Assembly (NCBI GenBank): GCA_963702895.1
Contig: OY969767.1
Span: forward strand, 1,600,001 to 1,664,000
Direction: 5' to 3'
DNA length: 64,000 nucleotides
DNA from: an uncultured Elusimicrobia bacterium
GTDB taxonomy: Bacteria; Elusimicrobiota; Elusimicrobia; 2-01-FULL-59-12
Below are positions 1 through 64,000 of the stretch, one piece after another. Every line of letters starts with the position of its first letter. Within the stretch, counting starts at the first letter, position 1. The translations under genes were made by a program, and so were the position numbers. The notes under the pieces were generated by a model, which was not told the origin of the DNA, did not search any database, and worked only from the letters and a program-made list of their open reading frames with translations.

Positions 1-311
1 CACGGCGCTTTGCTGTGAAGCTGGCCGTCATGGAACGCTTATCGAAAGCGCTCAAAACAGATGCGATCGATGTGGTCCTCATGGATGAGGCACCGCCGCT
101 CCTAGCGCACCGTATCTTGAGGGAAGGCAAAACCCTCTATTGCCGTAATCCCATTCTTCGCGTCCGCCAAGAATTCCGGCTGCTCAATGAATATCTGGAT
201 ATGAAGGAAGACTTAGACGCTTTTGCCCAGGCCACGCTCCATCCACGACTACGTCAAGATCGATCGACGACGCGTTTACGAGTACTTACAATAGAATTTG
301 CCGCAGTTTGA
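1..311 (+). CDS. MNT-family (MntA-like) nucleotidyltransferase antitoxin, 3' part; truncated by the window edge, C-terminus probably altered by a deletion
   Basis: DAIDVVLMDEAPPLLAHRILREGKTLY...RVRQEFRLLNEYLD matches the C-terminal half of minimal nucleotidyltransferases of MNT-HEPN pairs. Confidence 0.7.
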   Translation, partial: RRFAVKLAVMERLSKALKTDAIDVVLMDEAPPLLAHRILREGKTLYCRNPILRVRQEFRLLNEYLDMKEDLDAFAQATLHPRLRQDRSTTRLRVLTIEFAAV

Positions 312-357
312 TCTCTTCTTAAAATACGTCAGCCGCTATATCAAGAAGAACCCCTAA
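241..357 (+). pseudogene. HEPN/DUF86 (HepT-like) toxin remnant, C-terminal third only
   Basis: Frame starting at 241 reads IHDYVKIDRRRVYEYLQ*NLPQFDLFLKYVSRYIKKNP*, like the HxY..ID...VY tail of DUF86 toxins; N-terminus absent, internal TAG at 292-294. Confidence 0.6.
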
Positions 358-404
358 CACGCACAGGGAAGGAAGTACCAGACACACGTAAAGCCCTCGC
401 CCCC

Positions 405-590
405 AAAAGATTAGGTAGGTTCGCCGAGAGATTGAGCAGGTCCCTCGAAGATTAGGTAGGTTCCCCCAGAAAGATTAGGTAGGTTGGTGGAAAGATTAGG
501 TAGGTTCGCCGGAAGATTGAGCAGCTCCCTCGAAGATTAGGTAGGTTGGTGGAAAAAGTGAGCAGGTTCCTCAAAGATTAGGTCGGTTGG
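405..590. repeat. Tandem array of nine ~21-bp direct repeats (cores GATTAGGTAGGTT and GATTGAGCAGG)
   Basis: Cores begin at 409, 430, 450, 473, 494, 515, 535, 556 and 576 (spacing 20-23 nt). Confidence 0.9.
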
Positions 591-1318
591 CCTCCCGTGG
601 CCCGCGCCGTTTGGTAGAGCGTGGCGGGGTCCCCAGGGTCTCCGGAGCGCATTAGGAGGCCACGGTCCATGAGACCCCCCAGGATTCTTAACGTAGCCGT
701 GCGCGAAAGCTGGAGCAGCTTTTCCACATCTTCCCGGCGAAGGCCGGCGCTCTTGCCCGCAGCGTCAAGGATCTTCTTCTCATAACGGTCCCTCTTCCGG
801 GTGACCCAGCGAGTGCCACCGGTGGAAATCTTGGGTGAGGCGCCGGGGCTGGCGCCGGGAGATTCCGCTTCAAGCTGCTCTTCGAGTTCTTGGTGCGCCT
901 TTTTCTCGACGCGCACGCTCAGCCACCGGGAGGCGCTTGAGCCGATATAGAACCCGAGGACTTCGAAGGCGATGAGCGTGAGCCCTTTCGGGTACGTCAA
1001 GCGCGCCGGCCAGATCTCGGAACCCAGGACCGCCGCCAAGAGGAACACCGCCCAAAGTCCGACGAACCATTCCCCTTTGAGCCGGAACGGCGCGGGCTGG
1101 CTCTCGCCTACAGCCGCCGACCCCTCGGGATGAAACCCGATCGTCCACCGCTGGACTTCCTTGCCCCCCACATAGGCCGATAGCAGGGCGAGGTAGAAGG
1201 CGTTGGCGGTGCTCACGTTGATCTGGAAATTCCCGGCCGTGGCGAACTCCGCGACCTGCACACCGAAGAGCGCCAGGGTGTAAAGGGCACTCAGCCAGAA
1301 GAGGAAGGTCATGCTCAT
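578..1318 (-). CDS. Membrane protein (about 4 TM helices in two similar hairpins) with C-terminal winged-helix DNA-binding domain
   Basis: Hydrophobic N-terminal segments; repeated ...AYVGGKEVQRW / ...FYIGSSASRW; C-terminal RREDVEKLLQLSRTATLRILGGLMDRGLL...G...TLY; AAAGGAA RBS upstream. Confidence 0.75.
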   Translation of the reverse strand: MSMTFLFWLSALYTLALFGVQVAEFATAGNFQINVSTANAFYLALLSAYVGGKEVQRWTIGFHPEGSAAVGESQPAPFRLKGEWFVGLWAVFLLAAVLGSEIWPARLTYPKGLTLIAFEVLGFYIGSSASRWLSVRVEKKAHQELEEQLEAESPGASPGASPKISTGGTRWVTRKRDRYEKKILDAAGKSAGLRREDVEKLLQLSRTATLRILGGLMDRGLLMRSGDPGDPATLYQTARATGGQPT

Positions 1319-1477
1319 GGTTTAGGTTCCTTTCGGAGGTCGGCCGCCGAAGGCAGCTCGCAACCCTCATGAAATTGCGGCAGCTTGCAACGATTATGCA
1401 ACACTTAGAGCCCTTTTGAACGAAGTTTGCTAAGAAGCCTGAGGCACCTTTCTAGCCCTCACGAGCCCACAGTCATA

Positions 1478-1580
1478 GAGAGCAGAAAAACAAAGCAGAG
1501 AAACGAAAGCAAAAAGCAGAAAGCGGCAATTTCTGCCTTCCTTGTTCTGCTTTCGTCGTTCTGCTTTGATGATTCTGCGT
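1478..1580. repeat. Heptamer-repeat (AGCAGAA-type) imperfect inverted repeat
   Basis: Repeated AAGCAGA units followed by repeated TTCTGCT units. Confidence 0.6.
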
Positions 1581-1642
1581 TGTTTACATCGATCCCCCCT
1601 CATGCCCGACACCGCCAGTCGCAAAAATGGTAACTTCTTCGC

Positions 1643-2578
1643 GTGGCACGCTCAAAATCCCAACTGGCCATTGTGAGCGAATACGCGTTCGTCCGCCTCT
1701 TTGCGGAATTCTTGCGGCGGTTTCCCCTTCTCTGGGCCGAAAGGGTCGCAAGGCAGTTGATCTCGCTCATTCTCTTCTTTATTCCAGAACGCCGAACGCT
1801 CATGCTCGCCAACATCGCGCGTTCTTTCCCCGAATTATCCAACGTGGCCCACGCGCGAATCGCGCAGGAATCCATGGACAACCTCGCGCGTGGAACAGCC
1901 GTCTTTCTGCGATTGCCTCAGCTCTTTCGGAAGGGCAGTCCCGTGTGGATCGACGCGGATGGACTTTCCCTTGTCGAAGAGGGCTTCCAGCGGGGAAAAG
2001 GGATCCTCGTCTTTACCGCTCACTACGGCTGCTGGGAATTGATGTCGGCTTGGATCATGAAACGCTGGCCCAGGATCGCGGCGGTCTACCGGGCGCTCGA
2101 CAACCCCCGCATCGACGCCTATGTCAAAACGCTGCGCTGCTCCTCGGGCGGCACGATGATTGAAAGAAAAGATATTCTTCGGAAAACGCCACGGTGGCTC
2201 AAAGCCAACGGACTCATCGGGTTCCTGGTGGACCAAAATTTTGCGCCAGGCGGCGCCTTCGTAGAGTTTTTTGGACGGATAGCGGCCACCACCCCCGCCC
2301 TCGCGATTCTGGCCAGGCGCACCGGCGCGACGTTCCTTCACGCCCATACCCGCTGGGAGGGAAGCCGGCTGAGGCTTTTATGGGGAAAGGCTCCCCCGTT
2401 CAGTGAGAATCCCAACATCGAAAAGGCGATCCTCGAAGACACGCAGGCCATGACCAAAGTTGTGGAAGGGTGGATCCGCGAGGACCCGGGACAATGGCTC
2501 TGGCTGCACAACCGCTGGAAACGCCAACCCCAGCCCGGCGAAACCATTTTCGGAAAACCCTCCTCAAACATGCCTTGA
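1643..2578 (+). CDS. Lipid A biosynthesis acyltransferase (LpxL/HtrB family, lysophospholipid acyltransferase superfamily)
   Basis: TAHYGCWE, LDNP, LVDQ, VEFFG and IREDPGQWLWLHNRWK motifs. Confidence 0.9.
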   Translation: MARSKSQLAIVSEYAFVRLFAEFLRRFPLLWAERVARQLISLILFFIPERRTLMLANIARSFPELSNVAHARIAQESMDNLARGTAVFLRLPQLFRKGSPVWIDADGLSLVEEGFQRGKGILVFTAHYGCWELMSAWIMKRWPRIAAVYRALDNPRIDAYVKTLRCSSGGTMIERKDILRKTPRWLKANGLIGFLVDQNFAPGGAFVEFFGRIAATTPALAILARRTGATFLHAHTRWEGSRLRLLWGKAPPFSENPNIEKAILEDTQAMTKVVEGWIREDPGQWLWLHNRWKRQPQPGETIFGKPSSNMP

Positions 2579-2608
2579 AGGACCCAATAACTTAATATAT
2601 ACTGTGTT

Positions 2609-2884
2609 ATGAAGTTCGAATGGGATGACCGGAAAGCGGCCATCAATTTTGCGAAGCATGGTGTGTCGTTTCTGGAGGCGGCAGCCGCATTTGATGACCC
2701 CAGGGCGCTTTACCGTGATGATCCGGGTCATTCCAAGACCGAGCCCCGCCTGCATGTGATGGGGCGCTCCGGACGTAAACTCCTCGCCGTCAGTTACACC
2801 TTAAGAGGAGAAAATGTCAGACTCATCAGCGCACGCTTTGCCAGCAGACAAGAGAGGAGATGGTATGCGACAACGCAAGGATAA
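2609..2884 (+). CDS. brnT: BrnT family toxin (type II TA)
   Basis: MKFEWDDRKAAINFAKHGVSF...RLISAR.A. Confidence 0.92.
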   Translation: MKFEWDDRKAAINFAKHGVSFLEAAAAFDDPRALYRDDPGHSKTEPRLHVMGRSGRKLLAVSYTLRGENVRLISARFASRQERRWYATTQG

Positions 2885-3170
2885 GAAAATGGATTTTGGT
2901 GATATTGCGGAATGGTCGGCAGAAGACTTTTCCCGTGCACGCCGCTCAAATCCAGATGAACGCAAGCGATTTCGAGCTGCATATGTTCAGACGTTCGGGC
3001 ACCCTCCGCCGAAGCGTGGACCAGTACATAAGCTTGCCTCAGAGCGCTATATCCCGACCTATATCAAATTGCACCCAAAAGTCATCGAGTGGGCCAAGAG
3101 CGAAGCGAAGCGCCGCGGCATCGGCTATCAAACCGTCATCAATCAGTCACTTCTCAATCACGCAGAATAA
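2865..3170 (+). CDS. brnA: BrnA family antitoxin
   Basis: DFGDIAE...IKLHPKVIEWAK...GIGYQTVINQSL; GGAG RBS before ATG 2865; overlaps the brnT stop. Confidence 0.88.
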   Translation: MRQRKDKKMDFGDIAEWSAEDFSRARRSNPDERKRFRAAYVQTFGHPPPKRGPVHKLASERYIPTYIKLHPKVIEWAKSEAKRRGIGYQTVINQSLLNHAE

Positions 3171-3247
3171 GATCCGCAAGCGCGGTATACTTCAGCCAGC
3201 GTGCGTGCCAACGAATCAATGGCGCGCAATCCGTTCAACCCTCTCCC

Positions 3248-3373
3248 GGCGCAGTCGACGCCCACGACTCCACCACGGCGGGCGTCCGCCGAGTCTAGAG
3301 TGGCGGACGGGATTTGCCGCCACGACGTCTTTGGCGGGCGCGCCAACGCCTCAGTGGCGCGGAACACGCGATC
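3248..3373 (-). pseudogene. Degenerate 3'-half copy of tRNA-Asp carrying two twin-hairpin insertions
   Basis: Removing the inserts (3316-3361 and ~3260-3307) leaves GATCGCGTGTTC|AAATCCCG|TCGACTGCGCC, versus GGTCGCGGGTTCGAGTCCCGTCCGCTCCGCC in the adjacent tRNA. Confidence 0.7.
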
Positions 3374-3384
3374 TTTCCTCAAAG

Positions 3385-3461
3385 TGGCGGAGCGGACGGG
3401 ACTCGAACCCGCGACCTCTGCCTTGACAGGGCAGCGTTCTAACCAACTGAACTACCGCTCC
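3385..3461 (-). tRNA. tRNA-Asp(GTC), CCA encoded
   Basis: GGAGCGG acceptor; anticodon arm CTGCC-CTGTCAA-GGCAG; T-loop TTCGAGT. Confidence 0.97.
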
Positions 3462-3682
3462 AAAACTGGTCCCATACAATACAAGTAATCGCTTAATTCC
3501 AAATCGTGGTGTCGTAATTGGTGTCGTAAAACACCCCCTGCGCCACCCCCTCTTTGTCGAGGGTCCTTCCAAAAAACGTTAACCGCGCTACACCACCGTT
3601 GCTTCCTATCTTTTAAGAAGCAACGGCCATCGCCAAGCGCTCGAGGGAGAGGGCCTGAGTCCCCTTATGAACCCAACCCCTG

Positions 3683-3934
3683 CTACTTGATGCGCTGCAG
3701 GGCCTGAGGTATGGCCATTTCAGAGAGAATGAGCTCTCGACTATCGTACACCTTCTGGACGATCATGCCCGATAGACCGATGATGAGAGATCCCGCAATC
3801 ACGAGTGTCGTTAAAAACGAATACAACCGAACTTCATTTCTGTCCTTGACGTACTGCTTGACAGCGCCAAGCACATTCATGGCAATCAAGTAGCACGTCA
3901 AAATGACGATGGTCGCGTAGGCGCTTGCAAACAT
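3683..3934 (-). CDS. Small hypothetical membrane protein (2 TM)
   Basis: 83-aa ORF with strong AAGGAG RBS and two hydrophobic helices. Confidence 0.65.
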   Translation of the reverse strand: MFASAYATIVILTCYLIAMNVLGAVKQYVKDRNEVRLYSFLTTLVIAGSLIIGLSGMIVQKVYDSRELILSEMAIPQALQRIK

Positions 3935-4013
3935 ACTCTCTCTCCTTAATAGGCTTAGGATATATCAGGATCGCCCGCTCATGCCCTTAGGGCGGGGAAC
4001 CCACGTGTAAATT

Positions 4014-4085
4014 TGGGCGGTGCAGGATTTGAACCTGCGACCCCTGCCTTGTAAGGGCAGTGCTCTACCGCTGAGCTAACCGCCC
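4014..4085 (-). tRNA. tRNA-Val(TAC)
   Basis: GGGCGGT acceptor; anticodon arm CTGCC-CTTACAA-GGCAG; T-loop TTCAAAT. Confidence 0.96.
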
Positions 4086-4214
4086 GACCGATTCTGCCGC
4101 AGACGTTTGGTGGACCATTTCATCGGGACTGCACAGGCCCCCATACTGCCTGTGCCTGCACTCCACGAACAGAGACCGAATTTTACCAGATTTACATGAA
4201 GGAGATTTTCGGGA

Positions 4215-7200
4215 TCAGGCCGCTGCGCAAAGGAGGGCTGTCGTTCGGCTGTTCCCGCCAGGTCTTGGCTGATGGTCTTGGAAGGAAGGTGGGGGCGTCC
4301 CCGTGGGAGCAGGCGGCGTCATGGCTCGTTGGATGAGGTCCAGGACCGCTTGGCGGTACGCGACGCAAGGCGTAAAGAGATGCCACGTCCACCACATCGC
4401 GCCAAGGCCGATCGCGGCCAATTTCGCACGGAAGGAACGGCGGCCTTTACGATATTGCAGGATCTCAAAAGCAATCCGTACCGGCGTCATCCAGACCACA
4501 CGAAGGGGAATGCCTGGACGGACTCCTTCTTCGAAAAAGTCCAAGACCGCTTGTGCCGTCAAGCGCTCCGGACCTGCATCTTTCCACCAGAAGGAGCTGC
4601 CTCCCGGGAACAGTCGCACCTCGAGGGACTTGGCTTGGTCGATATCCCAGGAGGGAATCTCGGGCAAGATCATCGCGAATAGACTCAAGTAGATGGCTGC
4701 CAGGCCGACCAAGACCTGCCCGGGAACGAAGATGATCAATAGACACAGAAACATCACCGCTTGGATGGAATAACCGAGATAGTTCGCAAACTGCTCATGT
4801 TCTGCTCGATTCCACCCAAGATTAGACCGTGAAGAGCGTCTTTGGACAAATCTCTCCCACACCAGGCCCCAGAGGGCCGCTGACAGGGCGCCGAAGACAG
4901 ATCCCCTGTAGACAGGCGGTTCCCCATGCCTGTCGCGGAGCGCCGGATTGTGGGGCCGCGGCTTGCTTCCCGGCTCAGATGTCTCATCATGATTGAGCCC
5001 TGGGGGTGTATGGGGCAACTGAATGGTAAAGGTTGTTCCGATCGCAGTGCGGCGGTGTTCGCGAAGCCGTGTGTACATAGCCAGAATTCTTCGATGCATA
5101 TCTATATGCTCCGACAAATGGGAAAGCACTTCCTTCGGAGGCTCTCCACCTTTCCACATCATTTGCCATAAATCAGAGGACATCAGCGTGTTGGCGTTCA
5201 GATGAGTGCTCGCATGGCCGAGGCTCGAAATCACGGGAGCTAGTGAAGGAGACGACCCGAAGGGCATTGCCATTCTGGCTATTGCAGGACTCAGGGCAGG
5301 AACCTTTTCCCTAAACTGCCGTATTATCGAGCGTGCCGTGGCAAGATCGTTAGCCTGTAACGCATTGTGCAATTCGTTCAAAACATTTCGAGATGTTTCG
5401 TAGGTCGCGATAATCAGGTCTAACACTTGTCGCGTTTCCGGGACAATCGGAATATCTTCGCTCGGGAAATGGCCGCCTTGCGGCAATTTAATCGAATCAT
5501 ATTCCTCGGCAGACAGAGAATCGACCCCGACGGTCGCGCCCAGACGGTCGGCGGCTTGCCGAACAATCCACAGACCGAGGCCGTGCCGATCACCTTCCGC
5601 GTCAACTCGCAGGGGCATGGCTTCCGGGGAATCGACTGAAAACAGCGCATTGATACGGTCCAGTTTTTCGCGCTCGATGCCCTGCCCGTCATCCATGACA
5701 CGAATCATGATTCCCGAGTCCGGCGGGGAGGCCTCCAGTTCGATAACAATGTGTGACGCATGAGCCTTTCTGGCGTTTTTGATGAGATTCGACAACGCCC
5801 GGTAAAGCGCCGCTTCGTCAAAGGTCGCTCTGGGAAGCGGTGACCGGCTCACCACCTGCACTTTACCTTGATTTGACATCACCTGCCGGGTCCACTGTTC
5901 CAAATCCGCGTCCCGGATGATCATCGGTGATCCGGCTATCACCAACTGTGCCCTGCGAAGGCCGGATAAAAGGCTATTTCCCAAATCGTACGAAAGGCCT
6001 TGCCTGGCGGATGCGATGGAGGAGGCATTGCCTAAGCAAATCCTCTCGATCTCAAGAAGCTGATTTCTTACTCGTGTCCGCAGCTCATCCGCATCACGAC
6101 GCAGGGTTCTCGTGACAGTCGGGTGTCGATACAGTTTCGAGAACGAATTCTCTGTTGCCATCTCAGCATCGACGCGGCCAGCCCATGCCCTGTTGCCCAC
6201 ATCGATGCTCGCGATACGATCACCCATCTCTCTTGCCTGCGTTATAAATTCGTCATCGGCAGATTCGCGTTTCTCAAGCTGCATTGCAAGCAAGGACAAG
6301 TTACCTTTGATGCTTGCAAGTTCATTTCCTAAATCATGAAGCATTTCCCTAAATTCATAGACGTTCAGCAGATCAGCGGAGGGCGACGACGTAGTCCGGG
6401 TCCAGAGATGCTGCAGCCTGTGCCAAAGGAACGCAAACAGAACCCCGAGACCCGCTCCCATGTAGGTCGGCGCTGCGCCGTTGTCGCCCGGTCCACGCGC
6501 GGCGGGGGCGCCGGTCCGGAGGCCTCTCATCACGTTCACGTGGGTGAGGGGACTCATATCGCAGCCGGAACTTATGATGAAAGGACGCTTCCCCATTGAA
6601 TCTGTCAAAGCCGTCACCTTGGCCGCGGCCTGGTTGGAAGGGTCTTCTCCCAACGATTCGAGCTCCTTCGCGCTCAGATTCCCCATCACGATCTTGCCGT
6701 TAGGCCTGCCATCTGGATCCAGGGCCAGTTTGTCATAAGCCTCCGCCATCGAGATGTTTTCCGCAAGGCTGTAGCCCTGAACGTTCATCGCTTGCCAAAA
6801 AGGAAACATGAGTCCCGGCTTGGTTTCGCGCTTGCACGTGTGGATGATGACGGCGGCGCCGGCGGCGTTGATGGTGCCGGCCAGGCGATTCACCGGACCC
6901 ACACAGAACCGCCGCAGACTGCTGGGTTCGCTTGGTTTGTCTTTGGGAAAGAGGGTCGAGAGAAACTCCGATGAGGGGTCGGCAATCACGATCACGTCCG
7001 CCCCAGCCGCCACGAGGGCCTTGGCATAGGCTTCCTGCACGCGGACAGCATAATCCACCAGGGCATCCATCAGGTCGGGGTCACTTTTGGCGAGGGCTGC
7101 GGCGTTGGTTTCTTCCATCACGCGCGCCGCCAATGAGAAGGGACCGATCACATAAGCCACGAGAGGTTTCCGTCGGCCGAAGCCTGTCCTGAGTTTGGCC

Positions 7201-7223
7201 ATGGCCTTCAAAAAGACAGGCAT
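4215..7223 (-). CDS. C-terminal segment: UroD/MtaA-CmuA family domain (second half) fused to HisKA/HATPase histidine kinase and TM segments
   Basis: GPFSLA, AGADVIVIADP, IIHTC, MGNL, IISSGCDM (UroD/MtaA); HDLGNEL, SNLIKNA, DDGQGI, GLGLWIV, GTTFTIQLP (kinase). Confidence 0.8.
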   Translation of the reverse strand: MPVFLKAMAKLRTGFGRRKPLVAYVIGPFSLAARVMEETNAAALAKSDPDLMDALVDYAVRVQEAYAKALVAAGADVIVIADPSSEFLSTLFPKDKPSEPSSLRRFCVGPVNRLAGTINAAGAAVIIHTCKRETKPGLMFPFWQAMNVQGYSLAENISMAEAYDKLALDPDGRPNGKIVMGNLSAKELESLGEDPSNQAAAKVTALTDSMGKRPFIISSGCDMSPLTHVNVMRGLRTGAPAARGPGDNGAAPTYMGAGLGVLFAFLWHRLQHLWTRTTSSPSADLLNVYEFREMLHDLGNELASIKGNLSLLAMQLEKRESADDEFITQAREMGDRIASIDVGNRAWAGRVDAEMATENSFSKLYRHPTVTRTLRRDADELRTRVRNQLLEIERICLGNASSIASARQGLSYDLGNSLLSGLRRAQLVIAGSPMIIRDADLEQWTRQVMSNQGKVQVVSRSPLPRATFDEAALYRALSNLIKNARKAHASHIVIELEASPPDSGIMIRVMDDGQGIEREKLDRINALFSVDSPEAMPLRVDAEGDRHGLGLWIVRQAADRLGATVGVDSLSAEEYDSIKLPQGGHFPSEDIPIVPETRQVLDLIIATYETSRNVLNELHNALQANDLATARSIIRQFREKVPALSPAIARMAMPFGSSPSLAPVISSLGHASTHLNANTLMSSDLWQMMWKGGEPPKEVLSHLSEHIDMHRRILAMYTRLREHRRTAIGTTFTIQLPHTPPGLNHDETSEPGSKPRPHNPALRDRHGEPPVYRGSVFGALSAALWGLVWERFVQRRSSRSNLGWNRAEHEQFANYLGYSIQAVMFLCLLIIFVPGQVLVGLAAIYLSLFAMILPEIPSWDIDQAKSLEVRLFPGGSSFWWKDAGPERLTAQAVLDFFEEGVRPGIPLRVVWMTPVRIAFEILQYRKGRRSFRAKLAAIGLGAMWWTWHLFTPCVAYRQAVLDLIQRAMTPPAPTGTPPPSFQDHQPRPGGNSRTTALLCAAA

Positions 7224-7304
7224 CCGACCGGTCGTCTCTGGAGACGGGACCTGAAGCCCGCGGATCTTCTCAATCCATTCGGACCGTTGGGCATCGCTAG
7301 TAAA

Positions 7305-8654
7305 TCAATCGGGCAAATCTTTGAAGAAATCGAAGCGGGTCTTCAGTTCCGGTACGCCCAGGTCATAAATCCATTCCAGGCTCTCGGGCCGGTGGCCGTT
7401 GGCCAAATAGACCGCTTCCTTCTCCAGAGAAAGGTCCATAGGGGTGTTGGCGGCATCGGTTTGGACATGCGTCGTCGACCAGGCCATCACCTCGGCCATC
7501 AGCTCGGCATCTTGCGTCACCTGTTCACAGGTGTAGTGGGTGCCGTGCTCCCGGTTATAGTGGGATAGCGCGCCCAGCCCCAGGACGGGGACGAAGGCCC
7601 GCCGCTCGGCGAGCGATTGCAGGAGACGCGTTCTTTCCGCTAGACCGGCAGCCAGCGGAAGAGGCGCGGCATTCTGCAACGGCACCGGATGCTGCCGGCC
7701 GCGGCGGCCGTCGGGCGCATGCCGCCCGAGAAATCCCGGTTCATGGCCCACGGCGATGCCGTCAATGGTGAAGTGCCTGCCTGACCATTGCCCCATCTTC
7801 CGCTCCTCGCCCGGTTGCTGCGACCTATGCACACCCGGGCCCATTCCCATGTCGACGTCTCCACCCTTGGCAAGGCGTGCTTGAGAGGCGCTGCTAATTC
7901 TTGTTGAACTTTCCCTCCTTTCCAGCAAGCTCCGATAGTTCTCCGCTATCTGTACTTGTTCATCCAGTTTCGCAAGCCGCCTAGATCGTTCTTTAGGGCT
8001 ATTCCGGTACTCATATTGAAGGCGCTCTCGGATGCGCCGCGCGTTCAGCGGCACACCGCGCAAGTGAAACAGAGCCATCTCTTGATGCCCGAGTCGGCTC
8101 TGGACAAGGCCCAGCAGGATGCGGGCTCTGAGAACTTCTTGAATCCAGTAATAAGTACTGCGGCCGGCAAGTATGAGCGTTTGCTTCAACTCAAGGCTCA
8201 CGGCATTGAGTTCATCGGGGTCATTATTCCTCAGAGCCTGTTCCGCCTGTCGGATGGAATTAACGGCCATGTCATGCACGCCGGCACGCGCGAGATGCCT
8301 CATCACACGATCCAGATTCGCCTGTCTTTCACGAACGGCCGCTGGGATATGACTGTCCGGCCTAAGACCTCTGATGACCCCCTTGAATATTTGTGAGAGG
8401 GCGTCCTGATGAGCGGGATCTGTCGTGAACGCATCAAGCGCAGCAAACACTTGTTCAAACGGCTGACCCGTCCAGTCCGCTATCCGACGGCTGATCACCC
8501 TACGCATAGTTATGCGCTTTGGATTCTCTGGTGAAGCGGACCGTACGGTTGAAGCTTGTTCCCTTCTGGAAGGAGCTTTCGGTGGCATCGCCGCTGCTGG
8601 AGCGATTGGCGCTTCAGAGATGTCCTGGGTTTCCGGGACGTGAGCGGGCCCCAA
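7305..8654 (-). CDS. Middle segment: helical/TPR-like region plus first half of the UroD/MtaA-like domain
   Basis: Long open frame in phase with both neighbours; DAELMAE...PMDLSLEKEA resembles the UroD/MtaA N-terminal half. Confidence 0.6.
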   Translation of the reverse strand: MGPAHVPETQDISEAPIAPAAAMPPKAPSRREQASTVRSASPENPKRITMRRVISRRIADWTGQPFEQVFAALDAFTTDPAHQDALSQIFKGVIRGLRPDSHIPAAVRERQANLDRVMRHLARAGVHDMAVNSIRQAEQALRNNDPDELNAVSLELKQTLILAGRSTYYWIQEVLRARILLGLVQSRLGHQEMALFHLRGVPLNARRIRERLQYEYRNSPKERSRRLAKLDEQVQIAENYRSLLERRESSTRISSASQARLAKGGDVDMGMGPGVHRSQQPGEERKMGQWSGRHFTIDGIAVGHEPGFLGRHAPDGRRGRQHPVPLQNAAPLPLAAGLAERTRLLQSLAERRAFVPVLGLGALSHYNREHGTHYTCEQVTQDAELMAEVMAWSTTHVQTDAANTPMDLSLEKEAVYLANGHRPESLEWIYDLGVPELKTRFDFFKDLPD

Positions 8655-8687
8655 CGATGGGGCGGGTTCGACGGTTTGGCGGCGAAG

Positions 8688-8903
8688 TTACTGAAAACTC
8701 TGACGCATGCGCTGCATGATCGAGTGGCGAGGCGAGAGCAAAAATGGCACAACCGCCTGTTCGGCATAGAGCGAGGAGGCGGTGAGGGACGCTCGAGAAT
8801 CAAGCCGCCCGCCCGCCGCGGAGAATGCCGACGCGGGGACGGAACCCGGCAACAGGCAGGGGATGAGAAGCAGCGCGAAAAGCCTAAGCAGAGGTCTTGG
8901 CAT
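8688..8903 (-). CDS. N-terminal leader segment (signal-peptide-like) of the interrupted giant gene
   Basis: MPRPLLRLFALLLIPCLLPGSVPASA signal-like sequence, in frame with the downstream ORF. Confidence 0.55.
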   Translation of the reverse strand: MPRPLLRLFALLLIPCLLPGSVPASAFSAAGGRLDSRASLTASSLYAEQAVVPFLLSPRHSIMQRMRQSFQ

Positions 8904-9109
8904 GGGTGAACAACCACGGCACGGAACGATTGATACGCTTCCGCGAATACCCGTGAATCGTTGCTTCTATTTTAGGGCACGGTCATCGGAGAAGAAATGG
9001 GCTGGAGGGCTACAAAAAAGGGACTATTTGGCCTAGGCCTAAAGGCCCTCTTGGAGATTAAAAAACCGGGGTATTTCATTAGCAGTTCCGCGAGCGGGCA
9101 AGGCGCTTG

Positions 9110-9228
9110 GGGGTGTTTTGTCGTGCGTAGCCCGCCATAGGGGAAGGGGGACCCGCCCGATGTCTGGCGGGGGGAACCGCGGGATGGTTCCCTTAGAGGG
9201 ACTGGCGGGCGGCACGACAAAACACCCC
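9110..9228. repeat. Nested palindromic (REP-like) element downstream of purB
   Basis: 17-bp perfect IR GGGGTGTTTTGTCGTGC/GCACGACAAAACACCCC enclosing GCCCGCCA/TGGCGGGC and two inner hairpins. Confidence 0.75.
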
Positions 9229-9282
9229 GGGCGCCCTTTTAGAAAGTCGCGAAATCACGAAAGAGATACAAAACGTGGATAT

Positions 9283-10578
9283 TTAGAGACCCAGCCGCTT
9301 GAAGATGTCGCGGACGTGGCGCACGTAATAGGCGGGATCAAAAACCTGGTCAAGCTCCGCTTTGCTCAGCTTCCCTTTGAAGCGGGGGTCTGACGAGACC
9401 AATTGGCGGAAGCTCTCCCCCTCCTGCCACGCTTTCATCGCGTGTTCCTGGACCGTGCGATACGCCTCGTCGCGTCCCACGCCTTTGTCCACGAGCGCAA
9501 GCAAGAGCCGCTGCGAAGCGATCAGTTCGACTGTCTTGAGCATATTGCGCTTCATGTTCTGTGGGTAGACCTGCAGACCGCGCAGGACGTTGTTCAACCG
9601 CACGATCATGAAGTCGAGCAGGATCGTCGAATCCGGCAGGATCACCCGCTCCACCGACGAATGGCTGATATCGCGCTCATGCCAGAGCGCGACATTCTCC
9701 AGGGCCGCCATCGCGTTGCTGCGGACCAGGCGCGCCAAACCGCAGAGATTCTCGCAGGCGATCGGGTTGCGCTTGTGCGGCATCGCGGAGCTCCCCTTCT
9801 GGCCTTTGCTGAAGGGCTCTTCCACCTCCAGGACTTCCGTGCGCTGCAGGTGCCGGATTTCCAGCGCGATCCGTTCAATGCCGGCCGCCACGATGGCCAG
9901 TTCGGCCATGTACTCGGCATGCCGGTCCCGCGGGATGACTTGCGTGGCTGCCGGCTCGGCCTTGAGCCCCAGCTGTTTGCAGATATATTCTTCGATGGAA
10001 GGATCGAGGTGCGCGAAGGTCCCCATCGCCCCGGAGATCGATCCATAGCCCGCGACCTCGCGGGCGCGCCTTAGCCGCTCTTCGGAGCGGCGCAACTCGC
10101 TGTACCAGCCGGCGACCTTGAAACCGAAGGTGATCGGCTCGCCGTGAATGCCGTGCGAACGCCCGATCATGAGCGTTTTCTCGTGCGCCTTGGCGAGTGC
10201 GGCGACCGTCTTCTGCAGTTCGGAAAGATCTTTCAACAGCAGGTCCGCCGCTTCCACCATTTGGACCGCCAGCGCGGTGTCGAGAACGTCCGACGACGTC
10301 AGCCCAAAATGCAGGTACTGCTGGGCTTCGGGACCCACGGTCTCGGCCACCTGGGTCACAAAAGCGATGACGTCGTGCTTGACCTCTTTTTCGATCTCGC
10401 GGATGCGCGGCACATCGATGCGCGCCTTGTCGCGGATCTTCGCCAGCGCGGCGGCCGGGACCTTCTTTTGCTTCACCAGCGCCTCGGTGGAGAGCAGCTC
10501 CACTTCCAGCATCTTTTCAAAGCGGTATTCGTCCGTCCACAGACGGGTCATTTCGGGCCGGGCGTAGCGTTCAATCAT
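9283..10578 (-). CDS. purB: Adenylosuccinate lyase
   Basis: MIERY start; HFGLTSSD, GRSHGIH and GSSAMPHKRNP signature. Confidence 0.97.
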   Translation of the reverse strand: MIERYARPEMTRLWTDEYRFEKMLEVELLSTEALVKQKKVPAAALAKIRDKARIDVPRIREIEKEVKHDVIAFVTQVAETVGPEAQQYLHFGLTSSDVLDTALAVQMVEAADLLLKDLSELQKTVAALAKAHEKTLMIGRSHGIHGEPITFGFKVAGWYSELRRSEERLRRAREVAGYGSISGAMGTFAHLDPSIEEYICKQLGLKAEPAATQVIPRDRHAEYMAELAIVAAGIERIALEIRHLQRTEVLEVEEPFSKGQKGSSAMPHKRNPIACENLCGLARLVRSNAMAALENVALWHERDISHSSVERVILPDSTILLDFMIVRLNNVLRGLQVYPQNMKRNMLKTVELIASQRLLLALVDKGVGRDEAYRTVQEHAMKAWQEGESFRQLVSSDPRFKGKLSKAELDQVFDPAYYVRHVRDIFKRLGL

Positions 10579-10602
10579 TGGATTAACCTCTTCAGTCGAG
10601 TA

Positions 10603-10716
10603 CGTCATTCCGGCGGAAGCCGTCCGCCAGACGTCTGGCGGACTGTCCCTTCCTATGATCTCTAGGGATGGGGACGGAATCTATCATGATAGACCCCGGC
10701 TTTCGCCGGGGTGACA
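10603..10716. repeat. CGTC-type REP dimer with nested insert; left arm of a 79-bp IR around purN
   Basis: CGTCATTCCGGCGGAAGCCG...GAATCTATCATGATAGACCCCGGCTTTCGCCGGGGTGACA. Confidence 0.8.
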
Positions 10717-11316
10717 GCCGATGATCGGCAGATTCTCACAGAACTGTCTAAGGGTTTCTGGATAGAGCTGATGTTCCTGCTCTAAAACTCTCTGCGCGAG
10801 CGTCTCCGCGGTATCGCCGGGGAGGACGGGGACTTTCGCCTGCGCGAGCGTCTTCCCATGATCATACTCCTCATCCACCACATGCACGGTACATCCCGAT
10901 TCTTTCTCCCCCGCGGCGAGCACCGCCTCATGGACAAAATGGCCGTACATTCCGGGCCCGCCAAACTTCGGGAGCAGCGCGGGATGGATGTTGAGGATGC
11001 GGCCTCGAAAACCCCTGACAATCTGGGGCCCCAACTTCCGTAAGTAGCCCGCCAGGCAAATCACATCAGGCGCCGCGGCTTTTAAGCGGGTGAAGACCTC
11101 GGCCTGAAACGCTTCTTCGGTGGCGAAGGCCTTCGGTTCGACGACAGCCGTCGGGACCCCATGTTTGGCTGCCCGCTCCAGAGCGAACACCCCCGGTTTG
11201 CTTGAAAGAACGAGCACGAATTCGAGGAGCGGTATTCTGGCATCCAAGAGCGCCTGCAAGTTGGACCCACTGCCCGACACCAGGACTGCCACACGTACTG
11301 TTCTATTGCCAGACAC
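10684..11316 (-). CDS. purN: Phosphoribosylglycinamide formyltransferase
   Basis: SGSGSNLQA, CLAGY, NIHPALLP, SGCTVH.V. Confidence 0.96.
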   Translation of the reverse strand: MSGNRTVRVAVLVSGSGSNLQALLDARIPLLEFVLVLSSKPGVFALERAAKHGVPTAVVEPKAFATEEAFQAEVFTRLKAAAPDVICLAGYLRKLGPQIVRGFRGRILNIHPALLPKFGGPGMYGHFVHEAVLAAGEKESGCTVHVVDEEYDHGKTLAQAKVPVLPGDTAETLAQRVLEQEHQLYPETLRQFCENLPIIGCHPGESRGLS

Positions 11317-11347
11317 GATTTAACTCTCCCCATGCAAAGTGACAAAT

Positions 11348-11465
11348 CGTCACCCCGGCGCACGCCGGGGTCCAGTCGATGTTCTGGATTCCGTCCCCAT
11401 CCCTAGAGATCATAGGAAGGGACAGTCCGCCAGACGTCTGGCGGACGGCTTTCGCCGGAATGACG
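11348..11465. repeat. CGTC-type REP dimer with nested insert; right arm of the 79-bp IR around purN
   Basis: 11387-11465 is the reverse complement of 10603-10681 with one mismatch. Confidence 0.85.
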
Positions 11466-11485
11466 TTTCACTACAGAGCATTGCA

Positions 11486-12445
11486 CTAACTGAATCGGAT
11501 CCCTTTGGACCCTTCCTCTATGACGCCGATGGGATAAACCGGACGGAGGTGCTCTTCCACGACGGCCACATCCTTGGGTGAGACCACCAGCACCATGCCA
11601 ATGCCCATGTTGAGCGTATTGAACATCTCCTCGTCCGGGATGCCGGCGCGCCGCTGGATCTCATGGAAAAGCTCCGGCACCGGCCAGCTGCGGAGCGTGA
11701 TCCGCGCCTGGACGCCTCGGGGCAGCACGCGCGGGATATTGCCGATGAAGCTCTCGCCCGTGATGTGCGCCATGGCCTTGATGAGCGGCCTCTTGCGCTC
11801 GATGAGTGGCATGAGGGCCTTCACATAAATGCGGGTGGGCTCCAGGAACTCCGCCATCCGGCGCCGGAGCTCAGGCTCCGTATAAAGTTTGCGGACCAAA
11901 GAATAGCCGTTGGAATGAAGGCCCGAGGACGGAAGACCAAGGACCACGTCCCCCGGCCGCACGCTTTTCCCGGTGATCACGCGGGGCTTATCCACCACGC
12001 CCACCGCGAAACCGGCGAGGTCGTATTCGCCTTCGGCATAGAACCCCGGCATCTCCGCGGTTTCCCCGCCCAGAAGAACACAGTTCGATTGCTCACAGCC
12101 GTGGACAATGCCGCGGACCACCTTTTCAGCCCGGTCGACATCGAGCTTGCCGCAGGCAAAGTAATCCAGGAAAAAGAGGGGTTTGGCGCCCGAACAGAGA
12201 AGGTCGTTGACGTTCATCGCGACAAGGTCAAGGCCCACCGTGTCGTGCTTGTCCGCGAGAAACGCCAGCTTGAGCTTGGTGCCCACACCGTCCGTGCAGC
12301 CGACGAGCTGCGGGCTCTTCATGCCTTTGGCTGGAAACGGAAAGAGCCCGGCAAAGCCACCGATCAAGGGGGACATCTTTTTGATGCGTTCAACGAGCGC
12401 GTCACCCGCCTCGACATCCACGCCCGCTTTTTTATAGGTGATCAT
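11486..12445 (-). CDS. purM: Phosphoribosylformylglycinamidine cyclo-ligase (AIR synthetase)
   Basis: TYKKAGVD, TDGVGTK, GGETAEMPG, SSGLHSNGYSLVRK. Confidence 0.96.
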   Translation of the reverse strand: MITYKKAGVDVEAGDALVERIKKMSPLIGGFAGLFPFPAKGMKSPQLVGCTDGVGTKLKLAFLADKHDTVGLDLVAMNVNDLLCSGAKPLFFLDYFACGKLDVDRAEKVVRGIVHGCEQSNCVLLGGETAEMPGFYAEGEYDLAGFAVGVVDKPRVITGKSVRPGDVVLGLPSSGLHSNGYSLVRKLYTEPELRRRMAEFLEPTRIYVKALMPLIERKRPLIKAMAHITGESFIGNIPRVLPRGVQARITLRSWPVPELFHEIQRRAGIPDEEMFNTLNMGIGMVLVVSPKDVAVVEEHLRPVYPIGVIEEGSKGIRFS

Positions 12446-13041
12446 GCTTTCTTCGCCGGTTCGGGCCGGCTGCCCGGTTTGACCAGCAGGAGCCCTTCCT
12501 TGCACAGGGGACAGTTGTCCGGCGCGTACGTGACCAGGGGCAACCGCAAAAGAACATGTTTCGGCGCTGAGAAGCGGGCGTCCGATTCCCCCCGCTCAGC
12601 TAAAGCCGCATAGCCTGCCACGTGAGCGCCGGCGTTTTCCACGAGTCTCGCCACTTCACGGACCGAACCGCCGGTGGTGATCACGTCTTCGGCCACGATG
12701 ACCTCTTCTCCGGGAGCAAGCGCGAAACCCCGCCGCAGGACGAATTGGCCATCGACCCGCTCCGCGAAAATGGCCCTCGCGCCGAGGGCGCGGCCAATCA
12801 CGTACCCCATCACAATACCGCCAATGGCGGGTGTGACAACGGCTGTCACGGGCTTGTCGATGGAGACGGCCTTGATTTTTCGCGCGAGCGCCGCTCCCAG
12901 CCGGTCCGCGTCACAGCCGTGCTGAAGAAGAAGCGCGCATTGCAAATAGCTGTCCGAGTGAAGGCCGCTCGTGAGCTTGAAATGACCCTGCAAGAGCGCT
13001 CCGCGCTCCTTGAACATCTTGAGCACATCTTCTTGTTTCAT
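12442..13041 (-). CDS. pyrE: Orotate phosphoribosyltransferase
   Basis: GHFKLTSGLHS..Y, VAEDVITTGGS PRPP-binding motif. Confidence 0.95.
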   Translation of the reverse strand: MKQEDVLKMFKERGALLQGHFKLTSGLHSDSYLQCALLLQHGCDADRLGAALARKIKAVSIDKPVTAVVTPAIGGIVMGYVIGRALGARAIFAERVDGQFVLRRGFALAPGEEVIVAEDVITTGGSVREVARLVENAGAHVAGYAALAERGESDARFSAPKHVLLRLPLVTYAPDNCPLCKEGLLLVKPGSRPEPAKKA

Positions 13042-13718
13042 CGTTTCACCTTGAGGGATTGATAAATCTCTTGGACAGTCTCCATCGGACTCCTCGATTC
13101 TATCACGGGCCGGCCCATCACAAAAAAGTCAACACCCTGCCGGACGGCTTCGAGCGGTGTTTCCACCCGTTTCTGGTCGTCGCTGGCCTTCGCGAGGCGA
13201 ATGCCGGGGGTCACAACCTGAAAGCTCTTCCCGCAGGCATTCTTAATGGCCAACGCCTCCCGCACCGAGGAGATCACGCCCTCCAGGCCACACTCGGCGG
13301 CCGCCGTCGCGAGCATGAGCGTCTGGTCCTGAATACTGCGGGTGATGCCCAAGCGTTCCAGGTCCTTCTCGTCGAGACTCGTCAGGACCGTCACGCCCCA
13401 AAGCTTCGGGCGCTTCGTGACAGCCGCGGCTTCCTTCATCATGCCCTTGCCGCCGCAGGTGTGAAGGGTGGCGCTGTAGACACCCCACTCGCCCGCCCGT
13501 GCGATGGCCTTGGCCACGACGCTCGGGATGTCATGAAACTTCATATCGAGGAAGATCTCAGCGCCCAGGGCGCGGATCTGCGAAAGAAGCGCTCCGCCGT
13601 ATTTTAGGAAAAGGACCGGCCCCACCTTGAACAAATCCACCTGGGGCTTGAGCTCCCGCACCAGGCGCAGGGCCTCCTGGTCGGTCTCCACATCGAGGGC
13701 CACAATCAGCGGTTTCAT
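13038..13718 (-). CDS. pyrF: Orotidine-5'-phosphate decarboxylase
   Basis: [32 protein letters not shown]. Confidence 0.96.
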
Positions 13719-14650
13719 ACTCTCAAGCTCCCGACGAGGCTGTTGATGTCCCGGATGCCCTCGGTCCGGCAATAGTCTTCCAATCCCCGGGCGATCTGAC
13801 CCGAGGCGTCCGGGTGGTAAAAGTTGGCCGTCCCCACTTGAACGGCATGCGCTCCGGCGATCATAAACTCCAGAGCATCTTCCGTACGGGCGATGCCGCC
13901 GATCCCAATCACCGGAATTTTGACCGCGCGCGAGGCTTCCCAGACCATACGCAGAGCCACCGGTTTGATGGCCGGGCCCGAAAGGCCCCCCGTGACAAAT
14001 CGCAGGCGCGGGCGCCGGGTCTTGACATTGACCGCCATGCCGACGAACGTGTTCACGGCCGAAATGGCGTCGGCTCCCGCCTCTTCGCAGGCCCGGGCGA
14101 ACGGGCGGATGTCCGTGACATTCGGCGAGAGCTTCACCCACAGAGGGATCTTCGGGGAGGCCTTCCTGGTTCGGGCGGTCACCTTGAACGTGTCGCGGGG
14201 GTCCTTGTTGAAGTGAAAGCCGCCGTGCTTCACATTCGGACAGGAGATGTTCAGTTCGAGCGCGGCAATCCCCGGGACATCGTTCAGGAACCGGGCCACC
14301 TCGAGATAGTCCTCGAGCGTAAACCCCACGATGTTCACGACGACCTGGGTGTCGAACTTCCGCAGGGCCGGCAGTTTCTTCGCGACAAACTCCCGGGCCC
14401 CGATGTTCTGCCAGCCGATCGCGTTGAGCATGCCGGAAGCCGTCTCATAAATGCGCGGCGGGGGGTTGCCCTCGATCGGCTTCATCGAAATCCCCTTGAC
14501 CACCACGCCCCCGATCGAATGGAGATCCACGAGGTGCGTAAACTCAACCCCGTAGGCAAAGGTGCCACTGGCGGTCAAGACCGGGTTTTTAAAGCGGACT
14601 CCGCCAATCTCGACGGCCATCTTCGGATGTATGTTGGGTTTAGTCATCAT
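13715..14650 (-). CDS. pyrD: Dihydroorotate dehydrogenase B, catalytic subunit
   Basis: [35 protein letters not shown]. Confidence 0.96.
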
Positions 14651-14653
14651 GAT

Positions 14654-15493
14654 TCACATCGGGGAAGAAGCCCAGTCGATGAGGCGGCTGTTCATGACCG
14701 GCCCTTCCATGCAGACCCGGAGGTAGCGCGCGGACGGCCGGTTGTCCTTCATCCGGACCACACATCCCAGGCACGCACCGACCGAGCATCCCATGCGCGC
14801 TTCGAGGCTCACGACACAAGGCACGTCATATTTCCGGGCCAATTGATCTGCCGCGCGCATCATCGCCCAGGGTCCGCAGGCGTACATCTGAATCCCCTGA
14901 TGACGATGCTCCTTGAGAAAACGCTGGAGAGGGACGGTCACGAGGCCCTTCATGCCCTTGGAGCCGTCTTCTGTCGCGTAAAAAGTCCGGACCCCCAGGC
15001 GTTCGAAATAGTCGCGCAGGACCAAGTCCTTCGCCGTGCGGGCGCCGTAAAAAAGGACTGGGGTGGCGCCGAGCGCGGACAATTCTCTCGCCAGAAGGTA
15101 GAGGGCCGCAATGCCGACTCCGCCGGCGACGAGGCACGCGTAGCGGACCTTGCTGTTCGGGTCTTGGCGGATCTCAAAGGGACGCCCTTGTGGACCCAGA
15201 GCAAACAGTGCCTGACCGGGCTTCACCTTCGCTAACTTGTGCGTCCCAAGACCGATGTCCTTGACCAGGATCTTGATGCCGGAAGGACTCTTGGCGCGCG
15301 GGGGATGGTCGATCGCGAAGATGCTAAAGGGGCGACGCAACAGCGGACCTTCATCCACGTCTTCGGCGCATTTGATCATCAGGAACTGACCCGGCTGCAC
15401 GTGGCGGGCTTGCTCAGGGGACCTGAGCGTCAGGAGGTAGTTGGCCGCGCCCAGGTTCTGAACTTTCTGGACGATGACTTTTCGGTCCATCAT
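14654..15493 (-). CDS. pyrK: Dihydroorotate dehydrogenase B, electron transfer subunit
   Basis: PGQF, LLRRPFSI, GGVGIA, CGP..M, MGCSVGACLGC...RVCMEGPV. Confidence 0.93.
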   Translation of the reverse strand: MMDRKVIVQKVQNLGAANYLLTLRSPEQARHVQPGQFLMIKCAEDVDEGPLLRRPFSIFAIDHPPRAKSPSGIKILVKDIGLGTHKLAKVKPGQALFALGPQGRPFEIRQDPNSKVRYACLVAGGVGIAALYLLARELSALGATPVLFYGARTAKDLVLRDYFERLGVRTFYATEDGSKGMKGLVTVPLQRFLKEHRHQGIQMYACGPWAMMRAADQLARKYDVPCVVSLEARMGCSVGACLGCVVRMKDNRPSARYLRVCMEGPVMNSRLIDWASSPM

Positions 15494-15597
15494 GGGGTCA
15501 AACCCTGCGCACGCCGACGGTCCCCAGCGCGGCCCCGACGGGCTCTTTGAGCGCAAGCGGCTCCCGTGATGTGGATGGTTCAGACATCAAATTCGTG

Positions 15598-16962
15598 TTA
15601 ATGGAGTTCCGGCTTCTTGAGCAGGCGGCCGTTTTGCATGACGAGCTTGCCGCCCACGAGGGTCGCGACCGCTCGTCCCTGCAGCGTCCAGCCCTTAAAG
15701 GGTGAATTCTGACTCTTGGAAACAAACTGGTCGACCGTGTGCTTCGCCTTCAGGTTGATGAGGGTGAGGTCCGCGGGCGCCCCCGGCGAAAGGTGCCCGC
15801 CGGGCAGATTCAAGGCCCTGGCCGGCGCGTCCGTGAGCGCGCGCACAGCAGCGCTCAGCGACAGGACCTTGGCCTGGACCAGATGGGTCAGGACGACGCT
15901 CAGGGTGGTCTCAAGACCGATGACGCCGAAGGGCGCGAAATCAAACTCCCGCGACTTTTGGGGCATGGTATGCGGCGCGTGGTCGGAGGCGATCACCTCC
16001 AGCGTTCCGTCCGCAAGCCCCTCGAGGATCGCCTGCCGGTCTTCGGAGGTCCTGAGCGGCGGGTTCATCTTGGCATTCGTATCGTAGCCCGAGACCGCTT
16101 CCTCGGTCAGCGTGAAGTAATGGGGGCAGGTCTCCGCGGTGATGGGCAGGCCGCGCTTTTTGGCCTGGCGAACGAGCGCCACCGATTCCTTCGTCGACAT
16201 GTGCGCCAGATGCAAACGCGCGCCGGTCAGCTCACAGAGCGCGATGTTGCGCCCGACCACAATATATTCGGCCTGGCGCGGGATGCCCTTGAGTCCCAGG
16301 AGCGCGGAGAGTTTCCCCTCATTCATGACGCCGCCTTTGGCGAGGTCCGCGTCCTCGCAGTGATCGATCACCGTGAGCCCGAAGGTTTTGGCATACTCCA
16401 GCGCCCGGCGAAAAAGCTTGGCGTTTGTGACGGGCTTGCCGTCATCGGAGATGGCGACGCAGCCGGCCCGGACCATGGCGCCGATCTCGGTGAGCTCCGC
16501 GCCCTCCTGGCCTTTCGTGATGGCGCCGATGGGAAAGACCCGCACATAGCCTTCGCTTTGCGCCTTCATGAGAACAAACTGGATCTGGGAAACGTTATCG
16601 AGGGGCGGCGTGGTGTTGGGCATGCAGGCCACGGAGGTGAAGCCTCCCATGGCGGCCGCCGCGGTGCCCGTGGCGATCGTCTCTTTTTCTTCCTGCCCCG
16701 GCTCGCGCAGGTGCACATGGACATCGATCAGGCCGGGCGTGATCACCAGCCCCGCCGCGTTGATGATGTCGGCGTCTTTGGAGACCTTGATCTCCTTGGC
16801 GACTTTCTGGACATGCTGGCCTTCGATCAGCACATCCATGAGCGTGTCGATGTGATTGCGCGGGTCAACGAGATGCCCGCCCCGGATCAGGAGCTGAGGC
16901 TTGTTCTCAGACGCTTTGCTCGGGGTTTGTTTTTTCGCCCAGCTTACGGTAGCGCTTTTCAT
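15598..16962 (-). CDS. pyrC: Dihydroorotase
   Basis: [31 protein letters not shown]. Confidence 0.96.
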
Positions 16963-17942
16963 AGGGTTTTCTTCTCCGCCAGAAAGTCCGCCGGTGACCC
17001 GACCGGAAGATGGCTGGTGCTGCCGGCAAGAAGGTAAAGAGAGGCCATGCGCACGGCGATACCATTGGTCACCTGCTCCAGGATGACCGACTGTGGGCCG
17101 TCCGCCACCGCGGAGGAAATTTCCACGCCGCGGTTCATGGGGCCGGGGTGCATCACGAGACAATCCTTCTTCGCCCAAGAGAGTTTCTTCGCGTCGAGGC
17201 CATAAAATTCGTGATATTCCCGCAGGCTCGGAAAGAGGTTTTCCTGCTGGCGCTCCATTTGCAGCCGCAGCACGTAAGCCACGTCCGCGCCCTCCAAGGC
17301 CTCTTTCATATTGTAGGTGACTTGAACGTGGTCTCCGAAAGCGGCCTTCATGTCCTGGGGGATCAGCGTCGCCGGGCCGCACAGCCGGACGTTGGCCCCG
17401 AGCTTTGTGAGCCCCCAGATATTCGAGCGCGCCACGCGCGAGTGGACAATGTCGCCGATGATGGTCACGGTCAGCCCCTGGATCCTCTTTTTCTTCTCGC
17501 GGATGGTAAAAAGATCGAGCAGCCCCTGGGTGGGGTGCTCGTGATTGCCATCACCGGCATTGACCACGTGGGCTTTGACACCACGCGCCAGAAGCTCCGG
17601 CGCCCCAGAGACCGAGTGGCGCAGAACGATGTAGTCCACCTTCATCGCCTCAAGGTTGCGGGCCGTATCCATAAGGGTTTCCCCTTTCTGGACGCTCGAG
17701 GAGGAGACCGACAGGCTCAAGACGTCGGCGGAAAGCCTCGTCGCGGCGAGCTCAAAGGACGTGCGCGTGCGGGTCGAAGGCTCGTAAAAGAGAAGCGCGA
17801 CGGTTTTGCCGCGCAAGGGGGGCACTTTCTTGATGGAACGTGTAAAGAGTCGCTTAAAGGGGATGGCGGTATTGAGGATCAGCTCGATTTCTTCGGCGGT
17901 CAGGTGGGCAAGCCCCAGAAGATCTTTATGCCGAAGTTTCAT
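16959..17942 (-). CDS. pyrB: Aspartate carbamoyltransferase catalytic subunit
   Basis: [31 protein letters not shown]. Confidence 0.97.
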
Positions 17943-18517
17943 TTGGCCTTGCGGTCCTCATATTTTCGTACACGGATGCTATCTTCTTCATCAATTTCTT
18001 TCAAGTTGACGTCCACGACATCGTCGGGCTGCGTCTTGAGGACCAGGCCCGCATAATCCGCCGAGATGGGAAGTTCGCGATGCCCCCGATCGACCAGCAC
18101 CGCCAGGCGAATGCAATGAGGACGACTGTAATCGATGAGCGCGTTCATGGCGGACCGTATGGTTCGTCCGGTGAAGAGGACGTCATCGACCAAGACCAGC
18201 GGGCGTCCTTCAATATCAAAAGGCAGATCGGTTTCTTTGACTTCCGGTTGGGCCGCGATGTCGCCCACATCGTCACGGTAGAGGGTGATGTCGAGAATGC
18301 CCACGGGAATGTCCTGGCCCGCTTCTTCGCCGAGGAGCTTGGCAATTCTTCGAGCCAGGTGCGCCCCCCTTGTTTGAATGCCGACCAGCGCCAGTTTTGA
18401 AAGGTCCGCGGAAAATTCCTTTCGGATGGCCTCCACGAGCGAGCGGACCTTCTGGTCAATTTTGGCAGCGTCCATCACCAATCGGCCAGCCCCGACATTG
18501 GTGGCCGTTCGGTTCAT
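17939..18517 (-). CDS. pyrR: Pyr operon attenuation regulator / uracil phosphoribosyltransferase
   Basis: [37 protein letters not shown]. Confidence 0.95.
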
Positions 18518-19803
18518 CGTGATCCGCCCGCAACCGCCAGGGCCTTGGCCCCGATATCTTTCCGGAAGATCTTTCCCTCATAGGAGATCTTGTCCGACGC
18601 TTGATAGGCCCCGACGCGAGCGGCTTCCAGGGTCTCCGCGAGGGTCGTCACGCCCAGCACCCGCCCGCCCGCGGTGACAATGTCGCTTCCCGCTTTCTCG
18701 GTCCCGGCGTGAAAGACTTTCGTGAGGGCCGCTTGCCTGGGTTTGAGCCCGCGGATGGGCTTTCCCTTCTCATAGGCCCCGGGGTAGCCCTCGGAGGCAA
18801 GCACCACGCACAGGGAATGTTTCTTTTTCCAGCGGACGTGCTGGGAGGCCAGCCGTCTTTCGGCGACGGCCAGGAGGACATCGATGAGGTCGCTCTCGAG
18901 GAGCGGCAGAACGGCTTGAGTTTCGGGATCGCCAAAGCGCACGTTAAACTCCAGGACCCGAGGCCCGGAGGGCGTGATCATGAGACCAAAGTAGATGATG
19001 CCGCGATAATCAAAACCCTCGGCCGCGATCCCTTTGAGAAAGGGCTGAAAAATCTCTTCTTCGAGGCGGTCGGTGAGGGATGGCGAGACCATGGGCGCTG
19101 GCGCGTAAGCGCCCATACCGCCCGTATTCGGACCTTCGTCATGGTCCTGGAGGCGTTTATGGTCCTGTGAGGCGGGCATGGCGACGAGGGTCTTGCCGTC
19201 GCAGAAAGCCATGACGGTGGCCTCTTCTCCCGTGAGACACTCCTCCAGAACAGCCGTGGAGCCTGCCGAGCCGAACACTTCCTTTTCCATCACCTCAAAA
19301 AGAAACGCTTTGGCTTCCGTGGTGCCCTGGCACACTTTCACGCCTTTGCCAGCGGCCAGCCCATCGGCTTTGACCACACAGGCGCCCTTCCAGTGTTGGA
19401 GAAGATAGGAGCCCTTTTGGAGGTTCGGGACCACCTCATAGCGGGCGGTTGGAATACCGTACTTGCGCATGAATTCTTTGGCAAAGGATTTGCTGCCTTC
19501 CAGGCGCGCAGCTGTTTTGGTGGGCCCGACAATAGCAAGGCCTCCTTGACGAAAATGGTCGACGATGCCGGCCACAAGAGGCGCTTCGGGGCCGACGAGG
19601 GTGAGATCGATTTCGCGGTCCTTGGCGAATTTGAAGAGGGCCGGGATATTGCCGGCGGAAAGGGCGACGCATTCAGCTTCCTGGGCGATGCCGGCGTTGC
19701 CTGGAGCGCAGTATATTTTAGGCGCTTGGCGGCTTTGGGCCAGGGTATGGACGAGGGCATGCTCCCGCCCGCCGCCACCAATGACAAGGATTTTGATGCT
19801 CAT
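18514..19803 (-). CDS. purD: Phosphoribosylamine-glycine ligase
   Basis: GGGGREHAL, KADGLAAGKGV, QDHKR, GPNTGGMGAY, EFNVRFGDPE. Confidence 0.97.
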   Translation of the reverse strand: MSIKILVIGGGGREHALVHTLAQSRQAPKIYCAPGNAGIAQEAECVALSAGNIPALFKFAKDREIDLTLVGPEAPLVAGIVDHFRQGGLAIVGPTKTAARLEGSKSFAKEFMRKYGIPTARYEVVPNLQKGSYLLQHWKGACVVKADGLAAGKGVKVCQGTTEAKAFLFEVMEKEVFGSAGSTAVLEECLTGEEATVMAFCDGKTLVAMPASQDHKRLQDHDEGPNTGGMGAYAPAPMVSPSLTDRLEEEIFQPFLKGIAAEGFDYRGIIYFGLMITPSGPRVLEFNVRFGDPETQAVLPLLESDLIDVLLAVAERRLASQHVRWKKKHSLCVVLASEGYPGAYEKGKPIRGLKPRQAALTKVFHAGTEKAGSDIVTAGGRVLGVTTLAETLEAARVGAYQASDKISYEGKIFRKDIGAKALAVAGGSR

Positions 19804-19827
19804 GATTGGGGGTTTTACAGCGAACTT

Positions 19828-19836
19828 ATTATACCA
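19828..19836 (-). promoter_or_regulatory. Putative extended -10 promoter (TGnTATAAT) upstream of purD
   Basis: Minus strand reads TGGTATAAT about 25 nt before the purD ATG. Confidence 0.5.
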
Positions 19837-19938
19837 ATTTGAGGCAGACGCCCCAGAGCCGATGCCCCGGGTGTTGGAGGTTGCTCAGGTCTTGTGCCCC
19901 GAGCGCCGGGGAGAGATTCTCTTACGTAGCCTGGAAGT

Positions 19939-21342
19939 CTAGCAGACGGGTTTGCGGTCTTTTTGGGCAAAGTCCACGAGCGGCACAGGGTACTGGTCCG
20001 TGAAGCAGCCGACGCAGAAGGTTTTCGAAGTCCCCCCGCAGCACTTGAGGAGCCCTTCCACGGAAAGATAAGCAAGACTCTCGACCCCGAGATACTCCTG
20101 GATTTCCTGGACGGAGTAGCGGGCCGCGATCAACTCTTTCTTGGTGGGCGTATCAATGCCGTAGTAACAGGACCCGACGATAGGCGGCGAGCTGACCCGC
20201 ATGTGGATCGCTTGGACCCCCACCCGCCGAAGCATCCGGACGAGTTTGCGGCTGGTCGTCCCACGAACGATCGAGTCATCCACCAGCACAATGCTTTTTC
20301 CTTTTAACGCTTCCCGGACTGCGTTGTATTTGATGCGCACACCAAAATCGCGAATCGTCTGTGACGGCTCGATAAAGGTACGGCCAATGTAGTGGCTTCG
20401 AATGAGCCCCAAGCCATAAGGTATGCCGGACTCCTCAGCATAGCCCACCGCGGCGACGTTTGCGGAATCCGGAACCGCCACCACCCAGTCCGCTTTCGCA
20501 GGCGCCTCTCGGGCAAGCTGGCGGCCCAGTTCGGTCCTCACCGCATAGACGCTCTTGCCGAAAAGAAGTCCGTCAGGGCGGGCGAAATAAATGTTTTCAA
20601 AGCTGCAGAACGCGCTCTGCGAGCGTTGAGCAAACATAGTCGATTTGATGCCGCCGCCGTTCACATAGAGGAGCTCCCCGGGCTTCACCTCCCGCACAAA
20701 CTTCGCGTCCACGAGGTCCAAAGCGCAGGTTTCCGAGACGATCATCGTCGCTTTGCCGAGCTTACCGAGAATCAGCGGCCTGACACCATAAGGGTCGCGC
20801 GCGGCAATCAGTTCTTTCTTGGTGCAGAACACGAGGGAATAAGCGCCCTCCACCTGCCGTAGCGCCTCCAAAATGGCCTCCCGGAGCGTCCTGGCTTTGG
20901 ATCGCGCGACCAGATGCAGAATCACTTCCGTATCCGATGTGGTCTGAAAAATAGAGCCCTGACTTTCCAGCTGTTTGCGAATCGTCAGGGCGTTGGTCAG
21001 ATTGCCGTTGTGCGCAAGAGCCAGCACGCCATGGGAGGTATTGGCGAGCAGTGGCTGGGCGTTTCGGAGTGTGGTGTCGCCCGCCGTCGAGTAGCGAACG
21101 TGGCCAATCGCGAGGGGACCTTTGAGAGGCTCGAGGGTCTTTTTGTTGAAGATATCGGCCGCAAGACCCATCGCCACATGGCGGGAAACCGTCGAGCCAT
21201 CCGAAGCCACAATGCCCGCGGATTCCTGACCGCGGTGCTGCAGCGCGTAGAGGCTCAGGTAAGTGATACGCGCCGCCTCAGGATGATGCTGCACGCCGAC
21301 GACGCCGCACTCATCGTGAAAATGATCGTCCAATGGTCTCAT
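19939..21342 (-). CDS. purF: Amidophosphoribosyltransferase
   Basis: ECGVVG propeptide junction, LQHRGQESAG, GHVRYST, VDDSIVRGTT. Confidence 0.97.
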   Translation of the reverse strand: MRPLDDHFHDECGVVGVQHHPEAARITYLSLYALQHRGQESAGIVASDGSTVSRHVAMGLAADIFNKKTLEPLKGPLAIGHVRYSTAGDTTLRNAQPLLANTSHGVLALAHNGNLTNALTIRKQLESQGSIFQTTSDTEVILHLVARSKARTLREAILEALRQVEGAYSLVFCTKKELIAARDPYGVRPLILGKLGKATMIVSETCALDLVDAKFVREVKPGELLYVNGGGIKSTMFAQRSQSAFCSFENIYFARPDGLLFGKSVYAVRTELGRQLAREAPAKADWVVAVPDSANVAAVGYAEESGIPYGLGLIRSHYIGRTFIEPSQTIRDFGVRIKYNAVREALKGKSIVLVDDSIVRGTTSRKLVRMLRRVGVQAIHMRVSSPPIVGSCYYGIDTPTKKELIAARYSVQEIQEYLGVESLAYLSVEGLLKCCGGTSKTFCVGCFTDQYPVPLVDFAQKDRKPVC

Positions 21343-21352
21343 GAGTCTCCCT

Positions 21353-22099
21353 TCAATTCAAAACAGCCGCCTGGAAAAACTGCAGGCCCACCGGGACCCT
21401 GCCTTTGCCCGGCTCACGAGAGCGTGTCCATTCCGGATGCTGCAAGCGTGAGACATGCCGCTCCGGATGCGGCATGAGCCCCACGACGTTGCCATCCGCG
21501 CTGCAGATGCCGGCAATGGCATGGACCGACCCGTTCGGGTTGGGCCCCTCGTAACGAAAAACGATCTGCCTGTTTTTCTCGAGCGTGGCAAGGGTCGCGG
21601 CGTCACGCGCCACAAACTTTCCCTCCCCGTGAGCAATCGGCAGGTCCCACGCGAGGTCGGTGTTGTTCAACCATTGGCAGGCCGACTTTTCCCGTTTCAT
21701 CGTGACCCACTGACATTGGAAACGACCGGAATCATTCGAGGCAAGCGTCACCACCTGCGTCCTGTCGGGCGTGCCCGGCAAGTAACCTGTTTTGACGAGA
21801 ACCTGAAAACCATTGCAGATACCCATGATGCGCTTGCCCTGGGCCACAAAGGCGTCCAGAGCCTCACGCAGTTTAAAGCGCATCTCATTGGCCAGGATTT
21901 TTCCTGCCGCCACGTCATCCCCATACGAGAACCCTCCCGGGATGATCATGAGCTTATAGGGATCAAGGCTCACCTTGCGGCTGAGGAGCTGGTTGATATG
22001 AACAATGTCCGGCTCAGCCCCGGCCATGCGCAGCGCGTGGGCCGACTCCTGGTCACAGTTCGTCCCCGCTGTCCTCAAAATAATGGCTTTCACACTCAT
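21353..22099 (-). CDS. purQ: FGAM synthase glutaminase subunit
   Basis: [32 protein letters not shown]. Confidence 0.96.
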
Positions 22100-22136
22100 G
22101 CCTTTCTGCTCTCTGCTCTCGGCCCTCTGCTCTGCC

Positions 22137-24560
22137 TCATATTTCCCACGCCTTCCGAAGGGCCTCCACCGACAGTTGAACCATCGGGGCCTTGGATCGT
22201 CCACTCCGAAGAACAAGGGCCTTTGATCGGGTCACCCGGCCCAAGAGCGCCACATGCCCTTTGAGCAGGGTCTCAAAGCCTTTGCGAGCGACGGGAGGTA
22301 CCTCCACGAGGAAACGGCTGGGCGTTTCAGAAAAGAGGAGCGCGAGGTCCGACACCTTCGTCGTGACGGGCGCCCGGGAGATATCGAGGCTCATGCCGAG
22401 TTCTCCCGCAAAGGCCATTTCGGCCGCGGCCACCGCGAGGCCGCCTTCAGAAAGATCATGGCAGGCACGGACGTATCCGCGCGTGATCGCCTGATGCAGA
22501 AGCGCAAAGGTTTCCGTCGCGCGCTGGACCATCACCCGAGGGACGCATCCTCGCGCGGCAAGGCCTTTCGGGGACTTCTCCAGCACCTTCCAGAGATGCG
22601 CGCCGCCCAGCTCCTCCCTTGTTTCACCCACGAGATACACCCCGTCACCGGGTTCCTTTAAATCCATGGTGACCGTGCGCCTCGCGTCTTTGAGGACGCC
22701 GATGGCAGAAATCAGCAGGCTCCGCGGGATAGACTGGAGTTTGCCAGCCGGGTCGCGCCAGGTGTTGTTCAGGCTGTCCTTGCCGGAAATAAATGGGACA
22801 CCGTAGCCTTTGGCCATGTCATAGCAAGCCTGGCAGGCGCGGACCAATGCCGCGAGCTCCTGCTCATCCTCGGGATTTCCCCAACAGAAGTTATCCAAAA
22901 TGGCGGCATGACGGATATCGCCCCCCACCGCCACAAGGTTCCGAAGCGCCTCATCGATCGCGCAAGCGCTCATCCAATACGGGTCGCTGTCTCCATAGGA
23001 AGGGTTAAAACCATTGCTGATCACGACCGCGCGCTCGGAATCCAACCGCGGTCGAAAGACCGCCGCGTCCGACGGCCCGCGCTGATCCAGGCCGACAAAA
23101 GGTTTGATGACGCTTCCGCCCTGCACTTCGTGATCATATTGTCGGACGATCCATCGTTTGGACGCGATGTTCGGATGGGACAGGAGGCTGATCAAAACCC
23201 GTCCGAGGTCCGACGTCCGAAGCCCCAGATCTTTGATTTTGATCTCAGACGTCGGACGTGGGACGTCGGACGACCCGTTCCAAATCGCTTTCCGGTGCAC
23301 GCGGGGCATGCCGCCATGCAAAAAGTCCATCTCGATTTGGCCAGCGACTTCACCGCCGTAGCGGACCGTGAGCTTCTTGTCCTGGGTGAACACTCCGATC
23401 GCGGTCGCTTCGACATTTTCGGAGTCCGCCAGGGTTTTGAGCGCCGGCCAGTGTTCAGGCGGGACAGCGATCACCATGCGTTCTTGGCTCTCCGAGAGCC
23501 AGATTTCCCAGGGCAGAAGTCCCTCGTATTTGAGTGGCGCTTTTTCAAGGTCCACGACGACCCCCGTCTCCGATCCAAGCTCTCCCACGGCAGATGAGAA
23601 ACCGCCCGCGCCGCAATCCGTCACCGCGCGATAAAGTCCCAGATCGCGCGCCTGAAGCAGCACGTCCATGGTCCTCTTTTCCATGATGGCGTGCCCAATC
23701 TGCACCACCGAGGAGGAAATCCCCTCTTCGAGCGCGGCGGATGAAAAAGTCGCGCCGTGAATGCCGTCACGGCCCGTCCTTCCACCCAGACAGACCACAA
23801 GGTCCCCGGCGTGGATTTCCTTATTGACTTTGTCCTTGGGAATGAGGCCCACGGTGCCGCAGAAGACAAGGGGATTGGCCACAAATCGATCGTCATAATA
23901 AACGGCACCGTTGGCCGTTGGAATGCCCATCCGGTTGCCGTAGTCCCGCACGCCCGCGACAACCCCTTGGATAATACGCCGGGGGTGCAGCACGCCACGG
24001 GGAATTTTTCTTGCCGGCATGTCCGGCGGCGCGAACGCGAACACGTCCGTGTTCATGACGGGTTTCGCCCCAAGCCCCACGCCCAGAATATCCCGGGTCA
24101 CCCCGCCGAGCCCCGTTCCCGCGCCGCCGTAGGGCTCCAGCGCCGAAGGATGGTTGTGGGTCTCCACTTTAAAGGCCACACCCCACTCGTCATCGAACTC
24201 GATGACGCCGGCGTTGTCTTTAAAGGTGGAAAGGCACCAGGGCTTGTCGAGCTCCTGGGTGGCCTTCATGATCGTGGATTTAAGGAGATTGTCATACACA
24301 CGCGAGCCGCGTCCCTTCTCCTCATACTCAATGACGCCGCTGAAGGTCTTGTGCTTGCAGTGCTCGCTCCAGGTTTGCGCGATGGTCTCCAGTTCCACGT
24401 CCGTCGGGTCCCGCCCGACGCGGTCAAAATAGGCCTGGATGGCCTTCATTTCCTGGAGGTTGAGCGAGAGGAGCCCTTTTCGGCTGATCTCAAGAAGCTG
24501 CGAATCCTCCGAAGAAAGAAGCGGAACTTGCTTGACGCGTGTGGGGTCTTTAGTCAGCAT
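22137..24560 (-). CDS. purL: FGAM synthase synthetase subunit
   Basis: QTWSEHCKHK, KVETHNHPSA, DCGAGG, SESQERM, QYDHEV, HDLSEGG. Confidence 0.96.
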   Translation of the reverse strand: MLTKDPTRVKQVPLLSSEDSQLLEISRKGLLSLNLQEMKAIQAYFDRVGRDPTDVELETIAQTWSEHCKHKTFSGVIEYEEKGRGSRVYDNLLKSTIMKATQELDKPWCLSTFKDNAGVIEFDDEWGVAFKVETHNHPSALEPYGGAGTGLGGVTRDILGVGLGAKPVMNTDVFAFAPPDMPARKIPRGVLHPRRIIQGVVAGVRDYGNRMGIPTANGAVYYDDRFVANPLVFCGTVGLIPKDKVNKEIHAGDLVVCLGGRTGRDGIHGATFSSAALEEGISSSVVQIGHAIMEKRTMDVLLQARDLGLYRAVTDCGAGGFSSAVGELGSETGVVVDLEKAPLKYEGLLPWEIWLSESQERMVIAVPPEHWPALKTLADSENVEATAIGVFTQDKKLTVRYGGEVAGQIEMDFLHGGMPRVHRKAIWNGSSDVPRPTSEIKIKDLGLRTSDLGRVLISLLSHPNIASKRWIVRQYDHEVQGGSVIKPFVGLDQRGPSDAAVFRPRLDSERAVVISNGFNPSYGDSDPYWMSACAIDEALRNLVAVGGDIRHAAILDNFCWGNPEDEQELAALVRACQACYDMAKGYGVPFISGKDSLNNTWRDPAGKLQSIPRSLLISAIGVLKDARRTVTMDLKEPGDGVYLVGETREELGGAHLWKVLEKSPKGLAARGCVPRVMVQRATETFALLHQAITRGYVRACHDLSEGGLAVAAAEMAFAGELGMSLDISRAPVTTKVSDLALLFSETPSRFLVEVPPVARKGFETLLKGHVALLGRVTRSKALVLRSGRSKAPMVQLSVEALRKAWEI
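23200..23272. repeat. In-frame heptamer palindrome (GACGTCC/GGACGTC) inside purL
   Basis: Encodes SDVPRPTSEIKIKDLGLRTSDLGR; arms CGTCCGAGGTCCGACGTCCGA / TCAGACGTCGGACGTGGGACGTCGGACG. Confidence 0.8.
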
Positions 24561-25011
24561 GGATCACCAAATCGTGAACGAGGGGATTGACGAGAAGTGA
24601 AAGGGCGACCTTCTCAGCGGTTTCGCGCTTCGTGATGCCTTCAAGATGATAGCGCATGCCGGTGCGAACCTCTTGCACCCCCGAAATGTCCAGGTCCTCA
24701 ATCCCTTTTTTGACGCTCTCCCCCACCACGTCGGTGACACCGGCCTTGTACCAGACGTCCAGGACCATGGACCGGGTTTTCTCGAACGCCTTGTCCCGCG
24801 GTTCATGGAGGATCGGATCGCAGAGGAGGTCCCTGGCAATGCGGACCCTCTGTTCAGCGGTGAGGGTGCCGGAGATCTTGTAGAGCTGGGCACTCGCCAC
24901 TTTTTTGACCTTGGCCAGGCGTAAATGCTCCAAATCAGACTTCAGACCCTCTCCGACAGGGTCTTTCACGCCCGGCTTATAGCCAATCTCAAATAAAAAT
25001 GTTCGTGGCAT
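24550..25011 (-). CDS. purS: PurS-like FGAM synthase subunit with two tandem PurS domains
   Basis: YKPGVKDPVG...LLCDPI and YKAGVTDVVG...LLVNPLV repeats; directly upstream of purL. Confidence 0.8.
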   Translation of the reverse strand: MPRTFLFEIGYKPGVKDPVGEGLKSDLEHLRLAKVKKVASAQLYKISGTLTAEQRVRIARDLLCDPILHEPRDKAFEKTRSMVLDVWYKAGVTDVVGESVKKGIEDLDISGVQEVRTGMRYHLEGITKRETAEKVALSLLVNPLVHDLVIHAD

Positions 25012-25901
25012 CAGCACTCAAACGGAACACCGGTCAGGCGCTCAAAAGCCTCGATGTATTTGGCCCTCGTTTTCCGGACCACCTCCTCAGGCAGGGTGGG
25101 CACGGGGGGCTGCTTGTTCCATTGGATACGCTCAAGGTAGTCTCGGACATATTGCTTGTCGATGCTGTCTTGGGCTTTCCCTTCCTGATACTTCGATTGT
25201 TCCCAGAAACGGGAAGAATCGGGCGTTAAGACCTCATCGATGAGGATGACCTGGCCGCTCAGCTGCCCGAACTCAAACTTGGTGTCGCAGAGAATGAGCC
25301 CGCGGGCCTCCGAGATCTGGGCGGCCTTCTGATAAATGGCAAGGCTCGTGTCCTTGAGCTGGGTCGCGAGGGCCCGTCCGACGATCTGGGCCATGCGCTC
25401 GAAGGAAATATTTTCGTCGTGTTTGCCGCCTTCTTCCTTGGTCGCCGGGGTGAAGATCGGTTGAGGCAACCGACTGGATTCTTTGAGCCCCGAGGGAAGC
25501 GGCACACCGCAGACGCTTTGCGTCTTCTGGTATTCTTTCCAGCCGCTTCCGGCCAGGTACCCACGCACGACGCACTCAATCATGATCTTGTCCGTCTTCT
25601 TGACCAGCATCGTACGACCCTCCAGGGCTTCGGCATAGCCATGGAGATTTGCGGGAAAACGCTCAACGTCCGCGGTGATGAGGTGATGAGGAACAACACC
25701 TTCGAGCTGTTGGAACCACCAGGTGGAGATCTGGGTGAGGATTTTCCCCTTGTCCGGAACGGGGGTACCCAGCACGTAATCAAACGCCGAGATCCGGTCC
25801 GAGGCCACCATCAGGAGACGGTCGCCCAGATCGTAAACGTCTCGAACTTTCCCGCGGATAAAAAGCGGAAGCGGCAAGGTTTCTAATACAGACATGGTCA
25901 T
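25011..25901 (-). CDS. purC: SAICAR synthetase
   Basis: GKVRDVY, SDRISAFD, ECVVRGYLAGSGW, DTKFEFG, DEVLTPDSSRFW. Confidence 0.97.
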   Translation of the reverse strand: MTMSVLETLPLPLFIRGKVRDVYDLGDRLLMVASDRISAFDYVLGTPVPDKGKILTQISTWWFQQLEGVVPHHLITADVERFPANLHGYAEALEGRTMLVKKTDKIMIECVVRGYLAGSGWKEYQKTQSVCGVPLPSGLKESSRLPQPIFTPATKEEGGKHDENISFERMAQIVGRALATQLKDTSLAIYQKAAQISEARGLILCDTKFEFGQLSGQVILIDEVLTPDSSRFWEQSKYQEGKAQDSIDKQYVRDYLERIQWNKQPPVPTLPEEVVRKTRAKYIEAFERLTGVPFEC

Positions 25902-25916
25902 GTGTTCTCCTTTCTC

Positions 25917-26031
25917 CGTCAACCCGGCAGGTCGTCAGCCGGGACGCCACACAACAGGCGTCCGACCGCAGTGTGTCGGATCCATCATGATCGGTGCGTG
26001 ATGGGCCCCGGCTAACAAGCCGCCGGGGTGA
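25917..26031. repeat. CGTC-type REP dimer carrying a twin-hairpin insert
   Basis: CGTCAACCCGGC..GCCGGG[ACGCCACACAACAGGCGTCCGACCGCAGTGTGTCGG]ATCCATC...CCCCGGC..GCCGGGGTGA. Confidence 0.65.
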
Positions 26032-26037
26032 GGCCGC

Positions 26038-27564
26038 TCATTCCCATTCAATCGTCGCGGGCGGCTTGGACGAGATGTCATAGGCCACTCGGTTAATCCC
26101 CCGCACTTCATTGATGATGCGGTTGGACATCTTCGCCAGCACCTCATAAGGCATCTTGACCCAGTCGGCGGTCATACCATCCGTCGAGGTGACGGCTCTC
26201 ACCGCGACCACGTTCTCGTAGGTCCGCTCATCGCCCATCACACCCACCGAACTCACCGGCAGCAGGACCGCAAAGGCCTGCCACATCTGGTTATAGAGCC
26301 CCGCCGCGCGAACCTCTTCTTCGACGATCGAGTCTGCTCGCCGCAGCAGATCCAGGCGTTCCGCTGTCACAGGGCCGAGGATCCGGACCCCAAGGCCAGG
26401 CCCAGGGAAGGGATGGCGCTGGAGGATTTCCTCTGGAATACCGAGCTCCTTGCCCAGAGCGCGGACTTCGTCCTTAAAGAGAAAACGGAGAGGTTCGATC
26501 AGTTTGAGCTTCATCCGCTCGGGTAAGCCTCCCACGTTGTGGTGGGTTTTGATCGTGGCGGAAGGACCTTTGACGGACACACTTTCGATCACGTCGGGAT
26601 AGAGCGTCCCTTGAACCAGGAAGTCGACCGGCCCAAGCTTTTGAGCTTCATCGTCGAAAACAGAAATGAACTCGTTGCCAATGATCTTGCGTTTCTTTTC
26701 AGGATCATCCACCCCCGCGAGCTTTTGAAGGAAGCGAGCCGACGCGTCGATTATTCGCAGTTCCCCCTTGAACCTGTTCTTAAAGATTCTTTCGACCCGT
26801 TCCTTTTCCCCTTTTCGCAGGAGCCCGTTGTCGACGAAGACGCAGGTGAGCTGCTTCCCGACCGCTTTGTCGACAAGCATCGCCGCGACGGACGAATCGA
26901 CCCCGCCGGACATGGCGCAGATCACATGGTCCTTTCCAACTTGAGACCGGATCTCCTTGAGCTGCCCCTGGATAAAGGACTCCATGGTCCAGATCGGCTT
27001 TTCCCTACAGACGCGGCTCAAGAAATTCTTGAGGATCTGGGGGCCACTCGGGGTATGGTGCACTTCCGGATGGAACTGAACACCGTAAAATTTTTGTTTG
27101 AGATTGGCGATGGCGGCAAATCGCGCGTTACGCGAGTGGGCCAGGCGTACAAAATCCGTCGGCATCTCGTCCGCCGCGTCCCCATGGCTCATCCAGACAG
27201 GCATTTTTTCGTCAAGGCCATGGAAAAGACCATTGGAATGATCGATTTCCAGATCCGCATGGCCATACTCGCGGTGATCGGCCTTCTTCACGCGGCCGCC
27301 GAAATGTTCGGTCATGAGCTGCATGCCGTAACAAATCCCCAGCACCGGCACGCCGAGGTTCCAAAGGGCGGCATCCGGCCGCGGGGCATCCGCCGCGTAG
27401 ACACTCGAGGGCCCGCCGGAGAGAATAATGCCGGAGGGGGCCTTGCTCTTGATCTCCTGGGCGCTGGCCCGAAAGGGCAGAATTTCACAATAGACCTTGG
27501 CTTCTCTCACGCGTCTGGCGATGAGCTGCGTGTATTGGCTGCCAAAATCAAGAATGACAATCAT
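26038..27564 (-). CDS. guaA: GMP synthase (glutamine-hydrolysing)
   Basis: [35 protein letters not shown]. Confidence 0.98.
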
Positions 27565-27571
27565 CGAGGTC

Positions 27572-27655
27572 GTCCTGAGTCCCGCGTCCTGAGTCCCGCG
27601 TCATCGTAGGCAGCCTTCCGAAAGACCCGGGACACGAGACCCGGGACGCGAGACG
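27572..27655. repeat. Heptamer-repeat imperfect hairpin between guaB and guaA
   Basis: GTCCTGAGTCCCGC x2 ... GACCCGGGACACGAGACCCGGGACGCGAGAC. Confidence 0.65.
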
Positions 27656-27661
27656 CTGTAT

Positions 27662-28822
27662 TCATTTGCCCATCCCAACTCTTTGCGCTTTCTGGAAGAT
27701 TTTCCCCTCATGCTGAATGGCGGGCGCGATGATGAGCTCGGTCAACTGCATTTCTTTGATGTTGCGCGCGCCGACGGTGCCCATGCAGGTCCTGAGCGCT
27801 CCCACGAGATTCTGTGTTCCGTCGTCGGTACGCGCGGGCCCGTAGAGGATTTCTTCAAGCGAGCCGCTCGTGCCCACATGAATACGCGTCCCACGCGGGA
27901 GGTTGTGGTGTGGAGTCGCCATGCCCCAGTGATAGCCGCGGCCGGGAGCTTCTTTGGCCCTGGCAAAGGCGGAGCCTACCATGACGGCGTCGGCACCCGA
28001 GGCGAAGGCCTTGCAGATTTCGCCCCCCATGTTCATGCCCCCGTCGGTAATGATCGGGACATAGTGGCCGGATTTCTTGAAATGGAAGTCGCGTGCCGCT
28101 GCGCAATCAACGGTTGCGGTCACCTGCGGCACACCAATGCCCAAGACGCCCCGCGAGGTACAGGCCGCTCCCGGTCCCACACCTACGAGAACGGCTGCGC
28201 AGCCTGTTTCCATGAGTTCCAAACAGGCGGTATAGTTCACCGTATTGCCAATGACGACCGGCACTTTGAGACTTTTGACGAGCTTCGGGAGGTCCACCAC
28301 TTTGTATTTCGAGGCGATGTGACGAACCGTGGCGACGGTGGATTGGACGAAGAACAGATCCGCTCCCGCTTCCTGAGCAATCGGCGCGAATTTCTCTGCG
28401 TTGGTCGGGATGCAGGAGACGGCCGCCGCGACGCCGCCTTTTTTCATTTCTTTGACCCGCTTTTCGATCAGCTCTTCTTTGACCGGTTCTTTATAGAGTT
28501 TCTGTACAAGCTCTGTAGCCATTTCCGGCGGCGCTGCAGCGATGCGTTCATAGACCTCTTCGACGTTCTCATAGCGGGAGTGGATGCCGTCCAAGTTCAG
28601 GACCGCCAGCCCCCCCTGCTTGCCCATGGCGATCGCGAATTTGGCGTCGACCACGCCATCCATGGCGCTTGCTAAAAATGGGATTTCGAGCTTGACCGAG
28701 CCGATCTTGATCGAGATATCGACTTCTTCCGGATTGACCGTGACGGCCCCCGGAACGAGCGCAATTTCATCAAACCCATAAGCGCGCCGTGCTTCACGAT
28801 CACGGCCAACAAAGAATGCCAT
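27662..28822 (-). CDS. guaB: IMP dehydrogenase-family protein (GuaB3 type, no CBS domains)
   Basis: RRAYGFDEIALVP, ASAMDGV, VGVGPGAACTSR, DGGM, WGMAT. Confidence 0.9.
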   Translation of the reverse strand: MAFFVGRDREARRAYGFDEIALVPGAVTVNPEEVDISIKIGSVKLEIPFLASAMDGVVDAKFAIAMGKQGGLAVLNLDGIHSRYENVEEVYERIAAAPPEMATELVQKLYKEPVKEELIEKRVKEMKKGGVAAAVSCIPTNAEKFAPIAQEAGADLFFVQSTVATVRHIASKYKVVDLPKLVKSLKVPVVIGNTVNYTACLELMETGCAAVLVGVGPGAACTSRGVLGIGVPQVTATVDCAAARDFHFKKSGHYVPIITDGGMNMGGEICKAFASGADAVMVGSAFARAKEAPGRGYHWGMATPHHNLPRGTRIHVGTSGSLEEILYGPARTDDGTQNLVGALRTCMGTVGARNIKEMQLTELIIAPAIQHEGKIFQKAQRVGMGK

Positions 28823-28835
28823 ATGCCTCTCCTCC

Positions 28836-28881
28836 TCCGCCATTGTGCCGTTGGCGGACTCGCCAGCGACGTCGTGGCGAG
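28836..28881. repeat. Twin-hairpin element between the dcd stop and the guaB RBS
   Basis: TCCGCCA-9nt-TGGCGGA followed directly by CTCGCCA-9nt-TGGCGAG. Confidence 0.8.
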
Positions 28882-29463
28882 CTAGACGGTGGGTGGGGTA
28901 AAAGCGGCCTGGCGCTGATACTTTCCCTTTTTATCTGCGTACGAGGTCTCACACACCTCATCCGATTCCAAAAACAAAATCTGGGCAATGCCTTCTTCGG
29001 CATACACTTTGGCCGGCAGGGCCGTGGTGTTGGTAATGGAAAAGGTGAGGCGGCCCTCCCACTCCGGCTCCAGCGGCGCGATGGACACCTGGATCCCACA
29101 GCGCGAGTAAGTGGATTTCCCATGGCAAACCACGAGAATCTCACGAGGGATTCGAAAATATTCGAGCGACTGGGCTATCGCCATGCCATGCGGCGGGAGG
29201 ATACAGATATCGGTTTCGACATCTTGATAGGCGCTCGTGTCAAAGTTTTTAGGGTCCGTCAAACCCGCCTGCATGTGAGCGGGATCCAGGACTTTAAATT
29301 GCCGAGCCACCCGGATGTCATAGCCATAAGAGGAGACACCATAAGAGATCACGGGAGTGGGACCTCCCGGACGCTCGACCACTTTGACCTGTTTCGGCTC
29401 AAAGGGCTCGATCATGCCCTTTTCATTGGCCATTCGGGTGATCCAGCGGTCCGATTTCAGCAT
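28882..29463 (-). CDS. dcd: dCTP deaminase
   Basis: [44 protein letters not shown]. Confidence 0.95.
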
Positions 29464-29494
29464 GGATCGCCTTGGCGTCTGGCGCAGGGGGAGA

Positions 29495-30037
29495 TCATGC
29501 GATTTCTGCCTTGGACCGTTTTTCAATTTTATGGCTTTTGCGTCCGCGGCCAGGATGAAAGTCGGGCGCCAATTTCTGGGCTTCTTTTTTGCTCTTCTCG
29601 AGAGTCATCAGTTCCTCAAGGAAGGCCTGCGGATCGGCGAACTGGCGGTACACGGAAGCGAATCGGATATAGGCCACGGTATCCAAGTCCTTGAGTTTCT
29701 TCAGGACTTTCTCCCCGATCACGCGCGAGGGAACCTGCATCACGTAATCTTGGAGCTCGTACTCAATCTCCGCGATGATGCGCTCGATGACATCCGGGCC
29801 AATGGGGCGCTTTTCGCAGGCGCGCAGAATCCCTTCGCGCAGTTTATCGCGATTAAAAGGTTCTCGCCGCTCATTGGATTTGAGGACCATGAGGGGCACT
29901 TCTTCGAGACGTTCGTAGGTCGTGAATCGTTTGTGGCAGGCCTGGCACTCCCGGCGACGTCGGATAATACTCGCGCCCTCCAACGGCCTCGAATCGAGTA
30001 CTCTATCCTCTTGGTGTCCACAATACGGACATTTCAT
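29495..30037 (-). CDS. nrdR: Transcriptional repressor NrdR
   Basis: [33 protein letters not shown]. Confidence 0.97.
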
Positions 30038-30073
30038 GAAGGAACGGCCTCCGGGTCTCCAGTGCTTAAGGGG

Positions 30074-30119
30074 ATACAACCTGTAGGGACTGATGAACTA
30101 TAACAACTAGCTCTGGTAG
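30074..30119. promoter_or_regulatory. Putative tandem NrdR boxes upstream of nrdR
   Basis: ATACAACCTGTAGGGA (30074) and CAACTAGCTCTGGTAG (30104) keep the C4/A6/T9/T11/G13 pattern of the acaCwAtATaTwGtgt box; 30-bp spacing. Confidence 0.45.
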
Positions 30120-30209
30120 GGGTCAAGCATCATACGACAGCAAGCACCGCAAAGCGCATAGCGGAAAGCTGATCGATGTTCGCTGCTCGCTTTTCGCTGT
30201 GCGCTGCCG

Positions 30210-31313
30210 TCAGAGAATTCGTTCCTGGGTTTCTTTGTCAAAGAGACGGATTTTCTCGAGATTAAAGAGAATTTCAATCTCCTGGTTGACTTTGGCTTCG
30301 GACTGAGGTTCGACACGGGCCACCAGGGTGTTTTTGCCGGTGTTGAGATACAGAAGCACTTCACTCCCCATCGGTTCAACGACTTCGACCGTCGAGACGG
30401 CCGTACGGCCTTCGGTCGCGATGTTGCCCGCGTAGACTTTGTCGTAGATATCTTCAGGCCGAACGCCGAGCGTCACCACTTTGCCCACATACGATGCGAC
30501 GGCTTTGCCCATCGCCGGCAAAAGCTCAAGCGTAAACTTGCCTTCTTCAAGATAGAAATGGCCCGACCGACGAACCACCTGGACATCCATAAAGTTCATC
30601 GGCGGACTACCGATAAAGCTGGCCACGAATTTATTGGCCGGCTTGTTGTAGATGTCCAAGGGCTTATCCACCTGCATAATGGATCCATCCTTCATCACGC
30701 AGATCCGGTCTCCCATCGTCATCGCCTCGACCTGATCGTGCGTGACGTAGATCATGGTTGTTTGCAGACGATCATGGAGTTTGGAGAGTTCCGTACGCAT
30801 CTGTACGCGGAGTTTTGCGTCCAGGTTCGAGAGGGGCTCGTCAAAGAGAAAAACTTTGGGCTTGCGCACAATCGCCCGGCCCACCGCGACCCGCTGGCGC
30901 TGGCCGCCGGAGAGGTCCTTCGGCTTTCGCTCCAGCAAGTGGGTGAGGTTGAGGATTTCCGCCGTCTCGCGCACACGCGCGTCGATTTCCTTCTTCTTAT
31001 AGCCCCGGAGTTTGAGTCCAAAAGCCATGTTCTCATAGGCCGTCATGTGCGGATAGAGCGCGTAATTCTGGAACACCATGGCGATATCCCGCTCTTTGGG
31101 AGGAACACCATTGACCAGGCGATTGCCAATCCAGATCTCCCCTGACGTGAGCTCCTCAAGACCGGCGATCATGCGCAGCGTCGTGCTTTTTCCGCATCCC
31201 GAAGGGCCTACGAGTACACAGAATTCGCGGTCCGGGATCTCCAGGTTGATCCCGGTGACAATCACATGACCGTTGATCACTTTCCTGACGCTGCGTAAGA
31301 CAACGTTAGCCAT
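30210..31313 (-). CDS. Carbohydrate ABC transporter ATP-binding protein (MalK/MsmX/UgpC family)
   Basis: [53 protein letters not shown]. Confidence 0.93.
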
Positions 31314-31344
31314 AAATTAGAAACAAGAGGATAGGCTTTGGACC

Positions 31345-34300
31345 CTAGACCTGTGCCCTGATCCCTTGGTCCTTTGTCCTTTGATAGTATTCTTGTAAAG
31401 AGGCCACGGTGACGCGGTCTTCCCGGATGCTGCGCAGACCCGCCAGCGCCGCGCGTGCGGCAGCGAGCGTCGTCACAATCGGCACGTTGTGCTGCAGGGC
31501 GGCTTGACGGATGGTAAAACCTTCGGAATGGGACCGTCTGCCTGAGGGCGTGTTGATCACAAGGGCCGCCTCCCGGTTTTTGATCACGTCCGCGACGTTG
31601 GGTCGTCCCTCATTCAGTTTTTGGACCGTCCGCACCTCAAGCCCCTGTTCACGGAGGCAAGCCGCTGTCGAGCTCGTCGCCAGAAGCTCGAAACCTAGCT
31701 TGGCCATTTCCTTGGCGATGTGTGCGCCCGCTTTCTTATCGCGGTCCGCTAAACTGAAAAGAACGCCGCCAGCTTTTGGCAACTGCGAGCCTGCCGCGGA
31801 CTGGGATTTTGCGAAGGCCCTTGAGAAGTCCTGATCGATACCCATCACTTCGCCTGTCGAGCGCATCTCAGGGCCAAGCACGGCGTCGACACCCGGGAAA
31901 CGCGACCAGGGAAGAACGGCTTCCTTCACCGCCACCCAGGACATCTTCGGGCCCTCCTTAAGAAGATGGGGCGACAGCAATTCCCTGAGCTTGCGACCCA
32001 CCATGAGTTTCGCGGCAATCTTCGCGAGGGGCACGCCGGTGGCTTTCGAAACAAAGGGGACCGTACGGCTGGCGCGGGGATTGGCTTCCAGAATATAGAT
32101 GATGCCCTCGCGGATCGCGAATTGGATATTCATAAGACCCTTCACACCCAGCCCCTTGGCTAACTGCTCGGTGTACGTTTTGATGGTGTGGAGATCTTTT
32201 GCGGAAAGAGTTCGCGGGGGAAGCACGCAAGCAGAATCCCCAGAATGGATACCGGCTTCCTCAATATGCTCCATGATCCCGCCAATGTAGATGTCCTGGC
32301 CGTCACAGAGGGCGTCGACATCCAGTTCCGTCGCATTGTCCAGAAACTTATCAATGAGAATCGGGTGTTCGGGTGAGACCCGTGTCGCTCGGGCGATATA
32401 GTCCGCCAGCATCGCGTCGTCATAGACGACTTCCATCGCGCGACCGCCGAGGACATAGCTCGGCCGGACCATCACGGGATAGGTGATGCGCTCGGCGGTC
32501 GCGCGGGCTTCTTCAAAAGAGCGCGCGGTCCCATTGGGGGCCTGAGGAATGCCCAGTTTGGTTAACAGAGCGCCAAAGCGCTTGCGATCTTCAGCCAAAT
32601 CAATGGAGTCCGGGGAAGTGCCCAGGATCTGCACGCCAGCTTGTTCAAGCGGGAGGGCGAGGTTGAGCGGCGTCTGACCCCCGAATTGAACAATGACGCC
32701 TTCGGGCTTTTCTTTCTGGACGATGTTCAGCACGTCTTCCAGGGTGAGGGGCTCAAAATAGAGTTTATCGGAGGTGTCATAATCCGTCGAAACCGTCTCG
32801 GGATTACAATTGATCATCAGGGTCTCATACCCATCCTCTTTAAGCGCCATGACGGCATGGACGCAGCAGTAGTCAAACTCAATGCCTTGCCCGATGCGGT
32901 TGGGGCCGCCGCCGAGGATGATGGCCTTCTTTTGAGCGCTCGGGACGACCTCATCTTCTTCCTCATAGGTCGAATAGAAATAGGGCGTGTAAGCCTGGAA
33001 CTCCGCCGCGCAGGTGTCCACCGACTTATAGGTTGGAAGGATCTTTTCGCTCATGCGCCAGGAGCGAACGTCTTTCTCGCTCACACCGCGCAGGACCGCG
33101 ATCTGAACATCGGAGAATCCGTGGCGCTTGGCTTCAAGAAGCAGCTCACGCGGCAGCGGGTTCTTGGGCGCGGCGGCAATCGCTTTTTCACAAGAGAGAA
33201 TGTCCTCGATCTGATGGATAAACCAGGGATCGATCCCGGACCACTCGGTGATTTGTGGGGCGGTAACACCTGCCTTCAAGGCGGCGCGAAGATAGAAGAT
33301 GCGGTCACAATTGGGGACCCGGATGCGGTCATGCAAAAGGTTCATCCACTGTCCGTGTTCGATGTTTGCGGCCCCTTCCGAGCTCGACAGTTCCTCTCCC
33401 GGGCTCTTTCGATCGGCCCCTAATCCTTGCGATCCGACCTCAAGGCCTCGAAGCGCTTTCTGCAGGGCCTCCTTGAAGGTTCGGCCCAGCGCCATGACCT
33501 CGCCGACGGATTTCATCGCGGTATTTAACGTTTGATCGGCCGCTGTAAATTTCTCAAAGGCAAAGCGCGGAATCTTGACCACCGTGTAATCGATCGTGGG
33601 CTCAAAAGAGGCGGGTGTTTTCTTTGTGATGTCATTGGGGAGCTCGTCCAACCGGTAGCCCACCGCGAGCAGCGCCGCGATCTTGGCGATCGGATAGCCT
33701 GTCGCTTTGGAAGCGAGCGCCGAGCTGCGAGACACGCGCGGGTTCATCTCGATGACCACACGCTCACCCGTCGCGGGATCGACGGCAAACTGGATGTTGG
33801 ACCCACCCGTGTCCACACCGATCGCCCGGATGCAGGTAAAGGCGTCATCACGCATCGCCTGGTACTCGAGATCCGTCAGAGTCTGAATGGGCGCTACCGT
33901 AATGGAGTCTCCCGTATGCACGCCCATCGGGTCAAAGTTTTCGATCGAGCAGATAATGACGCAGTTATCACGGCAGTCGCGCATCACTTCCAGCTCATAC
34001 TCTTTCCAGCCCAGCACGGACTGCTCCATGAGCACCTCACCCACGGGACTTGCTTCGAGACCCCGTTGGAGGGCCTCCAACAATTCGTCCTTGGTATAAA
34101 CCGTCCCCGAACCAATGCCCCCCAGCGTGAAGGATGGGCGGATGATGATCGGAAAACCAATATTACGGGCAATCTCTTCGCCTTCGGCCAGAGACTTCGC
34201 GTAACCGCTCTTGGGGACTTTGAGTCCGACATCCTGCATGGTTTTCTTAAAGAGGAGGCGGTCTTCCGCTTTTTTGATCGCGTCGAGTTTCGCTCCGATG

Positions 34301-34644
34301 AGCTCGACTTTGTATTTGTCCAGGACCCCTCGCGTGGCGAGTGCCACAGCGAGATTAAGCGCCGTTTGTCCCCCCAGGGTTGGCAGCAGCGCTTCGGGTT
34401 TTTCTTTGGCAATGATTTCTTCCAGAATTTCGGGGGTGAGCGGCTCCACATAGGTTGCATCGGCGAGTTCAGGGTCCGTCATGATCGTCGCTGGGTTCGA
34501 GTTGACGAGGACAATCCGGTAGCCCTCCTTGCGAAGGGCTTTGACGGCCTGGGTTCCGGAATAGTCGAACTCACAAGCCTGGCCGATGACGATCGGGCCG
34601 GAGCCGATGATCAGGATGGTTTTGATATCAGTTCGCTTGGGCAT
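31345..34644 (-). CDS. carB: Carbamoyl-phosphate synthase large subunit
   Basis: [18 protein letters not shown], duplicated ATP-grasp halves, MGS domain. Confidence 0.98.
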
Positions 34645-34654
34645 ACCTTTTAGC

Positions 34655-34762
34655 TGTCACCCCGGCGGAAGCCGGCCCTCCACACACCCGGCGGGCCGGG
34701 TCGCCGGACTTGTGGAGACCCGGGGTCTATCATGATAGATTCCGGCTTTCGCCGGAATGACG
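34655..34762. repeat. CGTC-type REP dimer with a 48-nt twin-hairpin insert
   Basis: TGTCACCCCGGCGGAAGCC[34674-34721]GGGGTCTATCATGATAGATTCCGGCTTTCGCCGGAATGACG. Confidence 0.8.
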
Positions 34763-34766
34763 AAAT

Positions 34767-37989
<3,223 letters not shown>

Positions 37990-38138
37990 AGGTTTTCAGG
38001 ATAACTCGGGCGCAGAAAAACCAGCTCGACCAGAGCTGGTTAATGACGTCATGGATATTCTAGAAAAGGAGCCTCAGGAAGGCAACTAAATAAGGGAAGT
38101 GGGGAGAGATCTCAGGTGCGGCTTGGGCAAAAGGAAGC

Positions 38139-38525
38139 TCAGCCGTTCACCTTGACTTCGATCACCTTGGCTTTCTCCGAGGCCATGAGACAGGAGCCTT
38201 CAAAGATAGCGCCTTCGGCGATCAAAAGCTGCGGCGCATGCAGATCACCAAAGACCTGCGATTTGGAGAGAAGTTCAAGAGATTCTGTGGCATGGATATT
38301 ACCGGTCACTTTGCCGCCTATGACGACCGTGCGGGCCGAGATATCGCCCTGGACTTCACCGCGTTCTCCCAGGATCACCCCTTCGGCGGAAATGCCACCT
38401 TCCACCTTGCCATCAATACGGATGGACCCTTTGGAGCGCAGGGTCCCCTGGAAAGAGGATTCTGTTCCGATCATGGATTCTAATTGGTTGTCAACCTTGT
38501 CCTGGCCGCTCTTTGTTCTAAACAT
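38139..38525 (-). CDS. Bactofilin (polymer-forming cytoskeletal protein)
   Basis: IGTESSFQG.L...IRIDGKVEG...V.GDI.A..V.I.G.V.GNI...GAIFEG. Confidence 0.92.
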   Translation of the reverse strand: MFRTKSGQDKVDNQLESMIGTESSFQGTLRSKGSIRIDGKVEGGISAEGVILGERGEVQGDISARTVVIGGKVTGNIHATESLELLSKSQVFGDLHAPQLLIAEGAIFEGSCLMASEKAKVIEVKVNG

Positions 38526-38530
38526 GACGA

Positions 38531-39466
38531 TTATTCCCCCTGCGCCTTGACGAATTTGATCGGATTGACGGCGCGACCGTTGTGCCAAACTTCATAATGC
38601 AAATGATAGCCGGTGCTGTGTCCGGAAGTGCCCATCAAAGCGATCACATCGCCACGTTTGACTCGGTCGCCGGGCCGGACCAAGATTTTGGACGTGTGCG
38701 CGTAGTAGGTTTTGTAGCCGCGACCATGATCGATGACCACCATCCGCCCATACCCGCCCTGCCATGAGGCGATGAGCACCGAACCATCTGCCGTGGCTTT
38801 GATCGGGGTCCCCAAGGCGCTGGCAATATCAAGCCCGCGGTGGTACTCCCCATCCGCCTGCTCGAACGGATCACGACGATGGCCATACCCGGAAGTGTAA
38901 TGGCCGGACGCCGGAAGTCCCATGGGCGTGGCTCTGAAAAGGGCCCGCTGATCCTTGATGTAATCGGCGATTTCGGTGTAATTTGAAATCAGATCCGAGC
39001 CCGACTGCTTCACTTCGGCGAGCTGGCTGTGCATATCTTCCATCCGAAGCTCAGGCCGGCGCCCTGTCATCATGCCCAAGAGCGCACGATTGTCCGTCGG
39101 TGTCGGCCCTCCCATCGCATGGTCCGTCTCGACAATCGCTTTACGCGACTTCATCTGCAAGAGACGCTGGAGGGCAATTTCCGTTTCTTTCACGCGGTCC
39201 AGGTACTCACGTGATTTTTTCATCTCCTGAGTGAAGTACCACATCTTGGCGCGCAGGACACTTTCGTTGGTTCGCGCTCTCCAGTAGTCCACATGCCGAC
39301 TGACAATAAAACCGGACCAGACCGTGAGGCCTGTCCAGCCCACGGCAAGAGAGACAAGGAATGCCACTGAAAAATTAAGCCGCACAGGACGAGATTCGCT
39401 GTGCGGGATGAGCATCACCGTCAAACGACGCCCTAAACTTTTCTTGAGTTTTGGTGAGAATTCCAT
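38531..39466 (-). CDS. M23 family metallopeptidase
   Basis: HRGLDIA, YAHTS, TGYHLHYEV; N-terminal TM and coiled coil. Confidence 0.92.
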   Translation of the reverse strand: MEFSPKLKKSLGRRLTVMLIPHSESRPVRLNFSVAFLVSLAVGWTGLTVWSGFIVSRHVDYWRARTNESVLRAKMWYFTQEMKKSREYLDRVKETEIALQRLLQMKSRKAIVETDHAMGGPTPTDNRALLGMMTGRRPELRMEDMHSQLAEVKQSGSDLISNYTEIADYIKDQRALFRATPMGLPASGHYTSGYGHRRDPFEQADGEYHRGLDIASALGTPIKATADGSVLIASWQGGYGRMVVIDHGRGYKTYYAHTSKILVRPGDRVKRGDVIALMGTSGHSTGYHLHYEVWHNGRAVNPIKFVKAQGE

Positions 39467-39490
39467 GTAATTTTTGTCAAACCCGTTACA

Positions 39491-39519
39491 TATATACCAA
39501 CGCCCCAGTCGAGTGTCAA
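39491..39519 (-). promoter_or_regulatory. Putative sigma70 promoter for the M23/bactofilin genes
   Basis: TTGACA-17nt-TATATA with TG extension on the minus strand. Confidence 0.45.
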
Positions 39520-39656
39520 GGGGAAAAAACTCATTTAAAAATTGATTCAAAAGGCCCTTTTTGATTGAATGGCTACCCACCTTCGGCACGGCTCGCCCGA
39601 ATGGCGAGCCGCTTTGCCGATGGCCATCGCAACCATAACAAGAAAGGAAGGCGAAG

Positions 39657-42452
39657 GTGGAACTGAACAAAGTCTATAACCCTGAAACCACAGAAGCCGA
39701 TTGGTATGAGGGCTGGGGGAAAAAGGGCTATTTTAAGCCCCATCATCAGGCCAAACCCGCCTACGCCATCGTCATCCCCCCCCCTAACGTCACCGGGAGC
39801 CTCCACATGGGGCATGCACTCAACAATACCCTTCAGGACATCCTCATCCGCTGGCAAAGAATGCTCGGCCACAAGACCCTCTGGGTACCGGGGACCGATC
39901 ATGGCGGGATCGCTACTCAAAATGTGGTTGAAAAATTGATGCGTTCTGAAAAGAAGACCCGTCACGATCTGGGGCGAGAGGAGTTCCTCGAGCGCATGTG
40001 GGAATGGCGCAAAGACACAGGGGACACGATCCTGATGCAGCTGAGGCGCTTGGGGGCCAGCTGTGACTGGTCGCGGACCCGATTCACCATGGATGAACAG
40101 TGCTCTAAGGCTGTACGGCATGCTTTCGTCCAACTCTTTAAGGAGGGCCTTATTTATCGGGGACCCCGTATGGTGAACTGGTGCCCTCGCTGCCATACAG
40201 CCCTCGCAGATATTGAAGTAGAGCATGAAGAACGGGCCGGCAAGCTGTGGTACATCCGCTATCTTCTCACTGACGTCCGACGTGCGACGTCCGACGTCGG
40301 ACCTCGGACGTCGGACGGCCACTATGTGGTCGTTGCAACGACACGCCCCGAAACCATGCTCGGGGACACCGCCGTCGCCGTCAATCCGAAGGATGAACGC
40401 TACAAACCCTATAGAGGTAAGAAGGTCCTTCTGCCGCTCATGGGCCGGGAAATCCCTGTGATTGCCGATGAAGCGGTGATGTCCGCGTTCGGAACCGGTG
40501 CCGTCAAAGTGACGCCAGCGCATGACCCCACCGACTTTGAGATTGGAGAAAGGCACAAGCTCCCCCACGAGGTCGTCATCGGTTTCGATGGCAAGATGAC
40601 CCATCGCGCGGGCCCCTACGCCGGGCTCGACCGCCTGGAAGCGCGAAAGCGCATCGTGGCCGATCTGGAAGCACAGGGGCTCCTGGAAAAGACAGAGGAC
40701 TACACGCTTTCTGCCGCGGAATGCTACCGTTGCCAAACCACGATTGAACCCCTGGTCTCGGAACAATGGTTCATCAGAATGAAATCGCTCGCTGCGCCAG
40801 CCGCGAGCGCCACGCGCGATGGCCGCGTGAAGATATATCCGTCCTCTTGGGAAAAACCTTATATCGATTGGCTCGACGCTATACGGGACTGGTGCATCTC
40901 ACGGCAGATCTGGTGGGGACACCGCATTCCCATCTGGTATTGCCCGTCCAACGTCCGACGTGCGACGCCCGGACAAGCACTCAGCAGCTTCCAGGACCGA
41001 CAGTCCCGGCCCCCAAAGGGCGCCGTGATGTCGGACGTCGGACGTCGGACCTCGGACGATTCTTGTCCCCCCATCGCCGCCACCGAGAAGCCCGAAAAGT
41101 GCCCCTCCTGCGGATCCCAAGACCTGACCCAGGACGAGGATGTCCTGGACACATGGTTTTCGTCGGCTTTATGGCCGCTCTCTGTTTTCGGTTGGCCGGA
41201 AGAATCAACGGATCTCGACGTGTTTTACCCCACTTCGGTGCTGGTGACAGGGCACGAAATCCTGTATCTGTGGGTCGCACGCATGGTGATGATGGGCCTC
41301 CATTTTAAGAAGGACGTCCCTTTCCGTCATGTCTATATCCACGGGATCGTCCGCGATAAACAAGGAAAGAAAATGTCCAAATCCCTCGGCAATGTCATTG
41401 ACCCGCTCGAAAAGATGAAACAGTTCGGCACCGATGCCCTGCGGTTTTCCCTCGCGGAGTCCAGTATCCCTGGCCGGGACCTGCACCTTTCCGATGATTC
41501 TTTTCTCAAAGCCAGGAATTTCGCGAACAAACTCTGGAACGCCAGCCGCTTTGTCCTGATGAACCTGGAAGGGTATACCCCTCAACCCCTGCCCGCGCCG
41601 GGGCATCTCGGGCTCGCCGACCGCTGGATTCTTCATGAACTGCAGCGCACCATCGAAACGGTCTCGCGGGCTCTGGCCGCCTACAACCCCGCGGAAGCTT
41701 CCAGAGCTCTCTATGAGTTTATCTGGGGCACGCTTTGCGACTGGTATCTGGAGATCTCCAAGGTCGCTCTGATGGGACAGGACGGCACGGCGCGAAAGAT
41801 TAAACAGACCCTTCTGACCCATCTCTTGGACCAGGCCTTGGCACTTCTACACCCCGTCATGCCCTATGAGACGGAAGCGCTCTACCAAGCGCTCAAAGGT
41901 CATCTGGTCTCACCCGTGGAGAGCATCATGGTGCATGCGTGGCCGTCCCTGCAGAAAGAGCGGCTCGACCCGTCCTCGTATGAGAAAATGAAGCTCGTCC
42001 AGGACGTGGTGACGTCGATACGCACGCTCAGAAGCGAGTCTGTGATCCCCCCCGGAGCGCGTTTGAGCGCTTACCTGGGCAACCTGGATTCCAAGGCGAA
42101 GGAGATCCTCACGGATCCTGATGTGCAAGCGTTTATTATCTCGCTAGCCAGGCTTGAAAAGCTTGACCTGGACACGGGGGCCAAACCCAAGGAATACCTT
42201 TTCTCCGTCTTTGGCGGCGGCGAGGTGTTTGTCGCAGCGCATGGCCTCCTCGACAAAGAAAAGGAAAAAGCGAGGCTCATCAAAAATAGGCAGCAGCTCG
42301 AGCAGATGCTTCGGCGCGGCAAGGCCGCCCTGGAGAACAAGGATTTTCTGGAGCGGGCCCCCAAAGAGGAGGTCGACAACCGCCGGCAGACTTTGCTTCA
42401 GACGCAGAAGAAAATAGAATGGTTGAACAGGAACCTGGAGGGCTTATCCTAA
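39657..42452 (+). CDS. valS: Valine-tRNA ligase
   Basis: PPPNVTGSLHMGH, DHGGIATQ, WCISRQIWWGH, KMSKS. Confidence 0.98.
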   Translation: MELNKVYNPETTEADWYEGWGKKGYFKPHHQAKPAYAIVIPPPNVTGSLHMGHALNNTLQDILIRWQRMLGHKTLWVPGTDHGGIATQNVVEKLMRSEKKTRHDLGREEFLERMWEWRKDTGDTILMQLRRLGASCDWSRTRFTMDEQCSKAVRHAFVQLFKEGLIYRGPRMVNWCPRCHTALADIEVEHEERAGKLWYIRYLLTDVRRATSDVGPRTSDGHYVVVATTRPETMLGDTAVAVNPKDERYKPYRGKKVLLPLMGREIPVIADEAVMSAFGTGAVKVTPAHDPTDFEIGERHKLPHEVVIGFDGKMTHRAGPYAGLDRLEARKRIVADLEAQGLLEKTEDYTLSAAECYRCQTTIEPLVSEQWFIRMKSLAAPAASATRDGRVKIYPSSWEKPYIDWLDAIRDWCISRQIWWGHRIPIWYCPSNVRRATPGQALSSFQDRQSRPPKGAVMSDVGRRTSDDSCPPIAATEKPEKCPSCGSQDLTQDEDVLDTWFSSALWPLSVFGWPEESTDLDVFYPTSVLVTGHEILYLWVARMVMMGLHFKKDVPFRHVYIHGIVRDKQGKKMSKSLGNVIDPLEKMKQFGTDALRFSLAESSIPGRDLHLSDDSFLKARNFANKLWNASRFVLMNLEGYTPQPLPAPGHLGLADRWILHELQRTIETVSRALAAYNPAEASRALYEFIWGTLCDWYLEISKVALMGQDGTARKIKQTLLTHLLDQALALLHPVMPYETEALYQALKGHLVSPVESIMVHAWPSLQKERLDPSSYEKMKLVQDVVTSIRTLRSESVIPPGARLSAYLGNLDSKAKEILTDPDVQAFIISLARLEKLDLDTGAKPKEYLFSVFGGGEVFVAAHGLLDKEKEKARLIKNRQQLEQMLRRGKAALENKDFLERAPKEEVDNRRQTLLQTQKKIEWLNRNLEGLS
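40274..40317. repeat. In-frame heptamer palindrome inside valS (copy 1)
   Basis: CGTCCGACGTGCGACGTCCGACGTCGGACCTCGGACGTCGGACG, encoding VRRATSDVGPRTSD. Confidence 0.85.
40945..41058. repeat. In-frame heptamer palindrome inside valS (copy 2)
   Basis: Arms CGTCCAACGTCCGACGTGCGACG / TCGGACGTCGGACGTCGGACCTCGGACG with a ~60-nt loop. Confidence 0.8.
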
Positions 42453-43148
42453 GTGAATCGTTTACGACCCATCAAGATATCACGACGCTACTTGAAGTAT
42501 CCCGAAGGTTCCTGCCTCATCCAGATGGGCCATACGAAAGTGCTTTGCACGGCGAGCATCTCCCGAGACCTCCCCGATCACGCCAAGGCACAAAACAAAG
42601 GCTGGCTGAGCGCGGAGTATTCCATGCTGCCGCGCGCGACCGCGGAACGCACCGCGCGCGGCAAGATCGCCTCGGGCGGCCGCGCCAAGGAAATCTCCCG
42701 ATTGATCGGTCGTTCCCTGCGGGCCGTGATGGATTTGAGTGTCATCCCGGACCTCGGCATTCTCATTGACTGTGATGTCATCCAAGCCGATGGCGGCACT
42801 CGAACAGCCGCCATCAATGGGGGTTTCATCGCCGTCGTGGAGGCGCTCCGGCACTGGCGCAAAGAAAACAAAGCCATGCAATGGCCCATTCGCGACGCGG
42901 TGGGGGCCGTGAGCGTCGGCCTCATCGAAGGCCAGTGTGTCCTGGATCTGGATTATGAAAAGGACGTCCGCGCCGATGTCGACTTGAATGTCGTCATGAC
43001 GGGCTCCGGTCATTACGTGGAAATCCAAGGGAGCGCCGAACATAAGCCCTTTGATCAAAACGACCTCCAGAGGATGCTCGCGCTCGCCAAGACAGGCATC
43101 CGAACGATTCTCGCGCTTCAGCAGAAGGCCCTGGGAAGACTCTCGTGA
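42453..43148 (+). CDS. rph: Ribonuclease PH
   Basis: GWLSAEYSMLPRAT, EISRLIGRSLR, DCDVIQADGGTR, DLDY..D, EIQG. Confidence 0.96.
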   Translation: MNRLRPIKISRRYLKYPEGSCLIQMGHTKVLCTASISRDLPDHAKAQNKGWLSAEYSMLPRATAERTARGKIASGGRAKEISRLIGRSLRAVMDLSVIPDLGILIDCDVIQADGGTRTAAINGGFIAVVEALRHWRKENKAMQWPIRDAVGAVSVGLIEGQCVLDLDYEKDVRADVDLNVVMTGSGHYVEIQGSAEHKPFDQNDLQRMLALAKTGIRTILALQQKALGRLS

Positions 43149-43822
43149 TGAGCGATCTCCCCCCCTTCGACCCCTTCCGCGTGGTCCTCGCCACGCGCAA
43201 CCCGCACAAAATCAAAGAGATCATGGCCATCTTTCATGACACCCCGATTGAATTTTTGACCCTCGACCACTTTCCGGCGGCCCCGGAAGTGGTGGAGGAT
43301 GGACAATCTCTCGAAGAAAATGCCCGAAAGAAGGCCTATGAAGTCGCGAAGTTCACCAAGCACATCGCGCTCGCCGATGATTCGGGACTGGAAGTCAACT
43401 TTCTCGATGGGATGCCAGGCGTCTTTTCCGCTCGCTTTGCGGGCCCCAACTGCAGCTTTGCCGACAACAACAACAAGCTCCTCAAGCTCATGCGGGGCGT
43501 TCCCACGGAGCACCGCCGCGCGCGCTTTCGCTGCATGATCGCTCTGGCTGTTCCGAAAGGAGCCACCCAGACCGTGGAAGGTATCTTGGACGGCTTCATC
43601 ACGGACCGTCCGCGTGGCGAAGAAGGCTTTGGCTATGATCCCGTGTTTCTTGTCCCCGATCAAGGAAAGACCCTTTCCGAGATGGGCCCGACTCTTAAAA
43701 ACAGCCTGAGCCACCGTTATAAGGCCCTGCAGGCCATGCGCCCGATCCTGCTCAAACTCCGCGAGAACATCCTCTCCTACAAAGACAAGCCGCTGCCTGG
43801 CACCCCGACTGAAATCATCTAG
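43148..43822 (+). CDS. rdgB: Non-canonical purine NTP pyrophosphatase (RdgB/HAM1)
   Basis: ATRNPHK, ADDSGLEV, PGVFSAR, GFGYDPVF, SHR. Confidence 0.95.
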   Translation: MSDLPPFDPFRVVLATRNPHKIKEIMAIFHDTPIEFLTLDHFPAAPEVVEDGQSLEENARKKAYEVAKFTKHIALADDSGLEVNFLDGMPGVFSARFAGPNCSFADNNNKLLKLMRGVPTEHRRARFRCMIALAVPKGATQTVEGILDGFITDRPRGEEGFGYDPVFLVPDQGKTLSEMGPTLKNSLSHRYKALQAMRPILLKLRENILSYKDKPLPGTPTEII

Positions 43823-44023
43823 TCGCCTGAGAACTCCCGTCGTCAGATTCAGAAATCAAACACACATTTTGAAGTCGGGGCCCGTCGGCCGAATCGGTTG
43901 ATCCGTCTATTGGTTTGGGTTTCCAGACAGGGATTTAGGATGTGAGATTGTCGCAGGTGCGAGCGGTTCTTGGGAGGGTCCTGCAAGGTCTTCAACTCTG
44001 GCCAGAAGGAGTGTCCGGGCCGA

Positions 44024-44806
44024 TTACCGTAGGCGCAGGTACATCGGTTCGCTCATGGGGCTTTCATGATTTTCTGCATCCAGGCTGGTCACAGCCAGCC
44101 AGACGTCCTGGATATCGGTCGCCGGGCTCCAGACAAAATGAGCATTCACGATTGGATTTTCTGTTTCCAAAACCGAATCCACCATCAAGTCCGTGGAGGA
44201 ACTGTACAGGCGGTACCGATAAGAAGATCCCACCGAATCCCAACTCAGTTCGACCATGGTCGGAGAATCAATACGGGCGGCCAGGTTTTCGGGTATCGGT
44301 ATCAGCTCTTCGGCGGAAACGGGTGTTTCGACCGGTCGTGCGAGGGGCGGCTCGGACACGGCTTGGGGATTGGCCACCGGTAAACGGAGGGGTCTGTTTT
44401 GTGTGGAAACCACCTGTTTTGGAACCTCCGATGGGGCGGTGAGCATCTTTTTTTGGGGGGCAGCGCGAGGGGAGGGCTCCAAGGACGCACCGGTCGGAGG
44501 CCGGCGCAGTTCGACGGAGAGCAACTTCAGTGCTAGAACCATGCCTGCGGCCACCATCATGAAGCTACCGACCCAAAACAATGCGTTCGATAGAATGGAG
44601 CGCATGTCGTCCGGTCCGGAGATGTTTTCATCCCATTGGAACGGCACAGGAGTGGCGGGAATCTTGGGTGTGAGGCGCTGGAGCCGGAGTGATTCCGAGA
44701 TCTTGATCGCCGACGGGGAAGGACGTGGAAGGACTTTTTCGGCCTCTGAGGTGACCTCAGGCAAAGTGTCAATCGGCGGTGTTTGGGTGGATGGAGCCAC
44801 GACCAT
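44024..44806 (-). CDS. Single-pass membrane protein with Pro-rich linker and C-terminal FN3-like domain
   Basis: TM LFWVGSFMMVAAGMVLAL; PENLAA...VELSWD...YRLY...AVTSLD..NHESPMS. Confidence 0.6.
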   Translation of the reverse strand: MVVAPSTQTPPIDTLPEVTSEAEKVLPRPSPSAIKISESLRLQRLTPKIPATPVPFQWDENISGPDDMRSILSNALFWVGSFMMVAAGMVLALKLLSVELRRPPTGASLEPSPRAAPQKKMLTAPSEVPKQVVSTQNRPLRLPVANPQAVSEPPLARPVETPVSAEELIPIPENLAARIDSPTMVELSWDSVGSSYRYRLYSSSTDLMVDSVLETENPIVNAHFVWSPATDIQDVWLAVTSLDAENHESPMSEPMYLRLR

Positions 44807-44928
44807 GCCTCCTCAGTACGACGCGACAACACGGGTATTTTAGCTCTTTTTCAGACGATTTGATGAGGAATATTAGTGGCCGCCATGTTCCGCGGGCGAA
44901 GGGGTTCCCTAGAACCGAAGAGTCCGGG

Positions 44929-46800
44929 CTATGCAGACGTGCGCAGGCGGCGCGGACGATTAGAAAGTGGGACTTGCCCGCGGAGCCGCTCCAGCCAGCG
45001 CAGCACACTTTGGAAATTGTCCGCCGGGGGAAGTCGGCTGGCCTCGTAATATTCCGTGGGATATCCGCCTTGAGCGCTGTACACCTTAAAATCCGCCGGT
45101 AGCTCGCGGAGCCATGCCGGGGGGATGCGCAATCGTCTGGCCGTCTCGGTTTTGGAGACGTAACCAACAGGCCGTTTGGGTGGAAGATGGGCGGCGAGCG
45201 TGGCTTCCAATTCCACCGCAAGATACTGATGACGAATTCGGCCGTACTGCTCTGTTTGGACCGGCAAGCCCAATCGGTTCGCCACGGCGTGCACCTGGCG
45301 GCGGTGGTAACCGTATTTCTCGGCCAGCGCGCGCAGTGAAATCCGGCGACGATCCGGGTGAAAACGGTGCCGCAGCGCGGCCAGCTCTTCCGGTAAAACC
45401 ACAAAATAAGGACGCCAGGAAAATCCGATCATCCGCGGCGCGACGCGGCCGTCATCCAGAAGATCCCGCAAGGTTTCGTAGTTGATCCCGATCGCAGCGG
45501 CCAGCTCACCTTGGGAAATGGCATGGGGGACCCGCTGGGGGCAAAAGATCTCCCGAAGCACCGGCACCCAGTCCGCCAGGAAAAAAGAATCGGTCCGTTG
45601 CCCGCGGGGAACAGGAAAATACGGCATATCTCCGGACTTTATCAGCTTCGAAATTTCGTCCGTCGTCATCTGCAGCGCTTGGGCCAATTCTCCGATGGTC
45701 AACAGGTCCCTTCGAGGATAAGGCAACGGGGAACGAACTTGCTGGACCGGTGACATTTTGAGTTGACGTTGGAAATGGCGAAGGTCCTTCGGGGACGCCA
45801 CGTAATAGGGCTGGCCGGCAGGACCAATTTGTTCCGGCTGGATGATCTTCCAGGCTATGGCAAAGGCGATGAAGCGCTCCTTTCGGCCCAGCTTGGCGGC
45901 GAGCTCTTCCAGACGGTAGGCGTGCGGCACGCGCTCGGGAGCAAACCGGCGGAGGATCGCCGGCAGGTCCGACCTGAGGAAATACGGGAGGCCCCGCACG
46001 TCCTCGTGGCTCCAAAGCGTTTCGACCGGCCGGAGCGCGCCCGCCTCCACCAGATCGCGAACAACGTAAAGAGACTTTCCGAGAAACTTCGCCAGCTCTG
46101 CGATGCCCACCACCTGATCGGCGGGCGTCTGGAGAACAAACTTGCGCCGCGCGGCCACCGCGGTCTCCCAGAAGAAGAAATCCTCGCTGTATCCCTGAGA
46201 CTGGCGCAAATCGGGGACAACAACCCCTCCCCGGATCGCCTCGTCCACCATCGCCAAATCCTGAAGATCCAGCACAACCCGCAATTCATTGATGGTGACT
46301 AAGGGCTTCAGCGCCACCCGCCGAGCCAAGGTCGCGTAATTAGCAGGATAGCGTATCCAGACCGTTCCCTCGGGCGCCGGTCGAGGGACATCCGTGACCA
46401 ATTCCACAATAGTCTTGTTCTGATCCAGTGCATAGGAAGCCACCAGAAAGGGATCGACCTTGGGCACCGAGGAAGGGCTGGTTGCCGATCGCGCGGCCGC
46501 GCGGCCCGCGCGCGGCCGGCGTTTCTGTGAACGATCGTTGGCTGTATCTCGAATCAGAGCCGGGCCTAGAGTGAAGAGCTGACGTCGCGATGGCCGGGCC
46601 ACGTCGGAACCGTTGTGCCGCATGCCGCGGCTTCCGTCATCCAGGAACGGATGCCGGCTGGACCAGAGGGACGGCAGTTGGAACGCCTCCGAAGCGAGAC
46701 TCGCGCAGGAAAAAGCCTGTGCCCCACCCAAGCGGGCGTCTTTCGGCGCAAGCGGACGGGGAAGAAGGGCAACGGACAGGAGAACGGCCGTCCAGCGCAT
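44929..46800 (-). CDS. Leader-bearing protein with about seven tandem excisionase/MerR-like HTH domains
   Basis: Repeats such as VGIAELAKFLG, YRLEELAAKLG, LTIGELAQALQ, ISQGELAAAIG, ISLRALAEKYG, VSKTETARRL. Confidence 0.75.
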   Translation of the reverse strand: MRWTAVLLSVALLPRPLAPKDARLGGAQAFSCASLASEAFQLPSLWSSRHPFLDDGSRGMRHNGSDVARPSRRQLFTLGPALIRDTANDRSQKRRPRAGRAAARSATSPSSVPKVDPFLVASYALDQNKTIVELVTDVPRPAPEGTVWIRYPANYATLARRVALKPLVTINELRVVLDLQDLAMVDEAIRGGVVVPDLRQSQGYSEDFFFWETAVAARRKFVLQTPADQVVGIAELAKFLGKSLYVVRDLVEAGALRPVETLWSHEDVRGLPYFLRSDLPAILRRFAPERVPHAYRLEELAAKLGRKERFIAFAIAWKIIQPEQIGPAGQPYYVASPKDLRHFQRQLKMSPVQQVRSPLPYPRRDLLTIGELAQALQMTTDEISKLIKSGDMPYFPVPRGQRTDSFFLADWVPVLREIFCPQRVPHAISQGELAAAIGINYETLRDLLDDGRVAPRMIGFSWRPYFVVLPEELAALRHRFHPDRRRISLRALAEKYGYHRRQVHAVANRLGLPVQTEQYGRIRHQYLAVELEATLAAHLPPKRPVGYVSKTETARRLRIPPAWLRELPADFKVYSAQGGYPTEYYEASRLPPADNFQSVLRWLERLRGQVPLSNRPRRLRTSA

Positions 46801-47141
46801 GGTTGAGATTAACTGATTCCCGACAACGCATAAAGAGGCCGAAAAGCTATAAAATCGGGACTCGTCGACCCATGGTTCTCGTGGGTCTATCGCCAAGACG
46901 GATGTCTCGGCACCCGTTTCAAGGGGCGAATCAATGGCTGCTAATACCAGCCATTGATCTCCTATTTTGGTTAGAGCAGCGGGCGAAGGCTGCGGGTTTG
47001 CTTTCTGTTTCCAACATTCAAATCCTACGCGATCTCGCTTCCCAAAATCTCACCGGCTGAGACTGATCGATTGGCATGTTGTTCTGGTCCGATAGAATCT
47101 AGTACCCTATCATTCGCTTCTTCGTGAGCCAATCCTTTCGT

Positions 47142-47219
47142 GGTGGCTATAGCTCAATTGGTTAGAGCGCTGCCCTGTGGCGGCAGAGGTTGCGGGTTCA
47201 AGTCCCGTTAGCCACCCCA
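47142..47219 (+). tRNA. tRNA-His(GTG), with G-1 and encoded CCA
   Basis: G-GTGGCTA acceptor; anticodon arm CTGCC-CTGTGGC-GGCAG; C73 discriminator. Confidence 0.97.
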
Positions 47220-47243
47220 TCGCTCGCCAGACGTCTGGCGAGC

Positions 47244-47312
47244 GACCTCAAACCTCACATCGAGCACCTCAAATCTTAAAGATTTGCTATGTTCGTTTTG
47301 AGGTTTGAGGTG
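47244..47312. repeat. Heptamer (ACCTCAA) imperfect hairpin at the end of the four-helix-bundle gene
   Basis: ACCTCAAACCTCACA...ACCTCAAAT / TTTGAGGTTTGAGGT. Confidence 0.65.
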
Positions 47313-47671
47313 CCGTTCGAATTCCGCTTGGCCGTTAGAACCGACTGAGACAAAATGGCGACAAATTCTCCGGCTTCCTGGATCAGACCTGATAGGTCCT
47401 CGGAGACCTGAAACTCTGCCGCGCGGACGAGCTCCAACCAGTAACGCGCCTCCCTTGCCTCTTTCAGTGCAAGCTGCAACTTGTGTAGGAAATCTGCCCG
47501 ACTTTCGGCGGCCCTGGCTTCTTGCAGATGAGCGCCGACAGAGGTTCCGCTTCGAAATAGCTGGTCTCCGAGATGTGCACCGACTTTATTCGCCGGCAAC
47601 TGCGCCATCAACTTCAACATTGCCGCCCCAAACGCTAAATACCGCTCATCAAACTGTTTGTTCCGGTGCAT
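47276..47671 (-). CDS. Four-helix-bundle protein (23S rRNA IVS / Avd-like family)
   Basis: DQLFRSGTSVGA...EA..AESRADFLHKL..ALKEARE..YWLEL. Confidence 0.92.
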   Translation of the reverse strand: MHRNKQFDERYLAFGAAMLKLMAQLPANKVGAHLGDQLFRSGTSVGAHLQEARAAESRADFLHKLQLALKEAREARYWLELVRAAEFQVSEDLSGLIQEAGEFVAILSQSVLTAKRNSNGTSNLKTNIANL

Positions 47672-47800
47672 GAATATGCCTCCTTGGATGAATGGCCCTA
47701 CATCCCTTAGATGCGCGAACCGGAAGAATATTCACGGTGGAACTAGAATTTATACGTAAAGAAAAGAGTGTGTCCTGCCCGTCAGCCGCAAGACCGATAG

Positions 47801-47987
47801 CCTGATCCGGTACGAAGCCACCCTTTTGCGCCAGTTCTACCGGGCCATACACGAACTGGAGCGGCTCCCCGCCACGACATCCCGGCGGGTCCGCCGACGC
47901 CTCAGTGGCGGACAGAGCTCGCGGCGCGGGGTGGCCGTGCCGCCGCCGGTCGCGGTTGACGTAGAGGTTACGTCATCAATCCCCTGA
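47801..47987 (+). pseudogene. Orphan C-terminal gene fragment with an in-frame twin-hairpin insertion
   Basis: LIRYEATLLRQFYRAIHELERL[45 nt, 47868-47912]QSSRRGVAVPPPVAVDVEV; no start codon or N-terminal part. Confidence 0.45.
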
Positions 47988-48268
47988 AAATGGGTTTGTT
48001 TCGCAAAAATGATTGGGCAAATGACGATCTTCGAATTAATAGACTTATTGAAAGTTTCGCGTCTCACTCACGTTACTTCAGGCCATTAAGAAGGGCGGAA
48101 GCTCCCGATCGATGTTTCTGGCGATCAGGGCTTCCAAAGAACTCTCTCTATTTGACTTCTCCTGGACCTATGTCTCCGTGCCATCGGGCCCATGACCTCC
48201 GGACGCTCAATTTGGGCCTTCAGTTACGCAACCCTTTACTCTATACTTATTGTTGACGCGACCTTCTT

Positions 48269-49876
48269 ATGATTCACTTCAAGCGCATCCTCGCGATGCC
48301 ACTAAGCGTGGTGTTGGTATTCCCAGACGTTTCGTCTGCGTGTTCTCGAATCGCTCACAAGAATGAGGTTTCGACAATCGAATCGCTTTTATTCGATCGT
48401 GTGGCTCTCGCCCATCGGGCCGAGTGGGTTCACGTGAATGGTCGTAAACGGCACGAGCCACAAGAACTGCGCGACCTTGCTCGGAAGATTGTTTCTCCGC
48501 AAGTGTTCAATGCACCGCAGTTGCTCTTTGCGGATGCAAGCGAGCATGACAGCCGAGCGCCGTTAAGAGCCGATACCGTCTCTTGGCCGCTGAATGATAT
48601 TCGTCTGGTAATAGACAGAATTAATCAACGAATAGCGGACCTTTTTCCCAAAGGCGATCCGTTGCAAAGACTACGTGAGCGATTGCCCACAATCGGTCAT
48701 CCCATTTACAGGATTGCTGACAGGTCCTTTCTCCTTCACGACATGGCCGTCGCACAAGTTGTTCAAGGACATTTGGGTCCGCTCGGCGAAAGTCCATTAG
48801 TGGGGCTTTATATTGGATCCGGCGGAGATGCCGTTCACTACTATTGGTCTACGAACGCACTCAAGAACCGCTCTTCATTCACCCGGTTCGTTGATATCAA
48901 GTACCGCAACATCACATATGACGATCTTCAAGCAGCCCTATCTGATCCACAAAGATTTATCAAGGAACATCTGAGATTGCGAGATTACCGTGACTTTAAA
49001 CAAGAGAACGGATTCGCGCGGCAAGAGCATCTCGAGAACTTCTACGGTGATACCCCTGGTTTAGGACGTCCGGACCGCCTTTCGATCCTGGCGGCCCTGC
49101 TTCTTGAACTCGAGACAATCGGAATTGATCTAAGAACGATTCAGCCTCTGCGCTTGAACGGCCGCGTGACACTAAGCTGGGGTTCAAATACCGATAAATC
49201 CGCTCACATTCTTCAATTATGGGGTGAAGACATTTCTAAGCTCGAAGACATTCCACCTTATGATGTCTGTTATCAACGCGCCGTCTATGGGCTTTCTAAT
49301 GGTTATGTCAAGGGTGATGAAAGCTATATGCAACGGGTTGTAGATGCATTACCTCCGCACGGGCTACTGGTAACTGATGACTATGCCCTTTCGACAAACA
49401 TCTCCCAAGGTTACATCGACAATGCCGCACACTTCCCCAACGTCCGGCATGGTCGTCCTCTCTCGGTCATTGAAACACCCCAAACGCGGGCTGCTGAAAC
49501 GTTGGTGTTGAACGCGAAGAACAGAATCTCGGATGACCCGCTGCGGAAATATGGTTGGCACGTCCGTGTCCGTGCACGTATCGCTGCCGATGCAGGCAAT
49601 GAAGGCCATGGCGGCTCCGCATTCCTGCAATTCGAGCTGCCTCCAGAGACTGGACCATGGCTCCCGGGGATAATTAGTGCTCGGAATCTAGTATGGTTCA
49701 CAGTTGCCAGTGCGATCGCACTCTGGGCTGGACCCAGCCAGTTAGCATTTGGGATTTGGGCAATCGCCCTTACGATAACCTTATATGAAACCGCCGTCAG
49801 ATTCGGTGTAGGCGCACCGCAGTCCCGCGAGCCAAAGGGCTCGACAAACCTGGTCGCACTTCGCAGTTCAGCGTAG
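48269..49876 (+). CDS. Leader-bearing hypothetical protein, possible SAM-dependent methyltransferase-like domain, C-terminal TM pair
   Basis: 535-aa ORF; VGLYIGSGGD...FVD resembles class I MTase motifs I/II; ends VALRSSA. Confidence 0.65.
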   Translation: MIHFKRILAMPLSVVLVFPDVSSACSRIAHKNEVSTIESLLFDRVALAHRAEWVHVNGRKRHEPQELRDLARKIVSPQVFNAPQLLFADASEHDSRAPLRADTVSWPLNDIRLVIDRINQRIADLFPKGDPLQRLRERLPTIGHPIYRIADRSFLLHDMAVAQVVQGHLGPLGESPLVGLYIGSGGDAVHYYWSTNALKNRSSFTRFVDIKYRNITYDDLQAALSDPQRFIKEHLRLRDYRDFKQENGFARQEHLENFYGDTPGLGRPDRLSILAALLLELETIGIDLRTIQPLRLNGRVTLSWGSNTDKSAHILQLWGEDISKLEDIPPYDVCYQRAVYGLSNGYVKGDESYMQRVVDALPPHGLLVTDDYALSTNISQGYIDNAAHFPNVRHGRPLSVIETPQTRAAETLVLNAKNRISDDPLRKYGWHVRVRARIAADAGNEGHGGSAFLQFELPPETGPWLPGIISARNLVWFTVASAIALWAGPSQLAFGIWAIALTITLYETAVRFGVGAPQSREPKGSTNLVALRSSA

Positions 49877-49931
49877 TGCTCTACCGAGCATAAAGCTCAC
49901 CCGAAGAGTTCTATCTTTCAACCAGTCTGGG

Positions 49932-50062
49932 ACCCCAGATTTGGCCACCTCACACCTCACATGTAACACCTGGCACCTGAGAGATCTGGAAGGTCGGCCG
50001 TGTTCGGTCTTGCGCCACTGTGGCTTCGGAGCCCTTACACGCGAAGCGTTGTCGGGGCGGAC
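49932..50062 (+). repeat. 131-bp direct repeat, copy 1
   Basis: Near-identical to 50693-50823. Confidence 0.9.
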
Positions 50063-50262
50063 CCGCCTATGCTGTAGTGGCGGGGAGGTGTGAGGCTCGA
50101 TTAAGTGGATCCCCCTGGGCATGCCCGGAGAACTCAAGGCGTCTATTTGAGGCTTTCACCTCGTTGGTGAAAAATGCTCCACCAGACCCTGGGCGCTATC
50201 GGAAGATTAGGGTGCCGGCGAGCGTTTGACAAAAGGCCCCGCAGGGACGTACGATCACTCCC

Positions 50263-50637
50263 GTGAAATCGCCGAAGAAACCGTCCAAGGGACCTTCCCT
50301 TCCTTCCCAAGACGAAGCCCGACGCGCCAACGTGCTCATGGAGCAAATGCTGTCGAAGTTCGACACCTTCGGCGAGTCGCTCTCCGCCGTCCGTGAGGAC
50401 GTGAATAGTATGAAACCCGATCTGCACGCCGTCAAAGAGGATGTCGCGGTTTTGAAAACAGCGGTCCGAACCAATGGCCAAGAGATACGCTCCCTGAAAG
50501 AAGCTGTTCAGGGAAATACCGTTGACATCCGCTCTCTAAAAGAGGCCGTCCAGGGGAATACTGAAGCCATCCAATCCATGCAGGCCGACCTCAAAACTAT
50601 CGACCAACGACTCGAAGCGGTCGAAGCCAAATCCTAA
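50263..50637 (+). CDS. Small coiled-coil protein with 14-aa internal repeats
   Basis: IRSLKEAVQGNT x2; heptad pattern throughout. Confidence 0.7.
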   Translation: MKSPKKPSKGPSLPSQDEARRANVLMEQMLSKFDTFGESLSAVREDVNSMKPDLHAVKEDVAVLKTAVRTNGQEIRSLKEAVQGNTVDIRSLKEAVQGNTEAIQSMQADLKTIDQRLEAVEAKS

Positions 50638-50692
50638 ATTCGCCTCCCTAAGCCGTCTGCAATAGACAGGTTCTAACCTCGTTCAAGATGCC

Positions 50693-50823
50693 ACCCCAGA
50701 TTTGTCCGCCTCACACCTCACCTGTGACACCTGGCACCTGAGAGATCTGGAAGGTCTGACGTGTTCGGTCTTCCGCCACTGTGGCTTCGGAGCCCTTACA
50801 TGCGAAGCGTTGTCGGGGCGGAC
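50693..50823 (+). repeat. 131-bp direct repeat, copy 2
   Basis: Near-identical to 49932-50062. Confidence 0.9.
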
Positions 50824-50952
50824 GGGTCCAAATCCCGTTTGAACCTACCCATGTTGAATCACTGCCAGGAAAGAGTGAGGCCGCTCGACCGGAGCCGGGA
50901 GCATTGACTCCACAATCAAAGCGCGCAATAATTCTGCTTAGGGAGGTCCGCT

Positions 50953-51363
50953 ATGAATTGTCCAAAGTGTAAGACTGCCATACATGAGATGCGCTTGGAA
51001 GGGGTCGATTTCGACTTCTGCTCCTCTTGTAAAGGGATGTGGTTTGATCGGGACGAACTCGCGTTTATGATGGAGTTAAAAAAGGACATCCCTTATATCG
51101 AGAAAATCAAAGAGGCCGCGAAGAGAACGGCTTATGACTGCCCCCGCTGCGGGCAGAAGCTCGAAGAATTAAAATTCGATTCCTTGCACAACCTCTTATT
51201 CGACCGATGTCTGAGCTGCCATGGGATCTGGCTGGATAAAGGTGAATTAGCCAAGGCAGAAAATATTTCTGCTTTCATCGGTGATGCTCGCTCCAAGATC
51301 TTAATGGCTTGTCGACAACTGAGAGATAAGGGGTATCAGATTCTGGGAGTCCGGATTATCTGA
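50953..51363 (+). CDS. zf-TFIIB-type double zinc-ribbon protein
   Basis: CPKC...CSSCKGMWFDRDEL and CPRC...CLSCHGIWLDKGEL; GGAGG RBS. Confidence 0.85.
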   Translation: MNCPKCKTAIHEMRLEGVDFDFCSSCKGMWFDRDELAFMMELKKDIPYIEKIKEAAKRTAYDCPRCGQKLEELKFDSLHNLLFDRCLSCHGIWLDKGELAKAENISAFIGDARSKILMACRQLRDKGYQILGVRII

Positions 51364-51426
51364 CCCATCAAGTTTCAACAGCAGAGACTATTCGCCACCC
51401 CATCACCGCAGCCCTTTACGAAAGCC

Positions 51427-51464
51427 AAGAGCCGGGGCAAATCCCGAGGATCTGCCCCGGCTTG
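51427..51464. terminator. Hairpin between convergent genes, probable terminator
   Basis: AGCCGGGGCA(A)ATC...GATCTGCCCCGGCT. Confidence 0.5.
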
Positions 51465-51486
51465 TCATGTCTCTGGATCCCGCGGA

Positions 51487-51891
51487 CTACTTATTACTCT
51501 TGTTTTGTTTGTTGCCTTTGCCTTGGCACATCGGGCAATCGCACCCCATAGGGCACTTGGAGCCGGGTCCTTTGGCTTTCATCTCTTCAAACTTTGCTTT
51601 TTGTTCCTCGGTTAGGATCGCCTTGATCTTTTCGTGGGTTTCCCGACGGACCTGCTGCAGTCGCTCCTGCTTTTCAGCAAGAATAGGCTTGACTTGCGCC
51701 TGCTGCTCGCTCGTCAAATTGAGCTTCTGGGTGAGACGCTCCAGTTGCTCTTCATCCCACTGAGCCATTTTTTCGGCTTTCCCCTGCTTGCCTTCGCCCA
51801 TGCCGCAATGACCACAATGCGCCGAAACGAACGCAGTGCTTAACACCAATAATCCTACGATCCCCAACGATTTGCTTAGCCACTTCATCAT
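51487..51891 (-). CDS. Periplasmic Spy/CpxP-like (LTxxQ) protein with Cys/His-rich ends
   Basis: Signal peptide; LNLTSEQ and ILTEEQKAKF; HCGHC and CPMGCDCPMC. Confidence 0.75.
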   Translation of the reverse strand: MMKWLSKSLGIVGLLVLSTAFVSAHCGHCGMGEGKQGKAEKMAQWDEEQLERLTQKLNLTSEQQAQVKPILAEKQERLQQVRRETHEKIKAILTEEQKAKFEEMKAKGPGSKCPMGCDCPMCQGKGNKQNKSNK

Positions 51892-52172
51892 GTCTGATCC
51901 TCCCTATTCGATGATACGAGTGTGTACACGAGCGTACTGAAATCCAAGTGCATCAAACTGTTGAACCCACGAGACCACAACATCCATCGAAGCATTTAGT
52001 TCCCATTCCAGCGCTCATAGCCGGTCCAATACCAGAAATGGTAAACTGTCGCGAATTTCGCGTTAGATTTGACCATTTGGCTTGTCTGGGTGTCAGAATT
52101 GGCCCGCTGAATCGGGGCGTCCTGAGGTGTTGTTTTGTTGTCTATCGGGGTGGCGCCGTTGGTCAACTGGCT

Positions 52173-52256
52173 CGGGGCGTAGCGTCCCTGACGGTCGCCT
52201 AGCGGCGACCGGAGGGACAGTCCCTACACCCGAAGGGTGTGCGGGACGCAGTTGGT
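52173..52256 (+). pseudogene. 5'-fragment copy of tRNA-Pro with a branched hairpin insert
   Basis: CGGGGCGTAGCG[TCCC...GGGACAGTCCC...GGGACG]CAGTTGGT. Confidence 0.7.
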
Positions 52257-52275
52257 GAAAATGCTGCTGCTGGGT

Positions 52276-52348
52276 CGGGGCGTAGCGCAGTTGGTAGCGC
52301 GCCTGCTTTGGGAGCAGGAGGTCCCGGGTTCAAATCCCGGCGCCCCGA
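52276..52348 (+). tRNA. tRNA-Pro(TGG)
   Basis: CGGGGCG acceptor; anticodon arm CCTGC-TTTGGGA-GCAGG; T-loop TTCAAAT. Confidence 0.96.
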
Positions 52349-52357
52349 CCCAGCAGC

Positions 52358-52793
52358 AGCGCGGTCGCCAGACTTTTGGCGACAGGTCGCCGGTTCATCC
52401 GCCACACAACGGGCGGATGCCCGACTGTAGTGTGTCGGGCAAATCCGGCCGCCCCGAGTTTTTTTCGGGGCCGGGTTCCGCGCCACTACGTCGCTGGCGC
52501 GCCCGCCAGGATGTAGTGGCGGGAAATCCCGGCGCCCCGACCCAGTAGCGACAAAATAGCGCGGTCGCCAGGTGTCTGGCGACAGGTCGCCGGTTCATCC
52601 GCCACACATCGGGCGGATGCCCGATCGTAGTGTGTCGGGCAAATTCGGTCGCCCCGAGCCAGTTGATGGTGCGGTACCGGGTTCATCCGCCAGACAACCG
52701 GCGGATGCCCGCCTGACGTGTGGCGGGCAAATCCCGCCCGCCACTAAAACACGGCGGGCGCCCGCTGCGGTGCAGTAGCGGGCGGCGCCCCGA
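52358..52793 (+). repeat. Array of four tRNA-Pro 3'-half copies, each with a twin hairpin in the T-loop
   Basis: GGTTC[44-45 nt]AAAT...CGCCCCGA at inserts 52397-52440, 52479-52523, 52597-52640, 52685-52728, plus a further insert at 52736-52783. Confidence 0.85.
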
Positions 52794-52878
52794 GCCATGG
52801 GGTAAATTTGATTATCGTCCCCGTAGTACAATGCCCGCCACATGTGCCGAGGCGGAGAGCTGTCTATGGGCCGTTATC

Positions 52879-52950
52879 GCGCCCTTAGCTCAATGGATAG
52901 AGCAGTAGCCTTCTAAGCTACTGATAGAGGTTCGATTCCTCTAGGGCGCA
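52879..52950 (+). tRNA. tRNA-Arg(TCT)
   Basis: GCGCCCT acceptor; anticodon arm GTAGC-CTTCTAA-GCTAC. Confidence 0.95.
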
Positions 52951-52959
52951 AATTTATAG

Positions 52960-53181
52960 AGGATCTGAAGGATAACCGATAAGGACCCCCAGGCCCGGTT
53001 GAAGGAACATCATGAAGGTGTTACTCGATCGGCTCGTCCTTATATACCCTTTGAATTAGTCTATACTCAACACTTTGAAGATGCTGCCTTGGCCCGGAAG
53101 CGAGAGAAAATCTTTAAGATTGGAAAGGGAAGGCAGATCTTAAAGAGCATTTGGCGTGAGCATCATTTTCTGGGCCGTTAG
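52960..53181 (+). pseudogene. GIY-YIG nuclease remnant (GIY/YIG motif region deleted)
   Basis: DPQARLKEHHEGVTRSARPYIPFELVYTQHF...ARKREKIFKIGKGR matches the C-terminal two-thirds of short stand-alone GIY-YIG proteins; LKDNR remnant upstream in another frame. Confidence 0.75.
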
Positions 53182-53244
53182 CTCAATTGGTAGAGCATTC
53201 GCCTCTTAAGCGACAGGTTGCCGGTTCGATTCCGGCACGGCCCA
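53172..53244 (+). tRNA. tRNA-Lys(CTT)
   Basis: GGGCCGT acceptor; anticodon loop CTCTTAA; T-arm GCCGG-TTCGATT-CCGGC. Confidence 0.95.
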
Positions 53245-53251
53245 CATTTAC

Positions 53252-53362
53252 AGCAGAGCAGAGAGCAGAGAGCAGAAATACGGCAAACATCTTTTATAGA
53301 ACGGCCGACTCTTGGAGGCCGACCTTTTCTCTGATTTCTGCTCTCTGATCTCTCATTTGCCG
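53252..53362. repeat. Heptamer (AGCAGAG) imperfect hairpin
   Basis: AGCAGAGCAGAGAGCAGAGAGCAGAAAT ... ATTTCTGCTCTCTGATCTCT. Confidence 0.65.
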
Positions 53363-53368
53363 TTCTTG

Positions 53369-53465
53369 GCGCCCTTAGCTCAATTGGATAGAGCATCTGC
53401 CTTCCCCGCCACTGAGGCGTTGGCGGGTCCGCCAAAGCCATAGTGGCGGAGGAGCAGAGGGTTGG
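53369..53465 (+). pseudogene. 5'-two-thirds copy of a tRNA-Arg(TCG) with a 46-nt twin hairpin in the anticodon
   Basis: GCGCCCTTAGCTCAATTGGATAGAGCATCTGCCTTC[53405-53450]GGAGCAGAGGGTT; no T-arm or acceptor 3' strand. Confidence 0.8.
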
Positions 53466-53475
53466 ATCGTTTTGA

Positions 53476-53547
53476 GCGCCCTTAGCTCAACGGATAGAGT
53501 ATCGGTCTTCGGAACCGATGATGAGGGTTCGAGTCCCCCAGGGCGCA
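53476..53547 (+). tRNA. tRNA-Arg(TCG)
   Basis: GCGCCCT acceptor; anticodon arm TCGGT-CTTCGGA-ACCGA; one T-stem mismatch. Confidence 0.9.
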
Positions 53548-53553
53548 ATTTGT

Positions 53554-53628
53554 GGACCGGTGGCGCCCGCCACTACACCATGGCGGGCGTCCGCCAAGGT
53601 TTAGTGGCGGACGGAATTGGCAGACGCG
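53554..53628 (+). pseudogene. 5'-fragment copy of tRNA-Leu with a twin hairpin in the D-arm
   Basis: GGACCGGTGGCG[53566-53613]GAATTGGCAGACGCG. Confidence 0.8.
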
Positions 53629-53684
53629 TCCCGATCCTCGATATGGTTATTGTCGGGACGTACCGACCGATGAAGCTCGTGCCT

Positions 53685-53767
53685 GGACCGGTGGCGGAAT
53701 GGCAGACGCGCAAGGCTTAGGACCTTGTGCCCGCAAGGGTATGCGAGTTCGACTCTCGCCCGGTCCA
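53685..53767 (+). tRNA. tRNA-Leu(TAG)
   Basis: GGACCGG acceptor; anticodon arm CAAGG-CTTAGGA-CCTTG; long variable arm. Confidence 0.96.
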
Positions 53768-53793
53768 AGCACGAACTAATGCCGAGGACGGGA

Positions 53794-53985
53794 CAGACGC
53801 GCAAGGCTTACCTTCGCCTCCTGTATTTTAAGGATGCGATGGCCATCGATAAAACGATCGGCATTCGGCCGATCGTATCGTTGGGGACCTTGTGCCCCAC
53901 TTACGACTGTGGGGCCTGCGCGTTATAGGGAATTGAGGAAGCGCGGGCCCGCAAGGGCTTGCGAGTTCAACTCTCGCCCGGTCCA
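53794..53985 (+). pseudogene. 3'-three-quarters copy of tRNA-Leu(TAG) with inserts in the anticodon and variable arm
   Basis: CAGACGCGCAAGGCTTA[53811-53884]GGACCTTGTGCCC[insert]GCAAGGGCTTGCGAGTTCAACTCTCGCCCGGTCCA. Confidence 0.8.
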
Positions 53986-54031
53986 TTGGGTATTGTTCAC
54001 TCATTTACTGAATACAGCATGAAGGGATTTT

Positions 54032-55330
54032 ATGGAAACATTGGAAAAGCCGTTAACCACTAAAGTTAAAATCATCAAGGAAGAGGAGTGCGTTATCACG
54101 CTTTCTGTCGAGCTTCCCAAGGAGGAGGTCGCCCAAGAGCTGGAACATGTGTTTCAGAAGATCCAGTCACGCGCTTCCCTCCCGGGCTTTCGCGTCGGCA
54201 AGGCGCCGCTCGAGCTGGTCCGCAAGAGCTTCGCGGACCGGGCGCGCCAATCGATGCTCGAAGACCTGATCAGCCGGGCCTCAACCCAGGTCATTCGTGA
54301 GAAAAAGCTGGAAGCCATCGACACTCCGCGTGTCGAAAAGCTGGAGTATGATCTCGGCAAACCTTTGCTTTTCCACCTGCGCGTTGAAAAAGACCCAGTC
54401 GTGAAAGTCAAAGATTACAAGGGCATCAAGGTGAACAAGCCCTCCACGGCCCTGACCGAAGAGGAACTCTCCAAAACCATGGATGAGGTCCGCGAGCGCA
54501 ACGCCTCTCTGGTGGCCTCCACCGCACAGGTGGTCGGCAAATCCCATTTTGCCGTCATCGATTTCGAAGGAAAGATTGATGGCAAGCCTTTCCCGGGCGG
54601 CTCGGCGAAAAACTATCTCTTGGACATGAACCAGCCCCAGACGATCGCTGGGTTTAGCGAAGGGATCCTGGGAACCGAAGTGGGCAAGGAATGTTCCATC
54701 CAAGTCCGATTCCCAACGGACTACGCTCAGAAGCAGTGGGCGGGCAAAGAAGCCGTCTTTCAAGTGAAAGTCAATGAAATCAAAGAGAAAAAGCTGCCTC
54801 AACTCGATGATGATTTCGCCAAGGACCTGGGGCTGAGTTCGCTCGAGGAGCTCAAAAAGAAAGTCGAAGAGAATCTGCAAAAGGAAAAAGACGCGAAAGC
54901 GAAAAAAGAAGAGGAAGAGCAGCTTTTCCAAGCGCTTTTGGACAACCACAAGTTCGCCATTCCTCAGACGCTCATCGAAGAGCGCACGCAGACCCTGGCG
55001 AAGCGCATGCTCACAAATCTTCAAAGGCAAGGACTCATAGCCCAGGGCGATCAGCAGGCGGAGTCGACCGTTCGCGAGAAATGCCGGCCACAAGCGGAGC
55101 GCGATGTCCGACTCTCCTATATTCTGAAGGCGATCGCACAACAAGAAAAGCTAGAAGCCGGCCAGCCGGACGTCGAGGAGCTCAAAAAGAAGGCCTTGGC
55201 CGAGACCAAGGACAAGCCGGAGAACGTTGACAAATACTTCCAGGAGCGCGATTTGGCGATCCGGGCGTCTTTGACCGAAACAAAAGTGCTTGATTTTTTG
55301 AAAAAAAACGCCAAAATTAAGTCTAAGTAG
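54032..55330 (+). CDS. tig: Trigger factor
   Basis: [26 protein letters not shown]...[11 protein letters not shown]. Confidence 0.95.
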
Positions 55331-55353
55331 ATAGCAAGAGAGGAGCCTTACAC

Positions 55354-55962
55354 ATGGTTTCAATGATTCCCACCGTACTGGAGCGGGTAAGCCAAGGCAA
55401 TCTGGTCGGCTATGACATCTTTTCCCGACTCCTGAAAGACCGCATCATTTTCGTCGGCGGCTATGAAGGGACGGTCACGACCGATTCCGCCAATCTCATC
55501 ATCGCGCAGCTTCTGTATCTGGAAGCCGATGACCCGGAAAAAGAGATCAATCTCTACATCAATTCCCCCGGCGGCATGGTCAGCGCAGGGCTTGCCGTCT
55601 ATGACACCATGCAGTACATCCGCTGCCCGATTACGACCATTTGCATGGGAATGGCTATGTCGTTTGGGGCCGTCCTGTTATGCGCGGGCTCGAAAGGGAA
55701 GCGCTTTGCGCTCCCTCATTCGCGCATCATGATCCACCAGCCGCTCATTTCGGGTGGTGGGATTTCCGGGCAGGCCACGGAGATTGAGATTGAGGCCAAG
55801 GAAATTGTCGATACCAAGAGGCGCCTCAATGAAATCATCGCTAAACACACGGGCCAAACGGTGGACAAGATCGCACGGGATTCGGAGCGCAACTTCTACC
55901 TGTCCGCGGAAGAGGCCAAAATTTATGGCATCATTGATGAAGTGATTGTGAGAAAAAAGTGA
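55354..55962 (+). CDS. clpP: ATP-dependent Clp protease proteolytic subunit
   Basis: [32 protein letters not shown]. Confidence 0.97.
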
Positions 55963-56048
55963 CCCCTTCGACTCGTCTCTCTTCGATCGCCGGCGCTCAG
56001 GGTCATGGTGAGCGAAGGCCGCACCCGCGGCCGGAGTCGAAGCCATGA
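55960..56048. repeat. REP-like element filling the clpP-clpX gap
   Basis: TGACCCCTTCGACTC...CGCTCAGGGTCATGGTGAGCG...GAGTCGAAGCCATGA; overlaps the clpP stop and the clpX start. Confidence 0.6.
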
Positions 56049-57299
56049 GCCTGCCCCCCCCACGCGACCCTAAAGACCTTTTTCACTGCATCTTCTGTGG
56101 GAAGGGTAAGCGTGAGGGCTTGCGCCTCATCGGCGGTCAAGGGATTTACGTCTGCGAAGAGTGCATCCGCAACTCCTTTCAGCTGCTCAATAAGATCACC
56201 GAAGAAGACGAGCGCCGCACCCCCAAATCAGTCCCGAAACCTGCCGAGATCAAGAGCGTCCTGGATGAATATGTGGTCGGGCAAGAGCGCGCCAAGCGCA
56301 TCCTTTCGGTCGCCGTTTACAACCATTACCGAAGGATCGACACCGCCTCGCAGCAGATCTATCCCAACGATGTGGAACTGCAAAAATCCAACATCCTTCT
56401 GATCGGCCCGACCGGCACGGGCAAAACACTGCTCGCTCAAACCCTCGCGAGGCTTTTGCACGTGCCTTTTGCGATCGCGGACGCCACGACCCTCACCGAA
56501 GCGGGCTATGTGGGGGAAGACGTGGAAAATATCATCCTCCGTCTTTTGCAAAACGCCAACTATGACGTCAAACGCGCGGAGCGCGGGATTGTGTATATCG
56601 ATGAAATTGACAAGATTTCCCGCAAAACGGATTCCCCCTCCATCACCCGTGACGTCTCCGGCGAGGGCGTTCAGCAGGCCCTCTTAAAGATTTTGGAAGG
56701 GACCGTCGCCTCTGTACCACCCCAAGGAGGCCGGAAGCACCCTCAGCAGGAATATATCCAGGTCAACACCACCAACATCCTCTTTATCTGCGGTGGCGCC
56801 TTCGAAGGCCTGGGCAAGCTGATTGAGTCGCGCGTGGGCAAACGCGGCCTCGGTTTTGGTGCCGACATCCGCCCGAAACAGGAGCTCAAGATTGGTGATG
56901 TACTCAAACACGTGACACCTCAAGATTTAATTCGCTCCGGCATGATCCCAGAGCTCATTGGCCGTCTTCCCATCATCGCGACGCTGGACGATTTGGATGA
57001 AGATACGCTCGTGCGGATTCTCACCACGCCGAAGAACGCCTTGATTAAACAGTTTGTGAAGATGTTCAGCCTGGAAGGTGTGGAGCTGGACGTCCGGCCG
57101 GAAGCGCTCCACGCGATTTCACAGTTGGCGCTCAAGCGGGGTTCCGGCGCCCGTGGCCTGCGCGCTATTATTGAAGAAGTGCTGCTCGACGTGATGTACG
57201 AGCTGCCCGAACAGCAGAATTTGTTGCGTTGCACCGTGGATGACAAAGTGATCAACAGGGTTTACCCGCCCATCCTGCAGTACAAGGAAGAAAAGAAGA

Positions 57300-57307
<8 letters not shown>
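56045..57307 (+). CDS. clpX: ATP-dependent Clp protease ATP-binding subunit ClpX
   Basis: C4 zinc finger, [35 protein letters not shown]. Confidence 0.97.
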
Positions 57308-59617
<2,310 letters not shown>

Positions 59618-59621
<4 letters not shown>

Positions 59622-60805
59622 AAAAACATTTTCTTCTGACCCCTGGACCGACACCTATCCCACCGGAAGTTTCTTCCAAAGAAGGCCTTCCGGTTATGCA
59701 CCACCGAACGTCTGAATTCAGCGCGATCTTTCAGGAAGTCATTGATAACCTGAAGTATGCCTTTCAGACCAAGAACGATGTGTTCCTGATCGCCAGCTCT
59801 GGCACGGGGGCTCTGGAATCCGCGGTCTGCAACCTGCTTTCTCCTGGCGACACCGCCATCGTGGCTTCTTGCGGCGTATTCGGCGACCGGTTCATTAAAA
59901 TGATTGAAGTCTACGGCGCCAAACCGATCGTCCTTCGAGAACCTGACGGGCAGGCCGTCGTCCCCGCTAAAATTGAGGAAACTCTTAAGAAAAACCCCCA
60001 TGTCAAAGCCGTTTTTGCGACGCATACAGAAACTTCCACCGGGGTCGCCAACGACATCGCGGCCATCGGCAAGATAGTGGCCAAGACCGCTGCGGTCTTC
60101 GTCGTCGATGCCGTTTCGGGGCTCGTAGGACAAGAGCTCCGGACGGACGAGTGGCAGGTGGATGTGGTCTGTACGGGTTCCCAGAAGGGGCTCATGACCG
60201 CGCCTGGACTTGGCATGGTCTGCGTATCGGCGAAAGCTTGGCCTCTGGTCGAAGCCGCGAAAAGCCCACGGTTTTATTTCGATTGGCGGAAGATGAAAAA
60301 ATCCGTGGCGGAAAAACAGACGCCGTTCACCCCTCCCGTCACGGTGATCACCGCACAGGCGGAAGCGCTGCGGCAGATCCGGCAGGAAGGGCTGGACAAC
60401 ATCTTGGCACGCCATGCCTGGCTGGCCGCCGCCACACGCGACGCTGTGCAAGCCCTGGGACTCAAACTTTTTGCGCAAACACCATGCAACGTGCTGACGT
60501 CAATCACCGTCCCCGCTGGAATCGATGGGAAGGCGATCGTCAAACGCATGCGTGAGAACTATGGCGTCTCCATTGCCGGCGGACAAGGCGAGCTTGTGGG
60601 CAAAATCGTCCGGATCGCCCATATGGGCTATATGGAGCGCTTCGACGTGATTATCGGCATCTCCGCCCTTGAAATGATGCTGCACGAGTTAGGCTACCCG
60701 GTGGAGCTTGGAAAGGGTGTCGCGGCCGCTGAGCGATCCTTTCTTTCCAGATCCAAAACGGCGCAGCCAGCGATACCCTCTACTGTTCCTGCAGGCGCGA
60801 GGTAA
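59618..60805 (+). CDS. Class V PLP aminotransferase (alanine-glyoxylate/serine-pyruvate family; probable phosphoserine aminotransferase role next to serA)
   Basis: LTPGPT, HTETSTG, VDAVS, GSQKG, RIAHMG. Confidence 0.88.
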
Positions 60806-60809
60806 TCCT

Positions 60810-62399
60810 ATGTTTAAGATACTCATTGCCGACCCTATCAGTGATTCCGGAATGACCGTGTTTCAAAGCCAGAACGGCCAGTTCCAACTGGATGTCAAGA
60901 CCAAGCTGGCCCCCGAGGACCTCAAGAAAGCCGCGGCTGAGGCCGATGCCATCATCGTGCGCAGCGAAACACGCATTACCGCCGACATCCTGAGCGCCTG
61001 CAAGAAAGTGAAGATCGTCGGCCGGGCAGGGGTGGGCGTGGACAATATCGACGTGGCGGCGGCAAGCAAGCAGGGCGTGATTGTCGTCAATGTTCCAGGC
61101 GGCAACACCATTTCAGCCGCTGAGCACACGGTCGCGATGCTCTTGGCACTCTCCCGCAACATCCCGCAGGCCAACGCCAGTCTAAAATCAGGGGAGTGGA
61201 AGAGATCTCAATTTACAGGCACAGAACTTCAGGGAAAGGTCCTGGGGCTCATTGGTATGGGACGTATCGGGCGCGAAGTCTCCAAGCGCTGCCAGAGCTT
61301 TGGCATGTCCGTCCTGGGCTATGACCCTTACGCCTCCGAGGAGTACGCGGCCAACCTTCAGATCAAACTCTCCTCTCTCGACGAGATTTACGCGGCCGCG
61401 GACTACATCACGGTCCATGTCCCCCTCAATGAGACCACCCGGCACATGCTCAACGCGAAGACCCTCAAGAAGCTCAAGGCCGGGGTGCGCCTGATCAACT
61501 GCGCGCGGGGCGGCATTGTCGATGAGAAAGCGCTGGCGGAAGCCATCACCTCCGGCCACGTGAAAGGGGCCGCCCTCGATGTTTTCGAAGAGGAGCCTCC
61601 CAAGAAAGACAACCCTCTCTTCGCGCTTCCCAACGTCATTGTGACGCCGCACCTGGGAGCCTCCACCGAAGAAGCGCAGGTCAAAGTGGCCCAGGAACTG
61701 GCGGAAACGTTGCGGGATTTCTTCCTCACCGGCGCAGTCCGCAATGCCGTCAACCTGCCGGCGCTCGACGCAGAACAATACAGAGAGCTCGAGCCCTATC
61801 TCATCTTGTGCGAAAAGCTCGGAAAACTTGTGACGCAGTTGTCGGAAGGGGCGACACGGGAGCTCAAAATTCAATACGCGGGAGAAATCAGCTCAAAGAA
61901 CACCACCCCGCTCACGCTGGCGGTGCTCAAAGGGTTCCTCACCCCTATTTTGGGCAGCGAAGTCAACGTTGTCAACGCCCCCCATCTGGCCAAAGAGCGC
62001 GATGTGCATTGGACCGAGACCAAGACAAGCCAGACCGCGGATTATACGAACCTGATCACGCTCAAGACCGCGTCCAAGACGAGTAAGATGTCTGTCTCCG
62101 GAACCCTTCTGGCCAAGAATAGTCCACGGATCGTGGGCATTGATGGCTTGTCAGTGGACGTGATCCCGGAAGGCCCGATGGTGATCTATACCAATATCGA
62201 TAAGCCCGGGGTCATTGGTTACGTCGGGACGGTCCTCGGCAATAGCCACATCAACATCGCCGCCATGCAAGTGGGACGAAAAGGGAAAAGTGGGGAAGCG
62301 GTCACCGTCGTCAATGTGGATACCGATGTCCCGGACGCGGTCCTCAAGCAAATCCGGGAATTTCAGGGCATTACCCAGGTCAAAAGCGTAAAACTCTAG
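60810..62399 (+). CDS. serA: D-3-phosphoglycerate dehydrogenase
   Basis: GRAGVGVDN, GMGRIG, NCARGG, TPHLGAST.EAQ, C-terminal ACT domain. Confidence 0.96.
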   Translation: MFKILIADPISDSGMTVFQSQNGQFQLDVKTKLAPEDLKKAAAEADAIIVRSETRITADILSACKKVKIVGRAGVGVDNIDVAAASKQGVIVVNVPGGNTISAAEHTVAMLLALSRNIPQANASLKSGEWKRSQFTGTELQGKVLGLIGMGRIGREVSKRCQSFGMSVLGYDPYASEEYAANLQIKLSSLDEIYAAADYITVHVPLNETTRHMLNAKTLKKLKAGVRLINCARGGIVDEKALAEAITSGHVKGAALDVFEEEPPKKDNPLFALPNVIVTPHLGASTEEAQVKVAQELAETLRDFFLTGAVRNAVNLPALDAEQYRELEPYLILCEKLGKLVTQLSEGATRELKIQYAGEISSKNTTPLTLAVLKGFLTPILGSEVNVVNAPHLAKERDVHWTETKTSQTADYTNLITLKTASKTSKMSVSGTLLAKNSPRIVGIDGLSVDVIPEGPMVIYTNIDKPGVIGYVGTVLGNSHINIAAMQVGRKGKSGEAVTVVNVDTDVPDAVLKQIREFQGITQVKSVKL

Positions 62400-62415
62400 G
62401 AGATCCCCCGCTCCG

Positions 62416-63159
62416 ATGCCAGAAGTTTTCGCCGCCCAACTCGAGAACGTCAGCAAAGTCTATCGCCGCAGCCATCTCGGCAGACTCACCCTGACCCCCG
62501 GCGTTGAAAATCTGTCGCTTGAGCTCCGCGAAGGAGAAGTGTTCGGTCTGCTCGGTTTAAACGGCGCGGGTAAAACAACCACCATCAAGCTGCTTTTAGG
62601 TCTTCTTTTCCCCAATCAGGGGCGCGTTCGTCTCTTTGGTCAGGACCTTCCGAACCTGGCCATCATGAACCACGTGGGCTACCTACCGGAAATCCCGAAT
62701 TTTTATAAATATCTCACGATTACGGAACTCCTCGGCCTTTATGCCACTCTCTCGGACCTCCCCCGGCGAACTCTTGAGGAGAGAATTCCGGACGTGATCA
62801 AACGGGTGGGGCTTCTGCCGCATATCCAAAAGCACCTTCGGGAGTACTCCAAGGGCATGCTCCAGCGCGCGGGACTCGCCCAGGCGCTTCTCCACGACCC
62901 CAAGCTGCTGCTGCTTGACGAGCCGGTGAGCGGGCTCGATCCGCTCGGGCTCAAGGAATTGCGCCAACTCCTGCTTGACCTGAACCAACAGGGGAAGACC
63001 ATCTTTTTCTCGTCCCACATTATCTCCGAAGCCGAGAAGCTCTGTCACCGCGTGGGGGTTCTTCACCAGGGGCGGCTCGTCGGCATCATTGAGAAAGCGG
63101 AATGGGAACATTCGCCCGGGCAGCTTGAGAAAAGGTTCTTAGAGGTCATTCATGCGTAA
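62416..63159 (+). CDS. ABC transporter ATP-binding protein (PilH-like exporter)
   Basis: GLNGAGKTT, YSKGMLQR, LDEPVSGLDP. Confidence 0.92.
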   Translation: MPEVFAAQLENVSKVYRRSHLGRLTLTPGVENLSLELREGEVFGLLGLNGAGKTTTIKLLLGLLFPNQGRVRLFGQDLPNLAIMNHVGYLPEIPNFYKYLTITELLGLYATLSDLPRRTLEERIPDVIKRVGLLPHIQKHLREYSKGMLQRAGLAQALLHDPKLLLLDEPVSGLDPLGLKELRQLLLDLNQQGKTIFFSSHIISEAEKLCHRVGVLHQGRLVGIIEKAEWEHSPGQLEKRFLEVIHA

Positions 63160-63913
63160 GGTCCTGGGGATCGCGCGCTACACCTTTATCGAGATTTTGC
63201 GCAACCGCATTTGGTACGTGCTGATCTTGTTTTCGGGCATCCTCATTCTCTCGACGCTTTTGCTGGGGGATATGGCAGGAGAGCTCAGAACACGGGTGAT
63301 TTCAGATTTGGGCCTGGCCGTCATTGAAATGATCGCGCTTCTGAGCACGGTCTTTGCGGCCGTAACGCTCGTTCTCGAAGAGATGGAAGCGCGCACGCTC
63401 TATCTCATTCTCACCAGGCCCGTGGCGCGCCTGTCGTTCATCCTGGGTCGATTTCTGGGGCTCTTGAGCATCATGAGCTGCGCGTTTCTCGTGATGTCCG
63501 TCGCGCACGGCGCGTTGCTCACCCTGGCTCATGGTGCCGTGGACCGTCATTACGTCCTGAGCCTCCTCTTCTCCTGGGAGAAAATCATGGTCATTACGGC
63601 CGTCGCGCTTGTCTTTTCTCTTTTTTCGACCTCGACCGCCTCCGCCGCGACGTTTACTTTTTTCTTTTGGATCATGGGTCATTTCAGCACGGAAATCTTG
63701 TTTTTGGCCAAGAAGACCTCCAAGCCCATGGTGCTCGTGCTCTGTAAGCTGTTCTATTACGTCTTCCCCAATTTCCAAACCATGAATATCCGGGACATCC
63801 CCCCCGAGATTTACTCCGCTCGCTGGCTCTGGACCGCGGGCGGTTACGGTTTGCTCTATACGATGGCCTGCCTCTTTTTGACTGCTCTTCTCTTCAGAAA
63901 GAAGGAATTCTAA
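63152..63913 (+). CDS. ABC-2 type transporter permease (PilI-like)
   Basis: IARYTF.E..R, E.RTLYLILTRPV.R..FILGRF, multiple TMs, ends FRKKEF. Confidence 0.88.
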   Translation: MRKVLGIARYTFIEILRNRIWYVLILFSGILILSTLLLGDMAGELRTRVISDLGLAVIEMIALLSTVFAAVTLVLEEMEARTLYLILTRPVARLSFILGRFLGLLSIMSCAFLVMSVAHGALLTLAHGAVDRHYVLSLLFSWEKIMVITAVALVFSLFSTSTASAATFTFFFWIMGHFSTEILFLAKKTSKPMVLVLCKLFYYVFPNFQTMNIRDIPPEIYSARWLWTAGGYGLLYTMACLFLTALLFRKKEF

Positions 63914-64000
63914 TTGGACCAGAGCAAGCCCTTGTGGCTGGCCTTTACGATCACGTTCGTCTTGACCCTTACGGCAGCCTCCGTCATCGCGGCGCATTAT
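63914..64000 (+). CDS. Membrane protein, N-terminal fragment cut by the window edge
   Basis: TTG immediately after the permease stop; hydrophobic LWLAFTITFVLTLTAASVIAA. Confidence 0.4.
   Translation, partial: MDQSKPLWLAFTITFVLTLTAASVIAAHY

Follow-up and report, generated by a model that had tools for sequence, protein, structure and literature searches.

Several described systems resemble, each in part, the arrangement reported here. In the Ssn/SRM system a tiny single-domain GIY-YIG gene has on its flanks short, polar hairpins in which certain letters are conserved (PMC11893778); the Ssn nuclease was shown to cut near its own hairpin, not to move it, and the gene-hairpin arrangement was likened to a mobile element (Chenal et al. 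2025, PMC11893778). Neither "tRNA" nor "cd10449" appears in the main text of PMC11893778. REP, REPIN and BIME repeats are outlined as inverted palindrome pairs that fold as twin hairpins or as one rod, form heterodimers, lie nested in other palindromes and occur in dozens of extragenic copies (outlines in PMC3733652, PMC8049555). Integrative elements can leave downstream of a tRNA gene a dead 3' fragment of the same orientation, which can differ from the working gene (summary in PMC9897764). The phage GIY-YIG nuclease SegB is enriched beside tRNA genes and drives amplification of tRNA segments (outline in PMC13096335), and the double-hairpin elements of fungal mitochondria are summarized as short, GC-rich, non-coding twin hairpins that are thought to be mobile (PMC10085805).

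The locus described here lies in a window of 64,000 nucleotides (positions 1600001-1664000) in the single-contig 2.72-Mb genome of an uncultured Elusimicrobia bacterium (G000). ARAGORN called 48 tRNAs and a tmRNA in this genome; an overlapping Glu-TTC artefact was dropped, leaving 47 tRNA genes, with only one for Asp. Behind the Asp gene, a dead tRNA tail is plugged by two inserts, each a pair of abutting hairpins (a doublet); such plugged remnants are called ghosts below. The features, in window coordinates, are as follows.

3385..3461, minus strand: intact tRNA-Asp(GTC) (ARAGORN; Rfam RF00005, 75 bits)
3374..3384, minus strand: 11-nt spacer from the CCA end of the tRNA to the dead tail (sequence)
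3362..3373, minus strand: dead tail part 1, with the end of the variable region, the 5' T-stem strand and GTTC
3339..3361, minus strand: insert 1, first half (E1), a type-B hairpin with an 11-nt loop, at C56^R57, no duplication
3316..3338, minus strand: insert 1, second half in reversed polarity (type B, one stem mismatch)
3308..3315, minus strand: dead tail part 2, the 3' T-loop with A57 and the T-stem up to C63-G64
3309-3308, minus strand: first copy of the target CG, within dead tail part 2
3285..3307, minus strand: insert 2, first half (E1), a type-B hairpin with a perfect stem
3283..3284, minus strand: insert 2, inverted middle copy of the target CG
3261..3282, minus strand: insert 2, second half in reversed polarity (type B, two substitutions)
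3259..3260, minus strand: insert 2, third and direct copy of the target CG
3248..3258, minus strand: dead tail part 3, the 3' acceptor strand
3578..3596, minus strand: 5' piece (D-arm region) of the other tRNA-Asp isoform, the likely partner of the dead tail
3597..3664, minus strand: uncertain; by alignment, 6 nt that may begin the old isoform (3664-3659), then 62 nt inserted from a different hairpin family
52686..52782, plus strand: fourth Pro ghost, with type A in the T-loop and type B at CG, doublets at the same two sites as in the Asp ghost
52969..53151, plus strand: broken tenth GIY-YIG gene between tRNA-Arg(TCT) and tRNA-Lys(CTT), grouping with the type-B-linked subclade

The 6-nt match at 3664-3659 may be a chance one. 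The original prediction, of a tail on the minus strand behind tRNA-Asp interrupted by a 46-nt twin hairpin and then by a second one, agrees with the sequence and its coordinates. Its first insert, expected at GTTC^AAAT, was found there at 3361-3316 with neither spacer nor duplication. The second, expected in the 3' strand of the T-stem, comprises 3307-3261 and one additional CG at C63-G64, so that the 49-nt excision first proposed is equivalent. Hairpin 1 of insert 2 starts with letters that extend the match to the adjacent gene, and the parse after insert 1 is therefore not unique. A contig from an independent sequencing run (X3) spans 3341-3414 with one difference in 74 letters and then diverges; it runs from the tRNA through the spacer and the T-loop piece into hairpin 1, of which it has the first 21 nt, so this junction is no assembly artefact, the remaining ghost lying outside the contig. 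The ghost is outside what the runs X1, X2 and X4 cover. An Rfam search of the window returned eight tRNAs and nothing else. An intron-bearing or split tRNA was rejected, as the insert-free sequence is a 31-nt tail with no anticodon arm and the 5' piece lies 200 nt off, past the intact gene. The anatomy of the Asp feature is real and general, and the dead tail with its two inserts is an old, decayed, ordinary member of a family.

The unit of this family is a polar hairpin of 20-23 nt, NN-CGMC-loop-GKCG-NN, with conserved loop letters, and it occurs in two subtypes: type A with an 8-nt loop and type B, found in both Asp inserts, with a 10-11-nt loop. The halves stand tail to tail, as two inverted palindromes in the manner of REP dimers, in 54 of 57 resolved pairs. 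When copies sharing a context were collapsed, no homodimer was seen among 46 doublets and one identical whole doublet recurred; seven halves recur with different partners, and the subtypes are mixed in 1 of 47. Halves combine freely within a subtype. A strict scan of G000 found 76 doublets, an uncontrolled loose scan 155, and an earlier looser one 103 against 14 in a Markov control. Of the 155, 56 lie within 600 bp of a tRNA, as do 1.9% of random positions, and the remainder lie elsewhere, many within REP-like and heptamer repeats.

A survey downstream of all tRNA genes, which the original prediction had called for, found 33 T-loop doublets at C56^R57 beside 20 of the 47 genes (26 type A, 7 type B), and a narrower pattern gave none on the opposite strand near tRNA genes. 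Other doublets sit in the D-arm, anticodon-loop and T-stem of relics and in unrelated repeats; at Gln and Phe the ghosts form tandem arrays. The C63-G64 site of the Asp ghost was seen again at Pro. Recurrence at unrelated tRNAs had been read as a general process with preferred sites, and that reading holds; the doublets are not specific to tRNA, however, and the tail is probably no copy of its neighbour. The likeness to the fourth Pro ghost holds for both sites, the T-loop and the CG of the 3' T-stem strand, but not for the T-loop subtype: the Pro insert has the 8-nt loop and a 2-nt triplication, the Asp insert a 10-11-nt loop and no triplication. The 3' flanks of type B are less identical to the gene (86/112) than those of type A (383/416), so type B is likely older. 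The type-B doublet pattern had no match in viral contigs. The strict T-loop type-A pattern was met in 2 of 301 genomes of the phylum and in five stretches of GTDB representatives, all Elusimicrobia/Elusimicrobiota; at this strict setting, the type-A T-loop pattern is lineage-restricted.

Other repeats were seen beside these. A third hairpin type exactly replaces the anticodon arm in tRNA relics at window 52360-52385 and 52560-52585; it is also present in Ala-TGC, Ala-GGC, Thr-GGT and Arg-GCG relics and adjoins Ala-linked GIY-YIG genes in G000 and in two related genomes, G303 and G305. Inverted arms of 80 nt (99%) at window 10602-10681 and 11387-11466 carry an SRM-like repeat with nested hairpins, and the 210-aa gene that they enclose looks to us like purN. 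A degenerate array of 20-21-nt direct repeats lies at window 406-588, with a similar array behind the Val-CAC ghost at about 1394700, and tRNA-Ala(GGC) is immediately followed by a long tract of a 4-nt simple repeat (G000, about 1700690-1700830), which may be real, masked or an assembly fault.

The inserts leave a distinctive footprint. The halves of a doublet are separated by 0, 1 or 2 letters, and across all loci examined this spacer is the reverse complement of both flanks, giving a direct-inverted-direct arrangement, in 49 of 53 distinct spaced doublets; in G000 alone it complements both flanks in 32 of 38 and one flank in 6 of 38. The triplicated words are CG (33), CA (13), C (2) and CC (1), and the same letters are present once in the uninterrupted target. 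In the T-loop the middle letters track base 57 of the parent in 40 of 41 cases after de-duplication (G57 27/27, A57 13/14), and in 46 of 47 when tandem copies are counted; the pattern by which part of these loci were retrieved requires a purine, a pyrimidine and CR at these places, uncoupled from one another. Insert 2 of Asp carries CG threefold at C63-G64, as does the fourth Pro ghost. Longer triplications of 4-60 nt were sought as intermediates and none was found. A direct-inverted-direct footprint would not arise from an element with fixed ends.

A candidate partner enzyme was found in the small GIY-YIG genes. Of the nine GIY-YIG matches in G000, one is a 447-aa frame and the other eight are small genes, five of which adjoin tRNA genes; the broken tenth gene at 52969..53151 is a candidate relic of the enzyme for the Asp insert type. 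In a tree with UvrC-length frames excluded, the order's small GIY-YIG frames fall into four groups: Ssn-like genes, recognised here by their SRM flanks; YhbQ-like genes, one per genome; a Gln-linked trio; and a branch standing mostly beside tRNA genes, which we take to be SLX1-like. In PDB this last branch matches UPF0213 proteins (E 2e-5) and SLX1 (0.05). Within it, a short subclade with a deletion of 7-8 residues occurs in G000, G258, G301 and G305. These are exactly the genomes with at least six spaced type-A doublets (24, 10, 6 and 6, respectively), the other eight genomes of the order having 0-1. A metagenome scan by the short-subclade protein alone returned 20 loci, namely eight full-length short-type genes (one a duplicate, dropped), four short-type fragments, seven longer types and one spurious match. 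Type-A halves and a tRNA gene lie close to each of the seven new full-length short-type genes; two of the fragments have type-A doublets, and the two at contig starts are without them.

Pairing was counted as halves within 300 nt of a gene, for which the background is 2% (A) and 4% (B). Type A adjoins 12 of 12 short-subclade genes, seven of them from the protein-only metagenome scan, and type B 1 of 12; beside the subclade with one additional residue (the +1 subclade) type A is found at 1 of 5 genes and type B at 4 of 5. A small GIY-YIG gene with its own hairpin on the flanks, as in Ssn, is thus present in both subclades. The counts are 2/11 (A) and 1/11 (B) for the other SLX1-like genes, 1/3 for each subtype at the Gln-linked genes, and 0/23 in the control clades (Ssn-like 0/11, YhbQ-like 0/12). 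Each hairpin subtype adjoins its own GIY-YIG subclade, the type-B link to the +1 subclade being weak: n=5, of which four were already known when the count was made, tree support is poor, and one fragment groups elsewhere. G306 carries an intact +1-subclade gene. Type-B doublets number 16 in G305, 6 in G301 and 5 in G303, where no +1-subclade gene was found, which counts against strict dependence; G064 has one type-B doublet and no SLX1-like gene, and G304 one type-A doublet and no short subclade. Since nuclease genes and hairpins both stand at tRNA genes, part of the pairing may reflect a shared hotspot. The other SLX1-like genes, of which 7 of 11 lie beside a called tRNA and so few beside either subtype, limit this effect and do not remove it.

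At the Asn locus of G000, a tRNA end, a nuclease gene and a T-loop doublet form a unit that is present as two tandem copies; the two short-subclade genes there lie at 1813193-1813693. At tRNA-Leu(CAA) of G303, a GIY-YIG cassette with a 20-bp palindrome, different from the present hairpins, sits in the D-arm of a 5' relic between two internally deleted copies that lack the gene. Two Ssn-like genes of G000, at 543339 and 554279, each have NTS/SRM-like hairpins on their flanks.

Compared with the described systems, the doublets work like Ssn/SRM or REP/RAYT, with a nuclease tied to its own hairpin, yet depart from both in their defining features. The tRNA-adjoining genes branch apart from the clade of SRM-flanked genes (support of that clade 1.00), and only 30 residues align between them, and among the Ssn-like genes of these genomes an SRM-like motif lies within 150 nt in 9 of 11 and the present hairpins in 0 of 11. 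The profile of the half-element has neither the NTS/SRM consensus nor the oriented CGTC flank (both as outlined in PMC11893778), and the hairpins here are abutting pairs in tRNA relics with triplicated target letters. REP and REPIN differ by their fixed GTAG/CGTC tag, in whose place the flanks here are target sequence. Likewise, in contrast to REP/RAYT, no intact RAYT is flanked by these hairpins, the spacer is a copy of the target, and the tie to tRNA relics is strong; G000 holds one weak Y1_Tnp fragment of 89 aa (E 1e-4) and no intact RAYT, and the flanks of the fragment, viewed by eye, are without these hairpins. The tails of integrative elements differ in that here no integrase or cargo separates gene and tail, the hairpin inserts are precise and 5' relics are common. 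SegB is phage-encoded and its outline mentions no hairpin inserts (PMC13096335), whereas the genes here are chromosomal and encode 73-88 aa. The mitochondrial elements, compared by their general description, are organellar, and that description names neither a partner enzyme nor a targeting of tRNA relics (PMC10085805). Within the open-access full-text literature, no account was found of hairpin doublets in tRNA relics or of such a nuclease pairing. The family is one of nuclease-associated hairpin repeats with an unusual footprint.

The alternative that survives best, though it is unlikely, holds that ordinary REP-like repeats, dispersed by recombination, slippage and gene conversion in the host or by an enzyme since lost, account for the doublets, that the GIY-YIG genes hitch-hike at tRNA hotspots, and that the triplicated letters are later compensatory changes. 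REP dimers with spacers of 1-2 bp and dimers nested in other palindromes are indeed described (as outlined in PMC3733652), the tandem ghosts of Gln and Phe are local amplifications, and some genomes have doublets and no candidate nuclease gene. Yet the pairing is subtype-specific (12/12 against 2/11, 0/11 and 0/12), there are four distinct triplicated words and 40/41 agreement with the parent base 57, homodimers and identical whole type-A doublets across contexts both number zero, and an intact RAYT is lacking in G000.

The tail itself was compared with the Asp tRNAs of related genomes. The original prediction put the ungapped identity to the tRNA-Asp 3' half at about three quarters, and the insert-free 31-mer indeed matches the adjacent gene at 24 of 31 positions (77%), the best among all 48 ARAGORN calls, by a thin margin over Leu-CAG (23), Pro-TGG (22) and Glu-CTC (22). 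The shuffle control also bore the match out: plain shuffles reached at most 20 in 2000 runs, and 0 of 5000 shuffles that kept the T-loop consensus reached 24. Two Asp isoforms exist among the Asp tRNAs from 8 of the 12 genomes of the order, and the tail matches that of G302 at 27 of 31, the 3' part of that of G309 at 25, those of G000 and G308 at 24 and others at 22-23; the margin of 27 over 24 is three letters. Base 57 of the tail is A, as in G302 and G258, where the neighbouring tRNA-Asp has G57. The 19-nt D-arm piece at 3596-3578 matches the Asp tRNA of G258 at 18 of 19, and with up to three mismatches allowed the genome has no other such match; the isoform of this piece occurs in G258, G301, G302 and G303. 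The order at the locus is hence old 5' piece, working gene, old 3' tail. The syntenic Asp loci (Val, small gene, Asp) of G308 and G064 are without the ghost tail, and an Asp gene of G258, belonging to the other isoform, has a type-A ghost of its own. Elsewhere, compensatory T-stem pairs separate ghost from gene in 15 of 50 ghosts (one parent assignment may be wrong), and the stems of Pro-TGG gene and ghost are swapped between G000 and G258. The genomes compared are kin, and several are 73-90% complete. Together these matches argue that the Asp tail is probably the relic of a displaced older tRNA-Asp allele and not a copy of the neighbour. The tRNA loci here appear to have undergone repeated allele replacement and duplication that left 5' and 3' relics.

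Other remnants accompany these loci. Inverted repeats lengthen the acceptor stem by 6-12 bp in 19 of 47 tRNA genes of G000, 13 of 43 of G064 and 13 of 42 of G258, and are not specific to doublet-rich genomes; an upstream 5' relic is present at 11 of the 19 extended G000 genes and at 4 of the 28 others. A dead full-length tRNA-Asn copy upstream of its gene (G000, 1813921-1813990) holds three doublets, two near the start of the D-arm and one in the T-loop. At the Asp locus, short direct repeats lie upstream, and the dead tail is separated from a lipid A acyltransferase gene by a BrnT-BrnA toxin-antitoxin pair (window 2609-3170). A gene end of similar appearance directly precedes the other Asp isoform in G258 and G303.

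Rather improbably, the tail might be a classical att-site scar: an island driven by an integrase would have delivered the present Asp gene, and the doublets would have settled in the neutral scar only afterwards. Such a reading addresses where the tail came from and can partly coexist with a nuclease-hairpin origin of the doublets. A displaced 3' fragment of the same orientation is a known island signature (summarized in PMC9897764), and the BrnT-BrnA pair just past the tail and the direct repeats upstream would fit it. Against it, only 11 nt separate gene and tail, the four matches to tyrosine recombinases (PF00589) include none within the window, and such tails stand at 20 of 47 tRNA genes, many with 5' relics too. 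It is very improbable that selection maintains the plugged tails as RNA elements of the tRNA precursor, signalling its processing, stability or termination, as their place just downstream on the same strand and the compensatory variation of their stems might suggest, given that syntenic Asp loci do without them, that the same doublets occur in upstream 5' relics and unrelated repeats, and that the Asp copy is decaying, folds unremarkably (z -1.6 as DNA, -0.3 as RNA together with the tRNA) and has no promoter- or terminator-like site in the 2900-4200 scanned.

The reading of the Asp stretch as a dead tail, likely of a displaced allele, whose doublets a small tRNA-associated GIY-YIG nuclease made together with host repair, is on balance the favoured one, judged from sequence comparison. 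The nuclease would recognise its own hairpin in single-stranded DNA, as Ssn does, and free hairpin oligonucleotides. A break in folded DNA, staggered or blunt, would then receive one hairpin on each of its 3' ends, with breaks likely at C56^R57 of the T-loop, at C63-G64, in other loops and in REP-like repeats. Each hairpin would fold back and copy 0-2 overhanging letters by short synthesis, and the ends would anneal through the copied letters to give L-x-E1-x'-E2'-x-R. Capping of both 3' ends would yield exactly this arrangement. Insertions in a working gene would be lethal, so that only relics retain doublets, and as no nuclease gene is left at the Asp locus, the enzyme would have acted there in trans.

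A broader proposal is offered tentatively: tRNA-resident GIY-YIG nucleases of 75-85 residues may mobilise the 20-23-nt hairpins of their own subclade by capping both ends of a break, and may also drive tRNA allele replacement, the old halves persisting as hairpin-plugged relics. If true, this would be an insertion chemistry without transposase or integrase, with a direct-inverted-direct footprint of target letters, and site-specific ssDNA nucleases would gain new members, mobile DNA a minimal unit of about 20 nt, and tRNA alleles a route of turnover. It would bear on the spread of REP-like hairpins without RAYT and on the role of single-domain GIY-YIG proteins outside Ssn, for which this family of loci offers named enzyme-hairpin pairs and a diagnostic insertion footprint.

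Follow-up and report, generated by a model that had tools for sequence, protein, structure and literature searches.

The closest described counterparts of the proteins analysed here are the giant proteins of Omnitrophota and Elusimicrobiota, which, according to passages of the main texts (10.1101/2023.11.21.568195; 10.64898/2026.06.07.730766; PMC11573180), combine a signal peptide with membrane segments and with cargoes of cytoplasmic type (methyltransferase, HATPase, GNAT, sugar enzymes). The same passages describe no conserved post-signal motif, C-terminal motif or stand-alone partner, and in the main text of the 2026 preprint (10.64898/2026.06.07.730766) the word 'motif' occurs 0 times. The family described below likewise combines a signal peptide, membrane segments and unrelated enzyme domains; its largest members adjoin a Tad locus, and the giants of this genome (12,887 and 6,672 aa) end in the same type of tail. 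It differs in that short-leader members start at about 300 aa and lack the TIKI-fold head, and a length above 5,000 aa is reached neither by the window genes (535, 623 and 1562 codons for C, B and A) nor by the short-leader members, which extend to 3,506 aa in genome G000.

The PEXEL consensus of Plasmodium is RxLxE/Q/D. In that system, as the abstract of PMC10653839 describes it, a hydrophobic targeting stretch and a short downstream motif on unrelated cargoes are served by a dedicated protease, plasmepsin V, in the first export compartment. In our family, too, unrelated cargoes have a targeting stretch and, at a constant distance after it, a short motif. However, this is analogy without homology: the motif is F-x-x-[QE]-A-L and does not fit the PEXEL sequence, the candidate enzyme has a TIKI fold and is not an aspartic protease, and there is an additional C-terminal tail.

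Three other systems share parts of the arrangement. Members of the TIKI/EreA/ChaN superfamily (ChaN 2G5G, BcR135/136 2RAD/2QGM, EreC 6XCQ, HopBA1 5T09, RRSP 5W6L) resemble our candidate enzyme and the head domain of the giants in fold and in the order of acidic-x-His, Glu and His, but ours have Asp at the first acidic position and a helical insert. The ssrA/tmRNA degron recognised by ClpXP and Prc/Tsp (passages of PMC9382460) shares with the tails of our short-leader class the terminal AA and a hydrophobic residue at −5; in ours, position −3 is mostly R, A, G or T, not L, and the residues further upstream form a basic stretch. Polymorphic toxins with an N-terminal releasing peptidase (PVC metallopeptidase; passages of PMC3482391) also place a constant N-terminal module, sometimes a peptidase, on highly variable cargoes; our cargoes are metabolic or regulatory instead of recognised toxin tips, and the constant tail is extra.

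Three genes of the window

The window, i.e. the whole analysed stretch of 64,000 nucleotides, contains three genes (A, B and C) that a first-pass annotation had grouped by their N-terminal motifs (YAEQAV, LASEAF and FDRVAL) and their ends (LCAAA, LRTSA and LRSSA, each before the stop codon), all of which we located at the positions it gave. The features are as follows.

4014 to 4085, minus strand: tRNA-Val, just downstream of gene A, a neighbour outside the system
4215 to 8903, minus strand: gene A, leader-bearing cargo gene of 1562 codons when read through, with two in-frame stops
8823 to 8903, minus strand: gene A, signal-peptide-like region (basic n-region, hydrophobic core, A-x-A; sequence and profile match)
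8751 to 8768, minus strand: gene A, post-signal motif YAEQAV (family consensus F-x-x-[QE]-A-L)
8688 to 8690, minus strand: gene A, in-frame TAA after codon 71
7305 to 7307, minus strand: gene A, in-frame TGA at codon 533
6522 to 7238, minus strand: gene A, MtaA/CmuA or URO-D-like domain, below the curated cut-offs for named enzymes
5517 to 5819, minus strand: gene A, HATPase_c domain (E=2e-16) within a His-kinase-like region
4215 to 4232, minus strand: gene A, tail LCAAA and stop, tail rank 14 of 2148
44929 to 46800, minus strand: gene B, divergent leader, HTH/excisionase-like array, tail LRTSA
46681 to 46698, minus strand: gene B, motif LASEAF
44929 to 44946, minus strand: gene B, tail LRTSA and stop, tail rank 7 of 2148
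47143 to 47219, plus strand: tRNA-His, between genes B and C, a neighbour outside the system
48269 to 49876, plus strand: gene C, probably a divergent member with an orphan, possibly methyltransferase-like cargo, tail LRSSA
48392 to 48409, plus strand: gene C, motif FDRVAL
49859 to 49876, plus strand: gene C, tail LRSSA and stop, tail rank 12 of 2148

Gene A is not an open frame, and because of the in-frame TAA and TGA its leader and tail lie in separate ORFs. Neither stop is spanned by public contigs or runs. A profile built without gene A recognises its leader at E=2e-6. Hydrophobic segments are also present, and the MtaA-like region has no homologue in the 10 family genomes searched. We list the broken state of this gene among the points against the explanation favoured below.

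The leader of gene B was missed by both HMMs, yet PSSM scoring places it 23rd among 2148 genes, and a relative (G003) has a homologue in which both leader and tail are canonical. No membrane segment is predicted after the leader. The leader of gene C is only a weak match and fails the leader PSSM, and no homologues were found in the 10 family genomes or among 8000 candidates scored in a protein search. Given the motif FDRVAL, the high-ranking tail, a hydrophobic segment near the C-terminal end and a single Cys, gene C is probably a divergent member of the family.

The grouping of the three genes into one family is real, with the qualification that gene A is broken and the leader of gene C weak. 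The URO-D/MtaA and HATPase_c domains assigned to A and the HTH (HTH_17) assigned to B were recovered, but the methyltransferase of gene C is a lead only (Atlas rows at 0.84-0.85, no Pfam or NCBIfam match). Proximity to tRNA genes holds for the three window genes but not in general, as a tRNA lies within 1.5 kb of 1/19 other members where 0.56 are expected. None of the repeats around genes A, B and C could be tied to the system.

Leader

Searches in held-out genomes bore out that the lineage has its own family of modular proteins bearing a signal at each end, and that this family is large: the leader profile finds 7-35 copies per genome in 9/10 Elusimicrobiota genomes of the same family. The leader is a signal peptide followed by F-x-x-[QE]-A-L about 24 residues past a proline (proline-to-F spacing: median 24, IQR 23-27), with R in 92 %, P in 90 % and Ala-rich positions thereafter. 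The longer N-terminal strings quoted in the first-pass annotation are not conserved, but the shared motif is, with F-x-x-[QE]-A-[LIVF] as its core. The spacer ahead of the motif differs in sequence from leader to leader, but the motif itself and its spacing are conserved.

The signal peptide shows the anatomy of a Sec/SPI substrate (basic n-region, h-region, helix breaker and small residues at −3/−1), with A-x-A within 8 aa after the proline in 131/228 leaders. A lipoprotein (Sec/SPII) signal was rejected, the lipobox [LVI][ASTVI][GAS]C being present in only 26/228 leaders; the common leader Cys lies after the Pro, in the mid h-region, and is not invariant. Repeats of the leader motif inside the cargo that could serve as polyprotein cut sites were not found: 138 cargoes contain only 4 internal copies of F-x-x-[QE]-A-[LIFVM], fewer than the 13.7 ± 4.1 of 20 local shuffles. 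Our literature searches found no description of the leader or tail signals.

Tail

Leader and tail co-occur far above chance in the held-out genomes; the family thereby withstood the test of co-occurrence that the first-pass annotation had set. An [AS]A end is present in 50/62 complete leader-bearing ORFs from 9 genomes, compared with 6/104 other ORFs of the same loci, and in 38/47 library proteins of 300 aa or more. The tail is basic and has the form hydrophobic-x-x-[AQS]-A, common to the short-leader class and to a second class with a TIKI/EreA/ChaN-fold head in place of the short leader. A DNA element was rejected: the codons differ between members and all three stop codons are used, which makes the tail a protein motif.

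The −AA ends had been likened to the ssrA/ClpX degron, a reading that our data weaken. AA ends 39/62 tails, but LAA only 1/62. Q stands at −2 in 11/21 tails of other families, and all 11 tmRNA tags that could be read end in LALAA or YALAA, in the Q-A-tail families too, so the tail does not track the lineage's own tag.

Cargoes

The cargoes are dozens of otherwise unrelated, cytoplasm-type, enzyme-like proteins, mostly orphans. Catalytic motifs are intact in the TIM, Clp ATPase, NAD synthetase and DnaJ cargoes; the adenylate kinase P-loop and the PPDK His failed the regex check. Members are poor in Cys (98/58,266 residues, 0.17 %) compared with other genes (0.88 %), and aligned homologous domains contain 12 Cys in members versus 38. 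Other signal-bearing soluble proteins of this genome have 0.82 %. Together with the signal-peptide anatomy, this depletion supports the export suggested in the first-pass annotation.

Membrane segments are predicted after the leader in 86/102 complete members and are absent in 16/102, among them HATPase and SAM-methyltransferase cargoes. Segments in so many members would fit anchoring in the producer's own membrane, which counts against delivery. The proteins may be Sec-exported and remain with the producer as multi-domain proteins of its periplasm or surface, anchored by hydrophobic hairpins; the motif would then serve in folding or docking, and the tail would be a turnover signal for Prc/CtpA, the tail-specific protease of the periplasm, or for ClpXP if export fails. 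Any oxidising location would fit the Cys depletion, one CtpA-like and one ClpX gene are present, the frequent AA end is that of the genome's own tmRNA tag, and Prc acts on periplasmic proteins and ssrA tags (passages of PMC9382460). Giants of sister lineages are also read as surface or membrane proteins in passages of 10.1101/2023.11.21.568195 and 10.64898/2026.06.07.730766. However, domains that depend on ATP, SAM, NAD or DNA, with their motifs intact, have no obvious periplasmic substrate on general knowledge, the Cys content of this genome's other exported proteins is not low, and related families have Q-A tails despite unchanged tmRNA tags. We consider retention on the producer rather doubtful.

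The signal could also be an uncleaved anchor, the cargo facing the producer's cytoplasm as membrane-tethered regulators and enzymes with a ClpXP degron as tail. This would agree with the cytoplasmic functions of the cargoes, with the likeness of the tail to the tmRNA tag at −5 (hydrophobic) and in the two final residues, and with the cytoplasm-facing topology proposed for many Omnitrophota giants (passages of 10.64898/2026.06.07.730766). It would leave unexplained the five-fold Cys loss, the A-x-A site and the TIKI-headed class, in which the signal peptide is followed by a domain that also exists on its own with a signal peptide. Moreover, behind a single N-in anchor the next domain would lie outside, and the near absence of LAA speaks against the degron. 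Such an arrangement is quite improbable.

A stand-alone TIKI-fold protein

The stand-alone TIKI/EreA/ChaN-fold protein (G000, C1:2368884-2369897; 331 aa, signal-bearing) is single-copy and 59-80 % identical among G000 and the same 9/10 genomes that have leaders, and occurs in 0/30 others. Its confinement to exactly the short-leader genomes is new here. Neither it nor the TIKI-fold head has a sequence match in Pfam, NCBIfam or PDB. The fold was modelled for the paralogue C1:272088 (pLDDT 86), 34 % identical to the C1:2368884 protein; an earlier model from a 5-row alignment had pLDDT 67. The C1:272088 model has a parallel beta-sheet core, and its top matches are ChaN, BcR136, EreC and HopBA1 (Z 8.8-9.1); the top five VIA rows together with ranks 7 and 9 comprise ChaN, BcR135/136, EreC, HopBA1, RRSP and PMT (Z 9.1-6.2). 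The scores are modest (best Foldseek E=0.009; VIA rmsd 3.6-6.4).

D-x-H, E and GG-F-H are invariant in the stand-alone protein; D57, H59, E89 and H292 are invariant in 89 sequences, and D-x-H occurs with GG[FY]H in 60/64 domains. These two His and two acidic residues follow the same order as the 2His/2Glu site of RRSP (PMC6254334), to which they were mapped by motif order, not by superposition. The superfamily includes non-peptidases (ChaN, esterases, the inactive PMT C2), and the stand-alone protein is a candidate processing enzyme.

Behind the TIKI head, F-x-x-[QE]-x-[LIV] occurs at the junction in 13/23 proteins of other families versus 24/2274 background windows, a post hoc count that represents one inherited trait. 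Homology of the leader motif with this junction was unsupported, as the hhalign profile-profile score of 5.9 is within the shuffled range.

Loss in one relative and secretion machinery

One genome nested in the family, G007, is 95 % complete and lacks the stand-alone gene, the leaders and the TIKI-headed giants, while the genes flanking the stand-alone locus are kept. This co-loss is a single event, and the presence in 10 genomes is that of one clade. The Tad ATPase beside the giants, found in 8/9 leader-bearing relatives, and TatC are also gone from G007, which may therefore have dropped a whole lifestyle. No secretion machine was found whose distribution across the class follows that of the family: giant-free families also have the Tad ATPase, which was not found in the giant-rich f6 and f11, and the GspE-like ATPase C1:1916939 has no close orthologue in the family.

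The stand-alone gene may be merely another family gene lost in G007, and the shared ends may be what duplication and recombination left of a single ancestral gene, whose 5′ module (with the DNA upstream of it) and 3′ module took up passengers and carry no dedicated targeting information. A CG-rich element precedes 23/81 leaders versus 17/919 other genes and suggests copying of 5′ ends; broken members exist (gene A and a frameshifted leader at C1:1409024), and most cargoes are orphans. On the other hand, conservation of the tail is at the protein level, with codons free to vary, and spans two leader classes and at least four families, motif and spacing persist beside a variable spacer, and the captured domains had their Cys removed. 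Relics of this kind are, in our view, quite unlikely.

Discussion

The short leader, the tail and the candidate partner point to a protein export route not described before. The explanation that we favour, tentatively when taken as a whole, combines an exported cargo family, engagement in trans by the TIKI-fold protein and onward delivery; genes A, B and C would be small members of this exported family of one Elusimicrobiota family. The signal peptide would very probably take the unfolded chain through Sec and be cut by signal peptidase I. F-x-x-[QE]-A-L, then near the new N-terminus, would be engaged in the periplasm by the stand-alone TIKI/EreA/ChaN-fold hydrolase acting in trans, as the fused TIKI-fold head would do in cis for the giants. 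On balance we lean towards a functional link between the motif and the stand-alone protein; that this protein cleaves at the motif is doubtful.

The tail, common to both classes, may be a handle for a further threading step. The Cys-poor cargo would finally reach a site supplied with ATP, SAM, NAD and DNA, in the simplest case the membrane or cytoplasm of a host or prey cell. Delivery into other cells and engagement by an unfoldase, both raised in the first-pass annotation, are inferences. Two-step delivery, in which a TIKI-fold protease (in cis on the giants, in trans for short-leader proteins) licenses Sec-exported cargo at F-x-x-[QE]-A-L, like plasmepsin V with PEXEL, and metabolic enzymes and DNA-binding arrays free of cysteine, dozens in all and some with a second signal peptide for use at the destination, are threaded by their tails into another cell, is an unlikely outcome.

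The giants of Elusimicrobiota and Omnitrophota are too large to handle. With two short transplantable signals, members of 300-600 aa, a 331-aa candidate enzyme and a lineage with natural loss, reporters and purified protein can be used to address their function and trafficking. If the delivery reading were true, these bacteria would have a new bacterial effector route with PEXEL-like logic.

Leader and tail in the window genes

Three genes in the window had been flagged in the first-pass annotation:

8903-4215, minus strand: gene A, distal ORF with URO-D/MtaA-like and HATPase_c domains
46800-44929, minus strand: gene B, HTH array, with no membrane segments predicted after the leader
48269-49876, plus strand: gene C, without a match in domain-family searches

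They were proposed to share an N-terminal leader motif and an L-x-x-[AS]-A end around unrelated cargo; in what follows, the short leader is a signal peptide plus F-x-x-[QE]-A-L motif and the tail a hydrophobic-x-x-[AS]-A end. All motifs and ends were found where they had been placed, and the family is real, but gene A is broken and gene C is only a probable member. Gene A contains two in-frame stops (TAA 8688-8690, TGA 7305-7307), so as it stands in the assembly it is a pseudogene unless the stops are assembly errors; neither position was covered in two public read runs. Its leader was recovered at E=2e-6 by a profile of 11 seeds from the source genome. Genes B and C gave no score with an HMM from 232 leaders of relatives. 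By PSSM, gene B ranked 23 for the leader and 7 for the tail among 2148 genes, while gene C failed the first leader block and ranked 12 of 2148 for the tail. Judged by sequence, gene B belongs to the family, because both leader and tail are canonical in its homologue in one relative (G003). No homologues of gene C were found in our searches; it is a probable member by sequence, and the methyltransferase assignment is no more than a lead.

Proximity to tRNA genes turned out to be particular to this window, as a tRNA gene is found within 1.5 kb of one of the 19 members elsewhere (0.56 expected). The window also contains a perfect inverted repeat of 17 bp, its arms 85 nt apart (9110-9228, between purB and gene A), and a trigger factor-ClpP-ClpX-Lon cluster in the usual housekeeping order (54032-59621, 4 kb from gene C). 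ClpX is encoded by a single gene in the source genome.

Co-occurrence of leader and tail

The source genome is one 2.72-Mb contig (C1), 98% complete, on which a crude longest-ORF rule called 2148 genes. The tail is present on all 12 intact genes with a short leader and on 12 of 2120 other genes, including B and C, a count that is partly circular because 11 of the 12 genes were seeds picked with the tail in view. A multi-copy ORF of ~416 aa ending LEVAA, probably an IS transposase, was excluded from these 2x2 counts; it often flanks family genes (C1:91743, 808009, 848349, 1400608, 1731903). At locus L012 (C1:1409024-1416426) a frameshift near a C run parts the leader of a family gene from its body, reflecting either assembly error or phase variation.

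The leader profile matched in 9/10 same-family genomes, with 7-35 copies per genome, and in 3/30 genomes of other families, with a single weak match apiece. Outside the source genome, 137 matches were taken further and 50 more were not; of the 137, one contig-edge fragment was removed and the others merged into 121 regions, the best 80 of which served as the held-out test. These contained 93 leaders, 67 of them in stop-closed ORFs, 62 of which were ≥200 aa. An [AS]A end was present in 50/62 and the full tail pattern in 34/62; the final residues were two of A/S/G in 59/62, with all nine genomes represented. Only 6/104 other closed ORFs at the same loci had an [AS]A end. The co-occurrence by which the annotation had suggested checking its proposal is thus seen in held-out genomes. 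A library of 1.84 billion proteins gave 469 matches at E<=0.001. Among the best 150, 11 were from the source genome; an [AS]A end was found in 38/47 of the others of ≥300 aa and in 3/92 proteins of <300 aa, which look like contig fragments. The library and genome sets overlap, some proteins being identical. The family is far larger than the window shows.

Anatomy of the family

The leader reads M-x-K-x-L-x-R, hydrophobic core, D-P, A-x-A (131/228 leaders), variable spacer and F-x-x-[QE]-A-[LIVF], with a median P-to-F distance of 24 and a lipobox in 26/228. The tail is a protein motif, because codons and stop codons are free to vary, and the stretch upstream of it is basic (net charge +2.4 vs +0.6). 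Cargoes include methyltransferases, HATPases, GNATs, sigma-70 region 4, HTH, DnaJ, sugar kinases and epimerases; Pfam had no match for 32/47 library family proteins. Catalytic motifs are retained in TIM, Clp ATPase, NAD synthetase and DnaJ cargoes, and the motif check failed for the adenylate kinase P-loop and PPDK His. That the shared ends are relics of recombination seems improbable to us. Homology between the leader motif and the junction behind the TIKI-fold head of a second class (see below) found no support with hhalign, which counts against the delivery mechanism proposed below.

Cysteine makes up 0.17% (98/58,266) of the 22 family genes of the source genome, 0.88% of its other long genes and 0.82% of its other signal-bearing soluble proteins. 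Cys counts in aligned homologous domains were 12 for the family vs 38 (14 rows, two of them duplicates). By a simple hydropathy rule, at least one membrane segment follows the leader in 86/102 complete members and none in 16/102. Segments in most members also count against delivery. The proteins might instead be surface proteins anchored to the producer, with the tail serving turnover, which we regard as somewhat unlikely.

A CG-rich, partly palindromic element directly precedes the start codon of 23/81 relatives' leader genes vs 17/919 others (examples: C1:391118, 1099321, 1417356, 2351901; loci L048-L127) and is not evident at genes A, B and C. Shine-Dalgarno-like words are scarce there (3/81 vs 258/919 other genes). 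Behind the leader motif, 9/220 members have a twin-arginine-like second signal vs 13/1515 deeper windows (window 46573-46590, minus strand; proteins P0045, P0042, P0083, P0101, P0145, P0156, P0159). These signals either are captured-gene relics or would direct a further round of export; TatC is absent from the source genome and present in 8/10 relatives.

A second class with a TIKI-fold head

In five large genes of the source genome the signal peptide leads into an IQDLH domain (the head, TIKI/EreA/ChaN fold) in place of the short motif, and 4/5 have an [AS]A end. Most named relatives of the head are labelled Elusimicrobiota. It occurs in 22/41 genomes, namely the same 9/10 relatives and families f2, f4, f6 and f11. 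Complete headed proteins of these four families (n=21) end in A in 15/21 and have Q at -2 in 11/21; cysteine in headed proteins there is again 0.18%. The annotation had likened the tail to the ssrA degron. However, the 11 tmRNA tags that were read all terminate in LALAA or YALAA, and only 1/62 short-leader tails ends LAA; given also the Q at -2 elsewhere, the tail is its own signal rather than a copy of the tag. It might nonetheless be recognized by ClpX or Prc. That the proteins are anchors with cytoplasm-facing cargo and a ClpX degron as tail appears improbable.

The region C1:715000-808000 contains a Tad locus (secretin, TadA, TadB/C) and, after it, ~75 kb of giant genes (4068, 12887, 3012, 1529 and 1725 aa), the majority of which carry the tail. 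The 4068-aa protein (L006, C1:730476-742682) ends FGATA, falls into neither leader class by the tests used and is possibly a third N-terminal type. Other large signal-bearing proteins (C1:2189054-2232109 and 2328273-2337197) share a KKTGKVVVIK-like C-terminal end, which, with a PorV-like gene and FlgD-Ig proteins near C1:725000, suggests a second, type IX-like tail system.

A candidate partner enzyme

Two stand-alone head-domain copies, C1:272088 and C1:2368884, have signal peptides and no tail. The structure model of the former (pLDDT 86) ranked ChaN, BcR136, EreC, HopBA1 and BcR135 highest (Z 9.1-7.8), with RRSP and PMT just behind; Foldseek agreed weakly (best E=0.009). Each of the 10 short-leader genomes has a single copy of the C1:2368884 protein (59-80% identity); none was found in the remaining 31 of 41. 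Residues D57, H59, E89 and H292 of this protein are invariant across 89 sequences and match the residue order of the RRSP 2His/2Glu site (PMC6254334).

The relative G007 (95% complete, ValS 74-77% identical) groups inside the family with modest tree support. The flanking genes are retained mid-contig, the stand-alone gene is missing from its slot, and short leaders and heads are both absent: one natural co-loss. TatC and the Tad ATPase adjoining the giants are missing as well. We consider the C1:2368884 protein a candidate partner enzyme of the short-leader family.

A 625-aa signal-bearing protein without a Pfam match (C1:2366605-2368482) is retained in G007, and in most relatives its gene lies tail to tail with the stand-alone gene. 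Signal-bearing stand-alone relatives of ~500-550 aa (P0307-P0313, one labelled Omnitrophica) raise the possibility of a separate short-leader class in Omnitrophota.

Proposed mechanism

Export of the family proteins is likely; their processing and destination we infer. In the reading that we favour over its rivals, Sec export and signal cleavage would come first. The stand-alone TIKI-fold enzyme would next engage the motif of short-leader proteins in trans, while in headed giants the fused head would play this part in cis. Tail-dependent threading would then carry cysteine-poor, nucleotide-dependent cargo past the periplasm, with the inside of a partner cell as a possible destination. No secretion machine tracking the family across the class was found, which counts against this scheme, and we hold the whole chain, from Sec export through TIKI-fold engagement to tail-dependent delivery, only tentatively.

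Giant proteins of Omnitrophota and Elusimicrobiota have been described with signal peptides, membrane segments, cargo types and nearby secretion genes (10.1101/2023.11.21.568195; 10.64898/2026.06.07.730766; PMC11573180; PMC12057145; PMC10066038; 10.1101/2025.01.14.632903), but the accessible parts of these sources mention neither the two end motifs nor the stand-alone partner. Nor did our literature search, which covered preprint main texts and largely open-access papers, return any such description. PEXEL/plasmepsin V (PMC10653839) and peptidase-headed polymorphic toxins (PMC3482391) follow a similar logic, but the present family belongs to neither. The family may represent an undescribed two-step protein delivery pathway in Elusimicrobiota, although we think so categorically new a reading unlikely.
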